Assembly: GCA_963729895.1 (NCBI GenBank)
Contig: CAVSQB010000009.1
Coordinates: forward strand, 32,001-96,000
DNA length: 64,000 bases
Direction of reading: 5' to 3'
Source of the DNA: an uncultured Fibrobacterota bacterium
GTDB lineage: Bacteria; Fibrobacterota; Chitinivibrionia; Chitinivibrionales; FEN-1185
Shown: positions 1 to 64,000 of the stretch, in pieces
Layout of the letters: every line of letters starts with the position of its first letter
How positions within the stretch are numbered: the stretch's first letter is position 1
Notes under the pieces: generated by a model
What the model was told of the DNA's origin: nothing
The model's database searches: none
What the model saw: the letters and a program-made list of their open reading frames with translations, nothing else
Position numbers and translations under genes: made by a program

Positions 1-571
1 GCACGGAAAAGTGACCGGCGTGAGATGCAGGCCTATGCGGCCGGGTCAGTTCGACAATTCGGGCCGCCGCAGGCCGGAACCGGTCGATGGAAAAGACTAC
101 GTCCTTGAAGCCGACCAGGTGATCGCGGCCATCGGCCAGCGCGTTGACACAAAAGAAGTTTTCGACGGCATCACCCTCGCAACCACCGCATGGGGCACCA
201 TCGAGACGAACCGCGCCAACGGCCGGACTTCGGTGCCGTGGATATTTTCCGGCGGCGACGCCGCCAGCGGCCCGTCGAGCGTGGTCGAGGCAATTGCGGC
301 AGGCGAACGCGCCGCGGTTGGTATCGACGCGTTCCTCACCGGCGAAAGCCACGCGTTCTGGCGTCACGAAGCGGAGACGGCAACCGCGTTCGACCCGGAC
401 GCCGATCCCGTGCCCTACGGCCGGGAAAAGCAGCCGGCAATCAGCATTGACAAAAGGCGCAACAACTTCAACGAGGTTGAACAGAGCTGGACCGAAGACG
501 TGGCCATTTGCCAGGCAAAACGCTGCCTGCGCTGCGACTGGGGCAAAAAAACAGTGCACGAAAGGAGATAA
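1..571 (+). CDS. C-terminal part of a GltD-like FAD/NAD(P)-dependent oxidoreductase (5' truncated by window edge), probably a hydrogenase partner subunit
   Basis: ADQVIAAIGQ, IFSGGDAASGPSSVVEAIAAG and terminal AKRCLRCD motifs typical of GltD/NfnB-family C-termini; ends 5 bp before hydA. Confidence 0.8.
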   Translation, partial: HGKVTGVRCRPMRPGQFDNSGRRRPEPVDGKDYVLEADQVIAAIGQRVDTKEVFDGITLATTAWGTIETNRANGRTSVPWIFSGGDAASGPSSVVEAIAAGERAAVGIDAFLTGESHAFWRHEAETATAFDPDADPVPYGREKQPAISIDKRRNNFNEVEQSWTEDVAICQAKRCLRCDWGKKTVHERR

Positions 572-576
572 AGGCC

Positions 577-2349
577 ATGCCGGCCATAACCATCAACAAT
601 ACGCAGGTTACCGTTCCGGAGGGAACAACCATTCTCGCAGCTGCAAAGCGCGCGGGAGTTCACATACCCACGCTTTGTTTTCTTGAAGGACTCGACGCAA
701 TCGGCGCATGCCGCATCTGTGTCGTGGAGGTTGAAGGCGCAAAGAGCCTTGTTGCCTCGTGCTCCGTCCCGGTCACGGAGGGTATGAAAGTCAGAACCAA
801 TTCCAAGCGCGTTCGCGAAGCGCGCCGCACCGTGATGGAATTGCTGCTTTCCGAGCACGACGGAGACTGCCAGACCTGCGAGCGGAACGAAGACTGCGAG
901 CTGCAGAAAATAGCAAGCGACCTCGGCATCCGCTCGGTGCGGTATGCAGGCGAGAGGACCTCGGCTCGTCTTGACGAGAGCACGCCGGGGCTGGTGCGCA
1001 ACAACTCCAAGTGCATCAAGTGCAGGCGATGCGTTGCGGTATGCAACAACACGCAGAAGGTCGGCGCGTTGTTCCCGCAGTGGCGCGGCTTTAAGACCGT
1101 TATCGGGCCGGCGTTCGCTTCGGATCTTGGCAGCGTGACATGCGTTCAATGCGGCCAGTGCGCCGCCGTCTGCCCTGTCGGCGCAATAGTGGAACACAGC
1201 CACATCCAGAAAGTCTGGGACGCGCTCGAGGATCCGAAAAAAACCGTTGTGGTGCAAACCGCCCCGGCGGTTCGCGCAGCGCTCGGCGAGTGCTTCGGGT
1301 ATGAACCCGGAACCCTTGTGACAGGCAAAATGGTGTCGGCCCTGCGGCGTCTCGGGTTTGCTACCGTATTCGATACCAATTTCACCGCAGACCTTACCAT
1401 CATAGAAGAAGGAACCGAACTCCTCACCCGTCTCAAGAAAGCTATCCTGGACAAGGAACCGGTTGCGCTTCCGCAGTTTACAAGCTGCTCGCCCGGATGG
1501 ATCAAGTATGTGGAACATTTCTATCCGGAACTTCTCCCCAACCTTTCCACCTGTAAATCGCCGCAGCAGATGTTCGGCGCGCTTGCCAAAACGTACTGGG
1601 CGCAGAAAGTAGGCAAGCGGCCTGAGGAGATCTTTGTCGTGTCGATCATGCCGTGCACCGCCAAGAAATTCGAAGCCGCCAGGCCCGAAATGAACGACAG
1701 CGGGTCGCAGGACGTTGACGCTGTGCTGACCACACGCGAACTGGCCCGCATGATCAAACAGGCCGGCATCGACTTTGCGGGGCTGGAAGACGACACGTTC
1801 GACCGTGTGATGGGCGTATCCTCGGGAGCGGGCGACATTTTCGCCAACACCGGCGGCGTCATGGAAGCGGCGCTGCGCACCGCATACGAAATTGTGACCG
1901 GCAGGCCGCTCCCGTTCGATCTCCTGCACGTGCAGCCGATAGCCGGACTCGAAGGCATAAAGGAAGCGCGGCTCACCATCACCGGCACCGTGCCCGAATG
2001 GTCGTTTCTCGAAAACGTGACCCTGAGCGTTGCCGTGTCGCACGGCCTGGGAAATGCGCAGAAGGTGATAGAGCGGATCACGTCCGGCAAGGCCGCATAC
2101 CACTTTGTCGAGGTCATGACCTGCCCGGGCGGTTGCATCGGCGGCGGCGGTCAGCCCCGGCTCACCAATGACGCCAAACGGAAGCAGAGGATCAAGGCAA
2201 TTTACAAAGAAGATGAAAGCAAGAAACTGCGCAAGTCGCATGACAATCCGAAAGTGAAACAGGTGTATGGAGAATTTCTCAAGATTCCGCTTGGAGAAAA
2301 ATCACACCACCTGTTGCATACCACCTATACGGTGAGGGAACGCGTATAG
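577..2349 (+). CDS. hydA: [FeFe]-hydrogenase group A catalytic subunit with N-terminal 2Fe-2S, His-ligated 4Fe-4S and 2x4Fe-4S domains
   Basis: H-cluster motifs TSCSPGW, MPCTAKKFE, EVMTCPGGCIGGGGQP; HDGDCQTC; CIKCRRC and CVQCGQC; AAGGAG RBS before ATG 577. Confidence 0.95.
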   Translation: MPAITINNTQVTVPEGTTILAAAKRAGVHIPTLCFLEGLDAIGACRICVVEVEGAKSLVASCSVPVTEGMKVRTNSKRVREARRTVMELLLSEHDGDCQTCERNEDCELQKIASDLGIRSVRYAGERTSARLDESTPGLVRNNSKCIKCRRCVAVCNNTQKVGALFPQWRGFKTVIGPAFASDLGSVTCVQCGQCAAVCPVGAIVEHSHIQKVWDALEDPKKTVVVQTAPAVRAALGECFGYEPGTLVTGKMVSALRRLGFATVFDTNFTADLTIIEEGTELLTRLKKAILDKEPVALPQFTSCSPGWIKYVEHFYPELLPNLSTCKSPQQMFGALAKTYWAQKVGKRPEEIFVVSIMPCTAKKFEAARPEMNDSGSQDVDAVLTTRELARMIKQAGIDFAGLEDDTFDRVMGVSSGAGDIFANTGGVMEAALRTAYEIVTGRPLPFDLLHVQPIAGLEGIKEARLTITGTVPEWSFLENVTLSVAVSHGLGNAQKVIERITSGKAAYHFVEVMTCPGGCIGGGGQPRLTNDAKRKQRIKAIYKEDESKKLRKSHDNPKVKQVYGEFLKIPLGEKSHHLLHTTYTVRERV

Positions 2350-2367
2350 ACGGAATTAAGACAGGAT

Positions 2368-2395
2368 TCACCGCAAAGACGCGAAGAACGCAGAG
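2368..2395 (+). repeat. Single arm of a palindromic intergenic repeat family (TCACCGCAAAGACGCGAAGAACGCAGAG)
   Basis: Matches the arms at 21635 and 27787. Confidence 0.7.
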
Positions 2396-2454
2396 AAGAA
2401 ATAAGAAGATGAAATGGGGGTTTTACCGTTGCGGGAAAATATACCGATTCCAGC

Positions 2455-2481
2455 GTCATTGCGAGCGGAGCGCGGCAATCT
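2455..2481. repeat. Short REP-like palindromic element GTCATTGCGAGCGGAGCGCGGCAATCT
   Basis: Imperfect palindrome (ATTGC...GCAAT); resembles a widespread intergenic repeat from memory; single copy in this window. Confidence 0.4.
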
Positions 2482-2566
2482 CCGGTTGCTATTTTAGGAA
2501 AGAAAAGTCTTGTGCAGAAAACAAACGTGACAAATAGAAATCCACTCTAACAAACGAGGTGCTTGT

Positions 2567-2953
2567 ATGAACAACAAGATTCTTGTCGTCGACGACGACG
2601 TCGATTTCGTAGAAGCCACCACTACCCTGCTGGAAGCCAAAGGCTACAGTGTTGTGAGCGCGGCAAACGGTGAAGAAGGCTATGCAAAAGCGAAGGCCGA
2701 AAAACCGAACGCCATGCTGCTTGACGTGATGATGACGCACGACAGCGAAGGGTTCGACGTTGCCAGAAAGCTCAAGGAAGATCCGGCAACCAAGGGGATC
2801 CCTATTGTCATGATCACCGGAATCCGTAAAAGCAAGGCGCTTCCGTTCTCGTTTGAGCCGGATGATGACTGGCTGCCCGTTAGGGTGGTGCTGGAAAAGC
2901 CCGTGAAGCCGGATGAACTGCTCAAAACGGTGAAGGACGCGATTGCGTGCTGA
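2567..2953 (+). CDS. Single-domain response regulator (CheY-like receiver)
   Basis: ILVVDDD, LLDVMM phospho-Asp, MITG, EKPV; GAGG RBS. Confidence 0.93.
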   Translation: MNNKILVVDDDVDFVEATTTLLEAKGYSVVSAANGEEGYAKAKAEKPNAMLLDVMMTHDSEGFDVARKLKEDPATKGIPIVMITGIRKSKALPFSFEPDDDWLPVRVVLEKPVKPDELLKTVKDAIAC

Positions 2954-3189
2954 GACGCGATGCTGGAAAAGTTGCTTTTCGCATCAGGAAAAGATAGTTT
3001 TTTGAGGGTGAGCAGGTCTAAACGGTTCACACGGAGTAAAACGAACAGAACACATTGCAATCAAGACTCTCTAGTGGCAGGAAAATGACGGCGGTCCGCC
3101 CGACTGCTCGTGCTAAGATACTGTTCTGCAAAGAGAGTTCACAGTCGTAGTCCGGCATTGTACCATTGGCGCTGCCCCAGAAGACTTCC

Positions 3190-3714
3190 ATGACCAAGAA
3201 GAGGATCATTTTCATCATCGCGTCACTCGTGTTTATTTTTTGCCATTGGTACTTTGGAACAAGGGTATTCACTTTCTATTCCTATCCGATTTTTGATAAG
3301 CAACACTGGTATGCCGAACTATTGAAGACCTGGATTCACGACGAAGACAAGAAAAGGTTGCATGTTTGGAAAGACACCATTCCCGTTTTCATGTATGAAA
3401 GGAATATTGCATTGCCGAATGTGGAGGGCTTTACCATCATTTCACTCAATCCAAGATCGGCGGCATGGAACAGGTATCGCAACGGAAGATTTTGTCAGAT
3501 AATACAGGAAAAAGTCCATCGCACTCTGATGGGAAGAGAAATCAAATTAAGAATACGGGATAATTACAATGAGGATACGTCCGCATTCGATATCACGAAA
3601 TCGCGCATTTCCGTGCCGAGGGATTTGGACTTCCTGCTCATCGGGACTAAATACAGGTGGTCTATTCTGAAAGACGAAAAGGGAAAGGCCGGATCTTCAT
3701 CGCTTCATCTTTAA
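3190..3714 (+). CDS. Hypothetical membrane-anchored or exported protein
   Basis: N-terminal KKR plus hydrophobic stretch; AT-richer than neighbours; stop overlaps next ATG. Confidence 0.55.
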   Translation: MTKKRIIFIIASLVFIFCHWYFGTRVFTFYSYPIFDKQHWYAELLKTWIHDEDKKRLHVWKDTIPVFMYERNIALPNVEGFTIISLNPRSAAWNRYRNGRFCQIIQEKVHRTLMGREIKLRIRDNYNEDTSAFDITKSRISVPRDLDFLLIGTKYRWSILKDEKGKAGSSSLHL

Positions 3715-4715
3715 TGCACAGGCGCCTGCCGTGCCTGTTTTCCGTGTGCCTTGCATCGTGTATCCTTGCCCCGCTTGCATATTCACAAACATTCCTTGCC
3801 CCGGGCCGCCACAAAATCACCTTCAAGAGCAGTTACGATTCCACTTCGCAAACCGCGTACATCATTGTTCCTCAAAGCGCGAAACGGTCGTCGGCAGCAG
3901 TACCGGTTGTCGTTGCTTTGCACACCTGGAGCGCGAACGTGGAACAGCGCGACATGTACGGCGAACTTGAACGCCAGGCGCAGAAACGCGGCTGGCTGTA
4001 CCTGTTCCCGGACTTCCGGGGCGCCAACAACCACCCGCTTGCCTGCGGGTCAGACGCCGCTTGCCGCGACGTGATTGACGCGCTGGAATGGACCGTTGCG
4101 CATTTCACGGTGGATTCCAACCGCGTCTACCTTGCCGGAATGTCGGGCGGCGGGTACATGGCACTGCTGCTCGCCGCCCGCTATCCGTGGCGATGGACCG
4201 CGGTGAGCGCATGGGTGGGGATATCCGATCTGACATCCTGGTATGCGATGCATGCGCACCAGCAGTACGGCGACGACATGCGGCGCTGCTTCGGCGGTGC
4301 GCCGGAAAGCGGCCCGGACATTCGCGCCAGGTACCAATCGCGCTCTCCGCTTGCATTCCTGGCAATCGCCAGGAACGTCCCCTTCGATTTCGCGGCGGGC
4401 CGGGACGACGGCCACGGGAACAACCCGGTTCCCATTAGTCAAACGCTGGCTGCATTCAACGTCATTGCCCGGGCGCTGGGCACCGACACCGTTTCCGACG
4501 AGGAGACCACGCAGCTTTCCGCGTATGGCGGGAGGCTCTCCGCTCCGCACCCAAACGATACTGCGCAGGACCCTGTCTTTGCCCGGCGGATCTTCCTGCG
4601 CCGCTGTGCGGGTAACAGCCGCGTCACCATTTTCAGCGGCGGCCACGAATGGATCCCTGCCGCGGCGGCGGAATGGCTGGGAAATCATGTCGGGCTGGCA
4701 CCGGGCGGCAAATAG
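3714..4715 (+). CDS. Secreted alpha/beta-hydrolase (esterase / S9 peptidase-like)
   Basis: Signal peptide, VVALHTW, nucleophile elbow GMSGGG, candidate Asp (GRDD) and His (GGHE). Confidence 0.85.
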   Translation: MHRRLPCLFSVCLASCILAPLAYSQTFLAPGRHKITFKSSYDSTSQTAYIIVPQSAKRSSAAVPVVVALHTWSANVEQRDMYGELERQAQKRGWLYLFPDFRGANNHPLACGSDAACRDVIDALEWTVAHFTVDSNRVYLAGMSGGGYMALLLAARYPWRWTAVSAWVGISDLTSWYAMHAHQQYGDDMRRCFGGAPESGPDIRARYQSRSPLAFLAIARNVPFDFAAGRDDGHGNNPVPISQTLAAFNVIARALGTDTVSDEETTQLSAYGGRLSAPHPNDTAQDPVFARRIFLRRCAGNSRVTIFSGGHEWIPAAAAEWLGNHVGLAPGGK

Positions 4716-4761
4716 CGGCCGGAGTAAACGGTGTGAACGGTGATTACTGCGCTCGTCTCCC

Positions 4762-6141
4762 CTACTCCGTTATCGCCGGTTCAATTACCCGAAACCCTTT
4801 CCATTTCCCCCCTGCAAACCTTACCCACCACACAACAGCCTGAATCACCACAAACGCGGTCGCAATGAGCCATTCCGTAAACAACGTCCGATGGAAAACA
4901 TCCGCCGCTGCAAGCGCGACGATAAACCCGCCGTTCAGCACCAGAGAGGCAACCAGCGTCCACCGGGTGTCTCCGGCCGCAACAAGCGCGGCCACGAGCA
5001 CATAGTTCAACGCGTCAAGCAGGCAGTACAGCGCCACAAACCGCAGCAACATCACGCCAAGCCCGGCAAACCGGGCCAGCGATTCATGCGGCACTGCGTC
5101 GGCGGACACGAAAATGCCGAACAACTGCCGGGGAAACACAACGAAAACGACGGCCAGGGCGATCATCCACACCTGGGACAGAATGGTCCCCCGCAAAGTA
5201 GCTTTTGCGGAAATCTCGGGCCGCCGGGCGCCCTGGCCGTTTCCCACCAGAATCGCCACCGCCTGCGACAGGCCGATAACGGGGAAAAACGCGATGCCGT
5301 TTATCCTCCATGCAATGTTGGTGGCCGCAAGCTCTATGGCGCCGATGCGACCTACAAAAAACACAAAGACCGTCCATGCCGCCATTTCTACCGAAAACCG
5401 GATGCCGCCGGGAAATCCGAATCTCACAAGGCGGCCCAGCAGGTGCCAGTCCGGGCCGCGCGACCGCCACGTTGCCCATTGCCTGCGATTGGCCCGGCGC
5501 AGAAACGTCATGCCGAAAATCAAGGTAATGAGCGCCTGGGAAGAAACGGTTGCCAGCGCGGCGCCCGTAATGCCGAGTCGCGGCATGCCGAATTTGCCGA
5601 ATATCAACACATAGTCGAGCGTGCCGTTGACAGCGAGTCCCACGATATTCACGATCATCACCGCCCGTGTTTCGCCCCTGCCGGAAAAAAAACCGGACAG
5701 CGCGCTTCCGGCGACAAAGAAGAATGCACCGCAGCTGATGATGGTGAAGAACCTGACCTCCATGGCCTGAATAGGCGCGCTATGGCCAACAAAGGCAAAA
5801 AGCGGCTTTGCGCCGAACGCGACAAGTGCGAGCACAACGCCGGAAAATACCGAAAAGTAAATTCCCTGCCACACCGCCGAGGCAACCCGCTCCACCCGTT
5901 TGGCGCCGACATACTGGGCAACGAACGTGGAGGTGTACCCGGCCGTACCGGTGAATGCGCTTGACAAAAGCATTGCCGACATGAACGCCGGCACAACCGC
6001 GGCAATGGCGTCCGACGAGTACCACGAAAGGAAAATGGCGTCCATGAACTGCATGAGTACCACGCCGCTCATGGAAAGAATGAGCGGCGTGGCGAGCTTG
6101 AGGATGCCACGGTAGCTGACGGAGGCGTCGGTGCGAAGCAC
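4762..6141 (-). CDS. MATE family efflux transporter
   Basis: About 12 hydrophobic segments, LATPL, FGMPRLGITGAALAT, two G(E/D)T(R) repeats; start uncertain (GTG 6141 chosen). Confidence 0.9.
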   Translation of the reverse strand: MLRTDASVSYRGILKLATPLILSMSGVVLMQFMDAIFLSWYSSDAIAAVVPAFMSAMLLSSAFTGTAGYTSTFVAQYVGAKRVERVASAVWQGIYFSVFSGVVLALVAFGAKPLFAFVGHSAPIQAMEVRFFTIISCGAFFFVAGSALSGFFSGRGETRAVMIVNIVGLAVNGTLDYVLIFGKFGMPRLGITGAALATVSSQALITLIFGMTFLRRANRRQWATWRSRGPDWHLLGRLVRFGFPGGIRFSVEMAAWTVFVFFVGRIGAIELAATNIAWRINGIAFFPVIGLSQAVAILVGNGQGARRPEISAKATLRGTILSQVWMIALAVVFVVFPRQLFGIFVSADAVPHESLARFAGLGVMLLRFVALYCLLDALNYVLVAALVAAGDTRWTLVASLVLNGGFIVALAAADVFHRTLFTEWLIATAFVVIQAVVWWVRFAGGKWKGFRVIEPAITE

Positions 6142-6194
6142 TATTTCAGTTTTCCGTTGATTAGGGTCGGCGAATGACAGGCATTCTTGCGTAA

Positions 6195-7319
6195 TTAATA
6201 TACGTGCGGAGGAACCGCCGCGGCGCATCGTGCCGCAAAATGCCTCGGATCACCCCATGCGTTCAGCGTGATGTCCCTGCCCAGGGACCGTATCCTTTGT
6301 TCGAGACAGGTCCTGCAAACATCCGCGTTTTCATCCAAACACGGTTTTCCCTCGTAAAGCTGGTATTCCCTGCGAACGCGGGGCGGCGTTGCCTGCGGCA
6401 TCACAACGTTGGCGCCGTGCTGCAAACCCAACTCCCTTCCGAGCGGTTCCATCGCCTGCAACGCGGTTGTGGATGCAATGTTCACATCACGGCATACGAG
6501 CCTGGCGACCGCGATCATTCGCAGCGCGAGATCGAACACCTGTTTCTTGCGACCGGCCGCTTCCTGTCCAAGCCCGGCCAGGGGGGTCTGTTTGTGAACG
6601 ATGTACGGCCCCATGCCGATCATGTCGACATCCTGCCGTTTGAAAAACAAAATGTCGTCTGCCAGATCCGCGATGGCTTGACTGGGCAGGCCGATCATCA
6701 CCCCCGTGCCGACCTGATACCCTATGTCCCGGAGACAGATCAGGCTTTGCATACGGGCATCGAATGTTTGCCCGGCCGGATGCAGCCGCGAAAAGAGTTC
6801 GGGCGACGACGTTTCGATTCTCAGCAGGTACCGGTGCGCGCCGGCCTCAAAGAAGCGCCGGTACGTTTCCGGCGTTTGTTCGCCCACGCTCAGAGTAATC
6901 CCCAGCCCCTGCGGAAGGCCGGCGCTTGCCGTTTTTGCCTTGATCGCGGCAACCACATCTTCCACAAACACAACGAATTGACCGTCACGGCGTTCACCGG
7001 ACTGCAGAACCATCGATCCGTATCCCGCCTCTGCGCAGAACACGGCGGCTTCGACGATTTCCTCTTTGGACAAAGTGTACCGGTTCACTGCCGCGTTGCT
7101 TCTCCGTATGCCGCAGTAGCGGCAGTCGCACCGGCACTCGTTGGAAAATTCCACAAGGCCGCGCAAATAAACGTTGGTTCCGCAATTATCAACAAGAGTA
7201 TGGAACGCGGCCCGGCGGACGGCCTCGGCGTCCAAAGGGTCGGTTGCGGACAGCAGGGCGATGATGTCGTTTTTGTCAAATGATTGCTTAGTGAGAATAC
7301 GAGTTATGTTGCTGGACAT
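6195..7319 (-). CDS. hydE: [FeFe]-hydrogenase maturase HydE (radical SAM)
   Basis: RGLVEFSNECRCDCRYCG (CxxxCxxC), LQSGE, GANVVMP, YQLYEGKPC; in hydFG cluster. Confidence 0.93.
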   Translation of the reverse strand: MSSNITRILTKQSFDKNDIIALLSATDPLDAEAVRRAAFHTLVDNCGTNVYLRGLVEFSNECRCDCRYCGIRRSNAAVNRYTLSKEEIVEAAVFCAEAGYGSMVLQSGERRDGQFVVFVEDVVAAIKAKTASAGLPQGLGITLSVGEQTPETYRRFFEAGAHRYLLRIETSSPELFSRLHPAGQTFDARMQSLICLRDIGYQVGTGVMIGLPSQAIADLADDILFFKRQDVDMIGMGPYIVHKQTPLAGLGQEAAGRKKQVFDLALRMIAVARLVCRDVNIASTTALQAMEPLGRELGLQHGANVVMPQATPPRVRREYQLYEGKPCLDENADVCRTCLEQRIRSLGRDITLNAWGDPRHFAARCAAAVPPHVY

Positions 7320-7402
7320 CTGTTGCCCTTTAGCTAAGACATAGTTATACAAGAATCATTTGGATTGCTGAGCCGGTTCAGCCAGAGCTCTGGAAAAAGA
7401 TT

Positions 7403-7540
7403 TGGGCGTTTCCCTCGCTACGCTCGGGCCGGTCTCCCTCCGGGCTCGGCCGAAAGGCCTCGTTGCCACCCGCCCTACGCCTGTCGGCCGGGTCGGCCGG
7501 CAATCCCGCTTTGGCGGGACCGCTCCGGTCCACCTAACGC
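7403..7540. repeat. Structured intergenic element 1 (closed by GCGTT/AACGC, internal hairpins)
   Basis: Hairpins GGCC-GAAA-GGCC 7448-7459 and TCCCGC-TTTG-GCGGGA 7504-7519; terminal complementarity. Confidence 0.45.
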
Positions 7541-7621
7541 AAATCAAAACCAAAAAGTACGACACTCCTTTCCCTCAAAATTCACTTTCGCCTGTCAACT
7601 TTTGTTCGTCAACCGTTCTAT

Positions 7622-7795
7622 AGGTGCCCCGCACGAGTGCTTGCTTTCAGCAACCGCACTTGCTTGGGGGCCACCTGCAGAGGGGGCGTGGGTTCAGACA
7701 ACCGGCTACAATCGGTTCCGACAGTTGCAGCACGCCGGTTGACTGAACCTCAGGGGACGACGCTTGGAAGTACCCGACGGGGTAAACTTCCCCCA
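7622..7795. other. Structured intergenic element 2 (three consecutive long stem-loops); candidate ncRNA or repeat
   Basis: Stems 7622-7676, 7691-7749 (GGTTCAG/CTGAACC, CAACCGGC/GCCGGTTG) and 7766-7791. Confidence 0.45.
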
Positions 7796-7831
7796 TCAAA
7801 AAACCAATTCTCTAATCCATCATTTTTGATC

Positions 7832-9322
7832 CTAAAAATACAGGTCTCTCTCCCCTGCTTTTGTCCTCCCATAATTCTTCATGAATGCCTCATACACCAT
7901 CGGATTCCTTTCCCGTATTTCAGCTATTTCTTTGTCAATGACAACTTCTCCTGCCGCCTTTGTGGGCTCGCTTGCAAAATCATCCAGCCATTCCCGGAAA
8001 GTAATCACCGCGTTCAATTTGCAGAATTTGCCTTCCTGCCCGCTGCGCAGCAGATCCATGATGCATTTTCCCGTCCTTCCGCAACGGTATCCGGCGGTGC
8101 AGAACGAGGTGATGCAGCCCCGGTTTGCTAAATACCCGATGAGTTCGTCGAGCGAGCGGGTGTCGCCCAGAATAAACTGCTGGCGGTCCGGCTGCTGCTG
8201 TGGCTTCGCGTCGCTATACGCGCCAAGCCCCACTTTCGAGGACGCGTCCATCTGGGTGATGCCGAGGGGAACAAGGTTGTTTCGCATGTCGGCCGATTCG
8301 CGCGCAGTGAGGATCATGCCGGTATACGGAACCGCGAGCCTGAGCACGGTTATTGCCCGTCTGAATTCGTCGTCGGCGGGCGGATGCGGCAGGGCCGCGG
8401 TGAGCGGCGTGTTCTGCGCAGGCTCAATGCGGGGGAACGAAATGGTGTGCGGGCCGATGCCGAAAGTCCGTTCGAGCTCAATGGCGTGACAGAGCAGCCC
8501 CATCACCTCAAACTTCCATTTGTAAAGTCCGAACAGGGCGCCTATCCCGACATCCTCGATTCCCGCCTCCATGGCGCGATGCATGCAGTACAGCCGCCAC
8601 TGGTAATCCCCCTTGAGCGTGTCGGCCGGATGCATGGTGCGGTATGTCTCGTGGTGATACGTCTCATGGAACACCTGATAGGTGCCGAGGCCTACCTCGT
8701 GAAGGACCCGCAGGTCTTCCACGGTCATGGGCGCGGCATTCACATTGACGCGGCGAATGGAGCCGGACCCGTTTTTTGTTTTTGTTCGGACGCTGTAAAT
8801 TGTCCGAAGCGTCTCGGCAATATAGTCGGTATCGGACGCAGGATGTTCGCCATAGACCGCAATGAGCCGTTTGTGGCCGATCCCGCCAGCCAGGACCTCG
8901 GTCTCGCGCCGGACTTCGTCCTGCGTGAGAACGCCGCGTTTCATCTCGGCGTTTTCGTTTCTGAAACCGCAGTACCGGCAATTGTTGACGCACCTGGTGC
9001 TCATGTACAGCGGCGCAAATGTCACGATGCGGTTGTCATACACTTTTTTCTTTATGGCGAGCGCCGCCTCTTCCATTTCCGCAACAAGCGAGGGATCGCG
9101 CACGTTAAGCAGCGTTGCGGTCTCGGAGGGAGTCAGGGTCTGAATCGCGAGAGATTTCTGGATGATCGCGCGAACCGCCGCGGCGTCGCTCTTTGTGTTC
9201 TCGGCGAGAGCGCGTTCAAGTGCGCCATCGTCGATAAAATCCGTTGTCCCGGCCATGTATTTCACGCGCTGGCCACGGGGGATTCTTTTCTCGATCCACG
9301 AACCGATTGTTGTGGTACTCAT
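7832..9322 (-). CDS. hydG: [FeFe]-hydrogenase maturase HydG (radical SAM tyrosine lyase)
   Basis: FAPLYMSTRCVNNCRYCG, FHETYH, GPHTISFPRIEPA, C-terminal CX5CX19C auxiliary cluster motif. Confidence 0.95.
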   Translation of the reverse strand: MSTTTIGSWIEKRIPRGQRVKYMAGTTDFIDDGALERALAENTKSDAAAVRAIIQKSLAIQTLTPSETATLLNVRDPSLVAEMEEAALAIKKKVYDNRIVTFAPLYMSTRCVNNCRYCGFRNENAEMKRGVLTQDEVRRETEVLAGGIGHKRLIAVYGEHPASDTDYIAETLRTIYSVRTKTKNGSGSIRRVNVNAAPMTVEDLRVLHEVGLGTYQVFHETYHHETYRTMHPADTLKGDYQWRLYCMHRAMEAGIEDVGIGALFGLYKWKFEVMGLLCHAIELERTFGIGPHTISFPRIEPAQNTPLTAALPHPPADDEFRRAITVLRLAVPYTGMILTARESADMRNNLVPLGITQMDASSKVGLGAYSDAKPQQQPDRQQFILGDTRSLDELIGYLANRGCITSFCTAGYRCGRTGKCIMDLLRSGQEGKFCKLNAVITFREWLDDFASEPTKAAGEVVIDKEIAEIRERNPMVYEAFMKNYGRTKAGERDLYF

Positions 9323-10578
9323 GACGTTTTCCCTTTGTTAATGCAAGCCCGGTTGAACGCATCCAACGCGGCCGGAAAAGGCTGCAGAACACGCTCGACA
9401 ACTCCCTGGATGAACGAAATGCACAAACCGTAATTCGTAACGGCCACGCCTGCCTCAACGGCCGTACGGATTCGCACCAGTGTTTCCCTTCGTGTCAACA
9501 TGCACGAGCCGCAATGCACCACAAGCTTGTAGTCGGCAAGGTCTGCCGGATAGTCGCGGCCGCAGGACACCTCGAAGGAAAGGTCGGCCCCGGTGTACTG
9601 CCGGAGCCATCGCGGAATTTTCACCCTGCCGATATCGTCCTGAAGCGCATGGTGCGCACAAGCCTCCGCTATAAGCACCCGGTCGCCGTTTGCAAGCGAA
9701 TCGATGGCGGCCAGACCTGCCGCCTGGGCGACAAGATCGCCTTTGCTTCGCGAAAACAAAATGGAAAACGTGGTGCACGGTACGGCAGTCGGCGTGTCCG
9801 CCACCATTTTCATCACCGCCTGGGAATCGCATACGACAATGTCCGGCCTTACCGACAATGTGCCGAGCAGCGACGCATATTCACGCTCTTTGACCACAAT
9901 AACCGCGGCATCGTTGTCCAACGCATCGCGGATGGTCTGCACCTGCGGCAGAATGAGCCGCCCCCGGGGCGCTCCAAGATCGACGGGCACAACCAGCACT
10001 GCGATGCCGCCCGGCGAAACCAGATCGCCCACCAGCGGAAGTTCCTGTGGCTGCGAACCTGCAGCGAGCATGGCAATGTTTTTCTTGAACTCATTGACGC
10101 ACGCGTCCCGTCCGGGCAGGTCAAGGCAGGAGGAAGTCATCACGGCGCCGCCCGCGCGCGCGCACTGCTCCAGAAATTCCGAAGATGCGGCGTTCATGTC
10201 TGCCTTGTTCGCAACGATCAGACATCCTGCGCCGCGTTTCTTCGCCTCCGCGCAGACCGAATCTTCATACCGCGTCCACAGGCCGCCGTCGGTCACAAGC
10301 ACAAACACATCCGCCCGATCAAACACGCCCTGCGTTTTTTTCAGCCGGGCTGCCGAAAGCGCCGATTCATCGTCCACGCCGGCCGTATCAAGGAACACCA
10401 CAGGTCCAACCGTGCCGAGTTCCATGGCCTTTTCCACCACGTCGGTGGTGGTACCGGGGATCGCGCTGGTCACGCTGATATCCTGGCCCGCAAGGTAATT
10501 GAGAAAACTCGACTTCCCCACGTTGGTCCTTCCGAATATCCCGATCTGCAGCCGCATCGATTTTGGAGTTGTTTCCAT
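9319..10578 (-). CDS. hydF: [FeFe]-hydrogenase maturation GTPase HydF
   Basis: GRTNVGKS, GTTTD, DTAG, NKAD; GRLILPQVQ; ACAH...HCGSC cluster motif. Confidence 0.95.
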   Translation of the reverse strand: METTPKSMRLQIGIFGRTNVGKSSFLNYLAGQDISVTSAIPGTTTDVVEKAMELGTVGPVVFLDTAGVDDESALSAARLKKTQGVFDRADVFVLVTDGGLWTRYEDSVCAEAKKRGAGCLIVANKADMNAASSEFLEQCARAGGAVMTSSCLDLPGRDACVNEFKKNIAMLAAGSQPQELPLVGDLVSPGGIAVLVVPVDLGAPRGRLILPQVQTIRDALDNDAAVIVVKEREYASLLGTLSVRPDIVVCDSQAVMKMVADTPTAVPCTTFSILFSRSKGDLVAQAAGLAAIDSLANGDRVLIAEACAHHALQDDIGRVKIPRWLRQYTGADLSFEVSCGRDYPADLADYKLVVHCGSCMLTRRETLVRIRTAVEAGVAVTNYGLCISFIQGVVERVLQPFPAALDAFNRACINKGKTS

Positions 10579-10581
10579 GTG

Positions 10582-11985
10582 TTATACCTTGTTTCCCCTT
10601 GCAGCCGGGCCGGGCATCCGGTGCCCGGGCGCCATGAGACGCTGCGGAGACAGAGCGTCGTCAACAATCGATTTCCCCAATTTCCTTTCGAGAAAACCGC
10701 GGAACGACCTTTCGCCGGATGCGGCAAACTCAGTCACCAGGTTCTGCCCCGCCTCGTAGCCTATTTCCGGCAGAAACGCGGTCACGATAGCAGTGCTCTC
10801 CTCGACATGTTTGCCGCACACATCGGGTCGGGCAACGATGCCGTCAACGTGCCGCGCAAGCATGCGGTCGACTGCAGCGCACACATCCATTGCATCAAGC
10901 AACGCGTGGCCGAGCAGCGGAAGGAATTCGTTGATCTGAAAGGTCCCCATTGCGGCAGTTTCGGTCACCACGGCAACATCGGCCTTTGCCTGAACAGCAG
11001 CGTTAATCGCCGCTTCACACATCACGGGATTTACCTTCCCCGGCATCGCCGACGAACCTGTCTGGACCGCCGGCAGCAGGATCTCGCCGAAATAATGCAG
11101 CAGCCGCAGGTCGCCGGCGATCTTCTGAAGATTGACGGCATGCGCCGCGATCATTCCCGCAACCTCCACGAACATGTCCGCGTTTGCCGTGAGGTCCATG
11201 GCATTTTCCGCCCGCGACAGGCCCAGTCCCGTGGCCTCCCGCAGTTTTTCAATTACCAGAAATAGGTAGTTCGTCGGCGCCGCCAAACCCGTTCCGATGG
11301 CTGTGCCGCCGATCGTAACGACACGCAACCGTTCTTCGCTCTTGAAGGTCCTCCAGCGGTCACGGCCGATTGCTTCGGCAAAGCACGCAAACTGGCTCCC
11401 CAGCGTCATGGGGACCGCGTTCTGCATCTCGGTGCGGCCAATCGTCACGATGCGCGAAAACTCATTCTCCTTCTTCTGAAATGATCCCTGCAGCAACGCC
11501 GCCGCTTCCGATAGTGCGCGAAGCCCGTTGATTGCCGCTACTTTGAGCGCAGTAGGATACACGTCGTTGGTTGATTGATGCAGATTGACGTGGCTGAGGG
11601 GGTGGATCGTTTCGTAATCCCCCTTGGGCTTTCCAATCAATTCCAGGGCGCGGTTGGCCACCACTTCGTTGACATTCATGTTGGTCGACGTGCCGGCCCC
11701 GCCCTGGAGAGCATCCAGCACGAACTGCCCGGCCAGACCGCCGGCGATAATCTCGTCGCAGGCCGCCGCAATCGCGCCCGCCTTCCGCACCTCCAGATAG
11801 CCGAGCTGTGCATTGGCGGCGGCGCACGCCTTCTTGACATTTGCAATTGCCGCGACAAGTCCGGGGTGCACGCGCCGTCCGCCCAGCACGAAGTTCTCGT
11901 GCGCGCGAAGCGTGTGGATTCCCCAATATGCCTCGGCCGGAATTTCGCGTTCGCCGAGAAGATCATGTTCGGTGCGGGTTTTCAT
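10582..11985 (-). CDS. aspA: Aspartate ammonia-lyase (fumarase/aspartase family)
   Basis: QGGAGTSTNMNVNEV, QSTND, GSSAMPGKVNP signature. Confidence 0.9.
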   Translation of the reverse strand: MKTRTEHDLLGEREIPAEAYWGIHTLRAHENFVLGGRRVHPGLVAAIANVKKACAAANAQLGYLEVRKAGAIAAACDEIIAGGLAGQFVLDALQGGAGTSTNMNVNEVVANRALELIGKPKGDYETIHPLSHVNLHQSTNDVYPTALKVAAINGLRALSEAAALLQGSFQKKENEFSRIVTIGRTEMQNAVPMTLGSQFACFAEAIGRDRWRTFKSEERLRVVTIGGTAIGTGLAAPTNYLFLVIEKLREATGLGLSRAENAMDLTANADMFVEVAGMIAAHAVNLQKIAGDLRLLHYFGEILLPAVQTGSSAMPGKVNPVMCEAAINAAVQAKADVAVVTETAAMGTFQINEFLPLLGHALLDAMDVCAAVDRMLARHVDGIVARPDVCGKHVEESTAIVTAFLPEIGYEAGQNLVTEFAASGERSFRGFLERKLGKSIVDDALSPQRLMAPGHRMPGPAARGNKV

Positions 11986-11988
11986 GGC

Positions 11989-12249
11989 CTACTCGATCCC
12001 GTTCTGTTTACCGAGCATCGATTTCACCGAAACACCCGTGAGCGTCCCCAGCTTTCCCGTGAGCGCGCCCACATGGTCGGTGGTTGCGTCCACCACGAGC
12101 ATGATCACGGAATACTGGTCGCGCACATGCGGCACGCCCGTGCGCACGACGATCATGTCGCCGAATGCCGACAGGATCTTGTTGACTTCGTCCGCCCACT
12201 TCTTCCGGTCGTGGATTATTATTCCGACGAATCCGACGCGCTTCTCCAT
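11989..12249 (-). CDS. TM1266-family small ACT-like protein (putative iron-only hydrogenase system regulator)
   Basis: MEKRVGFVGII...VNKILS...RTGVP...GALTGKLGTLTGVSVKS; GGAGG RBS; first gene of maturation operon. Confidence 0.85.
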   Translation of the reverse strand: MEKRVGFVGIIIHDRKKWADEVNKILSAFGDMIVVRTGVPHVRDQYSVIMLVVDATTDHVGALTGKLGTLTGVSVKSMLGKQNGIE

Positions 12250-12277
12250 TGTTCCTCCTTCGTGCGAGACGCCCGAC

Positions 12278-12324
12278 AAAAAAATCCCGCCTCCGGCTCC
12301 CCGTGAAGAGCCGAAATCGGGATT
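12278..12324 (-). terminator. Intrinsic terminator inside the 5' leader of the maturation operon (attenuator)
   Basis: 17-bp stem with one mismatch, G-U pairs valid only on minus strand, ending in a U7 tract about 30 nt before the start codon. Confidence 0.85.
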
Positions 12325-12344
12325 GCTATTTGAAATGGAATTGT

Positions 12345-12453
12345 TCTTTTCACCGGTAACCCTTGGCCTTAGAGCCGTGCTCCGCATCCTCAGGAAATTC
12401 TTGCTTGCGAGGTCTGCGCCTCAGAAGCATCACAGTGGGTTCAATCCAGGTTA
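12345..12453 (-). ncRNA. Candidate riboswitch-like cis-regulatory RNA (unrecognised family)
   Basis: Closing helix UAACCUGG/CCAAGGGUUA, internal helices CUGUG/CACGG, UGCUU/AAGCA, GAGG/CCUC; 3' strand overlaps a potential antiterminator. Confidence 0.55.
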
Positions 12454-12476
12454 TATGTGACTGTTTTCACATATAA
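12451..12476. promoter_or_regulatory. Rex-type operator palindrome TTATATGTGA-CTGTTT-TCACATATAA
   Basis: Perfect 10-bp arms; core resembles Rex consensus TTGTGAA-N4-TTCACAA; adjacent to rex gene. Confidence 0.8.
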
Positions 12477-12506
12477 TGCTTCATGCGCATACATGCATTC
12501 GCTAAT

Positions 12507-12535
12507 AGTATACCACGTTTTTGGCATGAAGTCAA
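12507..12535 (-). promoter_or_regulatory. sigma70 promoter of hydrogenase maturation operon
   Basis: TTGACT-17 bp-TATACT with TG extended -10 on minus strand. Confidence 0.8.
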
Positions 12536-12695
12536 TATTTATTGTGAAATATATGATATTAGTTTCCTGATCAATCGTAGAGCCGTGGCAACCTCCGGCA
12601 TCCTTTCCGCCTGTTAAAGATCCGTAATCACCGGCTTTCACATTTTCCTCTATGATCCGTGGCGCTGCTATTATGTGAAAAGTGTTACGACAAAC

Positions 12696-12724
12696 TTGAC
12701 TGTCACGGTATGTTGACCTATATT
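12696..12724 (+). promoter_or_regulatory. sigma70 promoter of rex
   Basis: TTGACT-17 bp-TATATT; weak Rex-like site ATGTGAAAAGTGTTACGA at 12673-12690 just upstream. Confidence 0.65.
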
Positions 12725-12769
12725 ACATCGGAATGAGAATTCAGCAACTTTTGTGAGAAGGGGAACATA

Positions 12770-13399
12770 ATGATCAGCAACAAAAACTGCATTATTCGCC
12801 TCTCCCGCTACAAGAATGCCCTTGTCCGTTTCAAGACTCTGGGGTTCATCAAGATCTTTTCGGAGTATCTCGCCGATGCGGTGGGCGGAACTTCCGCCCA
12901 GGTACGCAAAGACTTTTCTCTCTTCGGAATTTCGGGAAACAAGCGCGGCGGGTACCAGATCGATGCGCTTATCGCGAAACTCAACGACATTCTTGGAAAA
13001 AACGAGATCCAGAAGGTGGTGCTTGTGGGAGCGGGCCAGCTCGGATCGGCCCTTATCCGGTACAACAGTTTTGAAAAGGAGGGCATCAAAATTGTCACGG
13101 CATTCGACATCGATCCAGCGAAGATCAATGCCAAGGGTCCCACGCCGATTCTGGGTATTGACGAAATGGCAAAGTACGTTCAGAAGAACGGCATCCGCAT
13201 CGCCATACTCACGGTTCCGGACGTTGCGGCCCAGCAGACCCTCGACATGCTTGTCAAAGCCGGAATAAAAGGCGTACTCAACTTTGCGCCCATTGAGCTG
13301 AAGGGTACCAGCGATTGCATCATCAACAACGTGAACCTTGCCGTGGAACTGGAGAATCTCATCTACTTTGTGAACGTGAGCGCCAAGGCTTCGGCATAG
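12770..13399 (+). CDS. rex: Redox-sensing transcriptional repressor Rex
   Basis: RLSRY, SAQVRKDFSLFG..G..GY winged HTH, VGAGQLGSAL Rossmann, GVLNFAP. Confidence 0.96.
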   Translation: MISNKNCIIRLSRYKNALVRFKTLGFIKIFSEYLADAVGGTSAQVRKDFSLFGISGNKRGGYQIDALIAKLNDILGKNEIQKVVLVGAGQLGSALIRYNSFEKEGIKIVTAFDIDPAKINAKGPTPILGIDEMAKYVQKNGIRIAILTVPDVAAQQTLDMLVKAGIKGVLNFAPIELKGTSDCIINNVNLAVELENLIYFVNVSAKASA

Positions 13400-13466
13400 G
13401 GACATTCCATCCTGTCCATCCGCTCTTTTCGTCCGCAATGGGGAATGCCGCACCACCAAAGGCCAC

Positions 13467-14315
13467 TTAGAGGCCTTTATCCTCAATTTCCTTGATCTGC
13501 GCATAGCTGAACACGGGCCCGTCCTTGCAGACGTATTTGCTTCCCATGTTGCACCTGCCGCATTTGCCGATGCCGCAACTCATCTTCCGTTCCTGGGACG
13601 TGATGATGGTCTCCGGCGAAAAACCGAGCGTCAGCAACGGCGGGATGGTGAATTTGAGCATGATGGGCGGTCCGCACACAATGCAGGAGGCATTTGCGGA
13701 TGATGGGGCGACCTGGCTCACCACCGCAGGGACAAAACCTTCGCGGCCTTTCCACGATGCGTCGCCTTTGTCGACGGTAATGTGGGTCTGAACATCTTTG
13801 CGCTGCTGCCATTGCCGGAGCTCCGGTTTGTACAGGAGCTCGCCCGGGCTGCGCGCGCCGTAGATAACGGTGATGGCGCCGAACTGCGTGCGAACGGAAT
13901 CATCCAGCAAATAACGGATGGTCGCCCGCAGCGTGGTGAAGGCAAATCCGCCGCCGACGATCACGACGTTCTTTCCGGTCAGGTCTTTGAGCGGAAAGCT
14001 GTTTCCCATCGGGCCGCGCAGGCCGACGATGTCGCCCTCCGACAGGTCGTGCAGGGCATTTGTCACCACGCCGGTCGGGTAGCGTTTTACCGTGAATTCA
14101 ACATACCCTTTGTCAAGTGGTGACGAGGCTATTCCTATGGGGATTTCGCCCGCGCCGGGCACCGACAGCATGGCAAACTGGCCGCACTCGTGGCTGAAGC
14201 CGTTGCCGTTGCAGAAAACAAGGCGGAACGTCTTAAGGTCTTTTTCGTCGTTTTCAACGACTATTGTCTCGATGCGCGCCTGCACCGGGACATAGGGATT
14301 GCCGCTCGTGCTCAT
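13467..14315 (-). CDS. flxA: FlxA/AsrB-like FAD/NAD-binding oxidoreductase with 2Fe-2S
   Basis: GQFAMLS..GEIPI, RGPMGN, GGGFAF, CGPPIM, MSCGIGKCGRC...VCKDGPVF. Confidence 0.88.
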   Translation of the reverse strand: MSTSGNPYVPVQARIETIVVENDEKDLKTFRLVFCNGNGFSHECGQFAMLSVPGAGEIPIGIASSPLDKGYVEFTVKRYPTGVVTNALHDLSEGDIVGLRGPMGNSFPLKDLTGKNVVIVGGGFAFTTLRATIRYLLDDSVRTQFGAITVIYGARSPGELLYKPELRQWQQRKDVQTHITVDKGDASWKGREGFVPAVVSQVAPSSANASCIVCGPPIMLKFTIPPLLTLGFSPETIITSQERKMSCGIGKCGRCNMGSKYVCKDGPVFSYAQIKEIEDKGL

Positions 14316-15319
14316 GAATTCACCTTGGCTATGGTCTCTCTTATGTCAATATTGCTGGGGCAGTGCTCCACGCAGCGGCCGCACCCGACGCAAAACACGG
14401 CGCCGAAGTTCTCGGGAGCATACGAGAACTTGTGCATCACCCGCTGGCGCATGCGCTCGCCTTTTCTTGCACGCGGGTTATGGCCCGAGGCCTCGCGCGT
14501 AAACGAAGGGAACATGCACGCGTCGTGCAGCCGGATTCGCGCACTCGCGCTCCCCCGCTTTTCCTCGTACAAATCGAAACAATGACAGGTTGGGCACAAG
14601 AAGGTGCATGCGCCGCAGCTCAGGCACGTCTCGGCGAGCTCCTCCCAGAACCGGGAGTCGTTTCTCTTCTCCAAAGCTTTGGGGGCACCGCTCACGGCGA
14701 CTGTGGAAATCCGTTTGGCAGATTCCGACTCCTGCCTCTTCTTGTTCTGCAATTCATGCGCCGTCGGCGCACGGAATAAAGCGCTGTTCTTCTTGAGAAA
14801 GGCCTCGCCCTTTTTCGTTACCGGCTCAAACAGAAGCGACGCGGCCTGGCCGGCCGCCGCAATATCCGCCCCCGCTGTTGCGGACGGGCCGCAGCCCGTG
14901 GACATGCAGAAGCATGCCTCGCCGGGTTCGCTGCAGGCGAGGGAAATCACCAGCGCACTGTCCCTTCTGGCCTGATAATACGGATCCGTGTACGCGGCGT
15001 CGCTAAACACTTTGTCAAGGTACGCAAGCGCCTGCCCGTCGCAGGGACGCACACCGAAAATCACGCTTGCCTGGCCGCGGACCGGTTCTTCGGAGACCTT
15101 TGTACCGTCGAATCTGGTGATCACTTCGCATTGCGGAAAAAATTCCCGCTTCGGAGGCAGCTTGAAATTGGCGTAGTCCAGCACGATGTCGCTCTTCGCA
15201 GACAACTCGCCCAATACCGTTCCGTTTTCGGTGGCCACCGGCCCCAAGGCCTTGCCCTGCTTGAGCATGGCCCCGACGAATTTCTTGAGGTTCTTCTTGT
15301 CCAGCGCAACGGAAACCAC
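14312..15319 (-). CDS. flxB: FlxB/AsrA-like 4Fe-4S dicluster protein
   Basis: FGVRPCD, CLSCGACTFLCPTCHCF, CVGCGRCVEHCP; GTG start 15319 next to upstream stop. Confidence 0.85.
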   Translation of the reverse strand: MVSVALDKKNLKKFVGAMLKQGKALGPVATENGTVLGELSAKSDIVLDYANFKLPPKREFFPQCEVITRFDGTKVSEEPVRGQASVIFGVRPCDGQALAYLDKVFSDAAYTDPYYQARRDSALVISLACSEPGEACFCMSTGCGPSATAGADIAAAGQAASLLFEPVTKKGEAFLKKNSALFRAPTAHELQNKKRQESESAKRISTVAVSGAPKALEKRNDSRFWEELAETCLSCGACTFLCPTCHCFDLYEEKRGSASARIRLHDACMFPSFTREASGHNPRARKGERMRQRVMHKFSYAPENFGAVFCVGCGRCVEHCPSNIDIRETIAKVNS

Positions 15320-15320
15320 T

Positions 15321-16235
15321 CTATTTTTCCTCCGGATCGGTAATGAAACACTGGCTGTCGTCCTGTGCGAACGTGTTGAGCATAGGCACCTCGTCACCGG
15401 CCGTTCCCGGCACGCTGCCGAACAGCTCCTGCGCATCGCACACAAGTTTCTGGGTGAACCGGCGCAGGTCTATTCCCATGGGACAGGCATTGACGCATGC
15501 GTCGCATGCAACGCAGCGGCCGGCCTGATGGAACATTCTCCCCATGTGGAACACGATGGTTTCAGAAAGCTCGTTGGCCGGAGACACCCACGACGGCTTT
15601 CTCTGGTCCGCAAAGCATGTTTTGCAATAGCAGTTCGGGCACGCCTCGCGGCATGCGTTGCACCGGATGCACTTTGAGATTTCTTTGACAAAGGCCTTCC
15701 ACCGCTCTTCCGAAGACTTTCGCGCGAACGCCTTGACGCGCTCATATCCCGGCTTTGCCGGCTTCCGGCTTTCACCGGCTATGGTTATATCAGCATTCGT
15801 AACCGTCGGGCTCACGCATTCCTGGCAGGCGCGGGCGACTTCTTCCTTCTTGGGCTTTGCGCCTTTGTTCGAGGCAGCCATTCCGCTGCACGGCATGCCG
15901 ATAACAATGAGATTCGCCTTGGGCACCTGGTTTTCCTTCACAAGACCGGAAACCGACCGGCTGTCGCAGCCCTTGGCGATAATTGCTATGTGCGGGGGTT
16001 TGTACCCGTCTTTGGGTCGTGCCGGTTTTTCAAAAAGGCTTGGCAGGAATGCGGCCAGATTCGCCGTGCAGAAGCCGTTCCAGACAAGATGCTCCACGTC
16101 CGCCGCGCTGCGGGCAAAATACGGGCGCGATGAATTGGGAAGGGACCCTCTTCTGAAGCCCACGACCACGTCCACCTTCTTGTCGTCGAACAGCCTCTTC
16201 GCCGCCGCTTTCATCTTTCTTTCTTGGTCCTGCAT
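15321..16235 (-). CDS. flxC: FlxC-like 4Fe-4S dicluster protein
   Basis: AKGCDSR, CIRCNACREACPNCYC, GRCVACDACVNACP. Confidence 0.85.
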   Translation of the reverse strand: MQDQERKMKAAAKRLFDDKKVDVVVGFRRGSLPNSSRPYFARSAADVEHLVWNGFCTANLAAFLPSLFEKPARPKDGYKPPHIAIIAKGCDSRSVSGLVKENQVPKANLIVIGMPCSGMAASNKGAKPKKEEVARACQECVSPTVTNADITIAGESRKPAKPGYERVKAFARKSSEERWKAFVKEISKCIRCNACREACPNCYCKTCFADQRKPSWVSPANELSETIVFHMGRMFHQAGRCVACDACVNACPMGIDLRRFTQKLVCDAQELFGSVPGTAGDEVPMLNTFAQDDSQCFITDPEEK

Positions 16236-16265
16236 CCTTACTTCTCTCTTGCTGTCAATGTTACG

Positions 16266-16718
16266 TTAACAAGCGTTCGCTGCGGCTCTTTCTTTCCTGG
16301 CTATCTTCTTTGATGTCGTAAGGCTGCGAACGTCGTTCACCACCTTTTCGATGAGCGAAGCAAAACGCCCGCCTTCCGAGGCCGACACCCATGAAAACTG
16401 CACCCGTTCCGGCTCGATCCCCAGATATTCCAGAAAGCTCTTGAGCATGGCGAATTTACGACGCGCGACCAGGTTCCCGGAAATGTAATGACAGTCTCCC
16501 GGATGACAACCCGAAACAAGAACGCCGTCGGCCCCTTCCTGGAGCGCCTTGATAATGTAAAGAGGATCAACCCGGCCCGAACACGGTACGCGGATCACAC
16601 GCACGTTCGCCGGATACTGCAGCCTGCTCACGCCGGCAAGGTCCGCCCCGGCATAGGAGCACCAGTTGCACAAAAAGGCGACAATGGTCGGTTCTCGAAT
16701 TTCCGTTGATTTAGTCAA
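16266..16718 (-). CDS. flxD: MvhD/FlxD-like 2Fe-2S subunit
   Basis: FLCNWCSYAGAD, VPCSGRV, GCHPGDCHY, WVSASEG; TTG start. Confidence 0.9.
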   Translation of the reverse strand: MTKSTEIREPTIVAFLCNWCSYAGADLAGVSRLQYPANVRVIRVPCSGRVDPLYIIKALQEGADGVLVSGCHPGDCHYISGNLVARRKFAMLKSFLEYLGIEPERVQFSWVSASEGGRFASLIEKVVNDVRSLTTSKKIARKERAAANAC

Positions 16719-16740
16719 TTACTCTCTCCTCAAAAAGGCT

Positions 16741-16812
16741 TCACCACGGAGACAAACATCCAACACGATTTTGCTCTTCTTCTTCTCTGCGTTCTCCGTG
16801 CCTCCGTGGTGA
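16741..16812. repeat. Palindromic intergenic repeat (TCACCACGGAG...CTCCGTGGTGA)
   Basis: 11-bp perfect terminal inverted repeat; 9-bp periodic right arm. Confidence 0.75.
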
Positions 16813-16819
16813 TTTTACT

Positions 16820-19800
16820 TCATATCGTTGCGAGCATGCTCAATATCTGCTCGTTCCTGAACCCGTTCAGGTCTATGGCACCCGCTCTGCACGATGCCGC
16901 GCATGCGCCGCACCCTTTGCATAGCGCCTCGTTGACAACTGCAATGCCCTTCACCGGATCGAGCTCTACGGCGCCGTAGGCGCATACGGCCACACAGGTT
17001 CCGCACCCGCTGCACATGTCCGCCCGGATGGTTGAGATCTTTCCCTCGGACTCAATTGACTTCTTAGAAAGCACGGTGGCCGCCCTCCCTGCCGCCGCGC
17101 GCGCCTGCGCAATGGTCTCCCCGATGTCCTTGGGATAATGGGCCAGGCCGCACACAAACACGCCGTCGGTGGCGAAATCGACCGGCCGCAGCTTGACATG
17201 CGCTTCGAGAAAGAAGCCGTCGGATTCAAGCGGCACCTTAAAGAACTGGGACAGCGCCTTGTTGTCGGGATTTGCAACGATGCCCGCGCTGAGCACCAGG
17301 AGGTCGGGCTTTATCTTTACGGTCCTTCCAAGGATCGTATCGTTGACCGACACAACAAGATCGTTCCCGAGTTTCTTAACCTCAGGTTTTTTGGCTGCAT
17401 CAAACCGGATGAATAGCACGCCCTTCTCGCGCGCGAGCCGGTAATATTTCTCCCGCAAACCATAGCTTCGGATATCCCTGAACAGAAGGTAAACCGCAGT
17501 TGCGGGACTCCGCTCTTTGATCGCTATGGCGTTCTTGAGCGCGTTGGAACAGCATACGCGGCTGCAGTAGTCGCGCGTTTCATCGCGGGAGCCGACGCAT
17601 TGAATCATCACAACTGATTTCAGATTGCCGATTGCGGATTGCGAATTGTCGGCCGCGGTCTGTTCATGGTCCGATCCCGGGTATAGCATCGCTTCGAACC
17701 GGCGCTGGGTAATGATCCGTTCATCCTTGCCGTAAAGGTAGTCTGCCGGCTGAAGCTCATCGGCCCCGCTGGCGACAATCACGACTCCGTGATCGATTGG
17801 CGCACCGTTGCCTTCGAGCTCGGTGTGGAAATTACCGACATAGCCGGATACTTTCTTGATCTTCGAATTCAAGTGCGTCTTGATCTTCGGGTGATGCGTC
17901 ACGTTCTCAATCATATGGCTCAACTCGGGTCTCGTCGCTTTTCCGGAAAGCGTTGAGCGCACGTGCAGCAGGTTGCCGCCGAGCTCGCCTGTTTTCTCCA
18001 GCAGGGTGACGTTGAAATCCTGATTTGCGAGGTCGAGGGCGGCCGTCATGCCCGCAAGGCCGCCGCCGATGACCAGCGCGCCTTTGGTCACTCCCATGCT
18101 CTTTTTATACAGCGGCGCGGCAAGCTTCACTTTCGCAACGGAGGCGCGAACCAGATCGCAGGCCTTGCGCGTCGCGTTTGCGGACTCTTTCTGGTGCACC
18201 CATGCACAGTGTTCGCGGATATTGGCGAAATCAAAAAGATACGGATTAACACCGGCCTCTTCGAGCGTCTTTTGGAACAGCGGCTCATGGGTGCGCGGGG
18301 TGCACGCAGCCACCACAAGCCTGTTGAGCCTGTGCTGCTCCACTGCGGCCTTGATTGCCTTTTGTGAATCCTGCGCGCAGGAAAACATGAGCTCACCGGC
18401 GAATTTCACGCCGGGCAGGCTTTGAGCGTAGTGCACCACGGCCGGGACATCCACAACGGAGGCTATGTTGATGCCGCAACGGCACACGTACACGCCTATC
18501 CTCGGCGGCTCACCGCGCAAATCCTTCTGTCGGGGGAGATCTACCTTTATCTCCTTGACCGGCACATTGCCAAGCGTTGATGCCGCAGCCGACGCAGCGC
18601 CGCTCGCCTCGATTACCGATTCGGGAATGTCCTTGGGCCCGCTCACGCTGCCGCACACAAAGATGCCTGCACGGTTTGTGGAAACGGGTTCCATTGTGTC
18701 AACGCTCACGAAACCGGCCGCATCGATCCGGACGTTCAGGCTGCCGGCGGCGGCCATGGACGACACGGACGGTTGAATGCCGACCGACAGCACGAGCATG
18801 TCGAATTTCCGGGTGGAGACTTTTCCGTCCTGCGTGATGTAATGAATGGTGAGGTCGTTGGTGACAGGGTCGCTTTCCACGGACGCAATGCGACCGTTGA
18901 TCAGCGTGGTGTCGTGCCGGTCCCGAGCCTTGTCGATAAACCGGTCGAAACCCTTGCCGTATGCGCGTATGTCCATGTAGAAAATGGTCGTCTTCGCTTT
19001 TGGCAGGTGCTCCTGGGTGATGATCGCGTCCTTTGCAGCCTGCATGCAGCAAATTGCCGAGCAATGTTCGTTTCCGGCCGAGATGTCCCTTGAGCCAACG
19101 CACTGGAGTATGGCTATCCTTGCCGGCTCTTTCTTGTCCGACGGCCGCAGGATATGTCCGCCCGTTGGGCCGGACGCGCTCAGAAGCCGTTCGTATTCGA
19201 TGCTGGTGACCACGTTGGGAAACACGCCGTATCCGTATTCGCCCTTGAGCTTCGCGTCGAACTCGGTGGTTCCGCAGGCAAGGATCACCGATCCCACATC
19301 GACGGCCATCGCTTCTTCTTTTTGTGTAAAGTCAATGGCATTGGTGCCGCACGACTTCTGGCACAGGCGGCATGTGCCCTTCGTGAGATACAGGCATTTT
19401 GCGGCATCAATAACCGCAACCGCGGGAACAGCTTGCGGAAAAGGAATTCTTATGGCCTTGGTCTGGGACAGGCCTTTGTTATAGGGATCGGGAACCTTGA
19501 CGGGGCACTTGGTAACGCAGATACCGCATCCGGTGCATTTACTTTCGTCAACATAGCGTGGCCGCCTGCGAACTTTCACGGTGAACCTGGGCGGCTCGCC
19601 CTCGATCCCGGTGACTTCGCTGTTGGTCATGATGTGCAGGTAGGGATGACCGCCTGCCTGGACGAGTTTGGGCGAAAGGATGCACATGGCGCAGTCGTTG
19701 GTGGGAAACGTCTTGTCGAGTTGCGACATGCGCCCGCCGATGGATGGCCCGGTTTCCACCAGAAACGTTTCAATGCCCATGTCGGCAAGATCCAATGATG

Positions 19801-19849
19801 CCTGGATCCCCGCTACGCCGCCGCCGACCACCATCGCCTTTTTATGCAT
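16820..19849 (-). CDS. hdrA: Tandem (two FAD domain) HdrA-family flavoprotein
   Basis: GGGVAG and GGGLAG FAD motifs, LDKTFPTNDC, two QCVGSRD...CS..CC motifs, ACTPRTHE, FLEAHVKLRPVDF, ferredoxin motifs. Confidence 0.93.
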   Translation of the reverse strand: MHKKAMVVGGGVAGIQASLDLADMGIETFLVETGPSIGGRMSQLDKTFPTNDCAMCILSPKLVQAGGHPYLHIMTNSEVTGIEGEPPRFTVKVRRRPRYVDESKCTGCGICVTKCPVKVPDPYNKGLSQTKAIRIPFPQAVPAVAVIDAAKCLYLTKGTCRLCQKSCGTNAIDFTQKEEAMAVDVGSVILACGTTEFDAKLKGEYGYGVFPNVVTSIEYERLLSASGPTGGHILRPSDKKEPARIAILQCVGSRDISAGNEHCSAICCMQAAKDAIITQEHLPKAKTTIFYMDIRAYGKGFDRFIDKARDRHDTTLINGRIASVESDPVTNDLTIHYITQDGKVSTRKFDMLVLSVGIQPSVSSMAAAGSLNVRIDAAGFVSVDTMEPVSTNRAGIFVCGSVSGPKDIPESVIEASGAASAAASTLGNVPVKEIKVDLPRQKDLRGEPPRIGVYVCRCGINIASVVDVPAVVHYAQSLPGVKFAGELMFSCAQDSQKAIKAAVEQHRLNRLVVAACTPRTHEPLFQKTLEEAGVNPYLFDFANIREHCAWVHQKESANATRKACDLVRASVAKVKLAAPLYKKSMGVTKGALVIGGGLAGMTAALDLANQDFNVTLLEKTGELGGNLLHVRSTLSGKATRPELSHMIENVTHHPKIKTHLNSKIKKVSGYVGNFHTELEGNGAPIDHGVVIVASGADELQPADYLYGKDERIITQRRFEAMLYPGSDHEQTAADNSQSAIGNLKSVVMIQCVGSRDETRDYCSRVCCSNALKNAIAIKERSPATAVYLLFRDIRSYGLREKYYRLAREKGVLFIRFDAAKKPEVKKLGNDLVVSVNDTILGRTVKIKPDLLVLSAGIVANPDNKALSQFFKVPLESDGFFLEAHVKLRPVDFATDGVFVCGLAHYPKDIGETIAQARAAAGRAATVLSKKSIESEGKISTIRADMCSGCGTCVAVCAYGAVELDPVKGIAVVNEALCKGCGACAASCRAGAIDLNGFRNEQILSMLATI
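17614..17648 (-). repeat. Five heptamer repeats (CAATCCG-like) embedded in frame in hdrA
   Basis: Minus strand caattcg caatccg caatcgg caatctg aaatcag, translating NSQSAIGNLKS. Confidence 0.7.
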
Positions 19850-19852
19850 GGG

Positions 19853-20320
19853 TTATTTTCCGACCTTCGCCTTGGTTTTCTTCGCAACAGGTTTTTTTCC
19901 CGCAACCGCACCCTTCACCAGTTCACGCCTCAGCGTCTGCGCCTTCTTGTCGAACTCACCCTCTTTCGCAAGCATCTCCGCCGGAGCAAACCCGTCCCGT
20001 ACGGCCATGTGCCGGAGCGCGCGCATGACATCGGTAAAATTCACCTGCTGGGGACACCGGGCATAGCACCGGTAGCACATCATGCACAGCCAGATCGCGG
20101 GCGACGCCAGAACTTCCTGACGCATGCCGTAGAGCACCTTGCGGATGATGGTCCTGCAGTTGTACTCCTCGTCGATGTTCGTGACGGGACACCCGGCCGC
20201 GCAGGTGCCGCAGGCGAAACATTTCGTGATGTTCGCCCCGCCGGGCATGAGCGCCACTTCGTCCCGGAAGGTAGGATCGAGTTCTTCTACGACTATGACC
20301 TCTGAGTTACTTTTTGTCAT
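19853..20320 (-). CDS. hdrC: HdrC-like 2x4Fe-4S subunit
   Basis: CFACGTCAAGCP and IWLCMMCYRCYARCPQ; GAGG RBS before ATG 20320. Confidence 0.9.
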   Translation of the reverse strand: MTKSNSEVIVVEELDPTFRDEVALMPGGANITKCFACGTCAAGCPVTNIDEEYNCRTIIRKVLYGMRQEVLASPAIWLCMMCYRCYARCPQQVNFTDVMRALRHMAVRDGFAPAEMLAKEGEFDKKAQTLRRELVKGAVAGKKPVAKKTKAKVGK

Positions 20321-20359
20321 GATCAATCCACCTCTTGTATTTCTCAGAATTCCGCTTTT

Positions 20360-20431
20360 CAATCTTCAATCGACAATTCTTCCAGGGATTTTCACTCAAT
20401 CCGCAATCTACAATCTAAAATCTGCAATTCT
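20360..20431 (+). repeat. Intergenic heptamer tandem repeats (3 + 5 units)
   Basis: caatctt caatcga caattct ... caatccg caatcta caatcta aaatctg caattct. Confidence 0.75.
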
Positions 20432-20432
20432 T

Positions 20433-21125
20433 CTACGCCTTCGGCCCCATCCCTGCAATGCACTGATCTTCGCGCACCACTTTCCGTGCACCGCCGTCAT
20501 TTGACGTGGACCAGTCCTGCGGAACTGCGAGCGACTCAAGCATCGAAACTTTGTTCAGCGCCTTTGCCCGATCGTAGATGAGCTGCCACGCGCAATCCGT
20601 TTGGTCGCTCACTTCGCATTTACCGTTTCTGGAACTGCCGCACGGGCCGTTCAACTGCCGTTTGGAGCAACGGGTGATGGGACAAATTCCAAAGTACTGG
20701 CCCAGCCGGCAATTGCCGCAGCCCGCGCACTTCTCGGCCCACACTCCTTGCGATTCAAGAATTCCCATGAACTGCGTGTTGAGGCCGGGATACACTGCGG
20801 TTTTGGGAAACCGTTCGGCAAGCGCCTGGACCCCTGCACCGCAGCCGAGCGACAGGACCGCGTCGTAGTCGCCGACCCGCTGGCTCAACACGTCGATGAA
20901 CGCGTCTTCGCACTGGCGTTCGATGGTACACTCATGCACCACCACGCTTTCGCGTCCGGCAAGCTTGAGCGACATACGCAGCGCGGAACCTATGATGCCG
21001 GTCTCGCGCTCGCCTCCGGCAAGACATACGGTGACGCAGGTGCCGCAGCCCACAACGAGCACGCGCTTGTAGTCCTTTACCATGTCGCGAATTTCCGGAA
21101 TCTTCTTACGGTCGGCAACGATCAT
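20433..21125 (-). CDS. metV: MetV (methylene-THF reductase small Fe-S/Zn subunit)
   Basis: VGCGTCVTVC, RQCE, LGCGAGVQ, CAGCGNC...ICPITRCSK..LNGPCG...CEV...CAW. Confidence 0.9.
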   Translation of the reverse strand: MIVADRKKIPEIRDMVKDYKRVLVVGCGTCVTVCLAGGERETGIIGSALRMSLKLAGRESVVVHECTIERQCEDAFIDVLSQRVGDYDAVLSLGCGAGVQALAERFPKTAVYPGLNTQFMGILESQGVWAEKCAGCGNCRLGQYFGICPITRCSKRQLNGPCGSSRNGKCEVSDQTDCAWQLIYDRAKALNKVSMLESLAVPQDWSTSNDGGARKVVREDQCIAGMGPKA

Positions 21126-21604
21126 CTGTTTCCTCCTTGAACGGCCTGTTCGGCCTGGGCCGCCATCTCGGCGATACCGCTTTCCAAATGCGTTTCACTC
21201 CTGTGCAGTGGACTTACGCCGAGCGGCGCAATGCGCGCATTCATTTCCTTTACGATCTCCGCAAACCGCGGACCTTCGGCGGACGAGAGGTTAAACATCT
21301 CCAGGCGCTCGGGCTCGATTCCGATTTCAGCAAGGATCTGCTTTACACGCTGGACCCGTTTCCTGGCCCGCAAATTTCCTTCGAGGAAATGGCACCCGCC
21401 CTCAAGGCAGCCCGCCACCAAGACTCCGTCCACGCCTTTTTCAAACGCGGCAAGAAGGTAATTCTCCTCGATCTTCCCGGTGCACGGGAACCGCAGCACG
21501 CGCACGTTTGAAGGATACTGCAGGCGCATGGATCCCGCCATGTCGGCCGCGGCATACGCGCAGTAGTGGCAGCAGAAGGCCAGGATCACGGGTTGTCGGG
21601 TCAT
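21122..21604 (-). CDS. mvhD: MvhD-like 2Fe-2S subunit
   Basis: FCCHYCAYAAAD, FPCTGK, GCLEGGCHF, NLSSAEG. Confidence 0.9.
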   Translation of the reverse strand: MTRQPVILAFCCHYCAYAAADMAGSMRLQYPSNVRVLRFPCTGKIEENYLLAAFEKGVDGVLVAGCLEGGCHFLEGNLRARKRVQRVKQILAEIGIEPERLEMFNLSSAEGPRFAEIVKEMNARIAPLGVSPLHRSETHLESGIAEMAAQAEQAVQGGNR

Positions 21605-21634
21605 TTTCGTATTTGTCCTGTCAAAAGAAAACTC

Positions 21635-21761
21635 TCACCGCAAAGACGCAAAGGTCGCAAAGAAAAATCGAATAGTTAAGAGCAACATTGCTTTCGTTGC
21701 AAATTTCTGTCACAATTTTGGTAACTTTTTTGACTTCGCGTTCTTTGCGCCTTTGCGGTGA
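21635..21761. repeat. Palindromic intergenic repeat (28-bp arms, AT-rich spacer)
   Basis: TCACCGCAAAGACGCAAAGGTCGCAAAG ... CTTCGCGTTCTTTGCGCCTTTGCGGTGA. Confidence 0.8.
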
Positions 21762-21774
21762 ATCTTATGTCTTT

Positions 21775-24700
21775 CTATTTCTTCCATCTGGGCTGTGCCA
21801 CGCCAACCTGTTCCAGATACATAGTCTCCGCGGGCTTCTCTTCAAACGACCCGGCAAGCAGGCTGTTTATAGCGCCGAGTATCTGCACATCGAGATAATG
21901 GTGCAGCGTGATCGCCTTTGCGGGACACGACGATGTGCAGCTTCCGCAGCCCATGCACACCGCGCCCTGAACTTCCGCCTTGTTGTCCTTGCCGATCTGC
22001 GGCGCCAGGTACGGACACACATGCACGCAGGTCATGCACGCGATGCACTTGGCCGGGTCCACCCAGGCGGTCTGCGCGCCCACGGGCATTACTTTACGCG
22101 AGAGAATCGACGCGGATCTCGCCGCAACCGCGTTTGCCTGCGCTATGGTCTCACTGATGAATTTGGGCGCATGCGCCGTGCCGCACAGGAAGAGTCCTTC
22201 GCTGGCGAAATCCACCGGCCGCAGCTTGACATGCGCTTCCAGGAAAAATCCGTCGGCGTTGAGCGGAACGCGCAGCAGATCCGACAGTTCCTGACGGTCG
22301 TCGCGCGCAACGATAGGCGCGGCAAGCACGAGAAGATCGGGCGTCATGATGAGTTCGCGTCCGAGAATCTTGTCCGTGACGCGCACCGTGAGCCCGGCAT
22401 CCGTGCTCACGTCCGGAAGGCGCTTGTCGTCGTACCGGATGAACATGATCCCTTTTTCGCGCGCCTCGCGGTACGCAGCTTCCCGGAACCCGTAAGTGCG
22501 CATTTCGCGATACAGCACGAGGATTTTCGCCTTGAGATAGCGCTTGCGCAGAAGGAGCGCGTTTTTGACCGCCGTCGTGCAGCATACCCTGCTGCAGTAC
22601 GGGCGCTCGTCGTTTCGCTGCTCAACGCACTGTATCATCACAATCGTGGACTTGTCCGGCAAAGCAAGCTCATTTCTCGCGATGCGGCCGGACAGTTCGA
22701 GCTGCGTAATGACCTTGTCGATTTTCCCGTAACCGAACGATTTCGGTTTGAGTTCTCGTGCGCCGCTCGCAAGGATCACAACCCCGTGTTCCACCTTGAG
22801 CGTCGCTTCCGGCGTAACAATGTCCGAGGTGAAATCACCCACGTGGCCGTCGACTTTCTTAACCGTGGAATGCAGATACACTTTGATACGCGGATGGGAT
22901 GCCACCCGTTCGATCAGGCTCGACACAAACGCCGACACGTCGCTCTTGTCAAGAGTCTCGTGAATGTCCCGCGCCATGCCGCCCAGGATATTTTCCTTTT
23001 CCACAAGGTGCACCTGGTATCCCTGGTCTGCAATGGAAAGCCCTGCGGTCATGCCGCCGACGCCTCCGCCGATAATGAGCGCGGCGTTCTTTACGGGCAC
23101 CGTTGATTCCACCAGCGGAAGAAGTCCCACGGTGCGGCCCACGGTCATGCGAACCAAATCTTTGGCCTTCTCGGTTGCCTTTTCAGGTTCGGCGGAATGC
23201 ACCCACGAGCATTGGTCGCGGATGTTCGCCATTTCAAGCAGGTACGGATTGAGCCCGGCATCGCGGAGCGTATCGCGGAAGATGGCCTCATGCGTGCGCG
23301 GCGTGCACGATGCCACGATCACGCGGTTGAGACGATGCTTGATGATTTTGTCCTTGATCTGGTTCTGGGTGTCGTCTGCGCATGTGTAAACGTTGCGTTC
23401 CGCAAGCACGACATACGGCAGTTTTCTGGTACGCTGCACCACCGCTTCCACGTCCACCACCGAGGCGATGTTGCTGCCGCAATGGCAGATAAACACGCCC
23501 ACGCGCGGCGGTTCGTCGGTAACGTCGCGCTCCGGCGGATAGATTTTCGTCTTTACACGCGTTCCGCGGGCCGGTGCAAGCAGCGCCATGGCCTTGGCGG
23601 CAACGGCCGATGCCTGCATCACGGTATCGGGAATGTCCTTGGGCTCGCTCAGCGCGCCGCCGACAAACACCCCGGGCCGCGATGTTTCCAAAGGAGAAAG
23701 CTCGCCGGTCCCTACAAATCCCCACCGGTTCACCATCACGTTGAACCGTTCGATCTGTTCCTTGAGGCTTGCGCTGGGTTCAAGACCAAGCGACAGCACG
23801 ACCAGATCGTGTTCCGCCGTGATGCAGCGGTTGTCCTCGCCCATATATGTTATCTTTAGATTTTTGGTGTCGTTGACCTGTTCAACAGACGAGGGACGGC
23901 ACCGGACGTACGAAACGCCCATTTCTTTTGCGCGGTTGTAATACCGGTCGAAATCCTTGCCGTAGGCACGTATATCCATATAATAAACGGTGACCGCGGT
24001 GTCGGGCTCGTGCTGTTTTGCGAGAATGGCTTCCTTGGTCGCGGCCATGCAGCACACCGATGAGCAGTAATCGTTGCACATTTTGGAATCGCGCGATCCC
24101 ACGCACTGAATAAACGCGAGGCTCTTGGGGGTAGTGTTATCGGAAGGCCGGCGCACGTGGCCCTGTGTTGGACCGGCGGCCGAAAGCAACCGCTCAAACT
24201 GGGTATTGGCGATGACGTTGGCGTCGAAACCCGAACCGTATTCGATGCGCCGCATCGGGTCAAATGCGGAAAATCCGGGCGTGAGCAATACTGCGCCCAC
24301 GTCAAGCTCCCGGACCGTTTCTTCCTGCTCGTAGTCGATTGCGCCCGCGCCGCACACTTTTGCACACAGCCCGCACTCGCCCGTTGTGAGGTGCACGCAG
24401 GTTTTGCGGTCTATCGCGGGAACGCGGGGCACTGCCTGCGGATGCGCCATGTCGATATTCGGACGCGCTTCGAGATATTGATTATACGCCGTGTAATGTT
24501 TTTTTGCGGCAATCGTCGCAACGTGCGTATGGTCCGACGCCCCCGTGGGGCACACAAAATCGCATGCTCCGCACACCTGGCACTGCTCGCTTTTTTCATC
24601 GTACGCTGGCAGCACTTCCCGTTTTGCCCCGCGGCCGAACATGCTGATTGCACCCCTGCCCATGAGATCACCGCACACCTTGACGCACAAACCGCACAGG

Positions 24701-25095
24701 ATGCATTCGCCATCGGGCTTTTTCTCAAACGGCGTGGATGTCACGCCGAGAGATGCGGCGAATTCCGCGAGTTTCTTCGATTTCGGCGCTTCGGCAAGAA
24801 GCAGCTCAAGAATGATCTTCCGGTTCTCCCTGACACCGGCCGTGTCGGTTCTTACCGTCATGCCGTTTTCCACGGGGTAGTTGCATGACGAAACCTGTTT
24901 GGGCCCGCGGGGAGTTTCCAGTTCCACAATGCAAACCCGGCACGCGCCGATTGGTTCCATGCCCCGGTAATTGCAAAGCGTTGGTATGGAAATTCCCATC
25001 TGCCGCGCCGTATCCAGGATGGTTGTGCCAGGGGATACCTCGGATGTGCGTCCGTCAATGGTGATGCCGATCTTGTCTGGAGCTGATGTTTCCAT
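21775..25095 (-). CDS. Fusion: NuoG/HydA N-terminal Fe-S module + C-terminal bulk of a tandem HdrA
   Basis: IPTLC...GACRVC 2Fe-2S, CILCGLC and CQVCGAC, then HdrA sequence from YNQYL..PQAVP onward; the first FAD GxGxxG motif is missing and is found in 26836-27744. Confidence 0.9.
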   Translation of the reverse strand: METSAPDKIGITIDGRTSEVSPGTTILDTARQMGISIPTLCNYRGMEPIGACRVCIVELETPRGPKQVSSCNYPVENGMTVRTDTAGVRENRKIILELLLAEAPKSKKLAEFAASLGVTSTPFEKKPDGECILCGLCVKVCGDLMGRGAISMFGRGAKREVLPAYDEKSEQCQVCGACDFVCPTGASDHTHVATIAAKKHYTAYNQYLEARPNIDMAHPQAVPRVPAIDRKTCVHLTTGECGLCAKVCGAGAIDYEQEETVRELDVGAVLLTPGFSAFDPMRRIEYGSGFDANVIANTQFERLLSAAGPTQGHVRRPSDNTTPKSLAFIQCVGSRDSKMCNDYCSSVCCMAATKEAILAKQHEPDTAVTVYYMDIRAYGKDFDRYYNRAKEMGVSYVRCRPSSVEQVNDTKNLKITYMGEDNRCITAEHDLVVLSLGLEPSASLKEQIERFNVMVNRWGFVGTGELSPLETSRPGVFVGGALSEPKDIPDTVMQASAVAAKAMALLAPARGTRVKTKIYPPERDVTDEPPRVGVFICHCGSNIASVVDVEAVVQRTRKLPYVVLAERNVYTCADDTQNQIKDKIIKHRLNRVIVASCTPRTHEAIFRDTLRDAGLNPYLLEMANIRDQCSWVHSAEPEKATEKAKDLVRMTVGRTVGLLPLVESTVPVKNAALIIGGGVGGMTAGLSIADQGYQVHLVEKENILGGMARDIHETLDKSDVSAFVSSLIERVASHPRIKVYLHSTVKKVDGHVGDFTSDIVTPEATLKVEHGVVILASGARELKPKSFGYGKIDKVITQLELSGRIARNELALPDKSTIVMIQCVEQRNDERPYCSRVCCTTAVKNALLLRKRYLKAKILVLYREMRTYGFREAAYREAREKGIMFIRYDDKRLPDVSTDAGLTVRVTDKILGRELIMTPDLLVLAAPIVARDDRQELSDLLRVPLNADGFFLEAHVKLRPVDFASEGLFLCGTAHAPKFISETIAQANAVAARSASILSRKVMPVGAQTAWVDPAKCIACMTCVHVCPYLAPQIGKDNKAEVQGAVCMGCGSCTSSCPAKAITLHHYLDVQILGAINSLLAGSFEEKPAETMYLEQVGVAQPRWKK

Positions 25096-25096
25096 G

Positions 25097-26839
25097 TTAT
25101 GCTTTTTTCATTTCGCACACGCCGGCCGGACATTTCCGTCCCGCGATGTGCATGTCGAGATCGTCCCGGAAATGGAGCAGCGCGTTTGTCACCGGACCGG
25201 ACGCGGTGGTGCCGAGCCCGCACACGCTTGCGGCGTTCATTGCCCTGCTGAGCCGCTCGAGCTGTTCGATGGTTTCGGCATTACCCTTTCCCTCGCAGAT
25301 CCTATTCAACATGCCGTACATCTGCCTGGTGCCTTCCCGGCACGGCGTACACCTGCCGCACGACTCGTCCACAAAGAACCCGAGCAAGAATCGCGTCATG
25401 TCAACCACGCAGGAATCGGAGTCCATCACGATGATGCCGCCGGTCCCCATATTGGCGGACTTTCCCGGCACGTCCTGCGAGTCTATTGCCAGGTCGAGCA
25501 TGGACGGCGGCACGCAGCCGATTGACGGCCCGCCCACCTGCACTGCCTTGCATGCCTTATCTCCGCGGATGCCGCCTCCCATTCCGTAAATCATGTCACG
25601 CAGGGTGATCCCGAACGGCACTTCCACCAGTCCGGAAGTTTTTACCGACCCTTCGAGGGAGAAAATCGTCGTGCCGGTCGTCGTCTTCGATCCGATGGAG
25701 GCGTACCACTGCGATCCCCTGGTAATAATCGGCGCAACGCTTGCCCAGGTCTTGACATTGTTCACAACCGTCGGCTTGCCCCAGAGACCCGCGGTCACGG
25801 GAAACGGCGGCCTGCCGCGCGGCTCGCCGGAATGGCCTTCAATGGATTCGATGAGCCCGGTCTCCTCGCCGCACACGTATGCGCCCGCGCCGCGGCGCAC
25901 GCTCAGGCGGAAACTCCAGCCTGAACCGAAAATATCGTCGCCGAGTATCCCATGCTTTTCCGCTTCCGCAATTGCGTGTTCAAGCGTGGTGATGGCGAGA
26001 GGGTATTCGCTGCGGACATAGACATATCCCTGCCTCGCGCCTATCGCGTAGGATCCGATGATCATGCCCTCGATAATCGCGTGCGGGTCGCCTTCGATCA
26101 CGCTGCGGTCCATGGAGGATCCGGGTGCGCCCTCGTCCGCATTGCACACGACATATTTCACATCGCCTTTCGCGTTCCGCGCGAACCGCCATTTCTGGCC
26201 GGTGGGGAAATACGCGCCGCCCCGCCCGCGCAGGCCCGAGGCCGTGATCTCGTCGAGCACGTTCTCAGGTTTCATCGACGAAAGCGCCTTCTGCGCTCCC
26301 CGGTATGCTCCGCGTGCGATGGATTCTTCTATAGACATCGGATCAATGGAACCGCAGTTCCGCATGATCACTTTTTTCTGGTGCCGGAAGAAATCGAGCT
26401 TTGACCATTCCGGAATTCCCTCTGCCGCCGGGCTCGAACCGTAACAATGGACGTCACCGGTGGACACATGCTCTTCAGAGGAGAACCTGCCGAGCGGCTT
26501 TTCGCCGCCGAAATTGCCTTTTGTGAAATATGCCGTGAGCACGGAACGGGTTTTCCGGGCCGTCATGCCGCCGAAGCTCACACGCGGGCCGCCCGGCATA
26601 ACGATGTCGAGCAGGGGCTCCTGGCTGCAGAAACCGATGCAGCCGGTGCGCGACACGGTGGCGTCGGCCTTACATTTCTTTACAGTTGCAAGCGCCGCCT
26701 CCTCCACTTTGCGCGCACCCATGGCAAGCCCGCAGGTGCCGGACCCGATGAGGATCTTCAGCTTCTTCGGATACAGCGAGGCGCTGCCGAGAGCCGCAAG
26801 CCTGTCGAGATCGACCATGGTTTTCACCGCAGTGCTCAT
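25097..26839 (-). CDS. NuoF/HydB-like NADH/FMN-binding subunit
   Basis: GLRGRGGAYFPTG, CNADEG, GAGAYVCGEET, ESCGRCTPCREG...CGLG, CPAGVC; N-terminal thioredoxin-like Cys domain. Confidence 0.92.
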   Translation of the reverse strand: MSTAVKTMVDLDRLAALGSASLYPKKLKILIGSGTCGLAMGARKVEEAALATVKKCKADATVSRTGCIGFCSQEPLLDIVMPGGPRVSFGGMTARKTRSVLTAYFTKGNFGGEKPLGRFSSEEHVSTGDVHCYGSSPAAEGIPEWSKLDFFRHQKKVIMRNCGSIDPMSIEESIARGAYRGAQKALSSMKPENVLDEITASGLRGRGGAYFPTGQKWRFARNAKGDVKYVVCNADEGAPGSSMDRSVIEGDPHAIIEGMIIGSYAIGARQGYVYVRSEYPLAITTLEHAIAEAEKHGILGDDIFGSGWSFRLSVRRGAGAYVCGEETGLIESIEGHSGEPRGRPPFPVTAGLWGKPTVVNNVKTWASVAPIITRGSQWYASIGSKTTTGTTIFSLEGSVKTSGLVEVPFGITLRDMIYGMGGGIRGDKACKAVQVGGPSIGCVPPSMLDLAIDSQDVPGKSANMGTGGIIVMDSDSCVVDMTRFLLGFFVDESCGRCTPCREGTRQMYGMLNRICEGKGNAETIEQLERLSRAMNAASVCGLGTTASGPVTNALLHFRDDLDMHIAGRKCPAGVCEMKKA

Positions 26840-27744
26840 GAGAATTGTTCCAGTATCGCGTCCATATCTTCGGGATCAACCTTGCCGAAGCTCACGTCGT
26901 CGATGCGCATGGACGGCGACAAGGCGCACAGGCCCAGGCAGCGCACGGTACGCAAGGTAAAGCGTCCGGTCGTGTCGGTTCCGCCGTCGCTCACGCCGAG
27001 TTTCTTTTCGAGAAGAGAGAGCAACGCGCCGGAATGCTGCGAGTGGCAGCTTGTGCCGCTGCATACCTGGATAACGTGGCGCCCGGCCGGCTCGAACCTC
27101 ATCTTGTCGTAAAAACTCGCCACCTTGAGGGCGCTCGCCAGCGGAATGGCGAGCCGCGACGCAGCGTGTTCCACAATGGGGCGCGGCAGAAAGCCGTAGG
27201 TCCTGTTGGTTGCCTCGAGCACGGGCATCAGCGCGCCCGCATCACCCTGGTGCTTTGCAATGATATCCGTCAGAAATGCCTCATCTTTTTTGTCAAGTTT
27301 GGCGGCGGGCTTTGGTTCCGTCACGGTCCTTGGAATGTTTCGCACCGGGCATCGCTCTATGCAGTCGCCGCAGCCGGTGCATTTGTCCTGGTCAACGAAG
27401 CGCGGCCTGGTTCTCACGGTTGCCTTGAAATTCCCAGCCTCGCCCTCGAGTTTCACCACCTCGGACATGGTAATCACGTCGATGTTCAGGTCGCGCATGC
27501 AGGCGACAACCTTCGGTGAAATGATGCATGTGGCGCAGTCGCCCGTGGGAAATGTCTTGTCGAGCCGCGCCATGTTTCCTCCGATGGTGGCGCTCTCCTC
27601 AACAAGATACACGTAGAACCCTGCTGCGGAAAGATCCAACGATGCCTGAATGCCCGCGATCCCGCCGCCGCATACAAGCACGGCGCCTACAGGCTCTTTC
27701 TTGGCTTTAGCCGGGACCGGTTCCTTAAGAGTTTCCGCGATCAT
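26836..27744 (-). CDS. Fusion: HdrA N-terminal FAD-binding fragment + NuoE/HydC-like 2Fe-2S domain
   Basis: GGGIAG, LDKTFPTGDC, RPRFVD..KCTGCGDCIERCPV, then ALMPVL...VASFY...VCSGTSCH...RCLGLCALSP. Confidence 0.9.
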   Translation of the reverse strand: MIAETLKEPVPAKAKKEPVGAVLVCGGGIAGIQASLDLSAAGFYVYLVEESATIGGNMARLDKTFPTGDCATCIISPKVVACMRDLNIDVITMSEVVKLEGEAGNFKATVRTRPRFVDQDKCTGCGDCIERCPVRNIPRTVTEPKPAAKLDKKDEAFLTDIIAKHQGDAGALMPVLEATNRTYGFLPRPIVEHAASRLAIPLASALKVASFYDKMRFEPAGRHVIQVCSGTSCHSQHSGALLSLLEKKLGVSDGGTDTTGRFTLRTVRCLGLCALSPSMRIDDVSFGKVDPEDMDAILEQFS

Positions 27745-27786
27745 GACGTTTTGTCCCTTTTTGTTCCGTCAAAAGAAATGCAAGAC

Positions 27787-27905
27787 TCACCGCAAAGACA
27801 CAAAGGTCGCAAAGGAATGCAGAATTGTTACGTCAAGAAAGTTGACAATATGCTGCATTTGCTCTATTTCCAGTTTTCTTTGCGTCCTTCGCGCCTTTGC
27901 GGTAA
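27787..27905. repeat. Palindromic intergenic repeat, same family as 21635
   Basis: TCACCGCAAAGACACAAAGGTCGCAAAG ... CTTTGCGTCCTTCGCGCCTTTGCGGTAA. Confidence 0.8.
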
Positions 27906-27980
27906 ATCTCCTCTTCCGAACGATCAATTTCCAGGATCTTTCCCTTCACCGGTAAAAGCCTAACGTACTCTCCGGTACTT

Positions 27981-28008
27981 CTCTGTGTTCTCCGTGTCTC
28001 CGTGGTGA
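27981..28008 (-). repeat. Single repeat arm, subtype of 16785-16812
   Basis: CTCTGTGTTCTCCGTGTCTCCGTGGTGA, 2 differences from the 16785 arm. Confidence 0.75.
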
Positions 28009-28020
28009 ATCCTATTCCCC

Positions 28021-30648
28021 TCATTCTTCCGTCTCTTCCCCGGCCGTCTTGCTCTTCGGCATCACCTTGCGATAGACCGCACCCGGCTTTTTCACAACAC
28101 CGCCGACCGTGAGAAGATCCCGCTCTATTTGAATATCAAACAGCCGCTCGTTTTCCTGCAGATACGGCAGTAGAAGCTTCCAGTCCTCATTCGTGAAGCG
28201 CCCGAACATGCCGCCGTTGAGCTGTTCGTTCACGAGGGTACGCTGAGGGTCGCGCAGGTAAATCGCCCCGCCCGAGGCCAGCGACAGCAGGTTGCTGCCC
28301 GGGTACGGGAGGTCGAGTCCAACAATGTCTCCGTTGTCTTCAACGCGAAGCCCATTGACAATTGCAAATCCGCCGCCCGCCAGCGGGTCGCCGGCCATGA
28401 ACGATTCCGCGAGAAAGTCCAGCGCGGTGCCATTGATCACCACCTTCGGCTTTCCCACGGCGTTGATCATAGGCCTGCCGGCCGCGTTACCCATCACGTA
28501 GATCTCTCCGCCCTTTGCGCCGTACAGGAATGTCTGGCCGACGTCTCCGTACACCACCACTTTCCCGCGCTTGGAAATCTGGCACAACTGGTCCTGCGCG
28601 TTTCCATGAACATAGGCCTCGAGCCCGTCGATGCCGGAGCCCAGATAGTCGCCCGGATTGTCGTAACAGTCGACTCGAAGTCCGTCTGTTGCGGGGCCAA
28701 AGCCCGCGGCGTGAAATCGCGTGCCGCGGGAATTGTAATGCACGATATGCCGCCATCCGAGCTTGTATGCATCAACGGCAAGGTGCGCATCGCAATCGTC
28801 GCCCTCGGCCTGGAAACCCGTTGCATCAATAAGAAGCGTTGTCTCACCTTCGTGCGGGCCGCGGAGGGATTGCCGTGTGTCAAACGTAATGCGGCGGCAC
28901 GCGCTTGCGGCTTCCCGGCCGATGCCGGGCTGCACCGAAAAGATTGTTTCCAATCCGCTTCGAAGCGCCGCAACCACCGAACTGCGTTTTTTGTCGCCCG
29001 TGGGATACCGGCGGTCGATTGCCAAGGTGAGCGCCTGGATGCCGAACGCCGGTTCGTCTTTCGCACAGCTTGCTGCAACCTGCTCCGCGCACCAGCGCAG
29101 CCGGTTGTAATCCATGGCACGGATGTTTTCGCGCAGGTACTCGAACATCATCTGCGGATTGTTGTCCTGCAGGGCCTGCGATATCGCCGCAGCATCGGCA
29201 TCTTTACTTGAAGGAACCGTCACCGGAATCGAAAAATCGCAATGCGCCTGTCCGGGCCGCGTTCCCACCTGCTGGCCGAATTTGTTGGTAACGTTCAGGG
29301 TGTAGTCCGGCGAGGTTCCGTTGTGCCCGTTGCCCGACGGGACAACGTTCAGCAGGAAAGCGCCTCCGTCCGTCGAACTGCCGCCGCGCGCGTTCCAGTA
29401 CATGTCGGCAATGGGCGAAAACCGCGAATCCTCGCGCGCCAGACTCGCCAGCGTTGCGTCGATGGCCTGCTTCTCGGAACAGATGAGCCCGATGGAGACT
29501 TTGCCTTCCTGAAGCGCAAACACCTGAGGACGCAGCATGGCCGTGTCGGTGATGCCGAGCAATTGAAATCCCATTTTATCAAGATTGCGCGCGATGATGA
29601 AAAACCACGGGCCGTCGGGCGACGCATGGATCTGCGCGGCCTGGATTTCTTTGTATACTCGCTGTTTTTCCACGGGCAGCCGGTCGAAATCGAGCTCGGT
29701 GGTGGGCGCGAGCGATTCTATGATGTATTCCACCGGATACTTGTACACGCGGTTCATGAGGTCGAACAGCATGATGGACGCTTCGGTGTCGGTCAGGAAC
29801 TGCGGGAACAGGTTGCGCTGCGCGAGATATTCGCACACCGAAAGGTAATTTGCGAAGTCGCCGTTGTGGACGAGCGCCTCGTTCATGCCGATAAACGGGT
29901 GGCAGCCGCCCGGATGCCACACGCGGCCGCGCGTGGGGTACCGCTGGTGCGCGATCCACACGTGCGCTCGCGAGTCTTCCATGCGGTAATACTGGACCAC
30001 GGCTTCGGCGTATCCCACCACCTTGAGAATAATCAGATTGCGCGCATGCGAAAGCACGAATGCGCGCTTCTCGCCGAGTGACGCGTAGAATCGGTTGTTG
30101 AGCTTGCTGGAATTCTGGAACACGAACTCGTCTTCGATCTCACGCGGCTCAAGGCCGGTCAGTTTCTTCTCGTCTGCAAACTTTGCGAGCGCATCCTGTT
30201 TTGCGCGGACAAAGTAGCGCGCCACGTCGGGCGGCTTCACCTGCAACAGCGGTACGTCGCGATAATCGCTCACCGTGGGAATGATGCCGCCCTGGTCTAT
30301 GGTGAAAAACGGCTCGATGCATTCCTTCTCAACCTCGCCTTTAGCACCGGCATCGAGGAGCGCGACCTGCAGGCAGTAATCCTCTTCGAGCACCGACCTC
30401 GACACGCCAAAATCCTCGGGCACGAGCCCGCAGGCGGCAATACCGCCGCCTTTGCCGTTGCCGCGGTTGCGCATCTGGATGCTCGGCTCGTAAATGTGCT
30501 TCCCGCGCACCGGGATGGTACAGGCGAAACCGGTAACGCCGCATCCGCCTTCGGCTTCCTGAGGTTTGCCGATCCATTCGCCGGAAGGCCGGAGGCCGTC
30601 GCGGCTGCGGATGAGGGCTTCCGCCCGGTCAAGAGACGAAACCGTCAT
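28021..30648 (-). CDS. Glutamate synthase GATase-II domain fused to GXGXG beta-helix domain (GltB1-GltB3 type), no FMN domain
   Basis: Propeptide then EGG/CGV Ntn nucleophile, AHQRYPT, HNGD, TDTE, DGPW, LRPQ; C-terminal GDYLG, GNAQD, GAKGG, ESFMAG, ASGGAIY. Confidence 0.88.
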   Translation of the reverse strand: MTVSSLDRAEALIRSRDGLRPSGEWIGKPQEAEGGCGVTGFACTIPVRGKHIYEPSIQMRNRGNGKGGGIAACGLVPEDFGVSRSVLEEDYCLQVALLDAGAKGEVEKECIEPFFTIDQGGIIPTVSDYRDVPLLQVKPPDVARYFVRAKQDALAKFADEKKLTGLEPREIEDEFVFQNSSKLNNRFYASLGEKRAFVLSHARNLIILKVVGYAEAVVQYYRMEDSRAHVWIAHQRYPTRGRVWHPGGCHPFIGMNEALVHNGDFANYLSVCEYLAQRNLFPQFLTDTEASIMLFDLMNRVYKYPVEYIIESLAPTTELDFDRLPVEKQRVYKEIQAAQIHASPDGPWFFIIARNLDKMGFQLLGITDTAMLRPQVFALQEGKVSIGLICSEKQAIDATLASLAREDSRFSPIADMYWNARGGSSTDGGAFLLNVVPSGNGHNGTSPDYTLNVTNKFGQQVGTRPGQAHCDFSIPVTVPSSKDADAAAISQALQDNNPQMMFEYLRENIRAMDYNRLRWCAEQVAASCAKDEPAFGIQALTLAIDRRYPTGDKKRSSVVAALRSGLETIFSVQPGIGREAASACRRITFDTRQSLRGPHEGETTLLIDATGFQAEGDDCDAHLAVDAYKLGWRHIVHYNSRGTRFHAAGFGPATDGLRVDCYDNPGDYLGSGIDGLEAYVHGNAQDQLCQISKRGKVVVYGDVGQTFLYGAKGGEIYVMGNAAGRPMINAVGKPKVVINGTALDFLAESFMAGDPLAGGGFAIVNGLRVEDNGDIVGLDLPYPGSNLLSLASGGAIYLRDPQRTLVNEQLNGGMFGRFTNEDWKLLLPYLQENERLFDIQIERDLLTVGGVVKKPGAVYRKVMPKSKTAGEETEE

Positions 30649-32207
30649 TTCTTCCCTCTGTCGTTTTCATAGTCAAGATGCATCAGCAGGTCCGTTCTTC
30701 CCCGCAGGGCGGTGACCGATTCGAGGCCCAGGCGGTACAGTATGTCAACCAGGCATTCCCTGAAAGCGGTATGAAGGTTCACCAGGCGCTGCGTGCACCA
30801 CTCCACGGTGAGCAATTGCAGCAACTCCGGATCGGTGGTGCAGATTCCGCGCGCGCATCCCCGGCCGCTCTCGCAGCATCCGCAGCGGATGCACCCGAGC
30901 GAGACCAGCTCGGCCGTGCCGATCACGATCCCGTCGGCGCCCATGGCGATTGCCTTGGCAATGTCCCACGGATTGCGGATTCCGCCGGAAACGATGAGCG
31001 TGATCTCGTCGCGCACGCCTTCGGCCACCAGAAACTGGTGCACGTTGCTTATTGCGTATTCGATGGGCATGGCGATGTTCTTCTTGGCGATGTTCGGGGC
31101 GGCGCCCGTGCCGCCGTAGCTGCCGTCCATGTGCACAATGTGCGCGCCGGCGCAGTACGATCCTACCGCCACCATCTCCACGTCGTTGGGCGTGGAAACT
31201 TTTGCCGAAAGCAATGCGGTCCTGTTGACATGAGCGATCCAGTCGAGGTGCTTCTTGTGGTCCTCTATCGAATACACGCTGTGGAACGGAAACGGCGAGA
31301 ACAGTGACGTGCCCACAACAGCCTCGCGCATGGCGGCAACCGCAGGCGTATTCTTGTCGCCCAGAAGATGTCCGCCCAATCCCGGCTTGGCGCCTTGCGC
31401 GTATTTGAACTCAACGATGCGCGCGCGTTGGATGGTTTCTTCGCGCACGCCGAACAGGCCTGTGGCAACCTGGGTGATCATGTAATCTTTATAGGGAATA
31501 AAACGCTCCGGATATCCGCCCTCACCCGTGCAACTGAAGGTGTTCCACGCCTTGGCCGCTCTCACTTTACCCAGCTGCGCCCGGATATTGGTTGATCCGA
31601 ACGACATGCCTCCGCCGTACCATGGAACGTCGATCTTTATCTTCGGCCTCGAATCGTTCTTCCTCTTATTAAGGAGCAATTCGGTGGAAATGTCCTCGCG
31701 CCGGAGGCCGGACGGGATCTTGTCCGGAAAAACGAACCGCAGCCTGTCGAACCCGCCTCCCGAGTTTCCAACCTGGCTTTCGAGATGCGGAGGCGGCTGC
31801 CTGCCGGTTTCGGCCATGTGCCAGTTGCTCGCCAGAAGGTCCGGTGTCCAGCGATAATCGCCGAGTGTCTTGAAAACCTGATTCTCATCGAGCGAAAGCG
31901 CATGCTGCGGGCAGGTGGTGATGCAGAACCGGCCGGTCTTTTCGCAGTCCGGGCCTACACATTTATAATCGAACGGACGGATAACCTGACGGTAGCCAGC
32001 GGGACGGACATGAACTCCGTGTTGGCATACGTCGACGCACTTCCCGCACGAAACACAGGTTGACGCGCGATGGATGCTATACTTCCCCATCTCATTGCGG
32101 TAACGCGGCGGCGCTGTCCGCACGGTGCGCGAAACATCGGCAAAATCGGGACGCGATGTGAAATCTTCCGCTGTCTGCGGGACCGGTTTGATGGCTGTTG
32201 TGGTCAT
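30645..32207 (-). CDS. Glutamate synthase FMN domain (GltB2 type) with N-terminal ferredoxin; motifs intact
   Basis: GGGMSFGS, TGEGG, QVATGLFGV, EFKYAQGAKPGLGGHL, SGGIR, CIRCGCC....C. Confidence 0.9.
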   Translation of the reverse strand: MTTTAIKPVPQTAEDFTSRPDFADVSRTVRTAPPRYRNEMGKYSIHRASTCVSCGKCVDVCQHGVHVRPAGYRQVIRPFDYKCVGPDCEKTGRFCITTCPQHALSLDENQVFKTLGDYRWTPDLLASNWHMAETGRQPPPHLESQVGNSGGGFDRLRFVFPDKIPSGLRREDISTELLLNKRKNDSRPKIKIDVPWYGGGMSFGSTNIRAQLGKVRAAKAWNTFSCTGEGGYPERFIPYKDYMITQVATGLFGVREETIQRARIVEFKYAQGAKPGLGGHLLGDKNTPAVAAMREAVVGTSLFSPFPFHSVYSIEDHKKHLDWIAHVNRTALLSAKVSTPNDVEMVAVGSYCAGAHIVHMDGSYGGTGAAPNIAKKNIAMPIEYAISNVHQFLVAEGVRDEITLIVSGGIRNPWDIAKAIAMGADGIVIGTAELVSLGCIRCGCCESGRGCARGICTTDPELLQLLTVEWCTQRLVNLHTAFRECLVDILYRLGLESVTALRGRTDLLMHLDYENDRGKK

Positions 32208-32222
32208 GATTGGTGTTCGTCC

Positions 32223-33620
32223 CTAATTGCCGTCTTTGCGTTTCCCGAAAATACGCCCGAATGCCGCGCGTTCCAGGTCTTCAAAAAACATGCACCTGCC
32301 TACTTCGCCCCGCAGGCGCCGCGCTTCACGTATGCCCATTGCGCCGAGCATTTCCAGAAGCTGGCTGTGCCATGATCCCATCAGATTGACAAGCCTGCGG
32401 ACCGCGTATTGTTCGTCAATCCCGGCCAAGTCGACAGAACACTGCTCGCCCCTCTCGCATTCCCCGCACAACCTGCAATCCATGGCGAGAATAAGCGGAA
32501 TATCGACGGTAACCAGGTCGGCGCCGCAGATAATCGCCTTGGCCATGTGCTCCGGCAACGCAATGCCTCCCGAGGCAATGAGCGTGATTTCGTCGCGGAT
32601 GCAATCCTTGACAAGCGCTGCATGCACTTCACGGACGGCATCGCGCATATGGCGCGGCTTCTCCGCCTCGAGTTCCCTGCCATGTTTGTCGAACACCACA
32701 TTGACAACCTCAATGCCCTGGTGAGCCAGCCACAGGACGCGGGCCGCTGCCGCCTTCCCGGACGCCAGCCGTACCGCGACGATTCTCCGCGCATTCTCCT
32801 GTTTGCATGCGGCCGCCGTCTCGACAACACGGTCCGAATCCTGGATAACCACCATGGCCGAATCCGCAAACCGGCCGTCCGGTGCGGGCGCCTTGTCGTC
32901 CATCAAGGGAACAACTTGTGAGTTCGCGCCGGTCCCGATATTTGCAATCCGGTCGGGAGAAACCAAGGCAAACAGTCCCAGATCGGTTGCAGCCTTCACA
33001 AGAGCCGAAACAACCGGGGCATGCGCCCAGTGCTGCGCGATATTGTCGAACATAAGCGGCAGCGGGCTCTGAATGCGCGGCGGCGGGGCTTCGCGAAGTT
33101 TCCCGTTGTCAAAGGAAATGCGTCCCAGTTTGCGGCCGATGTCAACGCCCGTGTTGATATATTCGCGTCCGTGAATCCCGTCGCGCGTCGGCCGCACGAT
33201 TTCCGACATGTCGGTCCACATCGAATCGAATCCCTCACCTGAAAAGGGGCCGCCATAGCCGCAGCCGGACACCGGAACGCCTCCGGTTTCGGCCTGGAAC
33301 CACGTGGTAAGCACTATATCGGGGTTGTAATAACTGTCGCCAAGGCGCTCGTATTCGGGATTCACCACTCTCGTGAGAATGTTCTTGGTGCAGTTCTGCA
33401 CGCAGGTAAGGCAGCCTTTGCACTGGTATATGTAATCGAGGTATCCTATTTCGTCGCGGAGCGCGTCGGCCTCGTCGCGATACAGGCCGTACACGCAGCC
33501 TTTCTTCACGCAGTTATGGCACCCGGAGCAGTCTTCTCGCCAGTCAACAATGCCGAGCTTGCCCTCCGGACGGATGCGCGGCGGCGTCGGCTGCGTTTGA
33601 ATGTGGTACTTGGCAGGCAT
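32223..33620 (-). CDS. Degenerate paralog of the glutamate synthase FMN domain with N-terminal ferredoxin
   Basis: CSGCHNC and CKGCLTCVQNC; shares GFD, RDEITLIASGGI, AKAI..GAD, CRLCGEC with neighbour but lacks MSFG, TGEGG and QGAKPG. Confidence 0.8.
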   Translation of the reverse strand: MPAKYHIQTQPTPPRIRPEGKLGIVDWREDCSGCHNCVKKGCVYGLYRDEADALRDEIGYLDYIYQCKGCLTCVQNCTKNILTRVVNPEYERLGDSYYNPDIVLTTWFQAETGGVPVSGCGYGGPFSGEGFDSMWTDMSEIVRPTRDGIHGREYINTGVDIGRKLGRISFDNGKLREAPPPRIQSPLPLMFDNIAQHWAHAPVVSALVKAATDLGLFALVSPDRIANIGTGANSQVVPLMDDKAPAPDGRFADSAMVVIQDSDRVVETAAACKQENARRIVAVRLASGKAAAARVLWLAHQGIEVVNVVFDKHGRELEAEKPRHMRDAVREVHAALVKDCIRDEITLIASGGIALPEHMAKAIICGADLVTVDIPLILAMDCRLCGECERGEQCSVDLAGIDEQYAVRRLVNLMGSWHSQLLEMLGAMGIREARRLRGEVGRCMFFEDLERAAFGRIFGKRKDGN

Positions 33621-33626
33621 GCCGGA

Positions 33627-34544
33627 TTATCCCAATCTCGATTTCAGAGCGTTAAGCACGTCCATGGCCGCATCACTATCGTCGTCGCACACAATTTCAA
33701 AACCGCGCAATCCTTCGATGCTGCTGAGTTTTTCAATGGTTTCAAGCGCCATCTTTATCCCATCCGCGCGGGCGGCGCTTGAGTCCGGTTTTGAAGAAAG
33801 CCGGCTGAGCACATCTGCCGGCACCATCGGATTGGGCCGTTTTTCTACAAAGGCCTTTGCTTTTTCAACATCAGTGAGCACCTTGATTCCGGCAACAAAA
33901 GCCGCTTTATGGTGCAGCCCGCGATTGATAACTTCCTTCCACCACGTGGCGAAACGGTCAAGATCAAAGACCGGCTGGGTAACGATAAACTGCGCACCCA
34001 CAAAGATTTTTTGTGCAAGCCGGGGCAACTGCAATTCAAGCGGGTCGGCAAAAGGAGAAGCAACGGCCCCCAGACAATACGATACATGGCCATCGATATT
34101 TTCTTCGCCGACTATGGAAGCATTTTTTTCAAGGCCGTGCAGGCTTTGCAACAAAATTGTGGCGTCAATATCAAACACGTTCTTGGCCGCATGAAACGGA
34201 AGAAGCGTCTGATGCGTGCCGCTGGTGCAGAGGATATTGCGGATCCCGAGGGCACGCGCGCCGAGAAAATCGGAAATCAGGGCCGTCCGGTTGCGGTCGC
34301 GCGTGGTCATGTGCAGAATGGGTTCCACGTTTTCGGATGCGATAATCGCGGCCGCAGCGAGGGCCGACATTCTCACCCCGTCCCGGTTGTCGCTCACGCC
34401 AAGGGCGTGAACTCTGCCCGCAAACTGTTTCGCCATCTGCCGGACGCCGGCAGCGTCGGACGATTTCGGGGGCGAAATCTCGGCGGTAACGATTTGCTTT
34501 CCGGATTCGATCCGTTTCTGCAGGACGGTTTTTTCTTGTTGCAT
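33627..34544 (-). CDS. metF: MetF-like methylenetetrahydrofolate reductase flavoprotein
   Basis: TAEISPPK, SDN, ILHMTTRDRN, LGIRNILC, GAQFIVTQPVFD; conserved GD reads GT. Confidence 0.82.
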   Translation of the reverse strand: MQQEKTVLQKRIESGKQIVTAEISPPKSSDAAGVRQMAKQFAGRVHALGVSDNRDGVRMSALAAAAIIASENVEPILHMTTRDRNRTALISDFLGARALGIRNILCTSGTHQTLLPFHAAKNVFDIDATILLQSLHGLEKNASIVGEENIDGHVSYCLGAVASPFADPLELQLPRLAQKIFVGAQFIVTQPVFDLDRFATWWKEVINRGLHHKAAFVAGIKVLTDVEKAKAFVEKRPNPMVPADVLSRLSSKPDSSAARADGIKMALETIEKLSSIEGLRGFEIVCDDDSDAAMDVLNALKSRLG

Positions 34545-34555
34545 GGTAAACCTTC

Positions 34556-34975
34556 TTATGTATGCGCTTCCACGGCCGGGCCGCTCAGCCTCTTTGCCGC
34601 ATCGTAAATGATCTCTTTGAGCTGTCCGGGAGTGACGTTTTGAGGACAATGAACGAGCTCAGCACGGCCCGGATCGAGTCCGATCTCGGAAAGCAGCCGT
34701 TTTACCGTCTTGACCCTCATCTCGGAACGGTAATTGCCCTGCGAAAGCGTGCATTCTCCGAGAGCGCAGGTAATAATGCAGATTCCGCGAACCCCGCCCT
34801 CCAGGGCATGAAGCATGTATTGCGCGTCGATCTTGCCGCTGCATGGGATTTCTTTGATCCGGACATGCGTTCCGGCGTCCGTCCACTGGACCGGCATGAG
34901 TCCGGCGTGAGGTACGCAGTTTTTGCAGAGATAGATTGTGATGTCGGAAGAAGCTTGATGTGCCATTTCAACCAT
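34556..34975 (-). CDS. Divergent MvhD-like 2Fe-2S subunit
   Basis: YLCKNC, IPCSGKID, CALGECTLSQGN, LLSEIGLDPGR. Confidence 0.82.
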   Translation of the reverse strand: MVEMAHQASSDITIYLCKNCVPHAGLMPVQWTDAGTHVRIKEIPCSGKIDAQYMLHALEGGVRGICIITCALGECTLSQGNYRSEMRVKTVKRLLSEIGLDPGRAELVHCPQNVTPGQLKEIIYDAAKRLSGPAVEAHT

Positions 34976-35016
34976 GAGCGATTCTGTTTACCGTCTTCTG
35001 CCGGCCGGCGAGCAGG

Positions 35017-35047
35017 ATTTTTGAACGCCGGGAGCCATTTTTGAACG
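35017..35047. promoter_or_regulatory. Perfect 11-bp direct repeat ATTTTTGAACG with 20-bp period upstream of the redox cluster
   Basis: Copies at 35017-35027 and 35037-35047. Confidence 0.45.
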
Positions 35048-35251
35048 TGAAAATATAGTTCCTGGCGCAAAATGTGGCCAGAAAATGAATCGCGGAATTT
35101 ATGGGGAGAAATGAGGAGGAATCTTGGTCGCGGATTTCGGATTTTTTTATTGGCACGCTCATTCCCTAACCCAAGAGGCGGGGAATGAGCGGGCGGTGGG
35201 ATTCAAAAGGCACGCAGCTGCGCTCCGCATTTCGAAATCGGAAATGACGGG

Positions 35252-35794
35252 TCATTTCATTTGCATTTCATCCATCGAAGTGGCCGGGGTTTCGGACAGC
35301 TTGATTTTGAAATCGATCTTTTTGCCGTTCACGGCAACTGCCACCGCATAAGAACCAGGGGCCATTGAAACATTATTTCCATAATGAGTCGACTGTTCAC
35401 CCTTTCCAATGGCCTGCATCACAACGATCGGAACTTCTTTCGGTACCCCGGACGGATTTCCCTTTTCATCGAGAGGCCGGAAACTCATCTTCACTTTGGC
35501 GTTGGCAATCACGTTTCCAGTCTTTGCATTGAAAACATGAATGACCAGATGATGGTTCGGATGGGTGGCCGCATCGGGCATCACCGGTTTAGCTCCCGCC
35601 ACGATCATCATGCCTTCGGCTGCCTTGCCGGCCGAAACCTCTTGCTTTGTAAAGAACGGCTCCGCAGCCAGCACGTGCAATTCAATGCGCTCGCCGTTGA
35701 GGGTTGTGTCGATCTCAACATGACCGGCCTGCACGAGGCCGTGAGCAAGAAAAAGAGCAAAGACAAACCGGACAAAAATTGAGTACTCTCGCAT
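35252..35794 (-). CDS. Periplasmic P19/FetP-like metal-binding (iron transporter family) protein
   Basis: Signal peptide (VQA), HHLVIH, VVM...HYGNNV motif, Met-rich tail; GGGAGG RBS. Confidence 0.65.
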   Translation of the reverse strand: MREYSIFVRFVFALFLAHGLVQAGHVEIDTTLNGERIELHVLAAEPFFTKQEVSAGKAAEGMMIVAGAKPVMPDAATHPNHHLVIHVFNAKTGNVIANAKVKMSFRPLDEKGNPSGVPKEVPIVVMQAIGKGEQSTHYGNNVSMAPGSYAVAVAVNGKKIDFKIKLSETPATSMDEMQMK

Positions 35795-35959
35795 GTAAAA
35801 CCTCCCTGTGGTTGAAAAGACGTTGCACGCTTGCCCTTTTGACCGGTGCGCGGGAATGCGCACGACCCAGGCTTATCGGCACCGCCCAAAGAATATAGCC
35901 TGCGAAATTGACATTGCCAACGGTTTTAGAAAATAGGTTTTCACCGCAGCTAAAGTTCC

Positions 35960-35976
35960 AGCAATTGCTATTCCAA
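35960..35976 (-). promoter_or_regulatory. Possible sigma54 promoter TTGGAATAGCAATTGCT
   Basis: GG-N10-GC spacing with TTGC; -24 box deviates from TGGCAC. Confidence 0.35.
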
Positions 35977-36229
35977 AAGAAACAAGCCGCCCTGCTCGTT
36001 CCGCTTCATCGGTTTGCCGCCCGGCGGCAAAGGCAAAGCAGGTAAAAAAAGGGCTTGCAGGCGCACATCATTGAAACATTTTGGATGCAAATCTCATCTA
36101 ACTATATGGATCGAGAAAGCAAGAGAACAAGTTCAAGAAACGAGTTTAGTACATTATAGAGTCTGGAAACACAGGCAATTACCACTCGACGCATCATTTG
36201 GTTTGAAGCGACTTACGCAAAGGTGAAGT

Positions 36230-37120
36230 ATGCAAATTTCCATTCAGTCCCTTGGAAAGACCTATAAAAATGGGAAAACCGCGCTTAAGAACGTCAATCT
36301 TGAAATTTCCAACGGCATGTTCGGCCTGCTCGGACCCAATGGCGCGGGCAAAACCACGCTTATTCGCATTCTCGTTACACTTATGGAACCGACCTCTGGA
36401 AGGGTCATGGTGAATGGCGTTGATTTACAAAAGGAGCGAAAAAACATACGCGCCGTTCTTGGGTACCTGCCTCAGGATTTCAAATTTTTCTCAAGGTTAA
36501 AGACGTGGGAGTTTCTGGATTATATTGCGTTGCTCGCCGGCCTAAAGAATCGTGCCGAACGAAGGAATGCCATCGACCGTATGTTGACCCAGGTCGGACT
36601 TTTTGACGCGCGCGACCGCATGGCCAACCGCCTCTCCGGGGGAATGAAACGCCGTTTGGGCATTGCTCAGGCGCTTATCGGCAATCCTCAGATTGTAGTT
36701 ATAGACGAACCCACCACCGGCCTTGATCCCGAGGAACGAATCCGCTTCCGAAACCTGATCAGCGCATTGAGCCGGCAGGATATTATCATTATTTTCTCCA
36801 CGCATATCGTCGGGGATATCTCGAGCACCTGCAGAAATCTGGCGCTCTTGTGGAACGGTGAAGTGGCCTATTGCGGTACGCCCGATGAACTGCTGCGCCG
36901 GGTGCAAGGTCGTGTCTGGCGCGTTGCTGTCGGCAACGAGGAACTCGATGCTCTTAAGCAGCGCCACACGGTAGTGACCACCATTCCCGCTGTGGACGGA
37001 TGGAAGGTTGAAATCGTGGCCGAACGGCTGGACGGCTTTACGGGTGAAACCGTTCAACCGGACCTGGAGCACGCCTACGTGTACTTCATGGAGAAACAAA
37101 AAACAGGAGGCAATCAATAA
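36230..37120 (+). CDS. ABC transporter ATP-binding protein (ABC-2 exporter type)
   Basis: GPNGAGKT, YLPQ, LSGGM, VVIDEPT, STH. Confidence 0.95.
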   Translation: MQISIQSLGKTYKNGKTALKNVNLEISNGMFGLLGPNGAGKTTLIRILVTLMEPTSGRVMVNGVDLQKERKNIRAVLGYLPQDFKFFSRLKTWEFLDYIALLAGLKNRAERRNAIDRMLTQVGLFDARDRMANRLSGGMKRRLGIAQALIGNPQIVVIDEPTTGLDPEERIRFRNLISALSRQDIIIIFSTHIVGDISSTCRNLALLWNGEVAYCGTPDELLRRVQGRVWRVAVGNEELDALKQRHTVVTTIPAVDGWKVEIVAERLDGFTGETVQPDLEHAYVYFMEKQKTGGNQ

Positions 37121-37122
37121 GC

Positions 37123-40100
37123 ATGGATTCCATGCGGACCATTGCCATCGTTGCTTTGTACGAGGCTCGCACACTCTGGCGGAGCTGGTTTTTCAGAATT
37201 TTCGCGGGCGCAATCGTACTGCTTCTGCTCGGATTGAACAGCTTGATATTCAGTGTCGGTCAATTTTCAACATGGGTCTTTCGCGCCGTACCGGCAAACG
37301 TTCCTTATGTAAACATGCTGCTTCTCAACCTGATTCAATCGATTGTGGCCGTCATTTTGGCAACCGACTTCATGAAGCGCGACCGCTCCATGGATACCAC
37401 GGATGTGGTGTACATCCGGTCCATGACCAACACGTCGTACGTGCTGGGAAAAGCATGCGGTAATCTGCTGGTTTTTTTCTGCCTCGACGCTGTAGCGCTT
37501 GCGTGCGCCGCGCTTTTTACCTTGTTCTCGGGCGGCGCGGCGCCGGAGCCTGCCGTGTACGTTTATTACGCATGTCTCATCAGCCTGCCGAGTCTCGTGT
37601 TCTGCATCGGGCTGACATTCTTTCTTATGTCGATTATCCGGAGCCAGCCCTTGACGCTGGTCGGAATGCTCGGCCTTCTGGGGCTGGCCTTCTTCTTTCT
37701 GCCCGACCGTCTGTATTCGCTCTTCGATTTCGCGGCACTGCGGACGCCGCTCATGTATTCCGACAGTGTCGGTTTCGGTTCGGTACCCGGGATCGCGGCC
37801 CTTCGCGCGGCGTATCTGCTGGTCGGAGGTGCCTGTGTGCTTATCGCGGCGCTGCGGTTACAACGCCTTCGGCAATCCGCTTTCGCTTCGGGAGCAACGC
37901 TTGCCGGCGCGATACTCCTCAGCGGCGCCGCGGCAGGCGCCGGAGCGTTCTATGTGCATAGCAACCTGCGTAATGACATAACGCGCGCGCAGATGATCGA
38001 GCAACATAACCGTCAGTTCGAGGCCCCTTGCATTTCCGTGGTCCGCGAGGCGCTCGGCATTTCGCATGCGGGATCTGCGATACGGGCAACGGCTCAAGTA
38101 ACGGTGTGCAATCAAAGCGGCAGGACGATCGACGAATACCAGTTCCGGCTTAATCCCGGACTTGCAATTCGGGAAATACGCGGCAGCCATCACGTGAGCT
38201 TTCGACGCGCGCTCGATTATGTGTTTGTAAAACCCGCGACTCCCCTCCCCGCCCTGGCGCTCGACACCATCGTTTTCGTCTATGCCGGAACGATCGACGA
38301 ATCGGTTTGTTATCTCGACGTCCAGCCCGAGGAACTCGCACGAGCCGGCACCGTGTTCTTTTTCCAAAAACAAACAAGATATGCTTTTATCAACAAACGA
38401 TTCGTTCTGCTTACCCCCGAATCGCAATTTTATCCCCAGGCGGGGGCGGGCTACAGCTCCGAACATCCCGAAGTGAATTATACGGCGCCCGCCGAATTTA
38501 GCATCTCGGTTACCGCCGACCCGGCTCTGACAGTCATTAGTCAAGGGGTAGCCGTGCGCACGGCGGGCGGCGTCACCGTTTTCTGCCCGCCAAAACCGAT
38601 GCCGGGAGTGTCGGTGATCATAGGGGTATACACAAAGCGCTCGCTGGCGGTGGATTCGGTGGAATACAGCCTGCTGACGTTTGCTCACCACGACTATTTC
38701 AAACGCTATTTCAAGGATCTTCAGACCGATACGCTTGTCTCGTTGATTCGGGGATTAAAGGGGGATTTCGAGAACCGTCTCAAGTTCACGTATCCGTATT
38801 CCCGGTTCACCATGGTCGAAGTTCCCCTGCAATTCACCGAATTTGGCCGGGTATGGACCGCCGGGCATGAAGCGATGCAGCCGGAAATCGCCTTGCTTCC
38901 TGAGAATGGATTCTCGCTCGGCGATGCGGATTTCCGTTCAATGCAACGGGGCGGCTTCACTCCCCGCGGACGCGACCAGGAAGTACTGACTCCGCAGGAG
39001 CAGCAAGGCATGATGTTTCAGCGGTTTGTCGCCTCCACCTTCCTGCGCGACAATGCCGGCCGCCGGCTGATGTTGCGGCCCGCCGATCGCTCCGCCGCGG
39101 CAGCCCAGATGCTGCAATGGATGCCGCCGGTGAGCGCTGCGAACGCCAACCTGTTTGTCTTTCCGGAATACTTTTCTTATGTGGTGCACCTGCATTCGCC
39201 ATCATGTCCGGTTTTCTCGCTGGCGCTTGAATCGTACTATAAAAAACGGGCAAGCGGCGACGCTCCGCCGATGATGCGCATGTTCATGGGAGGCGCAACC
39301 ACCGATGAGAAGGTGAACGGGGCTTTGGAAAACAGCGGCTTCGATCAGATTTGCAAAGACCCCCAAAACCGTTTGCTCGTCCCGGATGTCGTCCAGGCGC
39401 TTGGAGATTACCTCTTTACGGTATTGCAAAAAAATATCGGCGATCAGGCTTTCGACGATTTCATGCTTGCGCTTGTGCGGCAGAACAGGTTCGGCACCCT
39501 TGACCTTGACGTATTCTGCGCCACGATACAACAACGCTTCAATTTTGATTTTCATCCCACCCTCCAATCCTGTTACCGGAAACATCCGTTGCCGGGGTAT
39601 TTGCTTGACAATATAGAGGCCAGCGGGGTGCGTGACAAGACGGCCGACCGGTTTCTCCTGCGCTTTGAGATAGCAAATCCGGAATCCGCGCAAGGGTTTG
39701 TCAAGGTGAGCGTTCGAACGGGAACGCTGGGAAGCGGAAGATTTGGGGGGGGCGGCGGGTTTGCAGGTGGTAATCGCGGCGGGACCTTCGGCGGCGCAAC
39801 CGTCGACCGGATCATTTCGCTCGATCCGCGCCAATGTAAAGAAATCGACATGATGATGGATCAGCCGCCGCGAATGCTCTCCATCAACACGCTCATATCG
39901 AAAAATATTCCCGCCACCCTCGTGCATCCCTTCGATAAGGTCGAATTCAACCCGGACCGGGCGCCGTTTGACGGGGAAAAGGTGATACGCGGGATTACTG
40001 CGCCCGAACCGGGTACCGTCATCGTCGACGATGGGGACAGCGGTTTTTCGATAGAAGCCAAACCTTCGACCGGCGTGATGAACTGGTTCAAAAGTTCTTC

Positions 40101-40545
40101 GGCCCAACCGCAGGATCGTTACGCCAGCGTGCGTCTCTTTGATCCGCCGGCCGAATGGACCGAAGCCGCGGGTCCGCAATATTACGGAAAGTATGTTCAC
40201 TCCATCCATTATATAAAAGCCGGTGACGGCAGCAAACGAATTGCTTGGAACGCGTCGATCAAAGAGAGCGGCACCTACGAAATTTATGCCTACTACGGCA
40301 CCATGGGGTTTCAGCGCGGAAACGGCCGCCGCCAGAACCGGGAGGCTTTGCATGGGGCATTCCATTATATTGTGCATCACGACGACGGCGTGGAGAATGC
40401 CGCACTTGACTTGAAAGATATCCAGAACGGCTGGAATTCCCTCGGCCGATATCATCTTTCTCCGGGAATGGCCCAGGTGGAGCTCACGGACCAGGGAAGC
40501 CAGGGTATCGTTGCCGGTGATGCAATCAAGTGGGTAAAACAGTGA
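37123..40545 (+). CDS. Large membrane protein: ABC-2 permease N-terminus, M1-aminopeptidase-like extracytoplasmic region without HEXXH, C-terminal golvesin/xanthan-lyase CBM-like domain
   Basis: IALYEARTLWRS plus about 7 TM helices; YPYSRFTMVEVP; GTYEIYAY...GWNSLGRY...VAGDAIKWVK. Confidence 0.7.
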   Translation: MDSMRTIAIVALYEARTLWRSWFFRIFAGAIVLLLLGLNSLIFSVGQFSTWVFRAVPANVPYVNMLLLNLIQSIVAVILATDFMKRDRSMDTTDVVYIRSMTNTSYVLGKACGNLLVFFCLDAVALACAALFTLFSGGAAPEPAVYVYYACLISLPSLVFCIGLTFFLMSIIRSQPLTLVGMLGLLGLAFFFLPDRLYSLFDFAALRTPLMYSDSVGFGSVPGIAALRAAYLLVGGACVLIAALRLQRLRQSAFASGATLAGAILLSGAAAGAGAFYVHSNLRNDITRAQMIEQHNRQFEAPCISVVREALGISHAGSAIRATAQVTVCNQSGRTIDEYQFRLNPGLAIREIRGSHHVSFRRALDYVFVKPATPLPALALDTIVFVYAGTIDESVCYLDVQPEELARAGTVFFFQKQTRYAFINKRFVLLTPESQFYPQAGAGYSSEHPEVNYTAPAEFSISVTADPALTVISQGVAVRTAGGVTVFCPPKPMPGVSVIIGVYTKRSLAVDSVEYSLLTFAHHDYFKRYFKDLQTDTLVSLIRGLKGDFENRLKFTYPYSRFTMVEVPLQFTEFGRVWTAGHEAMQPEIALLPENGFSLGDADFRSMQRGGFTPRGRDQEVLTPQEQQGMMFQRFVASTFLRDNAGRRLMLRPADRSAAAAQMLQWMPPVSAANANLFVFPEYFSYVVHLHSPSCPVFSLALESYYKKRASGDAPPMMRMFMGGATTDEKVNGALENSGFDQICKDPQNRLLVPDVVQALGDYLFTVLQKNIGDQAFDDFMLALVRQNRFGTLDLDVFCATIQQRFNFDFHPTLQSCYRKHPLPGYLLDNIEASGVRDKTADRFLLRFEIANPESAQGFVKVSVRTGTLGSGRFGGGGGFAGGNRGGTFGGATVDRIISLDPRQCKEIDMMMDQPPRMLSINTLISKNIPATLVHPFDKVEFNPDRAPFDGEKVIRGITAPEPGTVIVDDGDSGFSIEAKPSTGVMNWFKSSSAQPQDRYASVRLFDPPAEWTEAAGPQYYGKYVHSIHYIKAGDGSKRIAWNASIKESGTYEIYAYYGTMGFQRGNGRRQNREALHGAFHYIVHHDDGVENAALDLKDIQNGWNSLGRYHLSPGMAQVELTDQGSQGIVAGDAIKWVKQ

Positions 40546-40614
40546 TGGGAGACCCTGTAATAATTCGGTTAATTTGTCAACGCAAGACATGATGAAAAGG
40601 CCATCCATTTCTTA

Positions 40615-41908
40615 GGGGACCTCTAAAAATTCTGTAAAATAGTAGATTCCAAGATCATGTTGACAGATAGTATTATTTCGCGATGTCAGGGCGTCTATTT
40701 GTCTGATAGGTGCCCAAAACTGTTCTTTTTTCGGTCCCTTTGGGGGCCTTGTGCGGTCCTGTCCCGCTTTTCAGGCGTGGCACTCAAGATATGCAAAGCG
40801 TTTTATGTTGTAAACCAGGTTCAGGAGTCCTATCTTCGCCGCGGCCCTCAGCCGCCCGATACACCTGATCCTGCCACGAAACATGATTTCTATTTGAGCA
40901 AACACATGTTCTATACGCGATCTGACTTTGGATTTCTTCCGGTTCTGTGCCAATTGTGCTTCCGTCAATGGTGCGCCACGAGTCCCTTTGACACATATTT
41001 TGCTTCTGTACCAGAGATAATCAAGCCTTTGTTCCGCCTTTTCCGAATGATACGCGCTGTCGGCAAACACGTCCGCGTTCGTGTTCTCAGGATTAAGGAG
41101 AGGTTCAAGCATATTGGAGTCGTGCACTTCTGCGGATGTCGCCGCATAGTCTCGAATGATTTTATGCTTCGCGTCTACCGACGCATGGTTCTTGTAGCCA
41201 AAAAACGTCTGATCGTTCTTCTTCGTCCATCGCGCATCAACATCTTTCTGACGAAGTTTCTCAGGGTGCTTTTCCCATTCCTGCGGCGTGCCCCCGTTCT
41301 TGATTTCTTTATTCTCCTCCCGCGTGTTTCTCTGGCGAGGTACCTCGACAAAACTCGCATCTATTATTTGGCCTTTCTGGGCAGTGTAACCCGCTTCGTT
41401 CAACTGACGACCGAACAGGTCAAACAGCTTCTTGACAACGCCTGCTTGTGTCAGCGTTTCCCGAAACAACCAGACCGTTTTCTCGTCGGGAATGCTATCC
41501 TCGGAAGTGAGTTCAAGAAACCGTTTGAACGTCAATCGGTCCAGAATCTGAAACTGGGTTTGCGCATCGGAAAGCCCATACATCGTCTGCAACACGAGAA
41601 TCTTGAACATCAGGATATAATCGTACGGTGGACGACCGGCGTTGCTCTTCCGTTCCTTGCGAAAAGCCTTGTCAATAACAGGACGAAAACTCTTCCAACG
41701 TATGGCCCGATTGATGGTTTCAAGAGGGTCTCCCATTTCGGAAAGCTCGGAAAGGCGATTCTCAAGGTCAAAAAGGCCTATCTGTCCCATCGCAATATCC
41801 TCCAGACGGTAGTGGGTTCGCAGGTTTGTTGTCTGGAATTAAAATAATTGACGAAATAGCCTTTGTCAAGCATTAATTGGGCAAATTAGGCAATTTTTAG
41901 AGGTCCCC
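40615..41908 (-). mobile_element. Complete IS5-family insertion sequence (1294 bp)
   Basis: 17-bp perfect IR GGGGACCTCTAAAAATT; 4-bp target duplication CTTA at 40611-40614 and 41909-41912. Confidence 0.93.
40771..41790 (-). CDS. IS5-family DDE transposase
   Basis: GRPPYD, DRLTFKRFL, IPDEKT, IIDAS, DVDARWTKK, GYKNH, ADSAY, RSRIEHVF. Confidence 0.95.
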   Translation of the reverse strand: MGQIGLFDLENRLSELSEMGDPLETINRAIRWKSFRPVIDKAFRKERKSNAGRPPYDYILMFKILVLQTMYGLSDAQTQFQILDRLTFKRFLELTSEDSIPDEKTVWLFRETLTQAGVVKKLFDLFGRQLNEAGYTAQKGQIIDASFVEVPRQRNTREENKEIKNGGTPQEWEKHPEKLRQKDVDARWTKKNDQTFFGYKNHASVDAKHKIIRDYAATSAEVHDSNMLEPLLNPENTNADVFADSAYHSEKAEQRLDYLWYRSKICVKGTRGAPLTEAQLAQNRKKSKVRSRIEHVFAQIEIMFRGRIRCIGRLRAAAKIGLLNLVYNIKRFAYLECHA

Positions 41909-41924
41909 CTTAGAGATTCCCATC

Positions 41925-43391
41925 ATGAAAAGATACGTTTTGATTTCAACGGTTTTTCTTGCCGCCTTCTGCTGCGGCGCTCAGGCAATCGACACATTGT
42001 CTTTTGACAAGGCCGTGTGGCTCGTTACCCGCCAGAGTCCGGAGATGGTGCAGGCGCGCATGACCCTGGCGCAAAGTCAGGCCGTGTACGACGCGGCGGT
42101 CGCAGCCCAGAAGCTCTCGGTTAACCTTTCCCTTTCTCCCATCAGTTATACCAACGATTTGCAATTGGGCCCCAATAATTCCTGGGACACGACCAGGAAC
42201 ATCAAATCGAGCGGCCAGCTCCAGCTTTCGCAGCCCGTGCTTCTTACCGGCGGCACCGTGGCGCTGGAGGGCGATATGGGCTGGAACGACCTGTACACCA
42301 GTTATTCCAGGGCCGGAGAGAACCGTTCGTTTGATTATCATACGGCAATCAGCTATTCGCAGCCGCTTCTTATCTATAACCAGCTCAAGATGAATTTGCG
42401 CCAGCAGGAGCTCACGCTCCAGAACAACCAGTTCACCTATGCGATGCAGGCGCTCGCCATTGAGGCGAGCATCGCCGCCGATTATTACGGCCTGTACCAG
42501 GACCAGATGAACTTTCAGATTGCACAGGAATCGTATCAGAGTGCACAGCAAAGTTACGAAATTACCGAGGTTGGCGTAGCCACCGGGAAACAGGCGAAAT
42601 CGGATCTTTACCAGGCATCGGTCACCATGACGCAGAATGAATCTGCCATGAAGAACCAGGAAATCACGTGGCAGAACGCGGCCGAGGCGCTTAAACAAAG
42701 GCTCGGCCTTCCGTTTGACACCGCAATAAGCCTGATGATCGACACAACCGCCTCCGCCATGACCATCGACCTGCAAAAGGCGGTGGCGAACGGCCTGCGC
42801 CAGCGCATGGAACTGCGCCAGGAAGCAATTACAATCGAGAATGCGCGGTTCGCCCTCACCCAGGCGCGAAGCAACGGCCTTTTCAACGGAAATCTCAATG
42901 TTTCCTACGGGCTTGTGGGCGCCAGCCCGGAGGTGAACACGCTTTTCAAGGAACCGGCAAAAAACATGAGCGCCGGACTGACGCTGCAGGTTCCTCTCTG
43001 GGATTTCGGAGCGAACCGTGCAACCGTCAGGGCGTCGACGATAGCGGTCAAACAGGACGAGCTCTTGCTTGACAATGAGAAAACAACCATAATTCTTTCG
43101 ATACGCAAGGAATACCGTTCGATCCAGAATCTTCTGGAGCAGATCGAGCTGGCCCGCCAGACCCTGAAGTCCGCCGTTCTGACCTACGACGTCAATCTCG
43201 AAAAATACAAACTCGGCGGATTGAGCGCGATGGACCTGAACCAATATCAGATCCAGCTTTCGCAGGCGAAAAGCGGTCTCGTGAGCGCCCTTGTCAATTA
43301 CCAGATCGAGCTTCTGAACATGAAGGTCCAAAGTCTGTGGGATTTCCGGACGAACCAACCGGTAATTCCGGAGTTAAAACCAAAGGAATGA
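41925..43391 (+). CDS. TolC-family outer membrane efflux protein
   Basis: Signal peptide, two OEP repeats (YSQPLL, LQVPLWDFG, YKLGGLSAMDL). Confidence 0.9.
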   Translation: MKRYVLISTVFLAAFCCGAQAIDTLSFDKAVWLVTRQSPEMVQARMTLAQSQAVYDAAVAAQKLSVNLSLSPISYTNDLQLGPNNSWDTTRNIKSSGQLQLSQPVLLTGGTVALEGDMGWNDLYTSYSRAGENRSFDYHTAISYSQPLLIYNQLKMNLRQQELTLQNNQFTYAMQALAIEASIAADYYGLYQDQMNFQIAQESYQSAQQSYEITEVGVATGKQAKSDLYQASVTMTQNESAMKNQEITWQNAAEALKQRLGLPFDTAISLMIDTTASAMTIDLQKAVANGLRQRMELRQEAITIENARFALTQARSNGLFNGNLNVSYGLVGASPEVNTLFKEPAKNMSAGLTLQVPLWDFGANRATVRASTIAVKQDELLLDNEKTTIILSIRKEYRSIQNLLEQIELARQTLKSAVLTYDVNLEKYKLGGLSAMDLNQYQIQLSQAKSGLVSALVNYQIELLNMKVQSLWDFRTNQPVIPELKPKE

Positions 43392-43395
43392 CCCT

Positions 43396-44457
43396 ATGCA
43401 CTATGTCCGATCCGCCGTTGCCGCTGCCGGTGCGGCGCTAGTGATTATTGCGTGCGGCACCCAGCAATCGCAGGACCAGAATACCGTCACCATTCCGGTA
43501 TCGGTTGCGGAAATAAAGCTGCGGCCCATTGCCGACCTTCTGCAGACGACCGGGACGGTCACTCCCGACAAAGACGTCTCCATTATCAACGAAATGGCCG
43601 CTTATTACAGTCTCCAGGTGAATCCCCGCACAAGCAAGCCGTTCGCTCTCGGCGATCAGGTGAAGAAAGACGAGGTAATCATCAAGCTGCACGATGTTGA
43701 CTACGAGAGCACCAACCGGGTGAATGCGCAAAAACTCACTTTGGATATCGCGAAGCAGAGTTTGGATCAGGAACGTTCCTTGTACCAGAAAGGCGGCGCT
43801 GCCACCACCGACCTTCAGAACGCCGAATTGGCTGTTTCGAATGACAAATTCAACTACGACGACGCCGTGGAAAAGGATTCAAAGCTCTGGATCAAACCGC
43901 CTTTTGCGGGAGTGATCGTCAACCTGCCGTATTACACGCAGAACACGCGCATAACGGCTACCGGCCAGCTTATGGTGGAGGTCATGAACTACGACCGGCT
44001 GAGTCTCCAGACCAAGCTGCCCGCAAACGACATGGCCCGCGTTCGTGTAGGGCAATCCGTGTTGATGACGAATTACACGGTGCCCAACGACACCGCCCAC
44101 GGTACAATAACCCAAGTGTCGCCCGCAGTCGATCCGACGTCCCGGACCTTTCAGGCTGTGTTCATCATCGACAACCCGGGCAGGAAATTCCGTCCCGGCA
44201 TGTTCGTCATGGCGGATGTCGTTGTGGCCCGTAAAGACAGCGCCGTGGTCGTTCCCAAGGAGATCATCCTGTCGGACCTGAAAGGCAAGAGTGTTTTCGT
44301 CGTCGACCGCGGCCGCGCTCAACTGCGCGCGATAAAGACCGGCATCGAGAGTGAAAATGAAATCGAGGTCGTGAGCGGTCTCAAGGCAGGAGAGCGTTTG
44401 GTGACAAAAGGATTTGAGACGCTTCAAGACGGCAGTCACGTGAAAATTCTTGACTAG
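43396..44457 (+). CDS. RND periplasmic adaptor (MFP) lipoprotein
   Basis: Lipobox IIAC, GDQVKKDE, PFAGVI, SPAVDPTSRTF, RPGMF, SGLKAGE. Confidence 0.92.
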   Translation: MHYVRSAVAAAGAALVIIACGTQQSQDQNTVTIPVSVAEIKLRPIADLLQTTGTVTPDKDVSIINEMAAYYSLQVNPRTSKPFALGDQVKKDEVIIKLHDVDYESTNRVNAQKLTLDIAKQSLDQERSLYQKGGAATTDLQNAELAVSNDKFNYDDAVEKDSKLWIKPPFAGVIVNLPYYTQNTRITATGQLMVEVMNYDRLSLQTKLPANDMARVRVGQSVLMTNYTVPNDTAHGTITQVSPAVDPTSRTFQAVFIIDNPGRKFRPGMFVMADVVVARKDSAVVVPKEIILSDLKGKSVFVVDRGRAQLRAIKTGIESENEIEVVSGLKAGERLVTKGFETLQDGSHVKILD

Positions 44458-44470
44458 GAAGAAATAGACC

Positions 44471-47400
44471 TTGAACAAGATTGCCGCATTTGCCGTAAAA
44501 AATCCGGTTGCGATTCTCATGGCGGCGCTTGGCGTACTGCTGCTGGGTATTCTCTCGTATTCACGCCTTGGCATGGAACTATTCCCAAGCCTCAACAATC
44601 CCCGTCTCTATATCGATTTCAACGCGGGGGAACAACCGCCCGAAGAGATCGAAAAGCAATATGTTCAGAAGCTCGAAGCGCAGGCCATCAGGCAGCACAA
44701 CGCCGCGAGCGTGGCATCGATCTGCCGCGTGGGCAGCGGCCAGGTCACCGTGGAATACGCATGGGACGCCGACATGAACGAGGCGTTTCTCGATTTACAG
44801 AAGGCAGTTTCCACGTTCGCACAGAGCGTCTCGCTTGATACGATCAGCGTTTCGCAGTACGATCCGAACAACGAACCGGTGGTGATCCTCGGCTTTTCAA
44901 ATAAAAAAATTACGGACATGAACGCCATGCGCAAGACAGCCGAAACCTGTGTGCGCAACGAACTGGTACGCCTCCCCGGAATTGCCGACGTCGAGATATG
45001 CGGCCAGGATCAAGACCAGGTATCCATCGAAACAAACGACTATCTCCTGCAGGCCTACGGCCTTTCTGCCGCCACCTTGGCCACTCAGATACAGAATTTC
45101 AACAGAAATCTTTCGGGCGGTTCGATCCAGGAGATGGGACTCAAATACGTCGTCAAGGGCGTGGGTGTATTCAACTCGCTGGCGGACTTCGAAAATCTTG
45201 TGGTGGCCTTCGGCCAGAGCGCCACGACGCAGGGGCCGCAGGATACGACAACGGGCAACAAGACGCCGATCCGGTTGAAAGACGTGGCCAAAGTTTCGCT
45301 GAAAAACAAAGACCCGCAGAACATCGTGCGTGTCAACGGCGTTCGCTGCCTGGGGCTGCGGGTGTACAAAGAAACAAAGTACAATACCGTCAAGGCGGTG
45401 CAGGAAATCTACGGCGCCATAAAGCGGCTGCGATTGTCATTGCCCGGCTACGATTTCTCCATCGTCAGCAACCAAGGGAAATTCATTGATGAATCCATCG
45501 GTGAGATGAAGCAGACCGCACTCATCGGAATCTTTCTTGCGGTCATGGCGCTTCTGTTTTTTCTCCGCCAATTCGGCGCCACGGTAATCATCAGCGTGGC
45601 GATTCCCTTTTCCATTATCTCCACCTTCAACCTCATGTATTTCAACCACCTGACGCTTAATCTCATGACGCTGGGAGGGCTGGCTCTGGCAGCCGGACGG
45701 CTTGTCGACGATGCCGTGGTGGTGGTTGAAAACATCATCCGCAATGTCGAGGAAGGCTATTCCATACGCGAGGCGGCGGTCCGCGGCACGGGGCAGGTCG
45801 GCGGGGCGGTGCTGGCATCCACACTGACGACGGTGGTGGTGTTCCTGCCGATCATTTACCTTCACGGCATTTCTGCGGAATTGTTCAAAGACCAGGCCTT
45901 GACAGTTGCATTTGCACTTTTCTCCTCCCTGGCAGTGGCGTTGACCGTAATTCCCATGCTCTCGTCGAGGTTCCTGGGGCAAAAACCGTTGCAGCACTCC
46001 CTGCATTTTCACTGGTACAGGGGGCTGCTTGAAGGCGCGCTCAAGAAGCGGAAAACGATTCTTCTGTGCACCGGGTTGCTCATGGCGCTTTCGCTGGCGC
46101 TTGTTCCCTTTGTCGGGTCCGAGTTCTTTCCAACCGTGAGCACCCGTGAATTCACGGTTGCGGTCCATCTTCCCGAGGGAACAACCTTGCAGCGCACGGC
46201 GCAAACCGTACGCGGGTTGGAAGTACTCATCGGCTCTGTCCTCAAGGATGCCGTGGAAACGGTATACAGCGAAAGCGGCCCGGTCACCACGGCAACGATC
46301 ACGAATGTCGAAAATGAACCGCAGGACGAAAACACCGCGGAGATCCGGGTGGTGCTCAGGCAGAACCAGCCCATCGATGCGGCGAAAGCTGCGGAGATGC
46401 TTTCCAAAGCCAGCATCGGCGGTCCGGGACTCGCCATTCAATACAAACCCCAGCAAAATGTGCTGCTGGACGTGGTGGGAAACAACGAGCCTCCCGTTGT
46501 CGTCGAAGTAAAGGGCGACGATCTTGGCATACTGGAGAAACTGGCCGATTCAATAACCCTCGCCATGGGGAAGATCAGGGGCTTGACTAATGTGAGTTCC
46601 AATTTCGAGCAGGGCGCTCCGTCGATAGAGGTTATGGTCGATCGCCTGCGCGCAGGCGATTACAACGCCAGCGCGGCCGACATCGCAACCCAGCTTCACG
46701 ACAAAATGCTCGGCAGGACAGCCGGCCAGTGGGACCACGGCGGAGAGCTCAAGGACATCACCATTTTGTTCCCCGAAATGACCCAGTCGCAGCTCGCGGA
46801 CTTTACATTGATAGAAGGGAATACCACCGTGCCGCTGCAGGATGTTGCGCAGATAAAACGCGGGTTCTCGCCAAAAGAGATCCTGCGCCGCGACCAGGTC
46901 CGGTTGGCGCGAATCACGGCCCAGCTCACCGGAACCGCCGCGTTGAGCCAGGTTATTGCACAAATCAAGCGATATGTGGCATCGTTAGCCGTCCCGCCCA
47001 CCTACCGGCTCGAAATTGCGGGAGACGAACAAAAACGCGCCGAATCGTTCCGCGACCTTGCCTTTGCGCTCGCACTCGCGGTTCTGTTGGTGTACATGGT
47101 GCTGGCGGCGCAGCTGGAATCGCTGTTGCATCCGTTTGTCATAATCTGTACGGTTCCGCTCGGGATTGTGGGCGTGGTACCGCTCTTCTTCCTGCTTGGA
47201 AAGTCGTTCAACATCATGGCCTTGATCGGTGTAATCATGCTCGCGGGCATTGTGGTGAGCAATGCCATCGTTCTGCTTGATGCAGTGCGGCAGCTCCGGG
47301 AGTCGGGTATGTCGCGCCATGAGGCCCTGCTCCTCGCCGGGCAGCGGCGCATACGGCCCATCGTCATCACCAGCCTTACCACGGTTCTGGCGCTCCTGCC

Positions 47401-47560
47401 GCTGGCGTTCGGGTTCGGCGCAGGCGCCGCGCTGCGCGCGCCCATGGCGCTCGCCGTAATGGGCGGGCTCACGGCCTCCACGCTGCTCACCCTGGTGGTT
47501 ATCCCCTGCGTGTACGAAATGGTGGAGGGGTGGCGGGAAAAAATCGTGAAGAGAAAGTAA
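44471..47560 (+). CDS. RND permease (AcrB/SwrC-like)
   Basis: FAVKNP, TM4 GRLVDDAVVVVENI, LESLLHP, RIRPIVITSLTT, PMALAVMGGL; TTG start. Confidence 0.93.
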   Translation: MNKIAAFAVKNPVAILMAALGVLLLGILSYSRLGMELFPSLNNPRLYIDFNAGEQPPEEIEKQYVQKLEAQAIRQHNAASVASICRVGSGQVTVEYAWDADMNEAFLDLQKAVSTFAQSVSLDTISVSQYDPNNEPVVILGFSNKKITDMNAMRKTAETCVRNELVRLPGIADVEICGQDQDQVSIETNDYLLQAYGLSAATLATQIQNFNRNLSGGSIQEMGLKYVVKGVGVFNSLADFENLVVAFGQSATTQGPQDTTTGNKTPIRLKDVAKVSLKNKDPQNIVRVNGVRCLGLRVYKETKYNTVKAVQEIYGAIKRLRLSLPGYDFSIVSNQGKFIDESIGEMKQTALIGIFLAVMALLFFLRQFGATVIISVAIPFSIISTFNLMYFNHLTLNLMTLGGLALAAGRLVDDAVVVVENIIRNVEEGYSIREAAVRGTGQVGGAVLASTLTTVVVFLPIIYLHGISAELFKDQALTVAFALFSSLAVALTVIPMLSSRFLGQKPLQHSLHFHWYRGLLEGALKKRKTILLCTGLLMALSLALVPFVGSEFFPTVSTREFTVAVHLPEGTTLQRTAQTVRGLEVLIGSVLKDAVETVYSESGPVTTATITNVENEPQDENTAEIRVVLRQNQPIDAAKAAEMLSKASIGGPGLAIQYKPQQNVLLDVVGNNEPPVVVEVKGDDLGILEKLADSITLAMGKIRGLTNVSSNFEQGAPSIEVMVDRLRAGDYNASAADIATQLHDKMLGRTAGQWDHGGELKDITILFPEMTQSQLADFTLIEGNTTVPLQDVAQIKRGFSPKEILRRDQVRLARITAQLTGTAALSQVIAQIKRYVASLAVPPTYRLEIAGDEQKRAESFRDLAFALALAVLLVYMVLAAQLESLLHPFVIICTVPLGIVGVVPLFFLLGKSFNIMALIGVIMLAGIVVSNAIVLLDAVRQLRESGMSRHEALLLAGQRRIRPIVITSLTTVLALLPLAFGFGAGAALRAPMALAVMGGLTASTLLTLVVIPCVYEMVEGWREKIVKRK

Positions 47561-47657
47561 CGGTAAAATACGTGTGGCGTGGTGGGCGGAATCTGATAAA
47601 TCAAAGCCGCTAAATTTCCCGAAGGGGAATCTGCGAGGGGACGAGACAGAATTCCCG

Positions 47658-50600
47658 ATGATACAACTTCTCAACCGTAAAATCTTCATCAGCGTGCTTT
47701 TTGTCGGCATCTGCCTGCTGGGAGTGGTGTCGTTTCATTACCTGCCGCTGGAACTATACCCCAATACGGAACTGCCCATGCTTCTGATCCGCATCACCAG
47801 CCGCATCGATGTGGACCCGTCGTATATGGAAACCAACGGCGTGATGCCGCTCGAGGGCGCGGCCGCGATGCTGGAAGGCGTCGACAATCTGCTTTCTTAT
47901 TCGGAACCCCGCAGGGGTACGATTTACGTCTATTTCGACAAGAGCGTCAACGTCAAGTATGAATTTCTCAAATTGCAGCAGCGGGTCACCGCGCTGGTAA
48001 GCCAGCTTCCCACCCAGTTCACGGTGGAAGTCGACAAAGTGAATACCGAACAGGCCGCCAACCAGTTCATGACCCTGCAGGTGCTCGGCGACGGCGGGAG
48101 TGACCGCATCCGCAATATCGTCGATCAGCAGATAGCCCCGGTGCTCCAGGACATCGACGGCGTTGCGAGCGCGCAGGTCTTCGGCGGACGCTCAAAAAGC
48201 GTCGAGATAGTCATGAACGATGACATCTGCCGCGCCTACGACATAACGCCGACCCGCGTCCAGAACCTGCTGAAGCAGAACAACAACGCCCGTCAATACG
48301 TAGGCGCGCTGCACGACGGCGGCAAGCGTTTTTTTGTTGACGTGGACGCGGATTTCAGAACCATCGACGATCTGAAAAACATTGCCGTGAGCAACAAGAA
48401 CGGGAAAGTCCTTCTCAAGGATATCGCCGACGTCTTTTACGGTTTCAAGGAGCCAACGAGTCTGAGCCGCGTCAACGGCAAGGAAGCGGTGAGCGTTCAA
48501 CTCGTCCGCGATGCCCAGGTAAACCAGATCGATCTTTCGCACCAGACGCAGGCCGTCATCAAAAAATTGAACAAGACCCTGGCGCCGCAGAACGTACAGA
48601 TCGTGATCCAATCCAATGCCGCCGATTCCATAGAGGAAAGCCTTCGTCAGATCGCATTGCTGGTTTTGACCGGCGGTCTTCTGGCTGTCGGAGTGCTGTG
48701 GATTTTCCTGCGCAACCTCCGGCTGGTGTTGATCGTTGCAGCGGCAATTCCCATATCTGTACTCGGCGCGTTCAATCTTTTCTACCTGTTCGGCATTACG
48801 CTCAACAGCCTTACCCTGGTCGGCATGGCCCTCGCCGTGGGTATGCTCGTTGACAACAGCGTCGTGGTAATGGAGAACATCTATCGGCTGGCTGCGCGCA
48901 GAAACGATCCCGAACGAGCCGTGACCCGGGGAACAACCGAGGTATGGCGTTCGGTGTTCGCCTCAACCCTCACGACGGTTGTAATTTTTATTCCATTCCT
49001 GTTCGCGTCCGATTTTACCATCAGGCTGATCGGTAAACACATGGGCGTTTCGGTGATCGCAACGCTCGTCATTTCGTTGATTACGGCGTTTCTCCTGGTC
49101 CCCATGGCAATCCTCCTTCGGTTGCGCACGGCCCCGCAGAGTACCTTTTCGTTCCGGAGGATCGATTCGCGCACGCCCGCAATCCGTATCTACCGCGTGC
49201 TGCTCAAAGCCGCCTTGCGCCATCCCGCGGTCACGATCTGCGGGGCGCTTGCGGTTTTCCTCATCTCACTCGGCATCTGCCTTTCTCAGGGCAACGCCTC
49301 GGTCGAGCAGGAGGAGACGGAACAATTCAGCGTCTACCTCACCATGCCAACCGGCGCTACGCTGGACAAAACCGATTTTGCAGTCCGCGAACTTGAAAAA
49401 CGCCTGCAGGGCATTGACGAAACAGACAATCTGCTCAGCATGGTATACGAGGATGAAGCGGTGCTCACGGTAAAGCTCAAGAACAATTATTCCGATATTG
49501 CGGATCGCACCTTGCCCCAGATCAAGGCCGACATTCAAAAAAGACTCGATAATTTTCCGCTGGGGAGCGTCGGTTTCACGCAGCCGACATCAAGTTCCCG
49601 CTACCGGGGAAACAACGGGGTGAACGCCAATGCCCGGCTGCAGCAGGTGCTGGGCGCGGGCAGCCAGGACGAAACGGTCGTGGTGCGAGGTGACGATTTT
49701 GAGCGGATGGAAGCCGTGGCGGACGAAATCAGGTTCGAACTCAACAACCTTTCTACGGTCCAGTCGGTGCAGCTTGATGTTCCCGGCCGTCAAGGCGAGG
49801 TCCATTTGTTCTTTGACACGCAACTCATGCGGGAATACGGCATAGGCCTTCAATCGGTTGCTTCGGAACTGTCCGGGTTTACGCAGGAACTCACCTCGGG
49901 CCTGGAATTCAAGCAGGGCGCCGACCAATACGACATCATGGTGACGTCGAAAGGCGCGTCGGTCCAGAACCGGAACCCATCGGGCCACGGCACCGCAGTG
50001 AATAATGCCAAGACTTTTGACGAGCTCAACAACGTTCCGGTTTCGGCTTCCGATGGCACCGATTACCCGCTTCAAGACATAAGCAAAATCATCCGCGCCA
50101 ACGGTCCCGCCAGCATCAACCGGGCAAACCAGGAACACCGCATCGTCGTTACCTATCATTTCAATGATGAAATTGCCTCATCGCAATCGCTGCTCAAGGC
50201 CGCCCGCGAGGAGGTCGACAACACAATCGATGCCATGACATTCCCGGCAGGTATCGCCGTGGAACCGGTGCACGGCCAGGCCGGCCTGAACGATTTTTAC
50301 TGGCTTATCGGCGCCGCGTTTCTTCTTATTTTCATGATTCTTGCCTCGGTTTTTGAATCGTTCACCGCTCCCCTGGTCATGATGTTTTCGATACCCCTTG
50401 CCGCCATCGGCGCGTTCTGGCTCCTGGTCCTCACCGGGCACTCCTTGCTGAATGCAAATTCGCTTATGGGGTTCCTGATCTTGTTCGGCGTGGTGGTAGG
50501 CAACGGAATCATCCTGATCGATTTTACGCGCGTGCTGCGCCGGCGCGGATTTTCCACGGCGCGCGCGCTCATGACCGCAGGTCAGGACCGAATGAGGCCG

Positions 50601-52418
50601 ATTTTCATAACCGCGATCACCACCGCGGTCGGCATGCTGCCGCTTGCATTGGGCAAAGGCGGGCAGATCGGTGCCATCGGTGCGCCCTTTGCGCTTACGG
50701 TAATAGGCGGCATCATTTCCGCGTCGCTGCTGACGCTTATCTTTATTCCAACCTGTTATTTCGGGTTGGAGTCGGCGCTCGGGTATCTGCGGTCGCTTTC
50801 GTGGACAGTCCGCATTGTTCAGCTATGCGCCCTTGCCATGTGCGCATGGCTCGTATTTGTCTTTGTGGATGATCAGCTCTGGCGCCTGGCCGATGTCATC
50901 ACCTTCACCGTCGCGATCCCGGCCGCCACCTGGTTTCTGCTTTCGAGTCTGCGCAGGGCCCGCATGTCAGGCGAGGGACAAGGCCAGGTGACCATACACA
51001 TTCGTAACGTGCAGAAGATCTACAACATGCCGGGGCGATTCGCGCGGGAGTGGGGCACCGCCGTCAAGGGCATCGCCCATGGTGATGCGAAGGATGATTG
51101 GGGAGCGCTGCTGTGGCAGATCCCGCTTTTGGGGTTTCTAGTCTATTTTGTCTATTGGTATACGGAAAATGAATTCTGGCAATTCACGTTTGCGCTTGTC
51201 ACGTACTGCTATGCGCTTTTCCTTTTCAAGCGGCACAGCCGGCTCATTTATTGTGCATGGCCGGGGAATAAGGCAGTCATCGGCCCGCAAAACAAAGTGT
51301 ACACGGCTTTGTTCTGGGGAGCGCCGCTCGCGAATTTGGTTTTCTTCCAGCACGATTGGAAACGAATTTCGGTCGTTCTGCTTGCCGGGATTATGTGGTA
51401 TCTGGGGCTTGCCGTTTTCCGGACGTCGCGTTGGCTCGAAAACAATCCCGGGGCCGACCCGCGAAATTGGAAAAAGACCTGGGCAAAGCCTGCCGCCGTA
51501 TTTATTGCATTAGTGAAGGTGATACCCGTGTTGGGCGCCGGCCGGTCAACATTTCATGCACTCAAAGGCGTTAGTCTCCAGATAGAACACGGCATGTTCG
51601 GACTGCTCGGCCCCAACGGAGCGGGCAAAAGCACCCTCATGCGGATCGTGGCGGGAATATACGAGCAGACCTACGGGAAGGTGTACATCAACGGACTCGA
51701 CACCGCCCTGCACCGCGAAGAGCTGCAGGGACTGATCGGCTATCTTCCGCAGGAATTCGGCACGTACCCGAATTTGACGGCGCAGGAATTCATGGATTAT
51801 CAAGCAATTATCAAAGGGCTGCGCAATCCCGCGACGCGGAAGGAGCGGATACGTTCCGTACTGACCGCGGTGCATATGGAAGATCATGCCGATGAAAAGA
51901 TCGGGTCATTTTCGGGAGGGATGAAACAGCGAATCGGCATCGCACAGATCCTCCTTCACCTGCCCCGTATTCTGATTGTGGATGAGCCCACGGCCGGGCT
52001 CGATCCCGGTGAACGGATCCGGTTCCGTAATCTGCTGGTTGAGTTGAGCCGCCAGCGAATTGTGATCTTCTCAACGCATATCATCGAAGATATTTCGTCG
52101 TCGTGCAACCGCATGGCGGTTCTGGTCGGCGGTGAATTGCGTTATGCGGGCGAGCCGTCAGGCATGCTCACGCACGCGGCCGGGCGTGTGTGGCAGGTAA
52201 CCGTCGATTCAACGGCGTATGAAGCGCTCGCCCGGCGAACGTCGGTGGTGCGCCACATAAGCGACCTGCGCCGAATCCATGTCCGGTGCATTTCTTCGGG
52301 CAAACCTCATCCCGAGGCGCAACCGGTGCAACCCACGCTGGAAGATTCGTATCTATGTCTCACGCGCGACCTGAAGGACGATGACGAAAGAGGCCGGAAT
52401 CATGCTGAAACGACGTAA
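47658..52418 (+). CDS. RND permease fused to extra TM helices and a C-terminal ABC ATPase
   Basis: Full RND (GMLVDNSVVVMENI, RMRPIFITAITT) followed in frame by GPNGAGKS, YLPQ, FSGGM, LIVDEPT, STH; start chosen at MIQLLNRK. Confidence 0.9.
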   Translation: MIQLLNRKIFISVLFVGICLLGVVSFHYLPLELYPNTELPMLLIRITSRIDVDPSYMETNGVMPLEGAAAMLEGVDNLLSYSEPRRGTIYVYFDKSVNVKYEFLKLQQRVTALVSQLPTQFTVEVDKVNTEQAANQFMTLQVLGDGGSDRIRNIVDQQIAPVLQDIDGVASAQVFGGRSKSVEIVMNDDICRAYDITPTRVQNLLKQNNNARQYVGALHDGGKRFFVDVDADFRTIDDLKNIAVSNKNGKVLLKDIADVFYGFKEPTSLSRVNGKEAVSVQLVRDAQVNQIDLSHQTQAVIKKLNKTLAPQNVQIVIQSNAADSIEESLRQIALLVLTGGLLAVGVLWIFLRNLRLVLIVAAAIPISVLGAFNLFYLFGITLNSLTLVGMALAVGMLVDNSVVVMENIYRLAARRNDPERAVTRGTTEVWRSVFASTLTTVVIFIPFLFASDFTIRLIGKHMGVSVIATLVISLITAFLLVPMAILLRLRTAPQSTFSFRRIDSRTPAIRIYRVLLKAALRHPAVTICGALAVFLISLGICLSQGNASVEQEETEQFSVYLTMPTGATLDKTDFAVRELEKRLQGIDETDNLLSMVYEDEAVLTVKLKNNYSDIADRTLPQIKADIQKRLDNFPLGSVGFTQPTSSSRYRGNNGVNANARLQQVLGAGSQDETVVVRGDDFERMEAVADEIRFELNNLSTVQSVQLDVPGRQGEVHLFFDTQLMREYGIGLQSVASELSGFTQELTSGLEFKQGADQYDIMVTSKGASVQNRNPSGHGTAVNNAKTFDELNNVPVSASDGTDYPLQDISKIIRANGPASINRANQEHRIVVTYHFNDEIASSQSLLKAAREEVDNTIDAMTFPAGIAVEPVHGQAGLNDFYWLIGAAFLLIFMILASVFESFTAPLVMMFSIPLAAIGAFWLLVLTGHSLLNANSLMGFLILFGVVVGNGIILIDFTRVLRRRGFSTARALMTAGQDRMRPIFITAITTAVGMLPLALGKGGQIGAIGAPFALTVIGGIISASLLTLIFIPTCYFGLESALGYLRSLSWTVRIVQLCALAMCAWLVFVFVDDQLWRLADVITFTVAIPAATWFLLSSLRRARMSGEGQGQVTIHIRNVQKIYNMPGRFAREWGTAVKGIAHGDAKDDWGALLWQIPLLGFLVYFVYWYTENEFWQFTFALVTYCYALFLFKRHSRLIYCAWPGNKAVIGPQNKVYTALFWGAPLANLVFFQHDWKRISVVLLAGIMWYLGLAVFRTSRWLENNPGADPRNWKKTWAKPAAVFIALVKVIPVLGAGRSTFHALKGVSLQIEHGMFGLLGPNGAGKSTLMRIVAGIYEQTYGKVYINGLDTALHREELQGLIGYLPQEFGTYPNLTAQEFMDYQAIIKGLRNPATRKERIRSVLTAVHMEDHADEKIGSFSGGMKQRIGIAQILLHLPRILIVDEPTAGLDPGERIRFRNLLVELSRQRIVIFSTHIIEDISSSCNRMAVLVGGELRYAGEPSGMLTHAAGRVWQVTVDSTAYEALARRTSVVRHISDLRRIHVRCISSGKPHPEAQPVQPTLEDSYLCLTRDLKDDDERGRNHAETT

Positions 52419-53145
52419 GGCATTCTTGCTCTTCTGTAAAGGCCTGGCCCCCGGTGCAGCGCTCATCGGAAGGCTCGCAGGCTACAACCTCAAGATAATT
52501 TTCAAGCATCAGTTTCTCTATTTCCTTCTCGCGGCGATCGGTTTCTTTACAGTTGTGGTGGGAATAAATATATCCGCCGGAAGGGAGCTGAGTCCGTCGA
52601 TACTCTATAATCTTTTGCTGGTACCGGGATTATTGCTGGTATTTTATCCCGCCGCGTTCGGCATTCAGAACGATGCAGACGCGCAGATGCTCGAAGTGAT
52701 CTTCGGAATTCCCGATTACCGTTACAAGGTCTGGCTTTTCCGATTGCTGCTTTGCTTCGCACTTACGGCTGCCGTGCTTCTGTGTCTCTGCCAGGCATGC
52801 GTGGTATTGCACGTACACCTGCCGGTGTTTGGCATGGCCTTCCATTTGTGTTTTCCGGTCTTCTTCTGGGGCTCACTTGCCTTCCTGTTTTCCACGCTTA
52901 TGCGAAATGGCTACGGTGCGGCTATCATGCTGGTGCTCGCAGGCCTCGGCTCCTGGGTGGTGAGCGGTTCCCTCGCCGAAAGTCAATGGAATATCTTTCT
53001 AAACCCGTTTGCGGTTCCTCAAGGACCCAAGGAATTGGTGTGGGATTCAATTGTTCGGGCCAACCGCGTCATGCTTGCCGTGGCAGCGGGATCGGCCATT
53101 TTGTGGGGCATCAGAAATTTGCAGCGGCGGGAAAAATTCATTTAG
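52402..53145 (+). CDS. Six-TM membrane protein, ABC-2 permease-like
   Basis: Six hydrophobic segments, WNIFLNPF, overlaps upstream stop. Confidence 0.7.
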   Translation: MLKRRKAFLLFCKGLAPGAALIGRLAGYNLKIIFKHQFLYFLLAAIGFFTVVVGINISAGRELSPSILYNLLLVPGLLLVFYPAAFGIQNDADAQMLEVIFGIPDYRYKVWLFRLLLCFALTAAVLLCLCQACVVLHVHLPVFGMAFHLCFPVFFWGSLAFLFSTLMRNGYGAAIMLVLAGLGSWVVSGSLAESQWNIFLNPFAVPQGPKELVWDSIVRANRVMLAVAAGSAILWGIRNLQRREKFI

Positions 53146-53216
53146 ATCGCCTCTAGTTTCTGCAGAAGAAGGGTTCCCCACAAACTTCAATAAATCATCA
53201 AAAAGCCTACTTTGTT

Positions 53217-53231
53217 GATACAATTTTGTGC
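53217..53231 (+). promoter_or_regulatory. Candidate activator-binding site 1 (GATACAATTTTGTGC) overlapping extended -10 TGATACAAT
   Basis: One of four near-identical copies in this locus. Confidence 0.65.
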
Positions 53232-53324
53232 CACGACACAGTTTCTTAGGGTATGGATCGCTCATTTCAATTATTTTGTGTGCTCGGCAAATGCACCTGT
53301 TTCATGGTCATTGAAGAAAACCAA

Positions 53325-54881
53325 ATGAACAACCCTGCTTCTCATCTGAGCTTTAACGGACTTTCGACGCTGTATCGAATCGCCCATCTTCTCAGCTCGG
53401 GCGGCGGCATAGAAAAGACCATGGAAAGCGTGCTGGACATTCTGGAAACGCATGCCGGCATGAAACGGGGCATGATCTCAATTTTGAACCCGGAAAATTC
53501 CGAGCTGAGCGTGGACGTGGCGAGGGGAATTTCGGAAAGCGGCAAGCTGCGCGGCAAATACAGGTTGGGCGAAGGGGTCACCGGAAAGGTGGTCGCCACC
53601 GGCCGGCCCATAGCCATCCCGAAGCTTCGGAATGAGCCGACCTTTCTCGACAAGACAGGGGCCAGAAAACACCTCAAGGACACCGACCTCGCGTTTCTCT
53701 GCGTTCCCATTAAGTCGGGCGACAACGTCGTGGGTGCGCTGTCGGTGGACAAGGTTTCCGTTCAGGACGCGGTGACTCTCGAAGGCGAACTGGAATTTCT
53801 CAAGGCAGTGTCCGATCTTATCGCCCAAGTGGTCGTTGCACGACGCAAACAACAGGAGCTGATTTCCGCGCTCGAACGGGAAAACCTCGAACTCCGCAAA
53901 ACCCTTGAGGAAAAGGGCAAGCCCGACGAAATGGTTGGGAACAGCGGCTCAATGCGAGAGGTATACCGCCAGATCGGCCAGGTTGCGGCGTCGATGACAA
54001 CGGTCCTCATTCGTGGAGAGACCGGCACCGGCAAAGAGCTTGTTGCCCGAGCCATTCACCAGAAGAGCCCGTTCGCAACCGGCCCCTTTGTGCCGGTGAA
54101 CTGCGCGGCGCTTCCGGAATCGCTGCTCGAAAGCGAACTCTTCGGCCACGAAAAGGGGTCCTTTACAGGAGCGCTTTCCAAGCGGATAGGCAGGTTTGAA
54201 TCCGCGAACAATGGAACCTTGTTCCTCGATGAGGTTGGAGAAATGTCGCTGTCGGCGCAGGGCAGGCTCTTGCGCGCCATCCAGGAAAAGGAAATTCAAC
54301 GCGTCGGCAGCTCCAGTCCCGTTCGGGTAAACGTGCGCCTCATCTGCGCCACCAACCGCAATATCGAGACCGACGTCGCGGAAGGCAGATTCCGCGAAGA
54401 TTTGTACTATCGCGTGAACGTATTCACTATCCATCTGCCTCCCCTCCGGGAACGGGGCGCAGACGCTCTCCTGCTTGCCGACTACTTTGTCAAGAAGTAT
54501 GCAGTAATGAACAACAAGAAAATCGAGCGCATTTCCACGGCGGCAATCGACATGCTTTCTGCATATCATTGGCCTGGCAACGTACGCGAACTGGAGAATG
54601 TCATGGAACGCGCGGTACTCGTTGCAACGGGAAACGTGATTAACGGCCACGATCTGCCTCCCACCCTTCAGATGAAGGAACCGGACTTGCAAGGAAAGCG
54701 CAAGGACACGTTTGAGGCCATGGTTGCCTCCTACGAAAAAGAGCTTATTGTGGACGCGCTCAAGGACGCCCGTGGAAATCAGACCAAGGCCGCGCGCATA
54801 CTCGGTACCACCAAACGCGTCATTCAGTACAAAATCCGGAAGCTCGCCATCGATTTTCGAAGGTTGCGCGGAACCGCCTGA
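53325..54881 (+). CDS. NifA-like GAF-AAA+-HTH sigma54-dependent activator
   Basis: GAF ([17 protein letters not shown]), [45 protein letters not shown], Fis HTH; no nif genes in window. Confidence 0.92.
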
Positions 54882-54896
54882 GGCTGGCTTTCACCG

Positions 54897-54911
54897 CCAC
54901 AATTTTGTATC
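54897..54911 (-). promoter_or_regulatory. Candidate activator-binding site 2 (GATACAAAATTGTGG on minus strand)
   Basis: 60 bp upstream of sigma54 promoter at 54971. Confidence 0.65.
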
Positions 54912-54970
54912 CTGCGCAGGACTCTCACAAAGCAACATCCGTAATTTGCTCGATTTCCCTCAATTTCTTC

Positions 54971-54986
54971 CGGCACATTTCTTGCA
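54971..54986 (+). promoter_or_regulatory. sigma54 promoter of stand-alone HTH gene
   Basis: CGGCAC-ATTTC-TTGCA, GG-N10-GC. Confidence 0.75.
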
Positions 54987-55025
54987 TATTCACATTCCTT
55001 GTTTCTTTCCGGAAGGAGCGTTGTC

Positions 55026-55304
55026 GTGGACGATATTCAAAAGAATCTCGATCAAATCCTGGAGACATTCGAGCGTAACATCATTCAAAAAACCCTGAAA
55101 GACACGCACGGAAATCAGAGCAAAGCAGCCAGGGCTCTCGGCATCACAAAACGTAAGATGCAATACAAGATCAGAAAGTACGGTGTGGATTGCAAGAGCC
55201 TCAAGGAACATCGCACGGCGGACAACGAGACGTTTTTTTCCTGGCATCCGCTCTCTTCGGGGCGACAGGACTGCCAGGATCACCGCAGCTTCCTGCTTCC
55301 CTGA
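55026..55304 (+). CDS. Stand-alone Fis-type HTH protein closely resembling the activator C-terminus
   Basis: LKDTHGNQSKAARALGITKRKMQYKIRK versus [37 protein letters not shown] before GTG. Confidence 0.8.
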   Translation: MDDIQKNLDQILETFERNIIQKTLKDTHGNQSKAARALGITKRKMQYKIRKYGVDCKSLKEHRTADNETFFSWHPLSSGRQDCQDHRSFLLP

Positions 55305-55464
55305 CGGTTCGATTCCTCGTCCGTCAACCCGGCGTTATGATTTCCAAAAACTTAAATTCCACCTGTTGGCTCCCCTCCTTTGCATTTTGCCGGCCGATCC
55401 TTTGCCGGCAATCGGCGTTTCTCATTTCAATTTTCCACATGTGAGAGGAAATATTGGCAAAAAC

Positions 55465-55508
55465 GATACAAAATTGTGCAAAACCTTTTCTTAATTACAA
55501 TTTTGTGC
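55465..55508 (+). promoter_or_regulatory. Candidate activator-binding sites 3 and 4 (GATACAAAATTGTGC; ATTACAATTTTGTGC)
   Basis: Tandem copies 29 bp apart, 65-108 bp upstream of the amtB sigma54 promoter. Confidence 0.7.
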
Positions 55509-55572
55509 GGTGGGCAGCACGCTTTCGGGCAGGAAAGACATGTCACCCGCAGGGTGCCGAACGGTAACGCAA

Positions 55573-55588
55573 TGGCACGGATATTGCA
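55573..55588 (+). promoter_or_regulatory. sigma54 promoter of amtB-glnK operon
   Basis: TGGCAC-GGATA-TTGCA, consensus match. Confidence 0.9.
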
Positions 55589-55823
55589 TTTGTTTTTTTT
55601 CTGAAGACGCTATTAAAAATCAATTCCATTCCATTGGAATAAGACAGGGAACTGCCAAACAACATCAACATAGACAGGAAAACCCCTATGAAATACAAGT
55701 CATCCTGAAAGAATAGCCCTTTCGAAGTTCCCAACGTGTAAACAAGTTCTTGGTTTTCGTACATTGCCGGAGTATCGGCCGGGGTTTTGTAGTGCCCGCT
55801 TTTCAAAACAACAGGAGGATACA

Positions 55824-57206
55824 ATGATAAAAAAGGCCTTCGTAGCAATGGTGGTCGGATTCGTTCTTGCGACTGTAATGCACACGCTCGGACAATCCGC
55901 GAGTCCGCAAACGACTGCGGGTGATTCCGCAAAATCGGCGATTGTTGCGGCGCCTGCGCCAGCGCCCGCACCTGCCCCGGCGCCAGCGCCGGCCCTCAAT
56001 TCCGGCGACACGGCCTGGATGATCGTGGCAACGGCTTTGGTCATGCTCATGACCCTTCCGGGCCTGGCCCTGTTTTACGGAGGTATTGCAAAACGCAAGG
56101 ACACGCTCAACGTCATCGCGATGTCGTTTGTCACCTTTGCCCTTGTAAGTGTCTTGTGGGTAGTCTACGGGTACTCGCTCGCGTTCGGCACCGATGTCCA
56201 CGGCGTCATCGGAAACATTCAGAAATTCATGATGAGCGGGATCAAGGTGGACACGCTGTCCACCTATCAGAATACTATTCCGGAGCTGATTTTCGTGGTG
56301 TTCCAGCTCACCTTTGCCGCAATCACCGTTGCGCTGGCAAGCGGCGCCTACATTGAGCGAATGAAGTTTTCCGCCTGGATTCTGTTTTCGGTTCTGTGGC
56401 TCACGTTTGTATACTGCCCCATCGCACATTGGGTGTGGGGCAACGGATTCCTCGCAAAACTCGGCGCGCTCGACTTTGCCGGCGGCACGGTCGTGCATAT
56501 CAATGCAGGCGTTGCGGCGCTTGTGGGCGCTCTTGTCATGGGAAAACGGAAAGAGATGTCCCTGATACCAAACAACCTTGTGGCCACCGTAACGGGCGCG
56601 GGCCTCTTGTGGTTCGGCTGGTTCGGGTTCAACGCCGGTTCGGCGCTCACGGCAAGCGGCCTTGCATGTGCGGCCTTTATCAATACCAACACCGCTACCG
56701 CGGTCGCCGCACTCTCGTGGATGGCCACGGAATGGTACTTCAATAAGAAACCCACGGTGCTTGGTCTTGCATCCGGGGCAGTGGCTGGCCTTGTTGCCAT
56801 TACGCCTGCCTCTGGGTTTGTCAACGTGGGAGGCGCAATTATCATCGGGGTGGTCGTTGGATTCGTGTGTTACCTTATGGTCGCGTTTGTAAAAGCTAAA
56901 CTCGGCTACGACGACACGCTCGACGCATTCGGCATCCACGGCATAGGCGGGACGATCGGCGCGCTGCTCACCGGGTTCCTCGCGGATCCGGCCATCAACG
57001 CGGCAGGCAAGGGATTGTTCTACGGTAATCCCGGACAGGTGAAGATTCAGCTCATCGCAATCGGCTCGACCATCGGCTACGACGCGGTTGTCACGTTCAT
57101 CATCTTCATGGTCATCAAGGCGGTTGTGGGTTTGCGCGTGAGCCCGGACGAAGAAATGGCCGGATTGGATCAGACCTCGCATGGTGAGAGGGCTTTGGGT
57201 TACTGA
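55824..57206 (+). CDS. amtB: Ammonium transporter
   Basis: GDTAW, PGLALFYGG, FQLTFA, DFAGGTVVH, WFGWFGFNAGS, DDTLDAFGIHG; AGGAGG RBS; N-terminal (AP)n linker. Confidence 0.96.
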   Translation: MIKKAFVAMVVGFVLATVMHTLGQSASPQTTAGDSAKSAIVAAPAPAPAPAPAPAPALNSGDTAWMIVATALVMLMTLPGLALFYGGIAKRKDTLNVIAMSFVTFALVSVLWVVYGYSLAFGTDVHGVIGNIQKFMMSGIKVDTLSTYQNTIPELIFVVFQLTFAAITVALASGAYIERMKFSAWILFSVLWLTFVYCPIAHWVWGNGFLAKLGALDFAGGTVVHINAGVAALVGALVMGKRKEMSLIPNNLVATVTGAGLLWFGWFGFNAGSALTASGLACAAFINTNTATAVAALSWMATEWYFNKKPTVLGLASGAVAGLVAITPASGFVNVGGAIIIGVVVGFVCYLMVAFVKAKLGYDDTLDAFGIHGIGGTIGALLTGFLADPAINAAGKGLFYGNPGQVKIQLIAIGSTIGYDAVVTFIIFMVIKAVVGLRVSPDEEMAGLDQTSHGERALGY

Positions 57207-57248
57207 CGCGAAACCGGACATCACCCATTAATGACAAAAGGAGAACCC

Positions 57249-57596
57249 ATGAAATACATCGTTGCAATAGTACAACCATCCAGGCTTGAGGCCGTGAAGG
57301 AAGCGCTGAGCCACATCGAAGTGTTCCGGCTTACGGTGACGGATGTGGAAGGCATCGGCCGCCAGAAAGGCCATACCGAGGTCTACCGCGGGCACGAATA
57401 CAAGATCAATTTCGTGAGAAAGGTAAAGCTGGAGATCGCCGTGGATGACAAATACGTCGAACCGATCATCGATGCGATCGCGGGCTCGGCCCGCACGGGT
57501 AAAGAGGGACAGATCGGCGACGGCAAGATATTCATTCTTCCGCTCGAAGACGTCATGCGGATCCGGACCCGCGAACGGGGCTCGGAGGCGTTGTAA
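57249..57596 (+). CDS. glnK: P-II nitrogen regulator (canonical)
   Basis: GIGRQKGHTEVYRGHEY (Tyr51 kept), IGDGKIF, RIRTRERG; linked to amtB. Confidence 0.93.
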   Translation: MKYIVAIVQPSRLEAVKEALSHIEVFRLTVTDVEGIGRQKGHTEVYRGHEYKINFVRKVKLEIAVDDKYVEPIIDAIAGSARTGKEGQIGDGKIFILPLEDVMRIRTRERGSEAL

Positions 57597-57742
57597 GCGT
57601 TCGGGTGTGCGGGCAAGGCCGGGCGGCGCGTTTCAGAACGTTCATGGCAATGTACTCCTGAGAATGCCGCCGCCCGGCGGTCCGCCTTTGCGGAACACTG
57701 GACGGAAATAATCGATTCGTACTCACAGTGAAAGGAAACACT

Positions 57743-58546
57743 ATGAAAAGAATATCGATACTACCCGTAATTGCGGCGATGGTCTTCTGGTTTGCGCCTG
57801 CCGCGACAGCCACTCCTTCCACGCAGATTTGGATTCCGTCAACCGACATACAGGGGTTCGGCGTTTTTCATCTCGGCTGGGATTCGTACATCAAGACCGC
57901 CGCCCTCAGTGATGGGGTGTTTGAACCCACGGTCACCAACGGCGGGATAACGGTAGGCGTATTGCCCTTTAAGCAGGTTGGGCTTGAGATCGGCATCGAC
58001 TATCGTGATATCAATGCCAATCATATATACCCGCTCTACTTCAACGCCAAGCTGGGGGTTCCTGAGGACGCTTTCTTCAAATACATGCCGGCGGTGGCAA
58101 TCGGGGCCTTCGATTTGGGAACAAAAACGAGCGGCGCAAGTCTCACTAATTTCAACATTTCCTACGGTCTCATTGCAAAGAATATCTGGAAGCTCGGACG
58201 CATTTCGGCCGGATATTATCTGGGCAACGACAATGCTCTGGGCGTGGCGAAGAAAGACGCCCAGGGGTTTCTGGTGTCGTGGGATCGCACGATGTCCGAG
58301 CTTACCGATAAACTCTGGCTTGCCGTGGATTACATGGGCGGATACAACAGTTACAGCGAGATAAGCGTCGGCGCCTCATACGCGATAACACCCGACGTGA
58401 GTTTTATTGTCGGATACGACGTTTGGAGCGATATCGACTATGTAAACCATGTAGGCGGTATTCCGGCAAAACCAACGGTTACTGTCCAGTTTGACGTCAA
58501 CCTGCCGGCGGTTCAGGATTGGTTCAAGAAACCGGAAAAGAAGTAA
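57743..58546 (+). CDS. Exported protein, probable outer-membrane beta-barrel
   Basis: Signal peptide (ATA), alternating amphipathic strands rich in aromatics and Gly. Confidence 0.65.
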   Translation: MKRISILPVIAAMVFWFAPAATATPSTQIWIPSTDIQGFGVFHLGWDSYIKTAALSDGVFEPTVTNGGITVGVLPFKQVGLEIGIDYRDINANHIYPLYFNAKLGVPEDAFFKYMPAVAIGAFDLGTKTSGASLTNFNISYGLIAKNIWKLGRISAGYYLGNDNALGVAKKDAQGFLVSWDRTMSELTDKLWLAVDYMGGYNSYSEISVGASYAITPDVSFIVGYDVWSDIDYVNHVGGIPAKPTVTVQFDVNLPAVQDWFKKPEKK

Positions 58547-58776
58547 GTTCAAACATGTGGGAAAACGCATCGAAGAGACGTCATGGCATGACGTCTCCAG
58601 TATCTTCCTGCAATGCTCGTAGTAAAAAGATTCCTGCCATTTCACACGCGGGTGGCATGTAAGTCAATTCGCATTCCTTCCCCGGTATATCGCCCCATGC
58701 TCTCCGACGAGTCTGGCCCTGGCCTTGGGTGCGCTGGGGCATCGTGTTCGGCGATATCGGTGCCAGTCCGCTCTAG

Positions 58777-60088
58777 CAGGTTGTTGAAATAGTCCTAACA
58801 GAAGCGCTCTTGTTGATTTTTTATGAACCTAACTTCAACTTTACATATGTCAGAGAGGTTTTACCTGCCTCGTTCCGAGGCATTTCCCCGGATTCCCAGG
58901 CCATTCTCATGCTGCCCCCACCGTTTGCGGCATCAACTTAACCATGCGTATCAAGTTGTACGCTGCGGCAACCACGTAGGCAACAGTCTGGTTGATTCGT
59001 ATTCCTCTTACCCGAGTTTTCCGCAGGCCACCGACGCTCTTGATCCACCCAAATATCTCTTCAACCCGTTTTCGTTTCCGTTGACTTACGCTGTATCCCT
59101 TATGCCGAGTCGTTCTTCCATCCAACCCTTTAAGCGAAGTGTTGGCCTTCTCGGCAATGTGAGGCTTCACGTGCAGGCGTCGCAGGCTCTTGATAAATTC
59201 GGTTGCATGATACCCTTTGTCTGCACCCACCGTCTTCATCCGGCGTTTTCCGCGCCTGCGTTCATGCTTTATCAGCTCAAGCGCCATATCCCGTTCCGCT
59301 GTCCCCGTCGCTGGCGCAATGGCGATATCAACACACAACCCATTTCGGTTTTCCATCAGCACGTGACCGGAATACGCCAGCTGCGCTCCCGTTCTCTTGT
59401 TCTTCCGAGCCAACAGCGCCTCTGGATCGGTCGAACTCTGATGTGTCTCATTGCTTCGCTTCTCATGGTGGAAATCAACCGACGGATTACTCCGATCATC
59501 GTCAGTCTTGTTCGCCGATTCCGCGTCTTTTCGCTTGAAGCTCTTCATCGATGCCCAGGCTTCAATCAACGTGCCGTCAACCGTGAAATGCTCATCGGAC
59601 AACAACTCTTCGGAACGAGCAAGACGCACGATTTCCTGCATCAGCCGGTGCGCAATCTCCTGTTCCATAAGTCGATCTCGGTTCTTCGAAAACACACTAT
59701 GATCAAACGATGCCGCATCCAGATCCATGTCAAGAAACCATCGGAACAGAATGTTATAGTCCAGCATCTCGCAAAACAACCGGTCCGACCGTATCGAAAA
59801 CAAAGCCATCAATATCTGTGCTTTCAAAAGCCATTCCGGCGGTATCGAAGGGCGTCCCATCCGGCTGTACATCGCCTCAAAGTCACGAGAAAGGCGGCGC
59901 AGCGCTATGTCCGTAAACTGTTTGACACGACGAAGCGGGTGCGTTGCCGGCACTCGGGAATCCGGAGAAACGAAGCTGAACATACCGCCTTGGGCTGGCT
60001 GGGAACCTCTCATCAATACTCCTTGGTTCGGGTTCCCCTATAATATAAGGATAAATGTTTACAAAAGGGAGACTTTTTCAACACCCTG
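58777..60088 (-). mobile_element. Complete IS5-family insertion sequence (1312 bp)
   Basis: 18-bp IR CAGG(T/G)TGTTGAAA(T/A)AGTC; CTAG target duplication at 58773-58776 and 60089-60092. Confidence 0.93.
58907..60016 (-). CDS. IS5-family DDE transposase
   Basis: HPLRR, GRPSIPPE, LFRWFL, FTVDGTLIEAWAS, STDPEA, GADKGY, RKRVEEIFGW. Confidence 0.95.
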   Translation of the reverse strand: MMRGSQPAQGGMFSFVSPDSRVPATHPLRRVKQFTDIALRRLSRDFEAMYSRMGRPSIPPEWLLKAQILMALFSIRSDRLFCEMLDYNILFRWFLDMDLDAASFDHSVFSKNRDRLMEQEIAHRLMQEIVRLARSEELLSDEHFTVDGTLIEAWASMKSFKRKDAESANKTDDDRSNPSVDFHHEKRSNETHQSSTDPEALLARKNKRTGAQLAYSGHVLMENRNGLCVDIAIAPATGTAERDMALELIKHERRRGKRRMKTVGADKGYHATEFIKSLRRLHVKPHIAEKANTSLKGLDGRTTRHKGYSVSQRKRKRVEEIFGWIKSVGGLRKTRVRGIRINQTVAYVVAAAYNLIRMVKLMPQTVGAA

Positions 60089-60326
60089 CTAGGCGTTGCG
60101 TATTCCCCGTCGACATTTCCTCGTTCTATGCCTTGCCGTCCAACCGGGTGGCGGAGCTTGGGGTGCACATGGAACGGTGATTGCTGTTTTTCGGCTTTGC
60201 ATTACCGTTCACAAAGTTCATGATCATCGCCACCCTGCAGGGGCACTCCGATAAATAAGGAAATACGTTGAAAATTTAAAGTATTTCATTGTATATTGCA
60301 CTTCGATTTTAGCAGGGAAGGGAAGA

Positions 60327-60671
60327 GTGAAAGAAGTCATACAAACAATACCCCCTCTTGTTTTTTTAATAATTGCCACTACTTTAGAGGTAAGCGGGGA
60401 CGCTACAGTCAGAATAGCGATCTACAAATATTCCGGACTGTTGCGCATCGTGCTTTTGACGGTGGGAGCTTTGCTGTTGCTAGGATATGGATCTTTTCTC
60501 AACTTAGCCCCTTTAGAATTCGGGCAAGTAGTCGGTCTCTATATTGCAACATTGTTTGTTGTCTGGCAAACCATTAACTTTGTCTTCTTTCGATCTCTTC
60601 CAACAATTCCGATCCTGGTGGGAGGCATCTTGATCATAATGGGCGGCACAATCGTCACTTTTTGGAAATAA
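60327..60671 (+). CDS. Small four-TM membrane protein (YnfA/SMR-like)
   Basis: ATTLEVSGD with membrane Glu, FGQVVGLYIA, four TM helices; AT-rich. Confidence 0.7.
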   Translation: MKEVIQTIPPLVFLIIATTLEVSGDATVRIAIYKYSGLLRIVLLTVGALLLLGYGSFLNLAPLEFGQVVGLYIATLFVVWQTINFVFFRSLPTIPILVGGILIIMGGTIVTFWK

Positions 60672-60807
60672 CAGGGCTTATGCGAACTGTTGCCGTCATC
60701 CGTGGGAGAATGCGATTCAGGTGGAGTCAAATTTAATTCCGGTTTGCCGAGCGTGTGCGGCTTCCTCTGCGCCATTGCGGTGAATCTTCTTCACAATTCT
60801 GATTGCC

Positions 60808-61146
60808 CTAAATCGCCGCCGGCCCTTCTTCACCGGTGCGAATCCTGACGCATTGCTCGATGTCGAGCACGAAAATCTTGCCGCCGCTGATATTGTCGTT
60901 TTTCGCGTATTTCTTGATAATGTCGATGGTCTGCTGCACGCTGTCGTCGTTGACGGCAAGCTCCATCTTTACCTTGCCGACAAGATTGGGCTCGTAGTCG
61001 TTTGCCCGGTGGATGTCCGGAAAATGGGTGAGCTGGCTGGAACCGCTCACGTTGTACACGGTCATCTTCCCGAGACAGGCGTCGAACAGGGCCTGTTTTA
61101 CATCGGCGAATTTTGACGGTTGAATGATCGCGGTGACCAGTTTCAT
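60808..61146 (-). CDS. Divergent P-II family protein
   Basis: MKLVTAIIQP, KVKMELAV, GGKIFV, RIRTGEEG; T-loop base altered (SGSSQLT). Confidence 0.88.
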   Translation of the reverse strand: MKLVTAIIQPSKFADVKQALFDACLGKMTVYNVSGSSQLTHFPDIHRANDYEPNLVGKVKMELAVNDDSVQQTIDIIKKYAKNDNISGGKIFVLDIEQCVRIRTGEEGPAAI

Positions 61147-61153
61147 TGCGGCA

Positions 61154-61462
61154 TCACATGCTTACGGTATGTGGAACGTTCAAGACGAATATCTTTCCGT
61201 CGCCGATGCGGCCCGATCGGCACACGCCGGCGATCTTGTCGATCACCGGTCGCACGCGTTTATCAGGCACTTCGATCTCAACCTTGATCTTCCTGAGAAG
61301 GTTGGTCTCGAACGCCGAATTCTTTTCGCTCTCGGCGTGGCCCGACTGGCTTCCGCACCCCATTACTTCGGTAACGGAGAAACCCTCCACGGTTTCGTCG
61401 AGAAGTATATCCTTAACATCAGGTAGTTTTATGGGTCGTATGACCGCAACAACGAGTTTCAT
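61154..61462 (-). CDS. Divergent P-II family protein lacking the C-terminal RxR loop
   Basis: MKLVVAVIRP, GCGSQSG, KIKVEI, GRIGDGKIFV, stops at VPHTVSM. Confidence 0.85.
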   Translation of the reverse strand: MKLVVAVIRPIKLPDVKDILLDETVEGFSVTEVMGCGSQSGHAESEKNSAFETNLLRKIKVEIEVPDKRVRPVIDKIAGVCRSGRIGDGKIFVLNVPHTVSM

Positions 61463-61484
61463 GGTTCCACAACCGGTCCTCCGC

Positions 61485-62726
61485 CTACCACGGCGCCGGC
61501 GATGAATTTCCTGCAGGCTTGTCCGTTTGCCTTGTGTCTGCAGCATCCGGAACAACGGAAATTCGCGCAATCAGGCTCCGCGAAATAGGAATTTCCGCTC
61601 CGTCAACATTCAGGTGCAGAATGGACGCGTCGACCACGCTGAGCGCTCCCCGCATCACGGTTCCGTTCTGCATCACCACCTCCATCGTTCGCCCGGAATA
61701 AGAGAAATTCATCAGGTCTTCGTATGGAATTGAGCCTGAGGCAGGCGCCTGCTGCCCAACCGGAGACGCCGCGGGAGCCGGCGCATACTGATATGGAGCC
61801 GCGGAAATCATTGTCCGGGTCCGAACAAAGCTTTTGTCGTAGCTGTACCTGCCGCCCTGATCAACGCGGACCGTCAGCGACGCATCGTCCACCGATTCGA
61901 TGACGCCGGTCACAACGTCGCCCGTGGTGAGCGTAATTTGATAGCGCGCGCCCACCACATAATCGGGCGGCGGATTAGCCGGCGTATTGACAATGGTTAT
62001 TTTTACCGGAGCAGACTGGCCGGGCGGCGTAGCCGTGGAGACCCCAAGGCTCCGGCTGTACCATGCGCGCCACGATTCACGAGTGCTGCCGGCTTCAACT
62101 CCGGTGATCTTTGCAAGCGCGCATGCTGCGGCATTTATCCTGATGGTAACGTAAATGTCGACACTGGCCTCCACCATCTTGTTCCCCGCCATCCGCTTCT
62201 GATGAATGTCGGTTGTGGCGGAAGCCTCTACATAGTGTTCGCATCGGGTAAGAGTCTGGTATTCCACAAACGGCGACGAAAGGAGAAACTTGTTCTTCGA
62301 ACTGATAACATACGTCTGCACCCAGTCGTCGAAGCTTCCCATTCCCGGTGCAAACTGCGCTCCCGAGACAACGTAAAGGTATTCAGCCTGCGGGAAAACC
62401 TCGACAAGCGTTGGAACGGCGGCACGCGCCTTGTCCCCGAAATCGGCGAGCTCGATGGCCGCCCGAAGGCTCTGCTTGATGGCCACGAGCCCGTCGGACG
62501 AGGATACCGCCGGCACGCCGCCTTGCGGATTGTATTTCGCATAGGCTGCGGCAGCCTCAGGCGTCCGGTACAGAGACGGGCCGTTCTTGATAACGTCGAC
62601 AAGCTGCTGCACCCGCTCCGCATCGGAGGCGCGGACAGGCAACACAAGGGAAAGCAGCTGAAGCAACGAAAACGCAAGCACACACAGCAGGTTCTTTTTT
62701 TCAATCATGGTATGGTTCTCCTTCAC
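61485..62726 (-). CDS. Exported hypothetical protein with HEAT-like region and two repeated small beta domains
   Basis: Signal peptide; LADFGDKARAAVPTL; ITLTTGDVVTGVIESVD and VVMQNGTVMRGALSVVD repeats. Confidence 0.65.
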   Translation of the reverse strand: MKENHTMIEKKNLLCVLAFSLLQLLSLVLPVRASDAERVQQLVDVIKNGPSLYRTPEAAAAYAKYNPQGGVPAVSSSDGLVAIKQSLRAAIELADFGDKARAAVPTLVEVFPQAEYLYVVSGAQFAPGMGSFDDWVQTYVISSKNKFLLSSPFVEYQTLTRCEHYVEASATTDIHQKRMAGNKMVEASVDIYVTIRINAAACALAKITGVEAGSTRESWRAWYSRSLGVSTATPPGQSAPVKITIVNTPANPPPDYVVGARYQITLTTGDVVTGVIESVDDASLTVRVDQGGRYSYDKSFVRTRTMISAAPYQYAPAPAASPVGQQAPASGSIPYEDLMNFSYSGRTMEVVMQNGTVMRGALSVVDASILHLNVDGAEIPISRSLIARISVVPDAADTRQTDKPAGNSSPAPW

Positions 62727-62858
62727 TCGGAATTGCGGCGGCCTCGACCGGTCACGACACGGCGTCTAACTTCCACGGTCGCCCGTGGTAAAAATAGAAT
62801 ATCCGCCCTTGCCACACCACCAGTATCGGGTTTTCGCCTCGCTGCCGCCGTTTATTGC

Positions 62859-64000
62859 CTACGCTTTCGAATTTTGCGACGCGACGGCCGACTGCATCGC
62901 GGCGCCGGCTTTGCGGCGAGCATGGCCCCTTCGTACGCTTCCGCCGGCTTCATGGTATTCCGTCATTTCGGTCCTCACCTGCGGGATAAGCCTCGGACTC
63001 ACGCTGAGCGACCGTATCCCGATGTCAAGCAGCCGTGCGGCAAAACCTTGTTTGCCCGCCATCTCGCCGCAAATGGACAAAGGCTTTCCGCACTCGGCCG
63101 ACGCGCCGACGAGATCTTCCAGAAGGCTCCACAGGACGGGATGCCCGGGGTTGTAGTCGGAGGAAACCTGTTCGTTGTTCCGATCCACGGCGAACAAATA
63201 CTGTATCAGATCGTTTGATCCTATGCTGCCGAAATCGACATGCTTAAAAATCAACTTCGCCTGCATGCACGCGCTGGGCACCTCGAACATGGCCCCCAGT
63301 TCTATGTTCTCCGCCGCGCCGGGGACTCCATCAAAAATCCCCCGAACGCCGTCAACCAGTTCCTTCTGCTGGCGGTCATCAATCACCATGGGAAACAAGA
63401 TTCGCACCTTGCCAAGCTTTGCGAGCCGTGCGAGTGCGCGCACCTGGTCGCGGAAAATATCCGGGTTCCCTAAAAGAAAACGCGCGCCGCGCCAGCCCAG
63501 GTAGGGGTTGGGTTCTTTCTGGATTCTGAGGAACGGCAGCGGCTTGTCGCCGCCGACGTCGAGCAGGCGGAATGTCACCGGTTTGTTTCCGATCCCCTCC
63601 AGAACGCGCTTGTACCGATCGAACTGCTCGTCCTCGCTCAGCAAGCGGTCTTCCCGGATGAACATGATTTCCGTCCTAAATAGTCCGATGCCGTCGGCCT
63701 CCAGCAGGCTGGCCTGCCGCACGTCTTCCAGAATGCTTGCGTTCGCGAGCACTTCCATGCCGGGCGGGGAAGCGTGCAGATACTCTTTTTGAGCCTTGAC
63801 ATCAGAGATGGGCAATACTTTTTTGGTGACCTCCTCGGTTGGCGCCAGGTACACTCTGCCGCCGTCCCCGTCCACGAGCACCACATCGCCGCATTTTACG
63901 AATTCCGTAACACCGTGCACACCCGTGACCGCGGGAATTCCCAGCGACCGGGCGATGATTGCCGCATGGGAAGAAATGCCGCCGTGCTCCGTCACAAAAC
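62859..64000 (-). CDS. PEP-protein phosphotransferase (PTS enzyme I), 5' truncated by window edge
   Basis: SHAAIIARS phospho-His, GIGLFRTE, DVGGDK, EPNPYLGWRG, MFEVP, SIGSNDL, ICGE. Confidence 0.95.
   Translation of the reverse strand, partial: FVTEHGGISSHAAIIARSLGIPAVTGVHGVTEFVKCGDVVLVDGDGGRVYLAPTEEVTKKVLPISDVKAQKEYLHASPPGMEVLANASILEDVRQASLLEADGIGLFRTEIMFIREDRLLSEDEQFDRYKRVLEGIGNKPVTFRLLDVGGDKPLPFLRIQKEPNPYLGWRGARFLLGNPDIFRDQVRALARLAKLGKVRILFPMVIDDRQQKELVDGVRGIFDGVPGAAENIELGAMFEVPSACMQAKLIFKHVDFGSIGSNDLIQYLFAVDRNNEQVSSDYNPGHPVLWSLLEDLVGASAECGKPLSICGEMAGKQGFAARLLDIGIRSLSVSPRLIPQVRTEMTEYHEAGGSVRRGHARRKAGAAMQSAVASQNSKA

Follow-up and report, generated by a model that had tools for sequence, protein, structure and literature searches.

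The leader of the hydrogenase maturation operon

We analyzed a 64,000-nt stretch of DNA from an uncultured Fibrobacterota bacterium (the whole stretch is referred to here as the window). Its minus strand carries a gene for a TM1266-like protein followed by an aspartate-ammonia-lyase-like (aspA-like) gene, hydF, hydG, and hydE (Table 1). The sole group-A [FeFe] hydrogenase gene of the genome also lies within the window, at ~508-2349 on the plus strand. The gene upstream of the leader of the maturation operon is not hydA, and a promoter separates that gene from the motif described below.

An initial annotation of this DNA, made from the letters alone, had placed an attenuator between a promoter and the TM1266-like gene. 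We found all of the letters that it quoted in place on the minus strand. Its promoter at 12507-12535 proved to be a sigma-70-like site, TTGACT-17-TATACT with TG in the spacer, and we infer from it that transcription of the operon starts near position 12500 on the minus strand. The strong terminator that it had described at 12324-12278 was equally real, with a hairpin of -23.9 kcal/mol followed by U7. At 12322-12278 a G+C-rich hairpin stands directly before a U-tract, which is the arrangement of an intrinsic terminator; a simple terminator scan missed the hairpin (12322-12285) because it contains two internal loops.

The leader between the promoter and the TM1266-like gene is ~250 nt long on the minus strand. 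When a 256-nt leader was folded and compared with shuffled sequences, the z score was -2.20, and 2 of 200 shuffles folded equally well or better. The 5′ part of the leader (12400-12500) showed no BLASTN similarity in 60 relatives and is unconserved; two leaders from the same genus (L004 and L005) do not have it. The nested helices that the initial annotation had drawn in this part are likewise unconserved.

Table 1. Features of the leader and the operon in the window.
Feature	Position	Strand	Details
Promoter-like site, sigma-70-like	12535-12507	-	10 of 12 positions match
-35 element, TTGACT	12535-12530	-	part of the promoter-like site
-10 element, TATACT	12512-12507	-	17-nt spacer with TG upstream
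5′ leader part	12400-12500	-	long imperfect hairpin in the minimum free energy (MFE) structure; holds the nested helices of the initial annotation
Conserved hairpin motif, core of ~40 nt	12397-12360	-	covariance-model match 12404-12350
P1	U12395-U12392 x A12363-G12360	-	register ambiguous by 1 nt; CCU/AGG base helix
P1b, 2-bp helix	G12389,G12388 x C12366,C12365	-	
P2, covarying apical helix	12383-12379 x 12375-12371	-	loop 12378-12376
Predicted antiterminator, 5′ strand	12392-12380	-	motif 5′ half UGAGGA.GC.GAG; partner 12315-12304
Predicted antiterminator, 3′ strand	12315-12304	-	within terminator 5′ arm and loop
Extra antiterminator pairing (predicted)	CCC 12321-12319 x GGG 12362-12360	-	
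Intrinsic terminator	12324-12278	-	hairpin 12322-12285 (-23.9 kcal/mol) and U-tract 12284-12278 (U7)
Shine-Dalgarno sequence, AAGGAGG	12260-12254	-	upstream of the TM1266-like gene
Start codon ATG of the TM1266-like gene	12249-12247	-	
TM1266-like gene, 86 aa	12249-11989	-	PF21699; candidate trans-acting effector
Rest of the controlled operon behind the TM1266-like gene	6195-11985	-	
aspA-like gene	11985-10582	-	
hydF	10578-9319	-	
hydG	9322-7832	-	
hydE	7352-6195	-	

A conserved hairpin upstream of TM1266 genes

The leaders proved too diverged for BLASTN, and so they were collected by way of TM1266 protein homologues instead; a BLASTN search with the window leader against 60 relatives had returned only one match, of 40 nt in the promoter region, in one genome (G014). 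When 450 nt upstream of the gene were read, 22 of the 30 TM1266 loci of the order were found to share a block of ~45 nt just before a terminator. The block reads, in order, CCUG-N-GG, then 2-3 nt usually ending in A, a GG...CU hairpin, (G)A-NN-CC-A, and AGGG. We built a covariance model (R1) from 22 instances, with the window as one of its seeds, and used a second model (R2) to extend it. A third, leave-out model (R3) was made from 63 instances and excluded both the window and its same-genus relatives. With R1 there was exactly one match per locus in 22 of the 30 TM1266 loci, and the genome to which the window belongs gave a single credible match. Of 81 genomes from the window's order, 33 carried the motif, each of them once.

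The motif is a hairpin of three helices (P1, P1b, and P2) with conserved junctions, or an internal loop, between them. Across 78 instances, counted on a model-fitted alignment in which related sequences inflate the shuffle test, 81.6% of the cells meant to pair were paired, versus 76.1±0.7 in shuffles, double changes filled 97 cells versus 47.6±9.8, and the covariation score was 0.292 versus 0.199; none of 500 shuffles reached any of these values. When the pairing partners were slid against each other, the score was 0.14 or less. P1b was paired in 95.5% of cases, by GC, GU, and AU pairs, and P2 in 87%, with many compensatory changes. In P1 only the inner 3-4 pairs are solid and the three outer pairs are mostly unpaired; two registers of this helix fit about equally, with 73.7% paired over 7 pairs versus 79.1% over 6. 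Conservation and covariation in homologous leaders, which the initial annotation had named as its own test, were both strong, and this held across phyla. In the R3 consensus both strands of the hairpin read CCUG-N4-5-AAGG, giving a two-fold pseudo-symmetric duplex.

We also compared the hairpin with RNA elements that known proteins recognize. A kink-turn consists of a 3-nt bulge followed by tandem G.A/A.G pairs, with the GA of the other strand abutting the C-stem. An L7Ae-type kink-turn was rejected here, as two extra nucleotides lie between the GA and the 2-bp helix and, in the alignments, the bulged strand goes on with GG and not with GA. A CsrA-type site was rejected by eye.

The window holds the most divergent of the R1 seeds, scoring 27.4 bits with that model. 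With R3, from which it had been left out, the window copy scored 18.4 bits (E 0.017 in 64 kb) and was the top match, the next reaching 9.8 bits. In an R3 search of the whole genome (4.4 Mb) it was not listed at E≤1, and a fragment without P2 on another contig scored 21.7 bits. Its position fits the family, with motif (12397-12360), terminator (12322-12278), and gene start (12249) on one strand, and its three helices form, together with the conserved CCUG...GG and CCAAGGG blocks, in the MFE structure of the nascent transcript and in the alignment. The junctions of the window copy deviate in having AUGC for NAA and A for G after P2; the A-for-G change is also found in over a dozen further instances. 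We consider it likely that this divergent copy still works.

A scan of GTDB species genomes supplied the 80 best TM1266 loci. R1 matched 74 of them and R2 added two, for 76 of 80, and in these loci the motif was always on the strand of the gene, 12-895 nt upstream of it. Among the four loci without a match, one had only 264 nt upstream and three bear Fermentibacteria-type labels. Going by the titles of the MAG records, quoted as written, the positive loci come from about nine phyla, under the labels Fibrobacterota, Omnitrophota, Planctomycetota, Lentisphaerae, Verrucomicrobiota/Pontiella, Bacteroidota, Spirochaetia, Clostridia, and KSB3/Moduliflexus. Of 151 Omnitrophota genomes sampled independently, 43 held the motif once each. 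Some matches were set aside as spurious, namely a secondary match in locus L151, which is inside a long ORF, a match in G035, which has no P2 and falls within overlapping frames, and the match at G000:C8:107803-107844, which also has no P2.

Cultured carriers appear to exist: three loci (L090, L112, and L126) have titles that refer to isolates of Maribellus and Draconibacterium. The motif copies in these three loci score weakly.

In searches against Rfam 15, the window as a whole contained no match that reached gathering score, and the interval 12150-12650 contained none at E≤10. In the loci of 20 relatives the only match was sub-threshold, to a miRNA family and on a terminator, and the four matches in 13 loci of other phyla were also sub-threshold and lay away from the motif. 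The families left unmatched include SAM, TPP, FMN, cobalamin, NiCo, T-box, PyrR, and Moco/Wco, which agrees with the earlier impression, by eye, that the cores of SAM-I, TPP, FMN, cobalamin, NiCo, and T-box RNAs are lacking. In the main texts of the openly accessible literature that we searched, there was no description of the motif and the TM1266 papers contained nothing on RNA; in the main text of PMC5737381 the terms hydrogenase, hya, and hydG occur 0 times. A family of attenuator hairpins in front of TM1266 and hyd genes is apparently widespread and uncatalogued.

Predicted alternative pairing between the hairpin and the terminator

A crude script detected a terminator downstream of the motif in 74 of 88 distinct instances; in several of the 14 that it missed, the U-run of the terminator is interrupted. 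A complement of the motif 5′ half occurs in many lineages within the terminator, in its 5′ arm or its apical loop, for example ...CUGCAGGA... opposite UCCUGCGG, or CUCAGG against the motif's CCUGAGG. In other lineages, among them part of the window's order, the 3′ strand of P1 takes this role, with GGGAACGGGA opposite UCCCGUUCCC. When the complementarity between the motif 5′ half and the terminator 5′ half was compared with that of random windows from the same locus, it beat at least 95% of them in 29 of 73 instances, where ~3.7 would be expected, and more than 99% of them in 17 of 73; in 44 of the 73 it was not significant.

In the window, a transcript ending just after the motif had exactly the consensus hairpin as its MFE structure. 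For a transcript ending in the terminator loop, the antiterminator was predicted at -20.0 kcal/mol, versus -16.3 kcal/mol with the hairpin enforced, and the same antiterminator MFE of -20.0 kcal/mol was obtained when the terminator 3′ arm was forbidden to pair. The complete leader favored the hairpin together with the terminator, at -40.3 kcal/mol. These in silico folds share the mark of PyrR-type attenuators, in that a strand of the hairpin is also the partner of the terminator 5′ arm. The antiterminator duplex of the window, taken by itself, was no better than shuffles (fraction 0.18), so the switch in the window rests on the pattern of the family. Such a leader would have an anti-antiterminator layout, in which stabilization of the hairpin should mean termination (OFF).

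The mutually exclusive OFF layout that the initial annotation had put forward agrees with these predicted folds, with another pairing, 12392-12380 with 12315-12304 plus 12362-12360 with 12321-12319. Its own antiterminator, 12361-12345 with 12309-12295, is indeed complementary (-14.4 kcal/mol), but we rejected it as the conserved switch because it overlaps the conserved hairpin by only ~2 nt, persists in part when that hairpin is enforced, and was not seen in same-genus relatives. The core idea of a new OFF attenuator responsive to a ligand or a protein is supported; the structural model given for it is wrong in detail. The element is to be narrowed to 12404-12278 and its pairings revised. We think it very probable that the motif defines a family of functional cis-regulatory attenuators.

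Candidate effectors and related systems

The distribution of the motif was compared with that of the genes behind it. In 77 loci, the gene following TM1266 was aspA-like in 25, hydG in 30, hydF in 19, and hydE in 1, with none in 2, and the motif stays in front of TM1266 although the following gene varies. Among 61 relatives, HydF is encoded in 46 and TM1266 in 29. There were no motif matches in the 17 relatives that have HydF and lack TM1266. The motif adjoins TM1266 in 22 of the 29 TM1266-positive relatives, and in four others (G026, G037, G042, and weakly G015) it lies before hydG, with TM1266 elsewhere, behind an unrelated gene. TM1266 was found in 49 of the 151 Omnitrophota genomes. Of the 43 genomes in this sample with a motif match, 42 encode TM1266; the 43rd match, in the TM1266-negative genome G092, lies inside a 257-aa coding frame and was judged spurious, and the 102 TM1266-negative Omnitrophota genomes thus gave no credible match. 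Directly upstream of TM1266 lay 29 of the 30 Omnitrophota matches that were fetched and, by coordinates, 12 of the other 13. In one Omnitrophota genome (G200) the motif precedes hydG, and TM1266, at another locus, has a weak second copy upstream; all five genomes with the motif before hydG (G200 and the four relatives above) encode TM1266 elsewhere. TM1266 occurred without a detectable motif in 7 of the 49 TM1266-positive Omnitrophota genomes, in G034 and G012, and in three loci labeled Fermentibacteria.

A motif that is never credibly present without TM1266, while TM1266 is sometimes present without the motif, is what would be expected if the RNA needs the protein. The motif tracks TM1266 and not hydrogenase maturation in general, a distribution that favors the TM1266 protein over a free metabolite. 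This co-occurrence agrees with the earlier naming of TM1266 as one candidate binder. Cassette linkage could explain most of the co-occurrence, and only about three independent lineages stand behind the cases in which motif and TM1266 are unlinked.

Annotations of TM1266-like proteins go no further than "putative regulator." The protein encoded in the window matched PF21699 at 95.2 bits against a cut-off of 27, and TM1266 itself (2nzc) at an E value of 3.8e-21. Its predicted structure (pLDDT 91.2) has the order beta-alpha-beta-beta-alpha-beta (E-H-E-E-H-E). Its fold neighbors were 2nzc, then the C-terminal nickel/tetramerization domains of NikR, and then an ACT domain, and the NikR C-domain aligned with the model at a Foldseek E value of 3e-6 and a TM-score of ~0.8. 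The protein is a stand-alone ACT/NikR-C-like domain without a DNA-binding domain. An alignment of 17 sequences contained no invariant His or Cys, and its invariant positions included Arg, Gly, and Thr; loci whose TM1266 gene has no motif next to it retain the same invariant residues. Ribosomal protein S6 was a weak fold match only, and is neutral with respect to RNA binding. We know of no RNA-binding activity in the ACT/NikR-C-like fold family. It is plausible that a symmetric TM1266 oligomer would suit the pseudo-symmetric loop of the hairpin.

The reading that we put forward is attenuation of the PyrR type with the TM1266-like, ACT/NikR-C-fold protein as effector, and we rate its chances as about even. 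Transcription would start near 12500, and the conserved hairpin (12397-12360) would fold first. If nothing held the hairpin, its 5′ half (12392-12380) would pair with the emerging 5′ arm of the terminator (12315-12304), and once this antiterminator had formed RNA polymerase would read into TM1266-aspA-like-hydF-hydG-hydE. If an effector held the hairpin closed, the terminator (12322-12285 and U7) would form and the operon would be off. The likeliest effector would be the TM1266-like protein, in the form of an oligomer whose ACT-like fold may carry a small ligand. By binding the two-fold pseudo-symmetric internal loop, it would exert negative feedback on H-cluster maturation.

The hairpin could instead be a true riboswitch that binds a small molecule or an ion, with the bound state favoring the terminator (OFF) and TM1266 being merely the first gene, for example a maturation accessory. 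Much about the motif would suit such an RNA: the element is small, its internal-loop nucleotides are highly conserved and its apical helix is variable, a weak P1 overlaps the expression platform, many phyla carry it with diverse antiterminator solutions, it stands directly before hydG in five genomes, and no Rfam family matches it. Against this, there is one credible copy per genome (G200 has a second, weak one) and none in TM1266-negative genomes, with 0 matches in the 17 HydF-positive, TM1266-negative relatives and 0 credible ones in the 102 Omnitrophota. An OFF switch would also need an end-product signal, and the end product here would be protein-bound; nor does the gene set suggest a candidate ligand. 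We regard a riboswitch as possible, if doubtful, and one for a small molecule of H-cluster assembly (a by-product or intermediate of the radical-SAM enzymes HydG and HydE, or an iron species), with TM1266 an accessory and not a regulator, as rather unlikely. Another trans-acting factor, such as a maturase, a global RNA-binding protein, or a small RNA, would fit the same conservation and switch architecture, with TM1266 only co-inherited. No other gene is as constantly tied to the motif, however, the genes after TM1266 vary, and HydF-positive genomes without TM1266 have no motif, which makes this an improbable account.

In many loci (for example G200) the motif comes directly behind the stop codon of the [FeFe] hydrogenase, and it could in principle be a terminator or 3′-end stability element of the upstream gene (often hydA) with a hairpin conserved by chance. 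We consider this very improbable, given that the window has a gene other than hydA upstream and a promoter in between, that the motif keeps its place relative to the downstream TM1266 or hydG whatever lies upstream, and that complementarity between the motif 5′ half and the terminator would have no role in a plain terminator. No more credible is a leader peptide, for which AAGGG(G)AG on the 3′ side of the hairpin would be a Shine-Dalgarno sequence and translation of a short ORF through the terminator would set the read-through. In 14 of 88 instances the motif is indeed followed, at a distance of 3-9 nt, by a start of the form (A/G)UGA(A/G)A, some of the ORFs reach the terminator, and in the window an ORF of 44 codons runs from GUG 12353 to 12219; yet 14 of 88 is a small share, the peptides range from 3 to 75 residues with no conserved sequence, and the arrangement is absent from same-genus relatives. 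We give almost no credence to the ~97-nt aptamer of the initial annotation (12453-12357), in which a closing helix, 12453-12446 with 12366-12357, would compete with the pairing of 12361-12345 and 12309-12295. Both pairings are possible, at -5.2 and -14.4 kcal/mol, but the closing duplex is weak and the domain appears in none of the computed MFE structures, it has no counterpart in relatives, including two species of the same genus, and the covariance-model match and the covariation span only 12404-12350.

To our knowledge, the regulation of H-cluster assembly for [FeFe] hydrogenases is largely unknown. If TM1266 binds the hairpin, the ACT/NikR-C fold would gain a role in RNA-binding attenuation and hydrogenase maturation would gain a feedback loop. 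If the hairpin binds a metabolite, it would represent a new riboswitch class, and a riboswitch for H-cluster assembly would be the first RNA sensor tied to the biogenesis of the [FeFe] hydrogenase metallocofactor. Either outcome for the effector would add a family that is missing from Rfam 15.

Several known systems resemble parts of this arrangement. Among solved folds, only TM1266 itself comes closer to the TM1266-like protein than the C-terminal domain of NikR does, but TM1266-like proteins have neither the ribbon-helix-helix DNA-binding domain of NikR nor an invariant His or Cys. Small OFF riboswitches, such as THF-II/folE and xanthine/NMT1, are hairpins of ~45 nt with a conserved internal loop. 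The motif is similar to them in size, in its conserved internal-loop nucleotides, and in a terminator platform that overlaps the putative aptamer; it differs in having no Rfam match, in occurring once per genome, and in being tied to one family of putative regulators. In the trp and hut systems, the small oligomeric proteins TRAP and HutP bind a metabolite and then repeated RNA elements, and in this way set termination. The repetition of the CCUG-N4-5-AAGG word on the two strands of our hairpin recalls those repeated elements, whereas the folds and the RNA sites are unrelated and TM1266 is only a putative binder of RNA or ligand.

The closest working analogue of the proposed TM1266 attenuation is PyrR, whose gene is the first one behind the first attenuator of its own operon. 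The motif shares with that system the order of a hairpin, an antiterminator, a terminator, and then the gene of a small putative regulator. It differs in that the RNA has no Rfam match and that, where PyrR is a phosphoribosyltransferase, the 86-aa protein here is an ACT/NikR-C-like domain. In the account of the Bacillus subtilis pyr operon given in PMC4347634, PyrR stabilizes an anti-antiterminator that sequesters the antiterminator, so that the terminator forms. A TM1266-like protein bound to the conserved hairpin would act in the same way.

Position of the motif relative to hydG and TM1266

The conserved hairpin motif precedes hydG in one of the order's families (loci L186, L188, L189 and L190, from the related genomes G026, G037, G042 and G015). 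The TM1266 gene of the same family lies directly behind an unrelated gene and is leaderless (L026, L030, L031). At the hydG locus L186, the sequence complementary to the 5' block of the motif again overlaps a small terminator.

We also examined motif copies from five Bacteroidota loci (L084, L090, L112, L126 and L132), which had weak scores and a very short P2. Our script found no canonical terminator after the motif in any of these five loci; a block of the CCUGCAGAAU type, complementary to the 5' half of the motif, was located approximately 60-90 nt downstream instead.

The genome from which the window derives carries, in addition, a motif-like fragment that was scored with R3, the covariance model built from 63 instances excluding the window and its same-genus relatives. 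Both outer motif blocks are present (UCCUGCGGUAA ... CCCAAGGG), with P2 replaced by just 4 nt, and the frames around the fragment had no Pfam match. A similar fragment without P2 occurs in the related genome G035. The fragment in the window's genome is probably a chance resemblance.

Features in the window and its genome
Feature	Position	Strand	Remark
Group-A [FeFe] hydrogenase gene	508-2349	+	530 bits, above family cut-off
MATE transporter gene	6228-4762	-	between hydrogenase gene and maturation operon
Aspartate-ammonia-lyase-like gene	10582-11985	-	NF008909 at about its cut-off
ORF, 44 codons	12219-12353	-	GUG start at 12353
P2-less motif-like fragment	G000:C8:107803-107844 = L034:1501-1542	-	21.7 bits with R3

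Genes in and near the maturation operon

The aspartate-ammonia-lyase-like gene is common in these maturation operons; it immediately follows TM1266 in the window and in 25 of 77 loci. The hydrogenase gene, the only group-A [FeFe] gene above the family cut-off in the window's genome, lies about 4 kb past the end of the operon on the opposite strand.

Other elements of the leader

In the MFE structure, the leader's initial ~100 nt (12400-12500, minus strand) fold into a long imperfect hairpin, for which relatives lack an equivalent. The short ORF begins at a GUG 7 nt past the motif's AAGGG, extends across the terminator and overlaps the start of TM1266. Of 88 distinct motif instances, 14 had an SD-like sequence plus (A/G)UGA(A/G)A; the encoded peptides are not conserved.

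Two loci harbored inserts between the terminator and TM1266, of 895 nt (L077:1606-2500) and 294 nt (L085:2207-2500). Because the longer one contains an ORF and repeated blocks, its sequence suggests a mobile insertion. In Omnitrophota loci, including L070, L071, L098 and L119, the same interval holds one to several copies per leader of a repeated, G+C-rich hairpin that reads ...CACCCGCGCAAUACC...UUAGCGCGGGGUGU... and resembles REP-type intergenic repeats.

Follow-up and report, generated by a model that had tools for sequence, protein, structure and literature searches.

A split glutamate synthase linked to HdrA-type flavoproteins in an uncultured Fibrobacterota bacterium as a candidate sink for NADH-fed electron bifurcation

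Background

A cluster of sixteen genes in which the parts of a glutamate synthase stand among Hdr, Flx and MetFV proteins, and from which GltD and HdrB are missing, raises the question of how electrons reach the glutamate synthase and which acceptor takes the high-potential electrons of the HdrA flavoproteins. The cluster lies in a window of 64,000 nt (the whole stretch of DNA analysed) from an uncultured Fibrobacterota bacterium (GCA_963729895.1 CAVSQB010000009.1:32001-96000). In an initial annotation, 2-oxoglutarate amination and/or methylene-THF reduction was proposed to replace heterodisulfide as the high-potential sink. No description of a glt-Hdr cluster was found in a literature search.

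Results and discussion

Organisation and conservation of the cluster

The sixteen-gene cluster is genuine and its genes are under purifying selection; the ORFs run on the minus strand from 34975 to 13467 in the order first stated (Table 1). Eleven of the 15 gaps are 30 bp or shorter and the remaining four measure 276, 170, 112 and 101 bp, sizes that depend on the start codons chosen for each ORF. The tight spacing initially described was thus recovered, and the repeats assigned to the larger gaps are present in three of the four and missing from one; they belong to a dispersed palindromic family with 20-29 copies genome-wide against none in shuffled controls. Sigma-70-like sites are not above chance (10 found as against 7.0 +/- 2.4 in shuffles).

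Table 1. Features of the cluster and of its larger gaps, in the order of the genes
Feature	Coordinates	Strand	Description	Remarks
Sigma-70-like site	35052..35080	-	upstream of mvhD1	9/12 positions
mvhD1	34556..34975	-	divergent MvhD ([2Fe-2S])	PF02662 79.6 bits
metF	33627..34544	-	MetVF-type MetF	PF02219 89 bits
gltB2x	32223..33620	-	full-length GltB2 paralogue	lacks FMN/2-oxoglutarate loops, keeps Cys motifs
gltB2	30645..32207	-	FMN synthase subunit, N-terminal ferredoxin domain	PF01645 284 bits
gltB1/3	28021..30648	-	class II glutamine amidotransferase fused to GXGXG beta-helix	PF01493
276-bp gap	27745..28020	.	palindromic repeats	position of hdrC-hdrB in 29 relatives
hdrA'-nuoE	26836..27744	-	N-terminal tandem-HdrA part fused to NuoE/BfuC-type [2Fe-2S] domain	NF040770 13-135, PF01257 159-301
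nuoF	25097..26839	-	BfuB/HydB-derived FMN subunit	ends before C-terminal 2x[4Fe-4S] domain
nuoG'-'hdrA	21775..25095	-	NuoG/BfuA-type Fe-S domain fused to rest of tandem HdrA	
170-bp gap	21605..21774	.	inverted pair, same palindromic repeat family	I5, D2, D12
mvhD2	21122..21604	-	canonical MvhD	PF02662 170 bits
metV	20433..21125	-	canonical Fe-S partner of MetF	PF12225 113 bits; Cys motifs conserved
hdrC	19853..20320	-	short subfamily	TIGR03290; alignment to solved HdrC limited to residues 11-116
hdrA	16820..19849	-	tandem (type II) HdrA, free inserted ferredoxin domain	aligned to 5ODC chain A; both modules keep Glu/Lys
101-bp gap	16719..16819	.	repeat pair	D2, D8, I15
flxD	16266..16718	-	MvhD family	PF02662 187 bits
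flxC	15321..16235	-	Fe-S protein	Fer4 families; position conserved
flxB	14312..15316	-	Fe-S protein	PF17179; AsrA/HydB-beta relatives
flxA	13467..14315	-	FAD/NAD-binding [2Fe-2S] subunit, second NADH entry	PF00175, PF00970, PF10418

The complete cluster occurs in identical order in seven other genomes, labelled Fibrobacterota and Planctomycetota, and hdr genes directly follow gltB1/3 in all 38 informative close loci, so that the suggested synteny check found the glt-hdr linkage kept in several phyla. The three MvhD proteins (PF02662) and the two NADH sites (NuoF and FlxA) were confirmed. The idea that the neighbouring hydrogenase receives the ferredoxin lost ground, as its association with the cluster is not conserved among relatives.

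Glutamate synthase genes

Judged by its motifs, the glutamate synthase core of the cluster is intact. GltB2 aligns to residues 857-1170 of A. brasilense GltB (E 1e-49) with closely matching 2-oxoglutarate and FMN loops, and its catalytic motifs and C-terminal Fe-S motif, all intact, are conserved in 61 sequences. In GltB1/3, Cys36 (after a 35-residue leader), Arg62, Arg236, Asn262-Gly263 and Asp287 are invariant in 73 sequences; Cys36 is taken here to be the N-terminal nucleophile, and the remaining positions presumably include the oxyanion residues. The GXGXG beta-helix scores 38.2 bits against a PF01493 cut-off of 32.5. GltB1/3 has diverged so far that it could be aligned neither with the GltB encoded elsewhere in the genome nor with any solved GltB.

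GltB2x matches GltB2 with an hhalign probability of 99.9, a 44-residue loop being deleted, and its model (pLDDT 78) has the GltB synthase domain as best match (Z 24.7, rmsd 7.7, 338 aligned); it is likely to be an inactive Fe-S paralogue. The degenerate GltB2 of the initial annotation therefore stands, but MetF is degenerate too. No full PF04898 match for the central domain (ammonia tunnel) was found within the cluster, and GltB2x, which matches the synthase barrel rather than the central domain, may be its stand-in.

The absence of GltD is limited to the cluster, since the search elsewhere in the genome found a canonical gltB-gltD pair on contig C41. Canonical GltB is also present in 31 of 37 close genomes; it is absent in 12 of the 13 sister-clade genomes tested, a single-chromosome assembly among them, which fits a true glutamate synthase.

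Electron input through the split HdrA

The HdrA insert at this site is exchangeable: among relatives it is GltD-like in 14, fused to NuoE in 17, missing in 3 and cut off in 4. GltD-like inserts at the HdrA ferredoxin site have been proposed to take NADH and to block ferredoxin (PMC12054007). NuoEFG' occupies the slot that the GltD-like insert has in those 14 relatives, a position from which it is likely to replace GltD as electron input.

The nearest solved relatives of NuoF are BfuB subunits, to which it aligns up to about residue 535 of 584-602, with no Cys tail; from this alignment, the ferredoxin domain has been lost. The C-terminal B3/B4 clusters that mark BfuB (PMC9304861) are kept in the BfuB-type NuoF of 5 of 13 other loci and in that of L104, L106, L107 and L120. 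Residues described as diagnostic of Bfu are Ala/Glu232, Met234, Phe367 and GGPSG (PMC7311640); mapped via solved BfuB, position 232 of NuoF is Ser and the final Gly of GGPSG is Ile, with Met and Phe kept. Its assignment to the Bfu (HydABC-type) group was rejected on both the clusters and the residues.

All four HdrA-type flavin modules noted initially were recovered, with the refinement that the pair Glu356 and Lys409, used as a criterion for bifurcating HdrA (PMC9430772), has equivalents in three of them. Module 1 of nuoG'-'hdrA carries Glu/Lys and module 2 Ser/Lys, the Ser in place of Glu356 recurring in at least 90% of a set of 30 sequences.

Electrons from NADH would pass through NuoF and NuoG' to the split HdrA, then along a relay of MvhD2, MetV, MetF and MvhD1 that would feed the GltB2x/GltB2 Fe-S clusters and the FMN, where 2-oxoglutarate would be aminated with ammonia from GltB1/3. 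This wiring appears probable. MvhD1, with four Cys invariant in 26 sequences and a dN/dS of 0.21-0.24, is likely to head the glt module as its adaptor.

The HdrC-HdrA-Flx module and its missing acceptor

HdrB is absent from the genome as a whole (no PF02754 match at 96.7% completeness; controls matched in 12/14), so that the initial statement holds beyond the cluster. A genome search for DsrC found none, and no CCG protein was found in the 7/7 carriers of the order sample or in four planctomycete carriers. The HdrC subfamily is paired with an FrhB-like gene, not hdrB, at 22 of 23 informative unlinked loci; the partner lost by HdrC here is therefore an FrhB-like protein, and the notion of a replaced heterodisulfide partner finds no support. 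No description of an HdrC-FrhB-HdrA-Flx module was found in the literature search. The FrhB-like gene is found at none of the 13 loci where the module is joined to glt/met genes, and one spirochaete joins the two modules in reversed order, again without it; these 13 loci are related to one another and may go back to as few as two joining events. HdrC and a Glu/Lys-intact HdrA are under purifying selection in a genome without HdrB, DsrC or FrhB-like protein.

Because these flavoproteins are without the usual sulfur-reducing partner HdrB, glutamate synthesis is a likely sink. NADH would feed FlxA-B-C-D and the second HdrA, the sole place with a free ferredoxin site, and the high-potential electron would leave by way of HdrC for either the first HdrA or the glt relay. 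The whole would form a soluble flavin/Fe-S complex in which the split glutamate synthase receives electrons from HdrA rather than GltD. This combination, an NADH-fed, HdrA-wired glutamate synthase serving as sink for the high-potential electrons of Flx-HdrA and yielding reduced ferredoxin, is the preferred reading, tentatively held at somewhat less than an even chance. Partial support for glutamate synthesis as sink, as initially proposed, comes from the intact glt core, the hdr linkage, the lack of HdrB and DsrC and the energetics: the overall reaction would release enough energy to cover ferredoxin reduction, at -15 to -25 kJ per ferredoxin pair (computed with an assumed sink potential). Against this reading, the flux through glutamate synthesis, an anabolic sink, is low, glutamine synthetase costs ATP, and most close genomes (the 31 of 37 above) have a canonical GltB as well. 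A 1:1 split with the GltB FMN as immediate acceptor was computed to be uphill by 10-25 kJ; the measured potential of this FMN is -240 to -270 mV (PMC8097209). In Sporomusa, MetVF was reported to purify without the Hdr subunits, and ferredoxin was not seen to be co-reduced (PMC9430772).

The poor quality of the GltB FMN as a high-potential acceptor, together with the departure of NuoF from Bfu and the Ser of module 2, favours a linear NADH-dependent glutamate synthase, in which the split HdrA with MvhD, MetV and MetF replaces GltD and HdrC-HdrA-Flx is separate or non-splitting. Spirochaete loci with the order gltB1/3-hdrL-mvhD-metV (L009, L026, L031) have neither hdrC nor hdrB behind the glt genes, so that a plain wire may suffice, and sister-clade loci have no hdr genes within their flanks. 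Such a linear enzyme is nevertheless unlikely, as it leaves HdrC and the intact HdrA without an acceptor despite purifying selection on all of them, and the absence of the FrhB-like gene coincides precisely with the joining of the modules.

MetF and the methylene-THF alternative

Within the MetF clade, Glu28 is kept in 27 of 28 members, Asp120 in 1/28 and His273 in 1/28, whereas the sister set keeps both Asp120 and His273 in 25/25. In a mapping through the sister clade and the E. coli-type MetF encoded elsewhere in the genome, the cluster's MetF keeps Glu22 and Gln190 (equivalents of Glu28 and Gln183) and has Thr110 for Asp120 and Glu283 for His273, the latter being the number we assume for the triad histidine. 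Its dN/dS of 0.13-0.18 indicates purifying selection. In E. coli MetF, replacement of Asp120 by Asn leaves 0.3% of kcat (PMC11094777). Since the equivalents of Asp120 and His273 are missing, this MetF is probably a flavin relay and not catalytic.

Methylene-THF as the sink is weakened by this loss. An active MetF with two HdrA units in series would use 3 NADH to reduce 2 methylene-THF and one ferredoxin pair for the Wood-Ljungdahl pathway, with the glt genes as passengers; the computed balance is -11.6 kJ for this 3:2:1 stoichiometry against +11.6 kJ for 2:1:1. MetV is canonical, MetF keeps two of its residues, and CODH/ACS and Fhs are present in the genome; ACS is found in 9/9 carriers of the order sample as against 7/52 others, a pattern that speaks for a C1 connection in this lineage, and in 31/39 sister-clade genomes. 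However, ACS occurs in 15/40 close genomes and in 0/4 planctomycete carriers (incomplete genomes), so that the Wood-Ljungdahl pathway does not seem to be required; an E. coli-type MetF is encoded on contig C40, and the mvhD-gltB2x adjacency survives without metF at three loci (L028, L039, L058). This alternative is accordingly improbable.

Direction of flow and substrate

The direction of flow is not set by the parts, because MvhD is a donor-side port in known Hdr complexes (PMC12054007). Reduced ferredoxin and glutamate (or methyl-THF) might thus be co-oxidised to give NADH, substituting for glutamate dehydrogenase, none of which was found in the genome; canonical GltBD covers assimilation and a Rex redox repressor gene adjoins the cluster end. 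This reversal is very unlikely, as the glutaminase site, needless for glutamate oxidation, is invariant, and the cluster type of GltB is the sole one found in 12/13 sister genomes.

N-methylglutamate synthase MgsABC and archaeal GltB1-B2-B3 have three separate GltB-domain genes, in a context of methylamine utilisation. That the GltB-like trio similarly acts on another substrate, by amination or nitrogen transfer, perhaps with a folate-bound C1 unit that MetF handles, accords with the divergence of GltB1/3, the link to metF kept at 24 of the 27 informative sister loci and the redundancy with GltBD in 31/37, but is least likely of all given the A. brasilense-like loops of GltB2 and the glnA, amtB, P-II or carAB genes in the flanks of 10/79 loci. 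The amtB/P-II island of the window, initially considered compatible with a nitrogen role, lends little to it, as amtB has a sigma-54 box and the cluster has none.

Comparison with known systems

FlxABCD-HdrABC of Desulfovibrio vulgaris, reportedly described by Ramos et al. in 2015, has the same hdrC-hdrA-flxDCBA order and domain content, whereas the present genome has neither HdrB nor DsrC, and the cluster's HdrA is tandem and its HdrC a member of the FrhB-pairing subfamily. In the type IV MTHFR of Moorella thermoacetica and Sporomusa ovata (MetFV-HdrABC-MvhD), an NAD(P)H module likewise sits within the first flavin domain of a tandem HdrA, with mvhD and metV coming next, and the 14 relatives with a GltD insert carry the Moorella type; in contrast, NuoEFG' here splits hdrA into two genes, HdrB is absent, MetF is displaced and without Asp120/His273, and the cluster has in addition three glutamate-synthase genes and another MvhD (PMC9430772). 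NADPH-dependent GltBD and ferredoxin-dependent GltS share the class II glutaminase, FMN barrel, C-terminal Fe-S motif and GXGXG beta-helix; here GltB1/3 and GltB2 are split, GltD is missing, the central domain has no full match, and extra ferredoxin domains and an apparently dead duplicate barrel (GltB2x) are present (PMC8097209). The Bam-Bfu class II benzoyl-CoA reductase BamBCDEFGHI also combines BfuABC-type and HdrA modules, proposed to act in series, in one complex, while in this cluster the Bfu parts have become part of HdrA by fusion, NuoF is without B3/B4 and the terminal enzyme would be glutamate synthase (PMC9304861). HdrL of Desulfobacterium autotrophicum (PMC2702500) and the type II/III HdrA proteins of methane-cycling archaea (PMC12054007) share the tandem flavin modules and the NAD(P)H module placed where the ferredoxin domain is inserted, and mvhD always comes next; what is called 'glutamate synthase' in them is no more than a GltD-like insert, and the available portions of these sources describe no link to a catalytic GltB.

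Conclusions

With the known sinks gone (HdrB, DsrC, FrhB-like protein and probably folate) and one intact candidate left, the cluster offers a direct test of nitrogen assimilation paying for ferredoxin reduction. It is possible, though rather doubtful, that it encodes a new bifurcating enzyme with ammonia assimilation as the exergonic branch, its HdrA units joined via an HdrB-free HdrC, MetF and one GltB2 serving as non-catalytic wiring, and reduced ferredoxin (for CODH/ACS or other low-potential reactions) being gained from NADH with each round of glutamate formation. The cluster bears on two questions, the identity of the second acceptor in Hdr-type MetFV complexes and the role of HdrA modules where HdrB is lacking. 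Its GltD-free glutamate synthase, as yet uncharacterised, appears to be the sole one in most Desulfobacterales-type genomes tested. If the proposal is true, this would be the first HdrA system with the C=N bond of an amino-acid precursor, and not a disulfide, quinone or folate, as its high-potential acceptor.

Cluster organisation and conservation among relatives

All 16 ORFs of the cluster have the order and direction given by the initial annotation. Eleven of the 15 intergenic gaps are of 30 bp or less and the remaining four measure 276, 170, 112 and 101 bp; a dispersed palindromic repeat lies inside three of these, and the earlier picture of small gaps with repeats in the larger ones therefore holds except for one larger gap without a repeat. 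The repeat family (30-45 nt, intergenic) has 20-29 copies genome-wide as against none in shuffled controls. A 63-codon ORF was discarded as spurious, since it sits in a repeat gap and matches no family. Values of dN/dS, calculated against two relatives, range from 0.03 to 0.24 across all 16 genes, and promoter and terminator scans gave counts within chance.

A search with GltB1/3 yielded 133 relatives, with loci listed for 79 of them. These 79 were split by identity: 40 loci at 66-89%, under many phylum labels, form group A, and 39 loci at 53-58%, mostly from Desulfobacterales, form group B; the closest relatives among the matches listed carry Fibrobacterota labels. The expected linkage of glt and hdr genes in relatives held, as hdr genes come next in all 38 group A loci that extend beyond gltB1/3 among the matches listed; hdrC-hdrB are present in 29 of these and absent from nine (six with Fibrobacterota and three with Spirochaetota labels). 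Among the listed group B matches, none of the 27 informative loci has an hdr operon behind gltB1/3; metV-metF lie immediately upstream of gltB2x, the gene for a degenerate GltB2 paralogue, in 24, only mvhD is found in two and neither in one. Canonical GltB was found in 31 of 37 genomes from group A and in one of 13 from group B (50 tested from the 79 listed loci); group B therefore probably relies on the split enzyme for house-keeping glutamate synthesis, whereas in group A it is probably an additional enzyme with a specialised role. At locus L062, outside this 50-genome test, gltBD adjoins the cluster. The complete 16-gene order is found in genomes G082, G083, G084, G003, G141, G142 and G144, and runs off the contig in G112, G086 and G140; flxC as query returned one relative only.

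Coordinates of the features (window positions unless a contig of the source genome, G000, is named)
Feature	Position	Strand	Remark
Sixteen-gene cluster	34975-13467	minus	
Repeat-containing gaps	16719-16819; 21605-21774; 27745-28020		
Spurious ORF	27833-28024		63 codons
Trimeric [FeFe]-hydrogenase	508-2349 and G000:C9:28889-32568		L092
hydE-hydG-hydF-aspA-like-TM1266 regulator operon	6195-12387	minus	
Promoter-like site of this operon	12535-12507		10/12
Rex redox repressor	12770-13399		convergent with flxA, divergent from hyd maturase operon
RND permease	47574-52418		1614 codons
NifA-like GAF/sigma-54 activator, amtB and P-II genes	53253-61146		
Sigma-54 box of amtB	55573		perfect
CODH/ACS cluster	G000:C14:34443-44222		L091

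The first HdrA and the shortened NuoF

The gene for the first HdrA (HdrA1) is interrupted within its inserted ferredoxin domain by nuoE-nuoF-nuoG'. Among the matches listed, this slot is filled by a GltD/NfnB-family insert of 504-521 residues in 14 of the 38 group A loci and by a Nuo module in 17; it is empty in three and cut off in four. The GltD form has the architecture of the Moorella HdrA and of HdrL, as far as the accessible parts of their descriptions go (PMC9430772; PMC2702500), whereas the window carries the Nuo module instead. Because this module occupies the GltD slot, GltD is, judging from the sequence, not merely missing but replaced by a different NADH module. The reported lack of GltD stands for the cluster and not for the genome, where a canonical gltB-gltD pair is present elsewhere.

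The shortened NuoF (NuoF*) is derived from BfuB and lacks both the C-terminal ferredoxin domain retained in several relatives (accessible part of PMC9304861, for Bfu) and two of four sequence motifs, so that it should not be expected to reduce ferredoxin. The Glu356/Lys409 pair is present in three of the four HdrA flavin modules.

HdrC, HdrB and the FrhB-like partner

The source genome, 96.7% complete, encodes no CCG-domain (HdrB-type) protein, which answers the earlier question of an hdrB elsewhere; DsrC, glutamate dehydrogenase, nitrogenase and a full FrhB-like protein were also not found in it. CCG proteins were likewise not found in 7/7 type A carriers of the cluster in the sample from the host's order, in four of five further genomes or in G141-G145; G140 and G026 have one each.

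The window HdrC is only 31-45% identical to those group A HdrC proteins that pair with HdrB, and it is shorter by about 40 C-terminal residues. An alignment search with it gave 62 loci, of which the 37 closest (L098-L134) were counted; the 25 more distant, several with hdrB, lie outside the count. In all 13 loci joined to glt/met genes hdrC and hdrA are direct neighbours; of the other 24, 22 carry an FrhB/FdhB-family gene between the two, one lacks it and one is cut off; Pfam confirmed the family in all nine proteins scanned. Deletion of hdrB from this position was rejected, as relatives carry the FrhB-like gene there. In one spirochaete hdrC-hdrA-flxDCBA lies upstream of mvhD1-metF*, likewise without an FrhB-like gene. 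The joined loci are kin and may represent two events.

The hdrC-frhB-like-hdrA(tandem)-flxDCBA module without hdrB is itself widespread (L108, L111, L113-L119, L121-L123, L125-L134), often behind a second, Nuo-split HdrA and under Spirochaetota, Planctomycetota and Verrucomicrobiota labels; a full-text literature search gave no description of it among the matches listed.

MetF and the glutamate synthase genes

Among the matches listed, group A MetF (n=28) retains Glu28 in 27 and Gln183 in 24, with Asp120 and the triad His in one each, while all four residues occur in 25/25 canonical MetF rows (24 group B loci and the second MetF of L028). Asp120 is described as invariant and essential, and Asp120Asn retains 0.3% of kcat (accessible parts of PMC9900621 and PMC11094777). 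Taken together, these data suggest that the cluster MetF (MetF*) is most likely a flavin relay or scaffold, possibly with residual activity, and they weaken the proposal of methylene-THF reduction as the electron sink. A pseudogene was ruled out by dN/dS of 0.13-0.18, and the idea that oxidative MTHFRs alter Asp120 was rejected, since Sphingobium S6MTHFR retains it (PMC11868366, accessible part). A quick-method MetF tree, which carries no weight as evidence, sets the two groups apart with support of 57 and a long outgroup branch. The sole listed group A MetF* with an Asp120 equivalent (L014) is on a contig labelled Bathyarchaeia, reflecting transfer or mis-binning. The source genome also encodes an E. 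coli-type metF, glnA and Fhs.

In GltB1/3, which contains the GXGXG domain and is too divergent from solved GltB for sequence alignment, the Cys nucleophile and oxyanion residues are invariant in 73 sequences. GltB2 corresponds to A. brasilense GltB 857-1170, with FMN and substrate loops matched. GltB2x, rightly called degenerate, is a full-length paralogue of GltB2 in which the Cys motifs persist but the FMN motifs and a catalytic loop of 44 residues are gone. Its identity as the GltB central domain was rejected, as its model (pLDDT 78) best matches the GltB synthase barrel (Z 24.7, rmsd 7.7, 338 aligned). Such a duplication may have given rise to the central domain, which the literature describes as a truncated barrel (PMC8097209, accessible part); GltB2x may therefore stand in for it and carry electrons. 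The gltB trio can occur with other neighbours: in L087 and L089 (G095, G087) it follows glmS and the gene for a GlcD-like FAD protein, and mvhD/met genes are absent.

Genomic surroundings

The initial annotation suggested that the reduced ferredoxin might go to the neighbouring hydrogenase. This finds no support in relatives, as a scan of loci L001-L089 found no hydA/E/F/G, and in four relatives flxA is followed by other genes; CODH/ACS is a likelier consumer. The beta subunit of the hydrogenase combines NuoF with a GltD/NfnB-like domain in a single frame of 1093 codons, and nfnAB lies 15 kb upstream. Rex boxes gave five weak matches where 2.65 would be expected, and none of them lies at the head of the cluster. 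The CODH/ACS cluster contains an AcsB-AcsD fusion (1178-codon frame), with similar long frames in several relatives, and an unassigned 378-codon gene flanked by two cooC-like genes; no AcsE-type pterin protein was found in it.

In three of four close relatives amtB or the NifA-like regulator is no more than 10 kb away from the cluster. The cluster has no upstream sigma-54 box and amtB has one. Nitrogen genes flank 10/79 loci among the matches listed, and sigma-54 control as a general feature was rejected (3/47 upstream regions versus 5/444 background windows). A paralogous activator-amtB-P-II set is on contig C27. The RND permease lies behind another RND permease and exceeds the length of its family model by about 550 residues.

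Proposed mechanism and significance

High-potential electrons leave known complexes through HdrC, and low-potential ones through the inserted ferredoxin domain (PMC12054007, accessible part). This ferredoxin site is occupied in HdrA1 and free in the second HdrA (HdrA2), whose HdrC has neither HdrB, DsrC nor an FrhB-like partner; by its motifs, GltB2 is the sole intact reductive active site remaining in the cluster. Electrons would pass from NADH through NuoF*, HdrA1 and MvhD2/MetV/MetF*/MvhD1 to GltB2x/GltB2, a route we consider fairly probable. That, in addition, NADH feeds Flx and HdrA2, which would split electrons between ferredoxin and, through HdrC, this GltB wire, is a more tentative proposal, with chances somewhat short of even.

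Using potentials taken partly from PMC9304861, PMC9430772 and PMC8097209 (accessible parts), the overall reaction was calculated to be favourable, at -15 to -25 kJ, with an assumed sink potential. If the immediate acceptor is GltB FMN at its measured potential, a 1:1 split costs 10-25 kJ, a deficit brought near zero by a calculated series of 3 NADH: 2 sink: 1 ferredoxin.

Two observations count against this scheme: redundancy with canonical GltBD, and the occurrence of ACS in 9/9 carriers versus 7/52 other genomes of the host's order. Glutamate synthesis is moreover anabolic and of low flux. In group A as a whole (among the matches listed) ACS occurs in 15/40, and in the planctomycete carriers in 0/4, all in incomplete genomes.

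A full-text search, with most subscription papers beyond its reach, found no description of a link between GltB subunits and HdrA or MetFV, and the accessible parts of PMC6405883, PMC5736913, PMC6085437, PMC7325909, PMC9325076 and PMC11201294 hold nothing on such a cluster. The cluster is real and conserved, it is apparently undescribed, and there is a good chance that it represents a new bifurcating reaction. The window adds a version that has a second HdrA-Flx module but no HdrB, a truncated NuoF, and the loss of the FrhB-like partner where the modules are joined.

What the first reader, a model, noticed from the sequence alone, without database searches (positions are those of the whole stretch)
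21775..27744. HdrA cut in two by an inserted NuoE-NuoF-NuoG NADH module, giving two reciprocal fusion proteins
Seen: the intact paralog at 16820-19849 reads ...KCTGCGICVTKCPVKVPDP-YNKGLSQTKAIRIPFPQAVP... In this locus the part up to KCTGCGDCIERCPV is the N-terminus of 26836-27744 and continues in frame into a NuoE/HydC domain. The part from YNQYLEARPNIDMAHPQAVP onward follows a NuoG/HydA-type Fe-S module in 21775-25095, with nuoF between them. The genes are tightly coupled (ATGA overlap, 1-bp gap) and both junctions are in frame, so this looks like an evolved arrangement rather than damage. Known: HdrL proteins carry a GltD-like insert in HdrA, and the Bam complex has HdrA and NuoEFG homologues as separate chains. 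Inference: a three-gene diaphorase was grafted into the HdrA ferredoxin loop, so the first FAD domain must be assembled in trans and NADH is wired directly to a bifurcating flavin. I do not recall this architecture being described.
Basis: partly seen in the sequence, partly recalled or inferred. Interest (0 to 1): 0.88.

Follow-up and report, generated by a model that had tools for sequence, protein, structure and literature searches.

The report
Split HdrA flavoprotein wrapping an NADH module
One electron-splitting flavoprotein (HdrA) is encoded in two complementary pieces, each fused to a subunit of an NADH-oxidising module, a design conserved in many anaerobes that here sits in the folate-reductase gene cluster of the carbon-fixation pathway.

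Summary
Three tightly coupled minus-strand genes encode HdrA-N::NuoE (27744-26836), NuoF (26839-25097) and NuoG-N::HdrA-C (25095-21775). Against the intact paralog, the two HdrA pieces are contiguous to within 3 residues.

The cut lies inside HdrA's inserted ferredoxin domain, between its two cysteine motifs. This is not damage. The same three-gene module occurs in 6 of 40 related genomes and, by record title, in Planctomycetota, Acidobacteriota, Eubacteriales, Spirochaetes, Desulfobacterota, Myxococcales and Archaea. All cofactor cysteines are invariant.

A complex model rebuilds the FAD domain in trans (score 0.87, best control 0.00). That pass may only reflect likeness to solved HdrA.

New here:
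- The cut is the same site where HdrL-type proteins carry a GltD/NfnB-like insert.
- The closest HdrA bodies are HdrL forms in the same operon context.
- Split forms are not one clade (AU p = 7e-6).
- This clade's NuoF lacks the ferredoxin-binding C-terminal domain.

The scan found this split before in at least 8 other genomes. I found no paper describing it, but a key review was not readable.

The parts
26836..27744 (-). HdrA-N::NuoE fusion (P0001, 302 aa). The HdrA part is about residues 17-137 (DNA 27334-27696): GxGxxG FAD motif, DCxxC pair (C70, C73), and the first CxxCxxCxxxCP motif (C122-C132). The NuoE-type [2Fe-2S] domain is residues 159-301 (DNA 26842-27270).
   Evidence: In the 35-sequence alignment, G26/G28/G31, C70, C73, C122/C125/C128/C132 and C228/C233/C269/C273 are invariant.
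25097..26839 (-). NuoF/HydB-type NADH-FMN subunit (P0002, 580 aa). It has an N-terminal thioredoxin-like domain but no C-terminal 2x[4Fe-4S] domain. Its start overlaps the upstream stop (ATGA).
   Evidence: The C-terminal eight Cys are absent in 7 of 18 aligned NuoFs (the window clade plus two Planctomycetota).
21775..25095 (-). NuoG-N::HdrA-C fusion (P0003, 1106 aa):
- [2Fe-2S] plus 2x[4Fe-4S] NuoG/HydA N-terminal module, residues 8-186 (DNA 24538-25074).
- Second half of HdrA unit 1, from the linker and second Cys motif on, residues about 203-515 (DNA 23551-24489).
- HdrA N-domain, second HdrA unit lacking the Cys pair, and C-terminal ferredoxin domain, residues 528-1079 (DNA 21859-23514).
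   Evidence: In the 18-sequence alignment these are invariant: C41/C52/C55/C71, C131-C141, C172-C182, C233/C241/C244/C248, C331/C344/C348/C349 and K354.
21122..21604 (-). MvhD-type [2Fe-2S] adaptor. It overlaps metV by 4 bp.
   Evidence: Pfam FlpD, E 3e-50. An MvhD gene follows the module in 10 of 10 outside loci with DNA beyond it.
20433..21125 (-). MetV (MTHFR C-terminal-like Fe-S subunit). It is the only copy in the genome.
33627..34649 (-). MetF (methylene-THF reductase), the only copy in the genome. The true start is probably the ATG at residue 35. It is preceded by a third MvhD-like ORF at 34556-34975.
28021..33620 (-). Three glutamate-synthase-like genes: 465 aa; Fer4 plus FMN domain, 520 aa; amidotransferase-like plus GXGXG, 875 aa. 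They lie between metF and the split module.
   Evidence: Synteny is conserved in relatives and with HdrL forms.
19853..20362 (-). HdrC-like dicluster protein.
   Evidence: NCBIfam TIGR03290, E 3.5e-26, below its cut-off.
16820..19849 (-). Intact double-HdrA paralog (P0004, 1009 aa), used as the reference for the cut.
13467..16718 (-). MvhD, two Fe-S proteins and an FAD/NAD(P)-binding protein. By my recollection of the Flx family this set resembles FlxDCBA. It lies downstream of the intact HdrA.
   Evidence: the ShyB/AsrA-like and ShyC/AsrB-like matches are below their cut-offs.

Best explanation
This is a genuine, conserved three-gene module. It encodes one HdrA-type (heterodisulfide-reductase A) bifurcating flavoprotein as two complementary polypeptides. 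The first piece is fused to the front of a NuoE/HydC-like subunit. The second piece is fused behind a NuoG/HydA-N-terminal-like Fe-S subunit. A NuoF/HydB-like NADH-FMN subunit is encoded between them.

When the three proteins assemble, the two HdrA pieces rebuild the FAD-binding thioredoxin-reductase-like domain. They also rebuild the inserted 2x[4Fe-4S] ferredoxin domain. One Cys motif comes from each chain, so by the usual ferredoxin ligation pattern each cluster would be held by both chains (inferred).

The Fe-S chain of the NAD(H) module is thereby hard-wired to HdrA's inserted-ferredoxin arm. This is the arm that carries the low-potential electron in the solved HdrA-type complexes. NAD(H), via the FMN of NuoF, therefore occupies the position that free ferredoxin has in methanogen Hdr, and that the GltD/NfnB-like insert has in HdrL.

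In this genome the module lies with MvhD-MetV and with the only MetF. It therefore most likely links the methylene-/methyl-tetrahydrofolate step of the Wood-Ljungdahl pathway to NAD(H) by flavin-based bifurcation or confurcation.

Shown: gene structure, conservation, cofactor motifs, insertion site, gene context. Inferred: assembly, the electron path, the direction of the reaction and the third redox partner. The third partner is unidentified, and the genome has no HdrB/CCG protein.
For: Structure and contiguity of the pieces.

Conservation:
- All 120 listed 90%-identity clusters are fusion-length proteins of 61-92% identity, and all but one cover at least 88% of the query.
- At least 8 clusters at 50% identity match across both halves.
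- Full-length fusions occur in G003, G004, G005, G007 and G033, and at 40% identity in G027, i.e. 6 of 40 relatives. The whole gene order is conserved in the first five.
- 18 genome-contig loci from bacteria and archaea match both halves. NuoF is next in 18 of 18. NuoG-N::HdrA-C is downstream in 15 of 15 loci with enough DNA.
- All cofactor Cys, the GxGxxG motif and K354 are invariant.

Assembly model:
- Score 0.87, best of 3 controls 0.00. That mark was reached by 116 of 157 solved complexes and 2 of 215 mismatched pairs.
- The runs agree in at least 84% of contacts, and the partner's pLDDT is at least 80.
- I used my own alignments with ligands riding along, so the calibration counts hold only roughly.
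- Strand pairing: P0003 264-270 with P0001 21-25 and 106-109, and P0003 252-255 with P0001 116-122.

Same site as the HdrL inserts: of 111 HdrA-like proteins that passed the score filters, 59 were uninterrupted, 45 had an insert of about 480-670 aa, 5 of about 320-350 aa, and 2 of 194-281 aa. All inserts lie between the same two motifs. The large inserts are Fer4_20 plus Pyr_redox_2, i.e. GltD/NfnB-like.

Arm assignment: the inserted ferredoxin domain is the low-potential exit in PMC9012536 (passages) and in the Bam preprint 10.64898/2026.04.10.717634 (section 7).

MTHFR link: there is one MetF and one MetV in G000, ACS is present, and mvhD overlaps metV. PMC8515935 notes NuoEFG homologues upstream of metFV as a possible new MTHFR type (passage).
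Against: - No biochemical or structural data exist for any member.
- The complex model is of two halves of a fold with solved structures, so its pass may show only likeness.
- With NAD(H) at -320 mV on the 'low' arm and methylene-THF at -200 mV, no ordinary third partner is evident. The simplest thermodynamic scheme (NADH as mid-potential donor, ferredoxin low, MetFV high) would need the opposite wiring.
- A covalent link to the inserted domain does not prove that the NuoG-N clusters pass electrons through it. In Bam the homologous subunit contacts the C-terminal ferredoxin domain.
- The 277-bp gap before the module and the glutamate-synthase-like genes between metF and the module leave open which proteins belong to one complex.
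- In other lineages the module is followed by Flx-like genes rather than MetV, so the MTHFR role is local, not general.
- G002 (same genus, 99% complete) has no fusion.
Confidence: 0.6

Rival explanations
1. NADH is the mid-potential donor. Electrons run NuoF -> NuoG-N -> rebuilt ferredoxin domain -> bifurcating FAD. One electron then goes to MetV/MetF (methylene-THF) and the other to ferredoxin: 2 NADH + CH2-THF + Fd(ox) -> 2 NAD+ + CH3-THF + Fd(red).
For: - Of NAD(H), ferredoxin and methylene-THF, only NADH lies between the other two in potential (established potentials, recalled).
- This is the reaction long proposed for the Moorella MetFV-HdrABC-MvhD enzyme, whose NADH site is said to be on HdrA (passages in PMC8515935, and PMC6295475).
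- The window-clade NuoF has lost the ferredoxin-binding C-terminal domain, as expected for a plain NADH input.
Against: - It requires one-electron entry through the arm that is the low-potential exit in both solved HdrA-type systems.
- The canonical entry adaptor MvhD is still conserved next to the module.
Confidence: 0.3
2. A two-stage bifurcating machine, as proposed for Bam-Bfu. The NuoEF part is itself a HydBC-type (Bfu) bifurcating unit exchanging electrons with both NAD(H) and ferredoxin, coupled in series to the HdrA flavin.
For: - The best PDB relatives of all three Nuo-like parts are bifurcating HydABC/NiFe-Bfu/NfnABC chains rather than complex I.
- 11 of 18 aligned NuoFs of split or unsplit modules carry the C-terminal 2x[4Fe-4S] domain.
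- The Bam structure shows this coupling is possible.
Against: In the window's own clade (7 of 18 aligned) the C-terminal ferredoxin-like domain, named as the ferredoxin site in the Bam preprint, is missing. This reading therefore fits relatives better than this locus.
Confidence: 0.12
3. The module mainly powers the adjacent glutamate-synthase-like enzyme (with or without MetFV). The conserved gene order would then map onto the three arms of HdrA. GltB-like and HdrC-like would be the high-potential arm, the NAD(P)H module the inserted-ferredoxin arm, and MvhD-MetV-MetF the entry arm.
For: - The order GltB-like x3, HdrC-like, HdrA carrying a NAD(P)H module, MvhD, MetV recurs with both split (L017) and HdrL forms (L035, L036, L037, L040).
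- The genome has no CCG-domain (HdrB/HdrD) protein, so HdrC-like must hand electrons to something else (genome 96.7% complete).
- Earlier scan notes describe the same operon type.
Against: - In the window, HdrC-like sits next to the second, intact HdrA, not next to the split one.
- A 277-bp gap separates the GltB-like genes from the module.
- Stoichiometric coupling of glutamate synthesis to C1 flux is physiologically odd.
- Nothing here tests an interaction.
Confidence: 0.2
4. Artefact or decay: a mis-assembly, or a broken hdrA whose pieces are no longer used.
For: None beyond the unusual layout.
Against: - The same junctions occur in independent assemblies from many phyla, with intact frames and invariant cofactor residues.
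- Public-run contigs bridge all four junctions.
Confidence: 0.02

Closest known systems
Class II benzoyl-CoA reductase Bam[(BC)2DEFGHI]2 ('Bam-Bfu') of Geobacter metallireducens (PMC9304861 passages; bioRxiv 10.64898/2026.04.10.717634, abstract and sections 6-7 read)
   Same: The parts list matches: a fused double HdrA in which only the first unit has bifurcating-flavin features (BamE), an MvhD-like adaptor (BamF), and NuoE/NuoF/NuoG-N-like BamG/H/I.
   Different: - In Bam all are separate chains and HdrA is uncut.
- BamI feeds the C-terminal ferredoxin domain and BamF, while the inserted ferredoxin domain is the low-potential exit to BamBC.
- Here the NuoG-N and NuoE homologues are covalently joined to the two halves of that inserted domain.
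- There is no tungsten enzyme or BamD in the locus.
- This clade's NuoF lacks the ferredoxin-binding domain.
HdrL / HdrA with NfnB- or GltD-like insertion (Desulfobacterium autotrophicum, PMC2702500 passages; ANME-1 HdrA9-11, PMC9012536 passages)
   Same: A NAD(P)H-binding module interrupts HdrA at the same place, between the two Cys motifs of the inserted ferredoxin domain. The window's HdrA body is closest to such proteins, and they sit in the same operon context.
   Different: The insert in HdrL is one GltD/NfnB-like domain within one polypeptide. Here the 'insert' is three subunits of a different family and the polypeptide is broken twice. The split forms keep the 'PQAVP' linker segment, which the HdrL forms do not match.
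MetFV-HdrABC-MvhD methylene-THF reductase of Moorella thermoacetica (Mock et al. 2014, known to me only through passages in PMC8515935, PMC6295475, PMC5736913)
   Same: MetF, MetV, MvhD, HdrA-type and HdrC-type genes lie together in an organism with acetyl-CoA synthase, and NAD(H) is linked through HdrA.
   Different: No HdrB exists anywhere in the genome. HdrA is split and carries NuoEFG. Glutamate-synthase-like genes are interleaved. PMC8515935 mentions 'NuoEFG homolog' genes upstream of metFV as a possible 'X type' MTHFR but does not mention any HdrA pieces.
Unsplit relatives found here (L072 Acidobacteria, L054, L061 Desulfosarcina, by record title)
   Same: A double HdrA, MvhD, NuoE, NuoF and NuoG-N lie in one locus. 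Their NuoFs branch just outside the split-type NuoFs.
   Different: HdrA is uncut, and NuoE (150-167 aa) and NuoG-N (224 aa in L054) are free-standing.

Membership tests
HdrA-type bifurcating flavoprotein | Thioredoxin-reductase-like FAD domain with an N-terminal GxGxxG motif | tested here: met
   The motif is on P0001 (G26, G28, G31 invariant). The rest of the domain is on P0003. The model rebuilds the sheet across the chains.
HdrA-type bifurcating flavoprotein | Cys pair (DCxxC) and a lysine near the flavin, named as bifurcating-FAD features in the Bam preprint | tested here: inconclusive
   C70/C73 are invariant on P0001 and K354 is invariant on P0003. Equating K354 with BamE Lys280 rests on my reading of motif position, not on a structural alignment. 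Unit 2 lacks the Cys pair (alignment).
HdrA-type bifurcating flavoprotein | Inserted 2x[4Fe-4S] ferredoxin domain and a [4Fe-4S] cluster in the reductase domain | tested here: met
   Motif 1 (C122-C132) is on P0001. Motif 2 (C233, C241, C244, C248) and C331/C344/C348/C349 are on P0003. All are invariant.
HdrA-type bifurcating flavoprotein | One polypeptide | tested here: not met
   There are two polypeptides, with the cut between P0004-equivalent residues 118 and 122.
Bfu / HydBC-type bifurcating NADH-ferredoxin module (PMC9304861; Bam preprint) | HydB-type subunit with an N-terminal thioredoxin-like [2Fe-2S] domain and an FMN/NADH core | tested here: met
   Pfam Complex1_51K and NADH_4Fe-4S. 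The N-terminal domain has conserved C36, C67 and C71. The best PDB hits are NfnB 9n5u_B, 9bov_B and 7t2r_B.
Bfu / HydBC-type bifurcating NADH-ferredoxin module (PMC9304861; Bam preprint) | C-terminal 2x[4Fe-4S] ferredoxin-like domain on the HydB-type subunit (the ferredoxin site) | tested here: not met
   P0002 ends 5 residues after the last conserved core Cys, C575. The eight Cys columns are absent in the window clade and in L017 and L024, and present in the other 11 of 18.
Bfu / HydBC-type bifurcating NADH-ferredoxin module (PMC9304861; Bam preprint) | HydC/NuoE-like [2Fe-2S] subunit, and a BfuA with [2Fe-2S] plus two [4Fe-4S] clusters but without the His-ligated cluster ('type 2') | tested here: met
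   P0001 residues 159-301. P0003 has Fer2_4 and one dicluster domain and no NADH-G_4Fe-4S_3 hit, unlike the hydrogenase HydA at 508-2349.
HdrL (HdrA with GltD/NfnB-like insert) | GltD/NfnB-like Fer4_20 plus Pyr_redox_2 domain inside HdrA | tested here: not met
   None of the three proteins has a Fer4_20 or GltD-like hit. The insertion site itself is shared.
MetFV-HdrABC-MvhD type methylene-THF reductase | MetF, MetV, MvhD, HdrA and HdrC encoded together | tested here: met
   The HdrC-like match is below the NCBIfam cut-off.
MetFV-HdrABC-MvhD type methylene-THF reductase | HdrB (CCG-domain) subunit | tested here: not met
   PF02754 was not found in G000 (96.7% complete). The control rang in 12 of 14 genomes.
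MetFV-HdrABC-MvhD type methylene-THF reductase | NADH-dependent activity of a purified complex | not testable with these tools
   Needs biochemistry.
Class II benzoyl-CoA reductase (Bam) | Tungsten AOR-type BamB with BamC and BamD in the cluster | tested here: not met
   No such genes lie between 13467 and 34975. The rest of the genome was not searched for BamB.

The most novel reading that the evidence does not exclude
The loop between the two Cys motifs of HdrA's inserted ferredoxin domain is a recurrent cassette site. Whole NAD(P)H modules have been exchanged there: a GltD/NfnB-like domain, extra ferredoxin repeats, or a three-subunit NuoEFG/Bfu unit that breaks the protein in two. The HdrA body and its operon stay in place during these exchanges.

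The split enzymes would form Fe-S clusters shared between two polypeptides. They would place NAD(H), and in most lineages a second HydBC-type bifurcating site, on HdrA's low-potential arm. That gives a hard-wired series of two bifurcation devices, wired differently from Bam.

In this organism the machine would be the missing NAD(H)-coupled, energy-coupled methylene-THF reductase. Its third partner would be neither a heterodisulfide nor free ferredoxin.
Probability: 0.35. Interest if true: 0.85.

Novelty: new variant of a known kind. Interest (0 to 1): 0.72.

Why it matters
HdrA-type and HydBC-type modules are two of the few known devices for flavin-based electron bifurcation. How they are wired into pathways decides the energy yield of acetogens, syntrophs and sulfate reducers.

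A conserved, cross-phylum design that fuses the two devices at HdrA's low-potential arm offers a natural experiment on that wiring. It also offers a defined candidate for the unresolved electron partners of Hdr-type methylene-THF reductases.

Genome annotations call these genes plain 'NuoE' and 'NuoG'. As a result, 'orphan NuoEFG' clusters reported in anaerobes (PMC4046663, PMC8515935, PMC13343851 supplement) may hide HdrA halves. That would change metabolic reconstructions.

Tried and rejected
- Promoter and terminator scan of 19800-28200: counts no higher than in shuffles (3 vs 3.2; 10 vs 9.7), so uninformative.
- PDB sequence search with MetV: no match, so no solved MetFV-Hdr complex could guide the wiring.
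- Appel et al. 2021 (BBA 1862:148379), the main review of HdrA modules, is not held. It may describe this architecture. The supplementary tables of PMC9304861 (Bfu clades) were not opened.
- Literature searches that found no description of a split HdrA fused to NuoE/NuoG. Passages were read in PMC9304861, PMC4046663, PMC7325909, PMC9012536, PMC2702500, PMC5947623, PMC11237513, PMC8515935, PMC6295475, PMC5736913, PMC13343851 (plus its supplement), PMC12142623, PMC6037941 and PMC10327494.
- Sequencing runs: no RNA holder listed, so nothing can be said on expression.
- Low-depth contigs left parts of the stretch uncovered in each run. One contig of X3 skips 25891-26215 at 90% likeness. I take it as another organism's NuoF, not as a variant of this locus.
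- dsrA: no match over the cut-off, so I dropped a sulfate-reducer reading.
- A single-origin 'graft' was considered and rejected on the trees.
- NuoF monophyly of split forms was not settled. Only 2 outgroups from G000 and 3 unsplit relatives were available, and the hydrogenase-linked NuoF of G000 nests among the split-type NuoFs.
- L032 at first looked like an exception with no third gene. Its contig ends after accessory DRTGG/CBS-kinase/PHP genes, which also separate NuoF from the third gene in L029.

Full report
**Observation**

On the minus strand, three ORFs lie at 27744-26836 (P0001, 302 aa), 26839-25097 (P0002, 580 aa) and 25095-21775 (P0003, 1106 aa). The DNA shows the ATGA overlap and the TAA-C-ATG junction.

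Pfam gives the following:
- P0001: an FAD Rossmann start, one 4Fe-4S motif and a NuoE-type [2Fe-2S] domain.
- P0002: the NuoF FMN and 4Fe-4S domains.
- P0003: a [2Fe-2S] domain and one dicluster domain, followed by HdrA-type domains.

I compared the pieces with the intact 1009-aa paralog at 19849-16820 (P0004). P0001 23-135 aligns to P0004 6-118 (55% identity, E 4e-39). P0003 aligns from the linker 'YNQYLEARPNIDMAHPQAVP' (P0004 122-141) to the end (44% over 931 columns). The two pieces are thus complementary to within three residues.

Against the solved HdrA 5ODC, P0001 covers residues 145-261 and P0003 resumes at about 246. By the published domain limits as I recall them (237-315), this places the cut inside the inserted ferredoxin domain, between its two Cys motifs.

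**It is real and conserved**

- The word-indexed protein search listed 120 clusters of fusion-length proteins at 61-92% identity. Their precomputed Pfam hits include a NuoE domain together with FAD or Fer4 domains.
- The exhaustive search found at least eight 50%-identity representatives that match across both halves at 39-63% identity. Four of them carry an extra HdrA N-terminal domain.
- Among 40 relatives, full-length fusions occur in G003, G004, G005 (same genus), G007 (same family) and G033 (another family), and at 40% identity in G027. G002 (same genus, 99% complete) has none.
- In five relatives the whole order is kept: metF, three glutamate-synthase-like genes, the split module, mvhD, metV, hdrC-like, intact hdrA, mvhD, Fe-S genes. 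G004 shows some frameshifted ORFs.
- The genome-contig scan returned 18 loci matching both halves. By record title they come from Planctomycetota, Acidobacteriota, Eubacteriales, Spirochaetes, Desulfobacterota, Myxococcales, Cloacimonadota, Thermoplasmata and an uncultured archaeon.
- NuoF is the next gene (directly, or after a 127-aa thioredoxin-like ORF) in 18 of 18 of these loci. A NuoG-N::HdrA-C gene follows in 15 of 15 with enough DNA. An mvhD follows in 10 of 10 with DNA beyond it.
- Two size classes exist: about 1085-1108 aa (double HdrA, as here) and about 592 aa (single HdrA; L025, L030, L034). In the short class, the NuoE fusion carries the HdrA N-domain.
- In alignments of 35 and 18 sequences, every cofactor ligand is invariant.
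- Contigs of four public runs from one study, which may be the source, bridge all four junctions without differences.

**Assembly**

I submitted P0001 1-150 and P0003 190-520, with FAD and three clusters riding along.
- The complex model scored 0.87 (three runs: 0.87, 0.87, 0.88) against a best control of 0.00.
- That mark was reached by 116 of 157 solved complexes and by 2 of 215 mismatched pairs.
- The runs agree in at least 84% of contacts, and the partner's pLDDT is at least 80.
- I used my own alignments and ligands, so these calibration counts hold only roughly.
- The tightest contacts pair P0003 264-270 with the first Rossmann strand of P0001 (21-25), and P0003 252-255 with P0001 116-122 beside motif 1.

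This is what a rebuilt HdrA domain would look like. HdrA structures are solved, however, so the pass shows likeness and not proof of binding.

**The cut site is a known insertion site**

This is not a random sample.
- Of 111 proteins that passed the score filters, 59 are uninterrupted.
- 45 carry an insert of about 480-670 aa, 5 an insert of about 320-350 aa, and 2 an insert of 194-281 aa. All lie between the same two motifs.
- The large inserts are Fer4_20 plus Pyr_redox_2, i.e. GltD/NfnB-like. The medium ones are truncated versions. The small ones are extra ferredoxin repeats.

This is the HdrL architecture of Desulfobacterium autotrophicum (PMC2702500, passages). [quoted passage not shown]

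Loci L035, L036, L037 and L040 (Phycisphaerales, Chloroflexi, Pirellulales, Dehalococcoidia by title) have the window's context: glutamate-synthase-like genes, hdrC-like, mvhD, metV. In place of the three genes they have one HdrL-type protein. L044 has the hdrC-like to metF part of that context.

**History**

I built a tree of the HdrA-C part with 80 rows:
- all 18 split forms;
- 31 uninterrupted forms (P0004 plus 30 drawn at random after leaving out its six orthologues);
- 24 of the 45 HdrL forms, drawn at random;
- all 7 forms with other inserts.

The split label needs 8 changes on this tree, and at least 5 are forced by well-supported branches. None of 200 bootstrap trees makes the split forms one clade. 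An AU test rejects one clade (p = 6.8e-6).

The window clade (7 rows, including Planctomycetota L017) sits with HdrL rows P0138, P0151, L037 and L040 (91/98). L030 pairs with HdrL P0273 (100/100). The short N-part tree gives the same nearest non-split neighbours for the window clade, for L026-L028 and for L030. The two halves of each split HdrA therefore share one history.

Three loci (L072, L054, L061) have an uncut double HdrA, MvhD and free-standing NuoE, NuoF and NuoG-N. Their NuoFs branch just outside the split-type NuoFs. The NuoF of G000's own [FeFe]-hydrogenase nests inside the split-type NuoFs (there are few outgroups and one lies on a long branch). L030's NuoF groups near the window clade while its HdrA body does not.

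Together this points to exchange of NAD(P)H cassettes at one site rather than a single graft. The direction of the exchanges is not resolved.

**Mechanism**

Two sources read here assign the inserted ferredoxin domain to the low-potential exit of the bifurcating FAD.
- One is the description of the methanogen enzyme in PMC9012536.
- The other is the cryo-EM study of the Bam complex (bioRxiv 10.64898/2026.04.10.717634, section 7).
- In Bam, BamI passes electrons to the C-terminal ferredoxin domain and the MvhD-like BamF. Only the first HdrA unit has a bifurcating flavin.

The window proteins keep that pattern. The Cys pair is on P0001, the invariant K354 is on P0003, and the second unit has no Cys pair.

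The Nuo-like module, however, is covalently tied to both halves of the inserted domain. I therefore read NAD(H) as sitting on that arm.

The window-clade NuoF also lacks the C-terminal 2x[4Fe-4S] domain that the Bam preprint names as the ferredoxin site. A second, HydBC-type bifurcation is thus unlikely here, although it is likely in most relatives.

**Role in this organism**

G000 (96.7% complete) has the following:
- one MetF and one MetV, both in this cluster, and only these two HdrA loci;
- an acetyl-CoA synthase domain;
- no dsrA over the cut-off;
- no CCG-domain protein.

The cluster is therefore the organism's methylene-THF reductase locus, and it lacks the usual HdrB acceptor site. Which couple sits on which arm cannot be decided from sequence. 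The role of the glutamate-synthase-like proteins is equally open. The rival schemes are listed separately with their tests.

**Prior knowledge**

Seven full-text searches, and passages of 14 papers from those searches, gave no description of HdrA halves fused to NuoE and NuoG.

Three papers list 'NuoEFG' next to hdrA, mvhD or metFV without noting it: PMC4046663, PMC8515935 ('X type' MTHFR) and PMC13343851 (main text and supplement). The 2021 review of HdrA modules could not be read.

This scan has noted the same split in at least 8 other genomes, and the glutamate-synthase/MetFV/Hdr operon in 3. One of those notes led me to the Bam preprint. These are unchecked notes and I do not count them as support.

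**Verdict**

The feature is real and conserved, and as far as I could search it is undescribed. It is best filed as a new variant of HdrA enzymes with an NAD(P)H module in the ferredoxin loop. It uses the parts of Bam-Bfu but a different connection.

Noticed in passing
window 508-2349 (+), with G000:C9:28967-32730 just upstream of the window: An [FeFe]-hydrogenase HydA (613 aa) is preceded by a NuoE-like gene and a 1093-aa reading frame that matches NuoF. Its C-terminal tail resembles those of the NuoF::GltD-like fusions of L020, L022 and L030 (Pfam was run on L020 only). Its NuoF part nests among the split-module NuoFs in the tree.
   Followed up: partly
window 7832-10578 (-): HydF-like GTPase and a radical-SAM/BATS protein, which are [FeFe]-hydrogenase maturases. 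A Lyase_1 family gene lies at 10582-11985.
   Followed up: no
window 28021-33620 (-): Three glutamate-synthase-like genes are interleaved between metF and the Hdr module. The 875-aa protein combines an amidotransferase-like stretch with a GXGXG domain. The set is conserved with both split and HdrL forms in other phyla. Earlier scan notes describe the same operon type.
   Followed up: partly
window 34556-34975 (-): A third MvhD-like ORF (139 aa) lies directly upstream of metF. The metF ORF as called (TTG start) probably begins at its internal ATG (residue 35). The same mvhD-metF pair is seen in G004 and G007.
   Followed up: partly
window 13467-20362 (-): A second Hdr system: HdrC-like, an intact double HdrA, MvhD, two Fe-S proteins and an FAD/NAD(P)-binding AsrB/HydG-like protein. 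By recollection it resembles Flx-Hdr. In archaeal and other loci (L019, L025, L034) the same Flx-like genes follow the split module instead of metV.
   Followed up: partly
whole genome G000: No CCG-domain (HdrB/HdrD) protein was found in a 96.7%-complete genome that has two HdrA systems.
   Followed up: yes
L020 7398-10911, L022 7394-10888, L030 7426-10596: In these split modules NuoF is a protein of 1022-1056 aa. In L020 (the only one scanned with Pfam) the extra C-terminal part is a GltD/NfnB-like domain, so both kinds of NAD(P)H module are present. The C-terminal tails of L022 and L030 look alike. In L020 and L022 the N-terminal thioredoxin-like domain is a separate 127-aa protein.
   Followed up: partly
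L029 9905-12459 and L032 3061-5793: DRTGG, CBS-histidine-kinase-like ATPase and PHP-domain genes sit between nuoF and the NuoG-N::HdrA-C gene. By recollection this set accompanies some bifurcating hydrogenase operons.
   Followed up: partly
L024 (Pirellulales MAG) and L016 (G004): The module's genes are broken into several overlapping ORFs in these assemblies. These look like frameshifts, possibly assembly errors.
   Followed up: no
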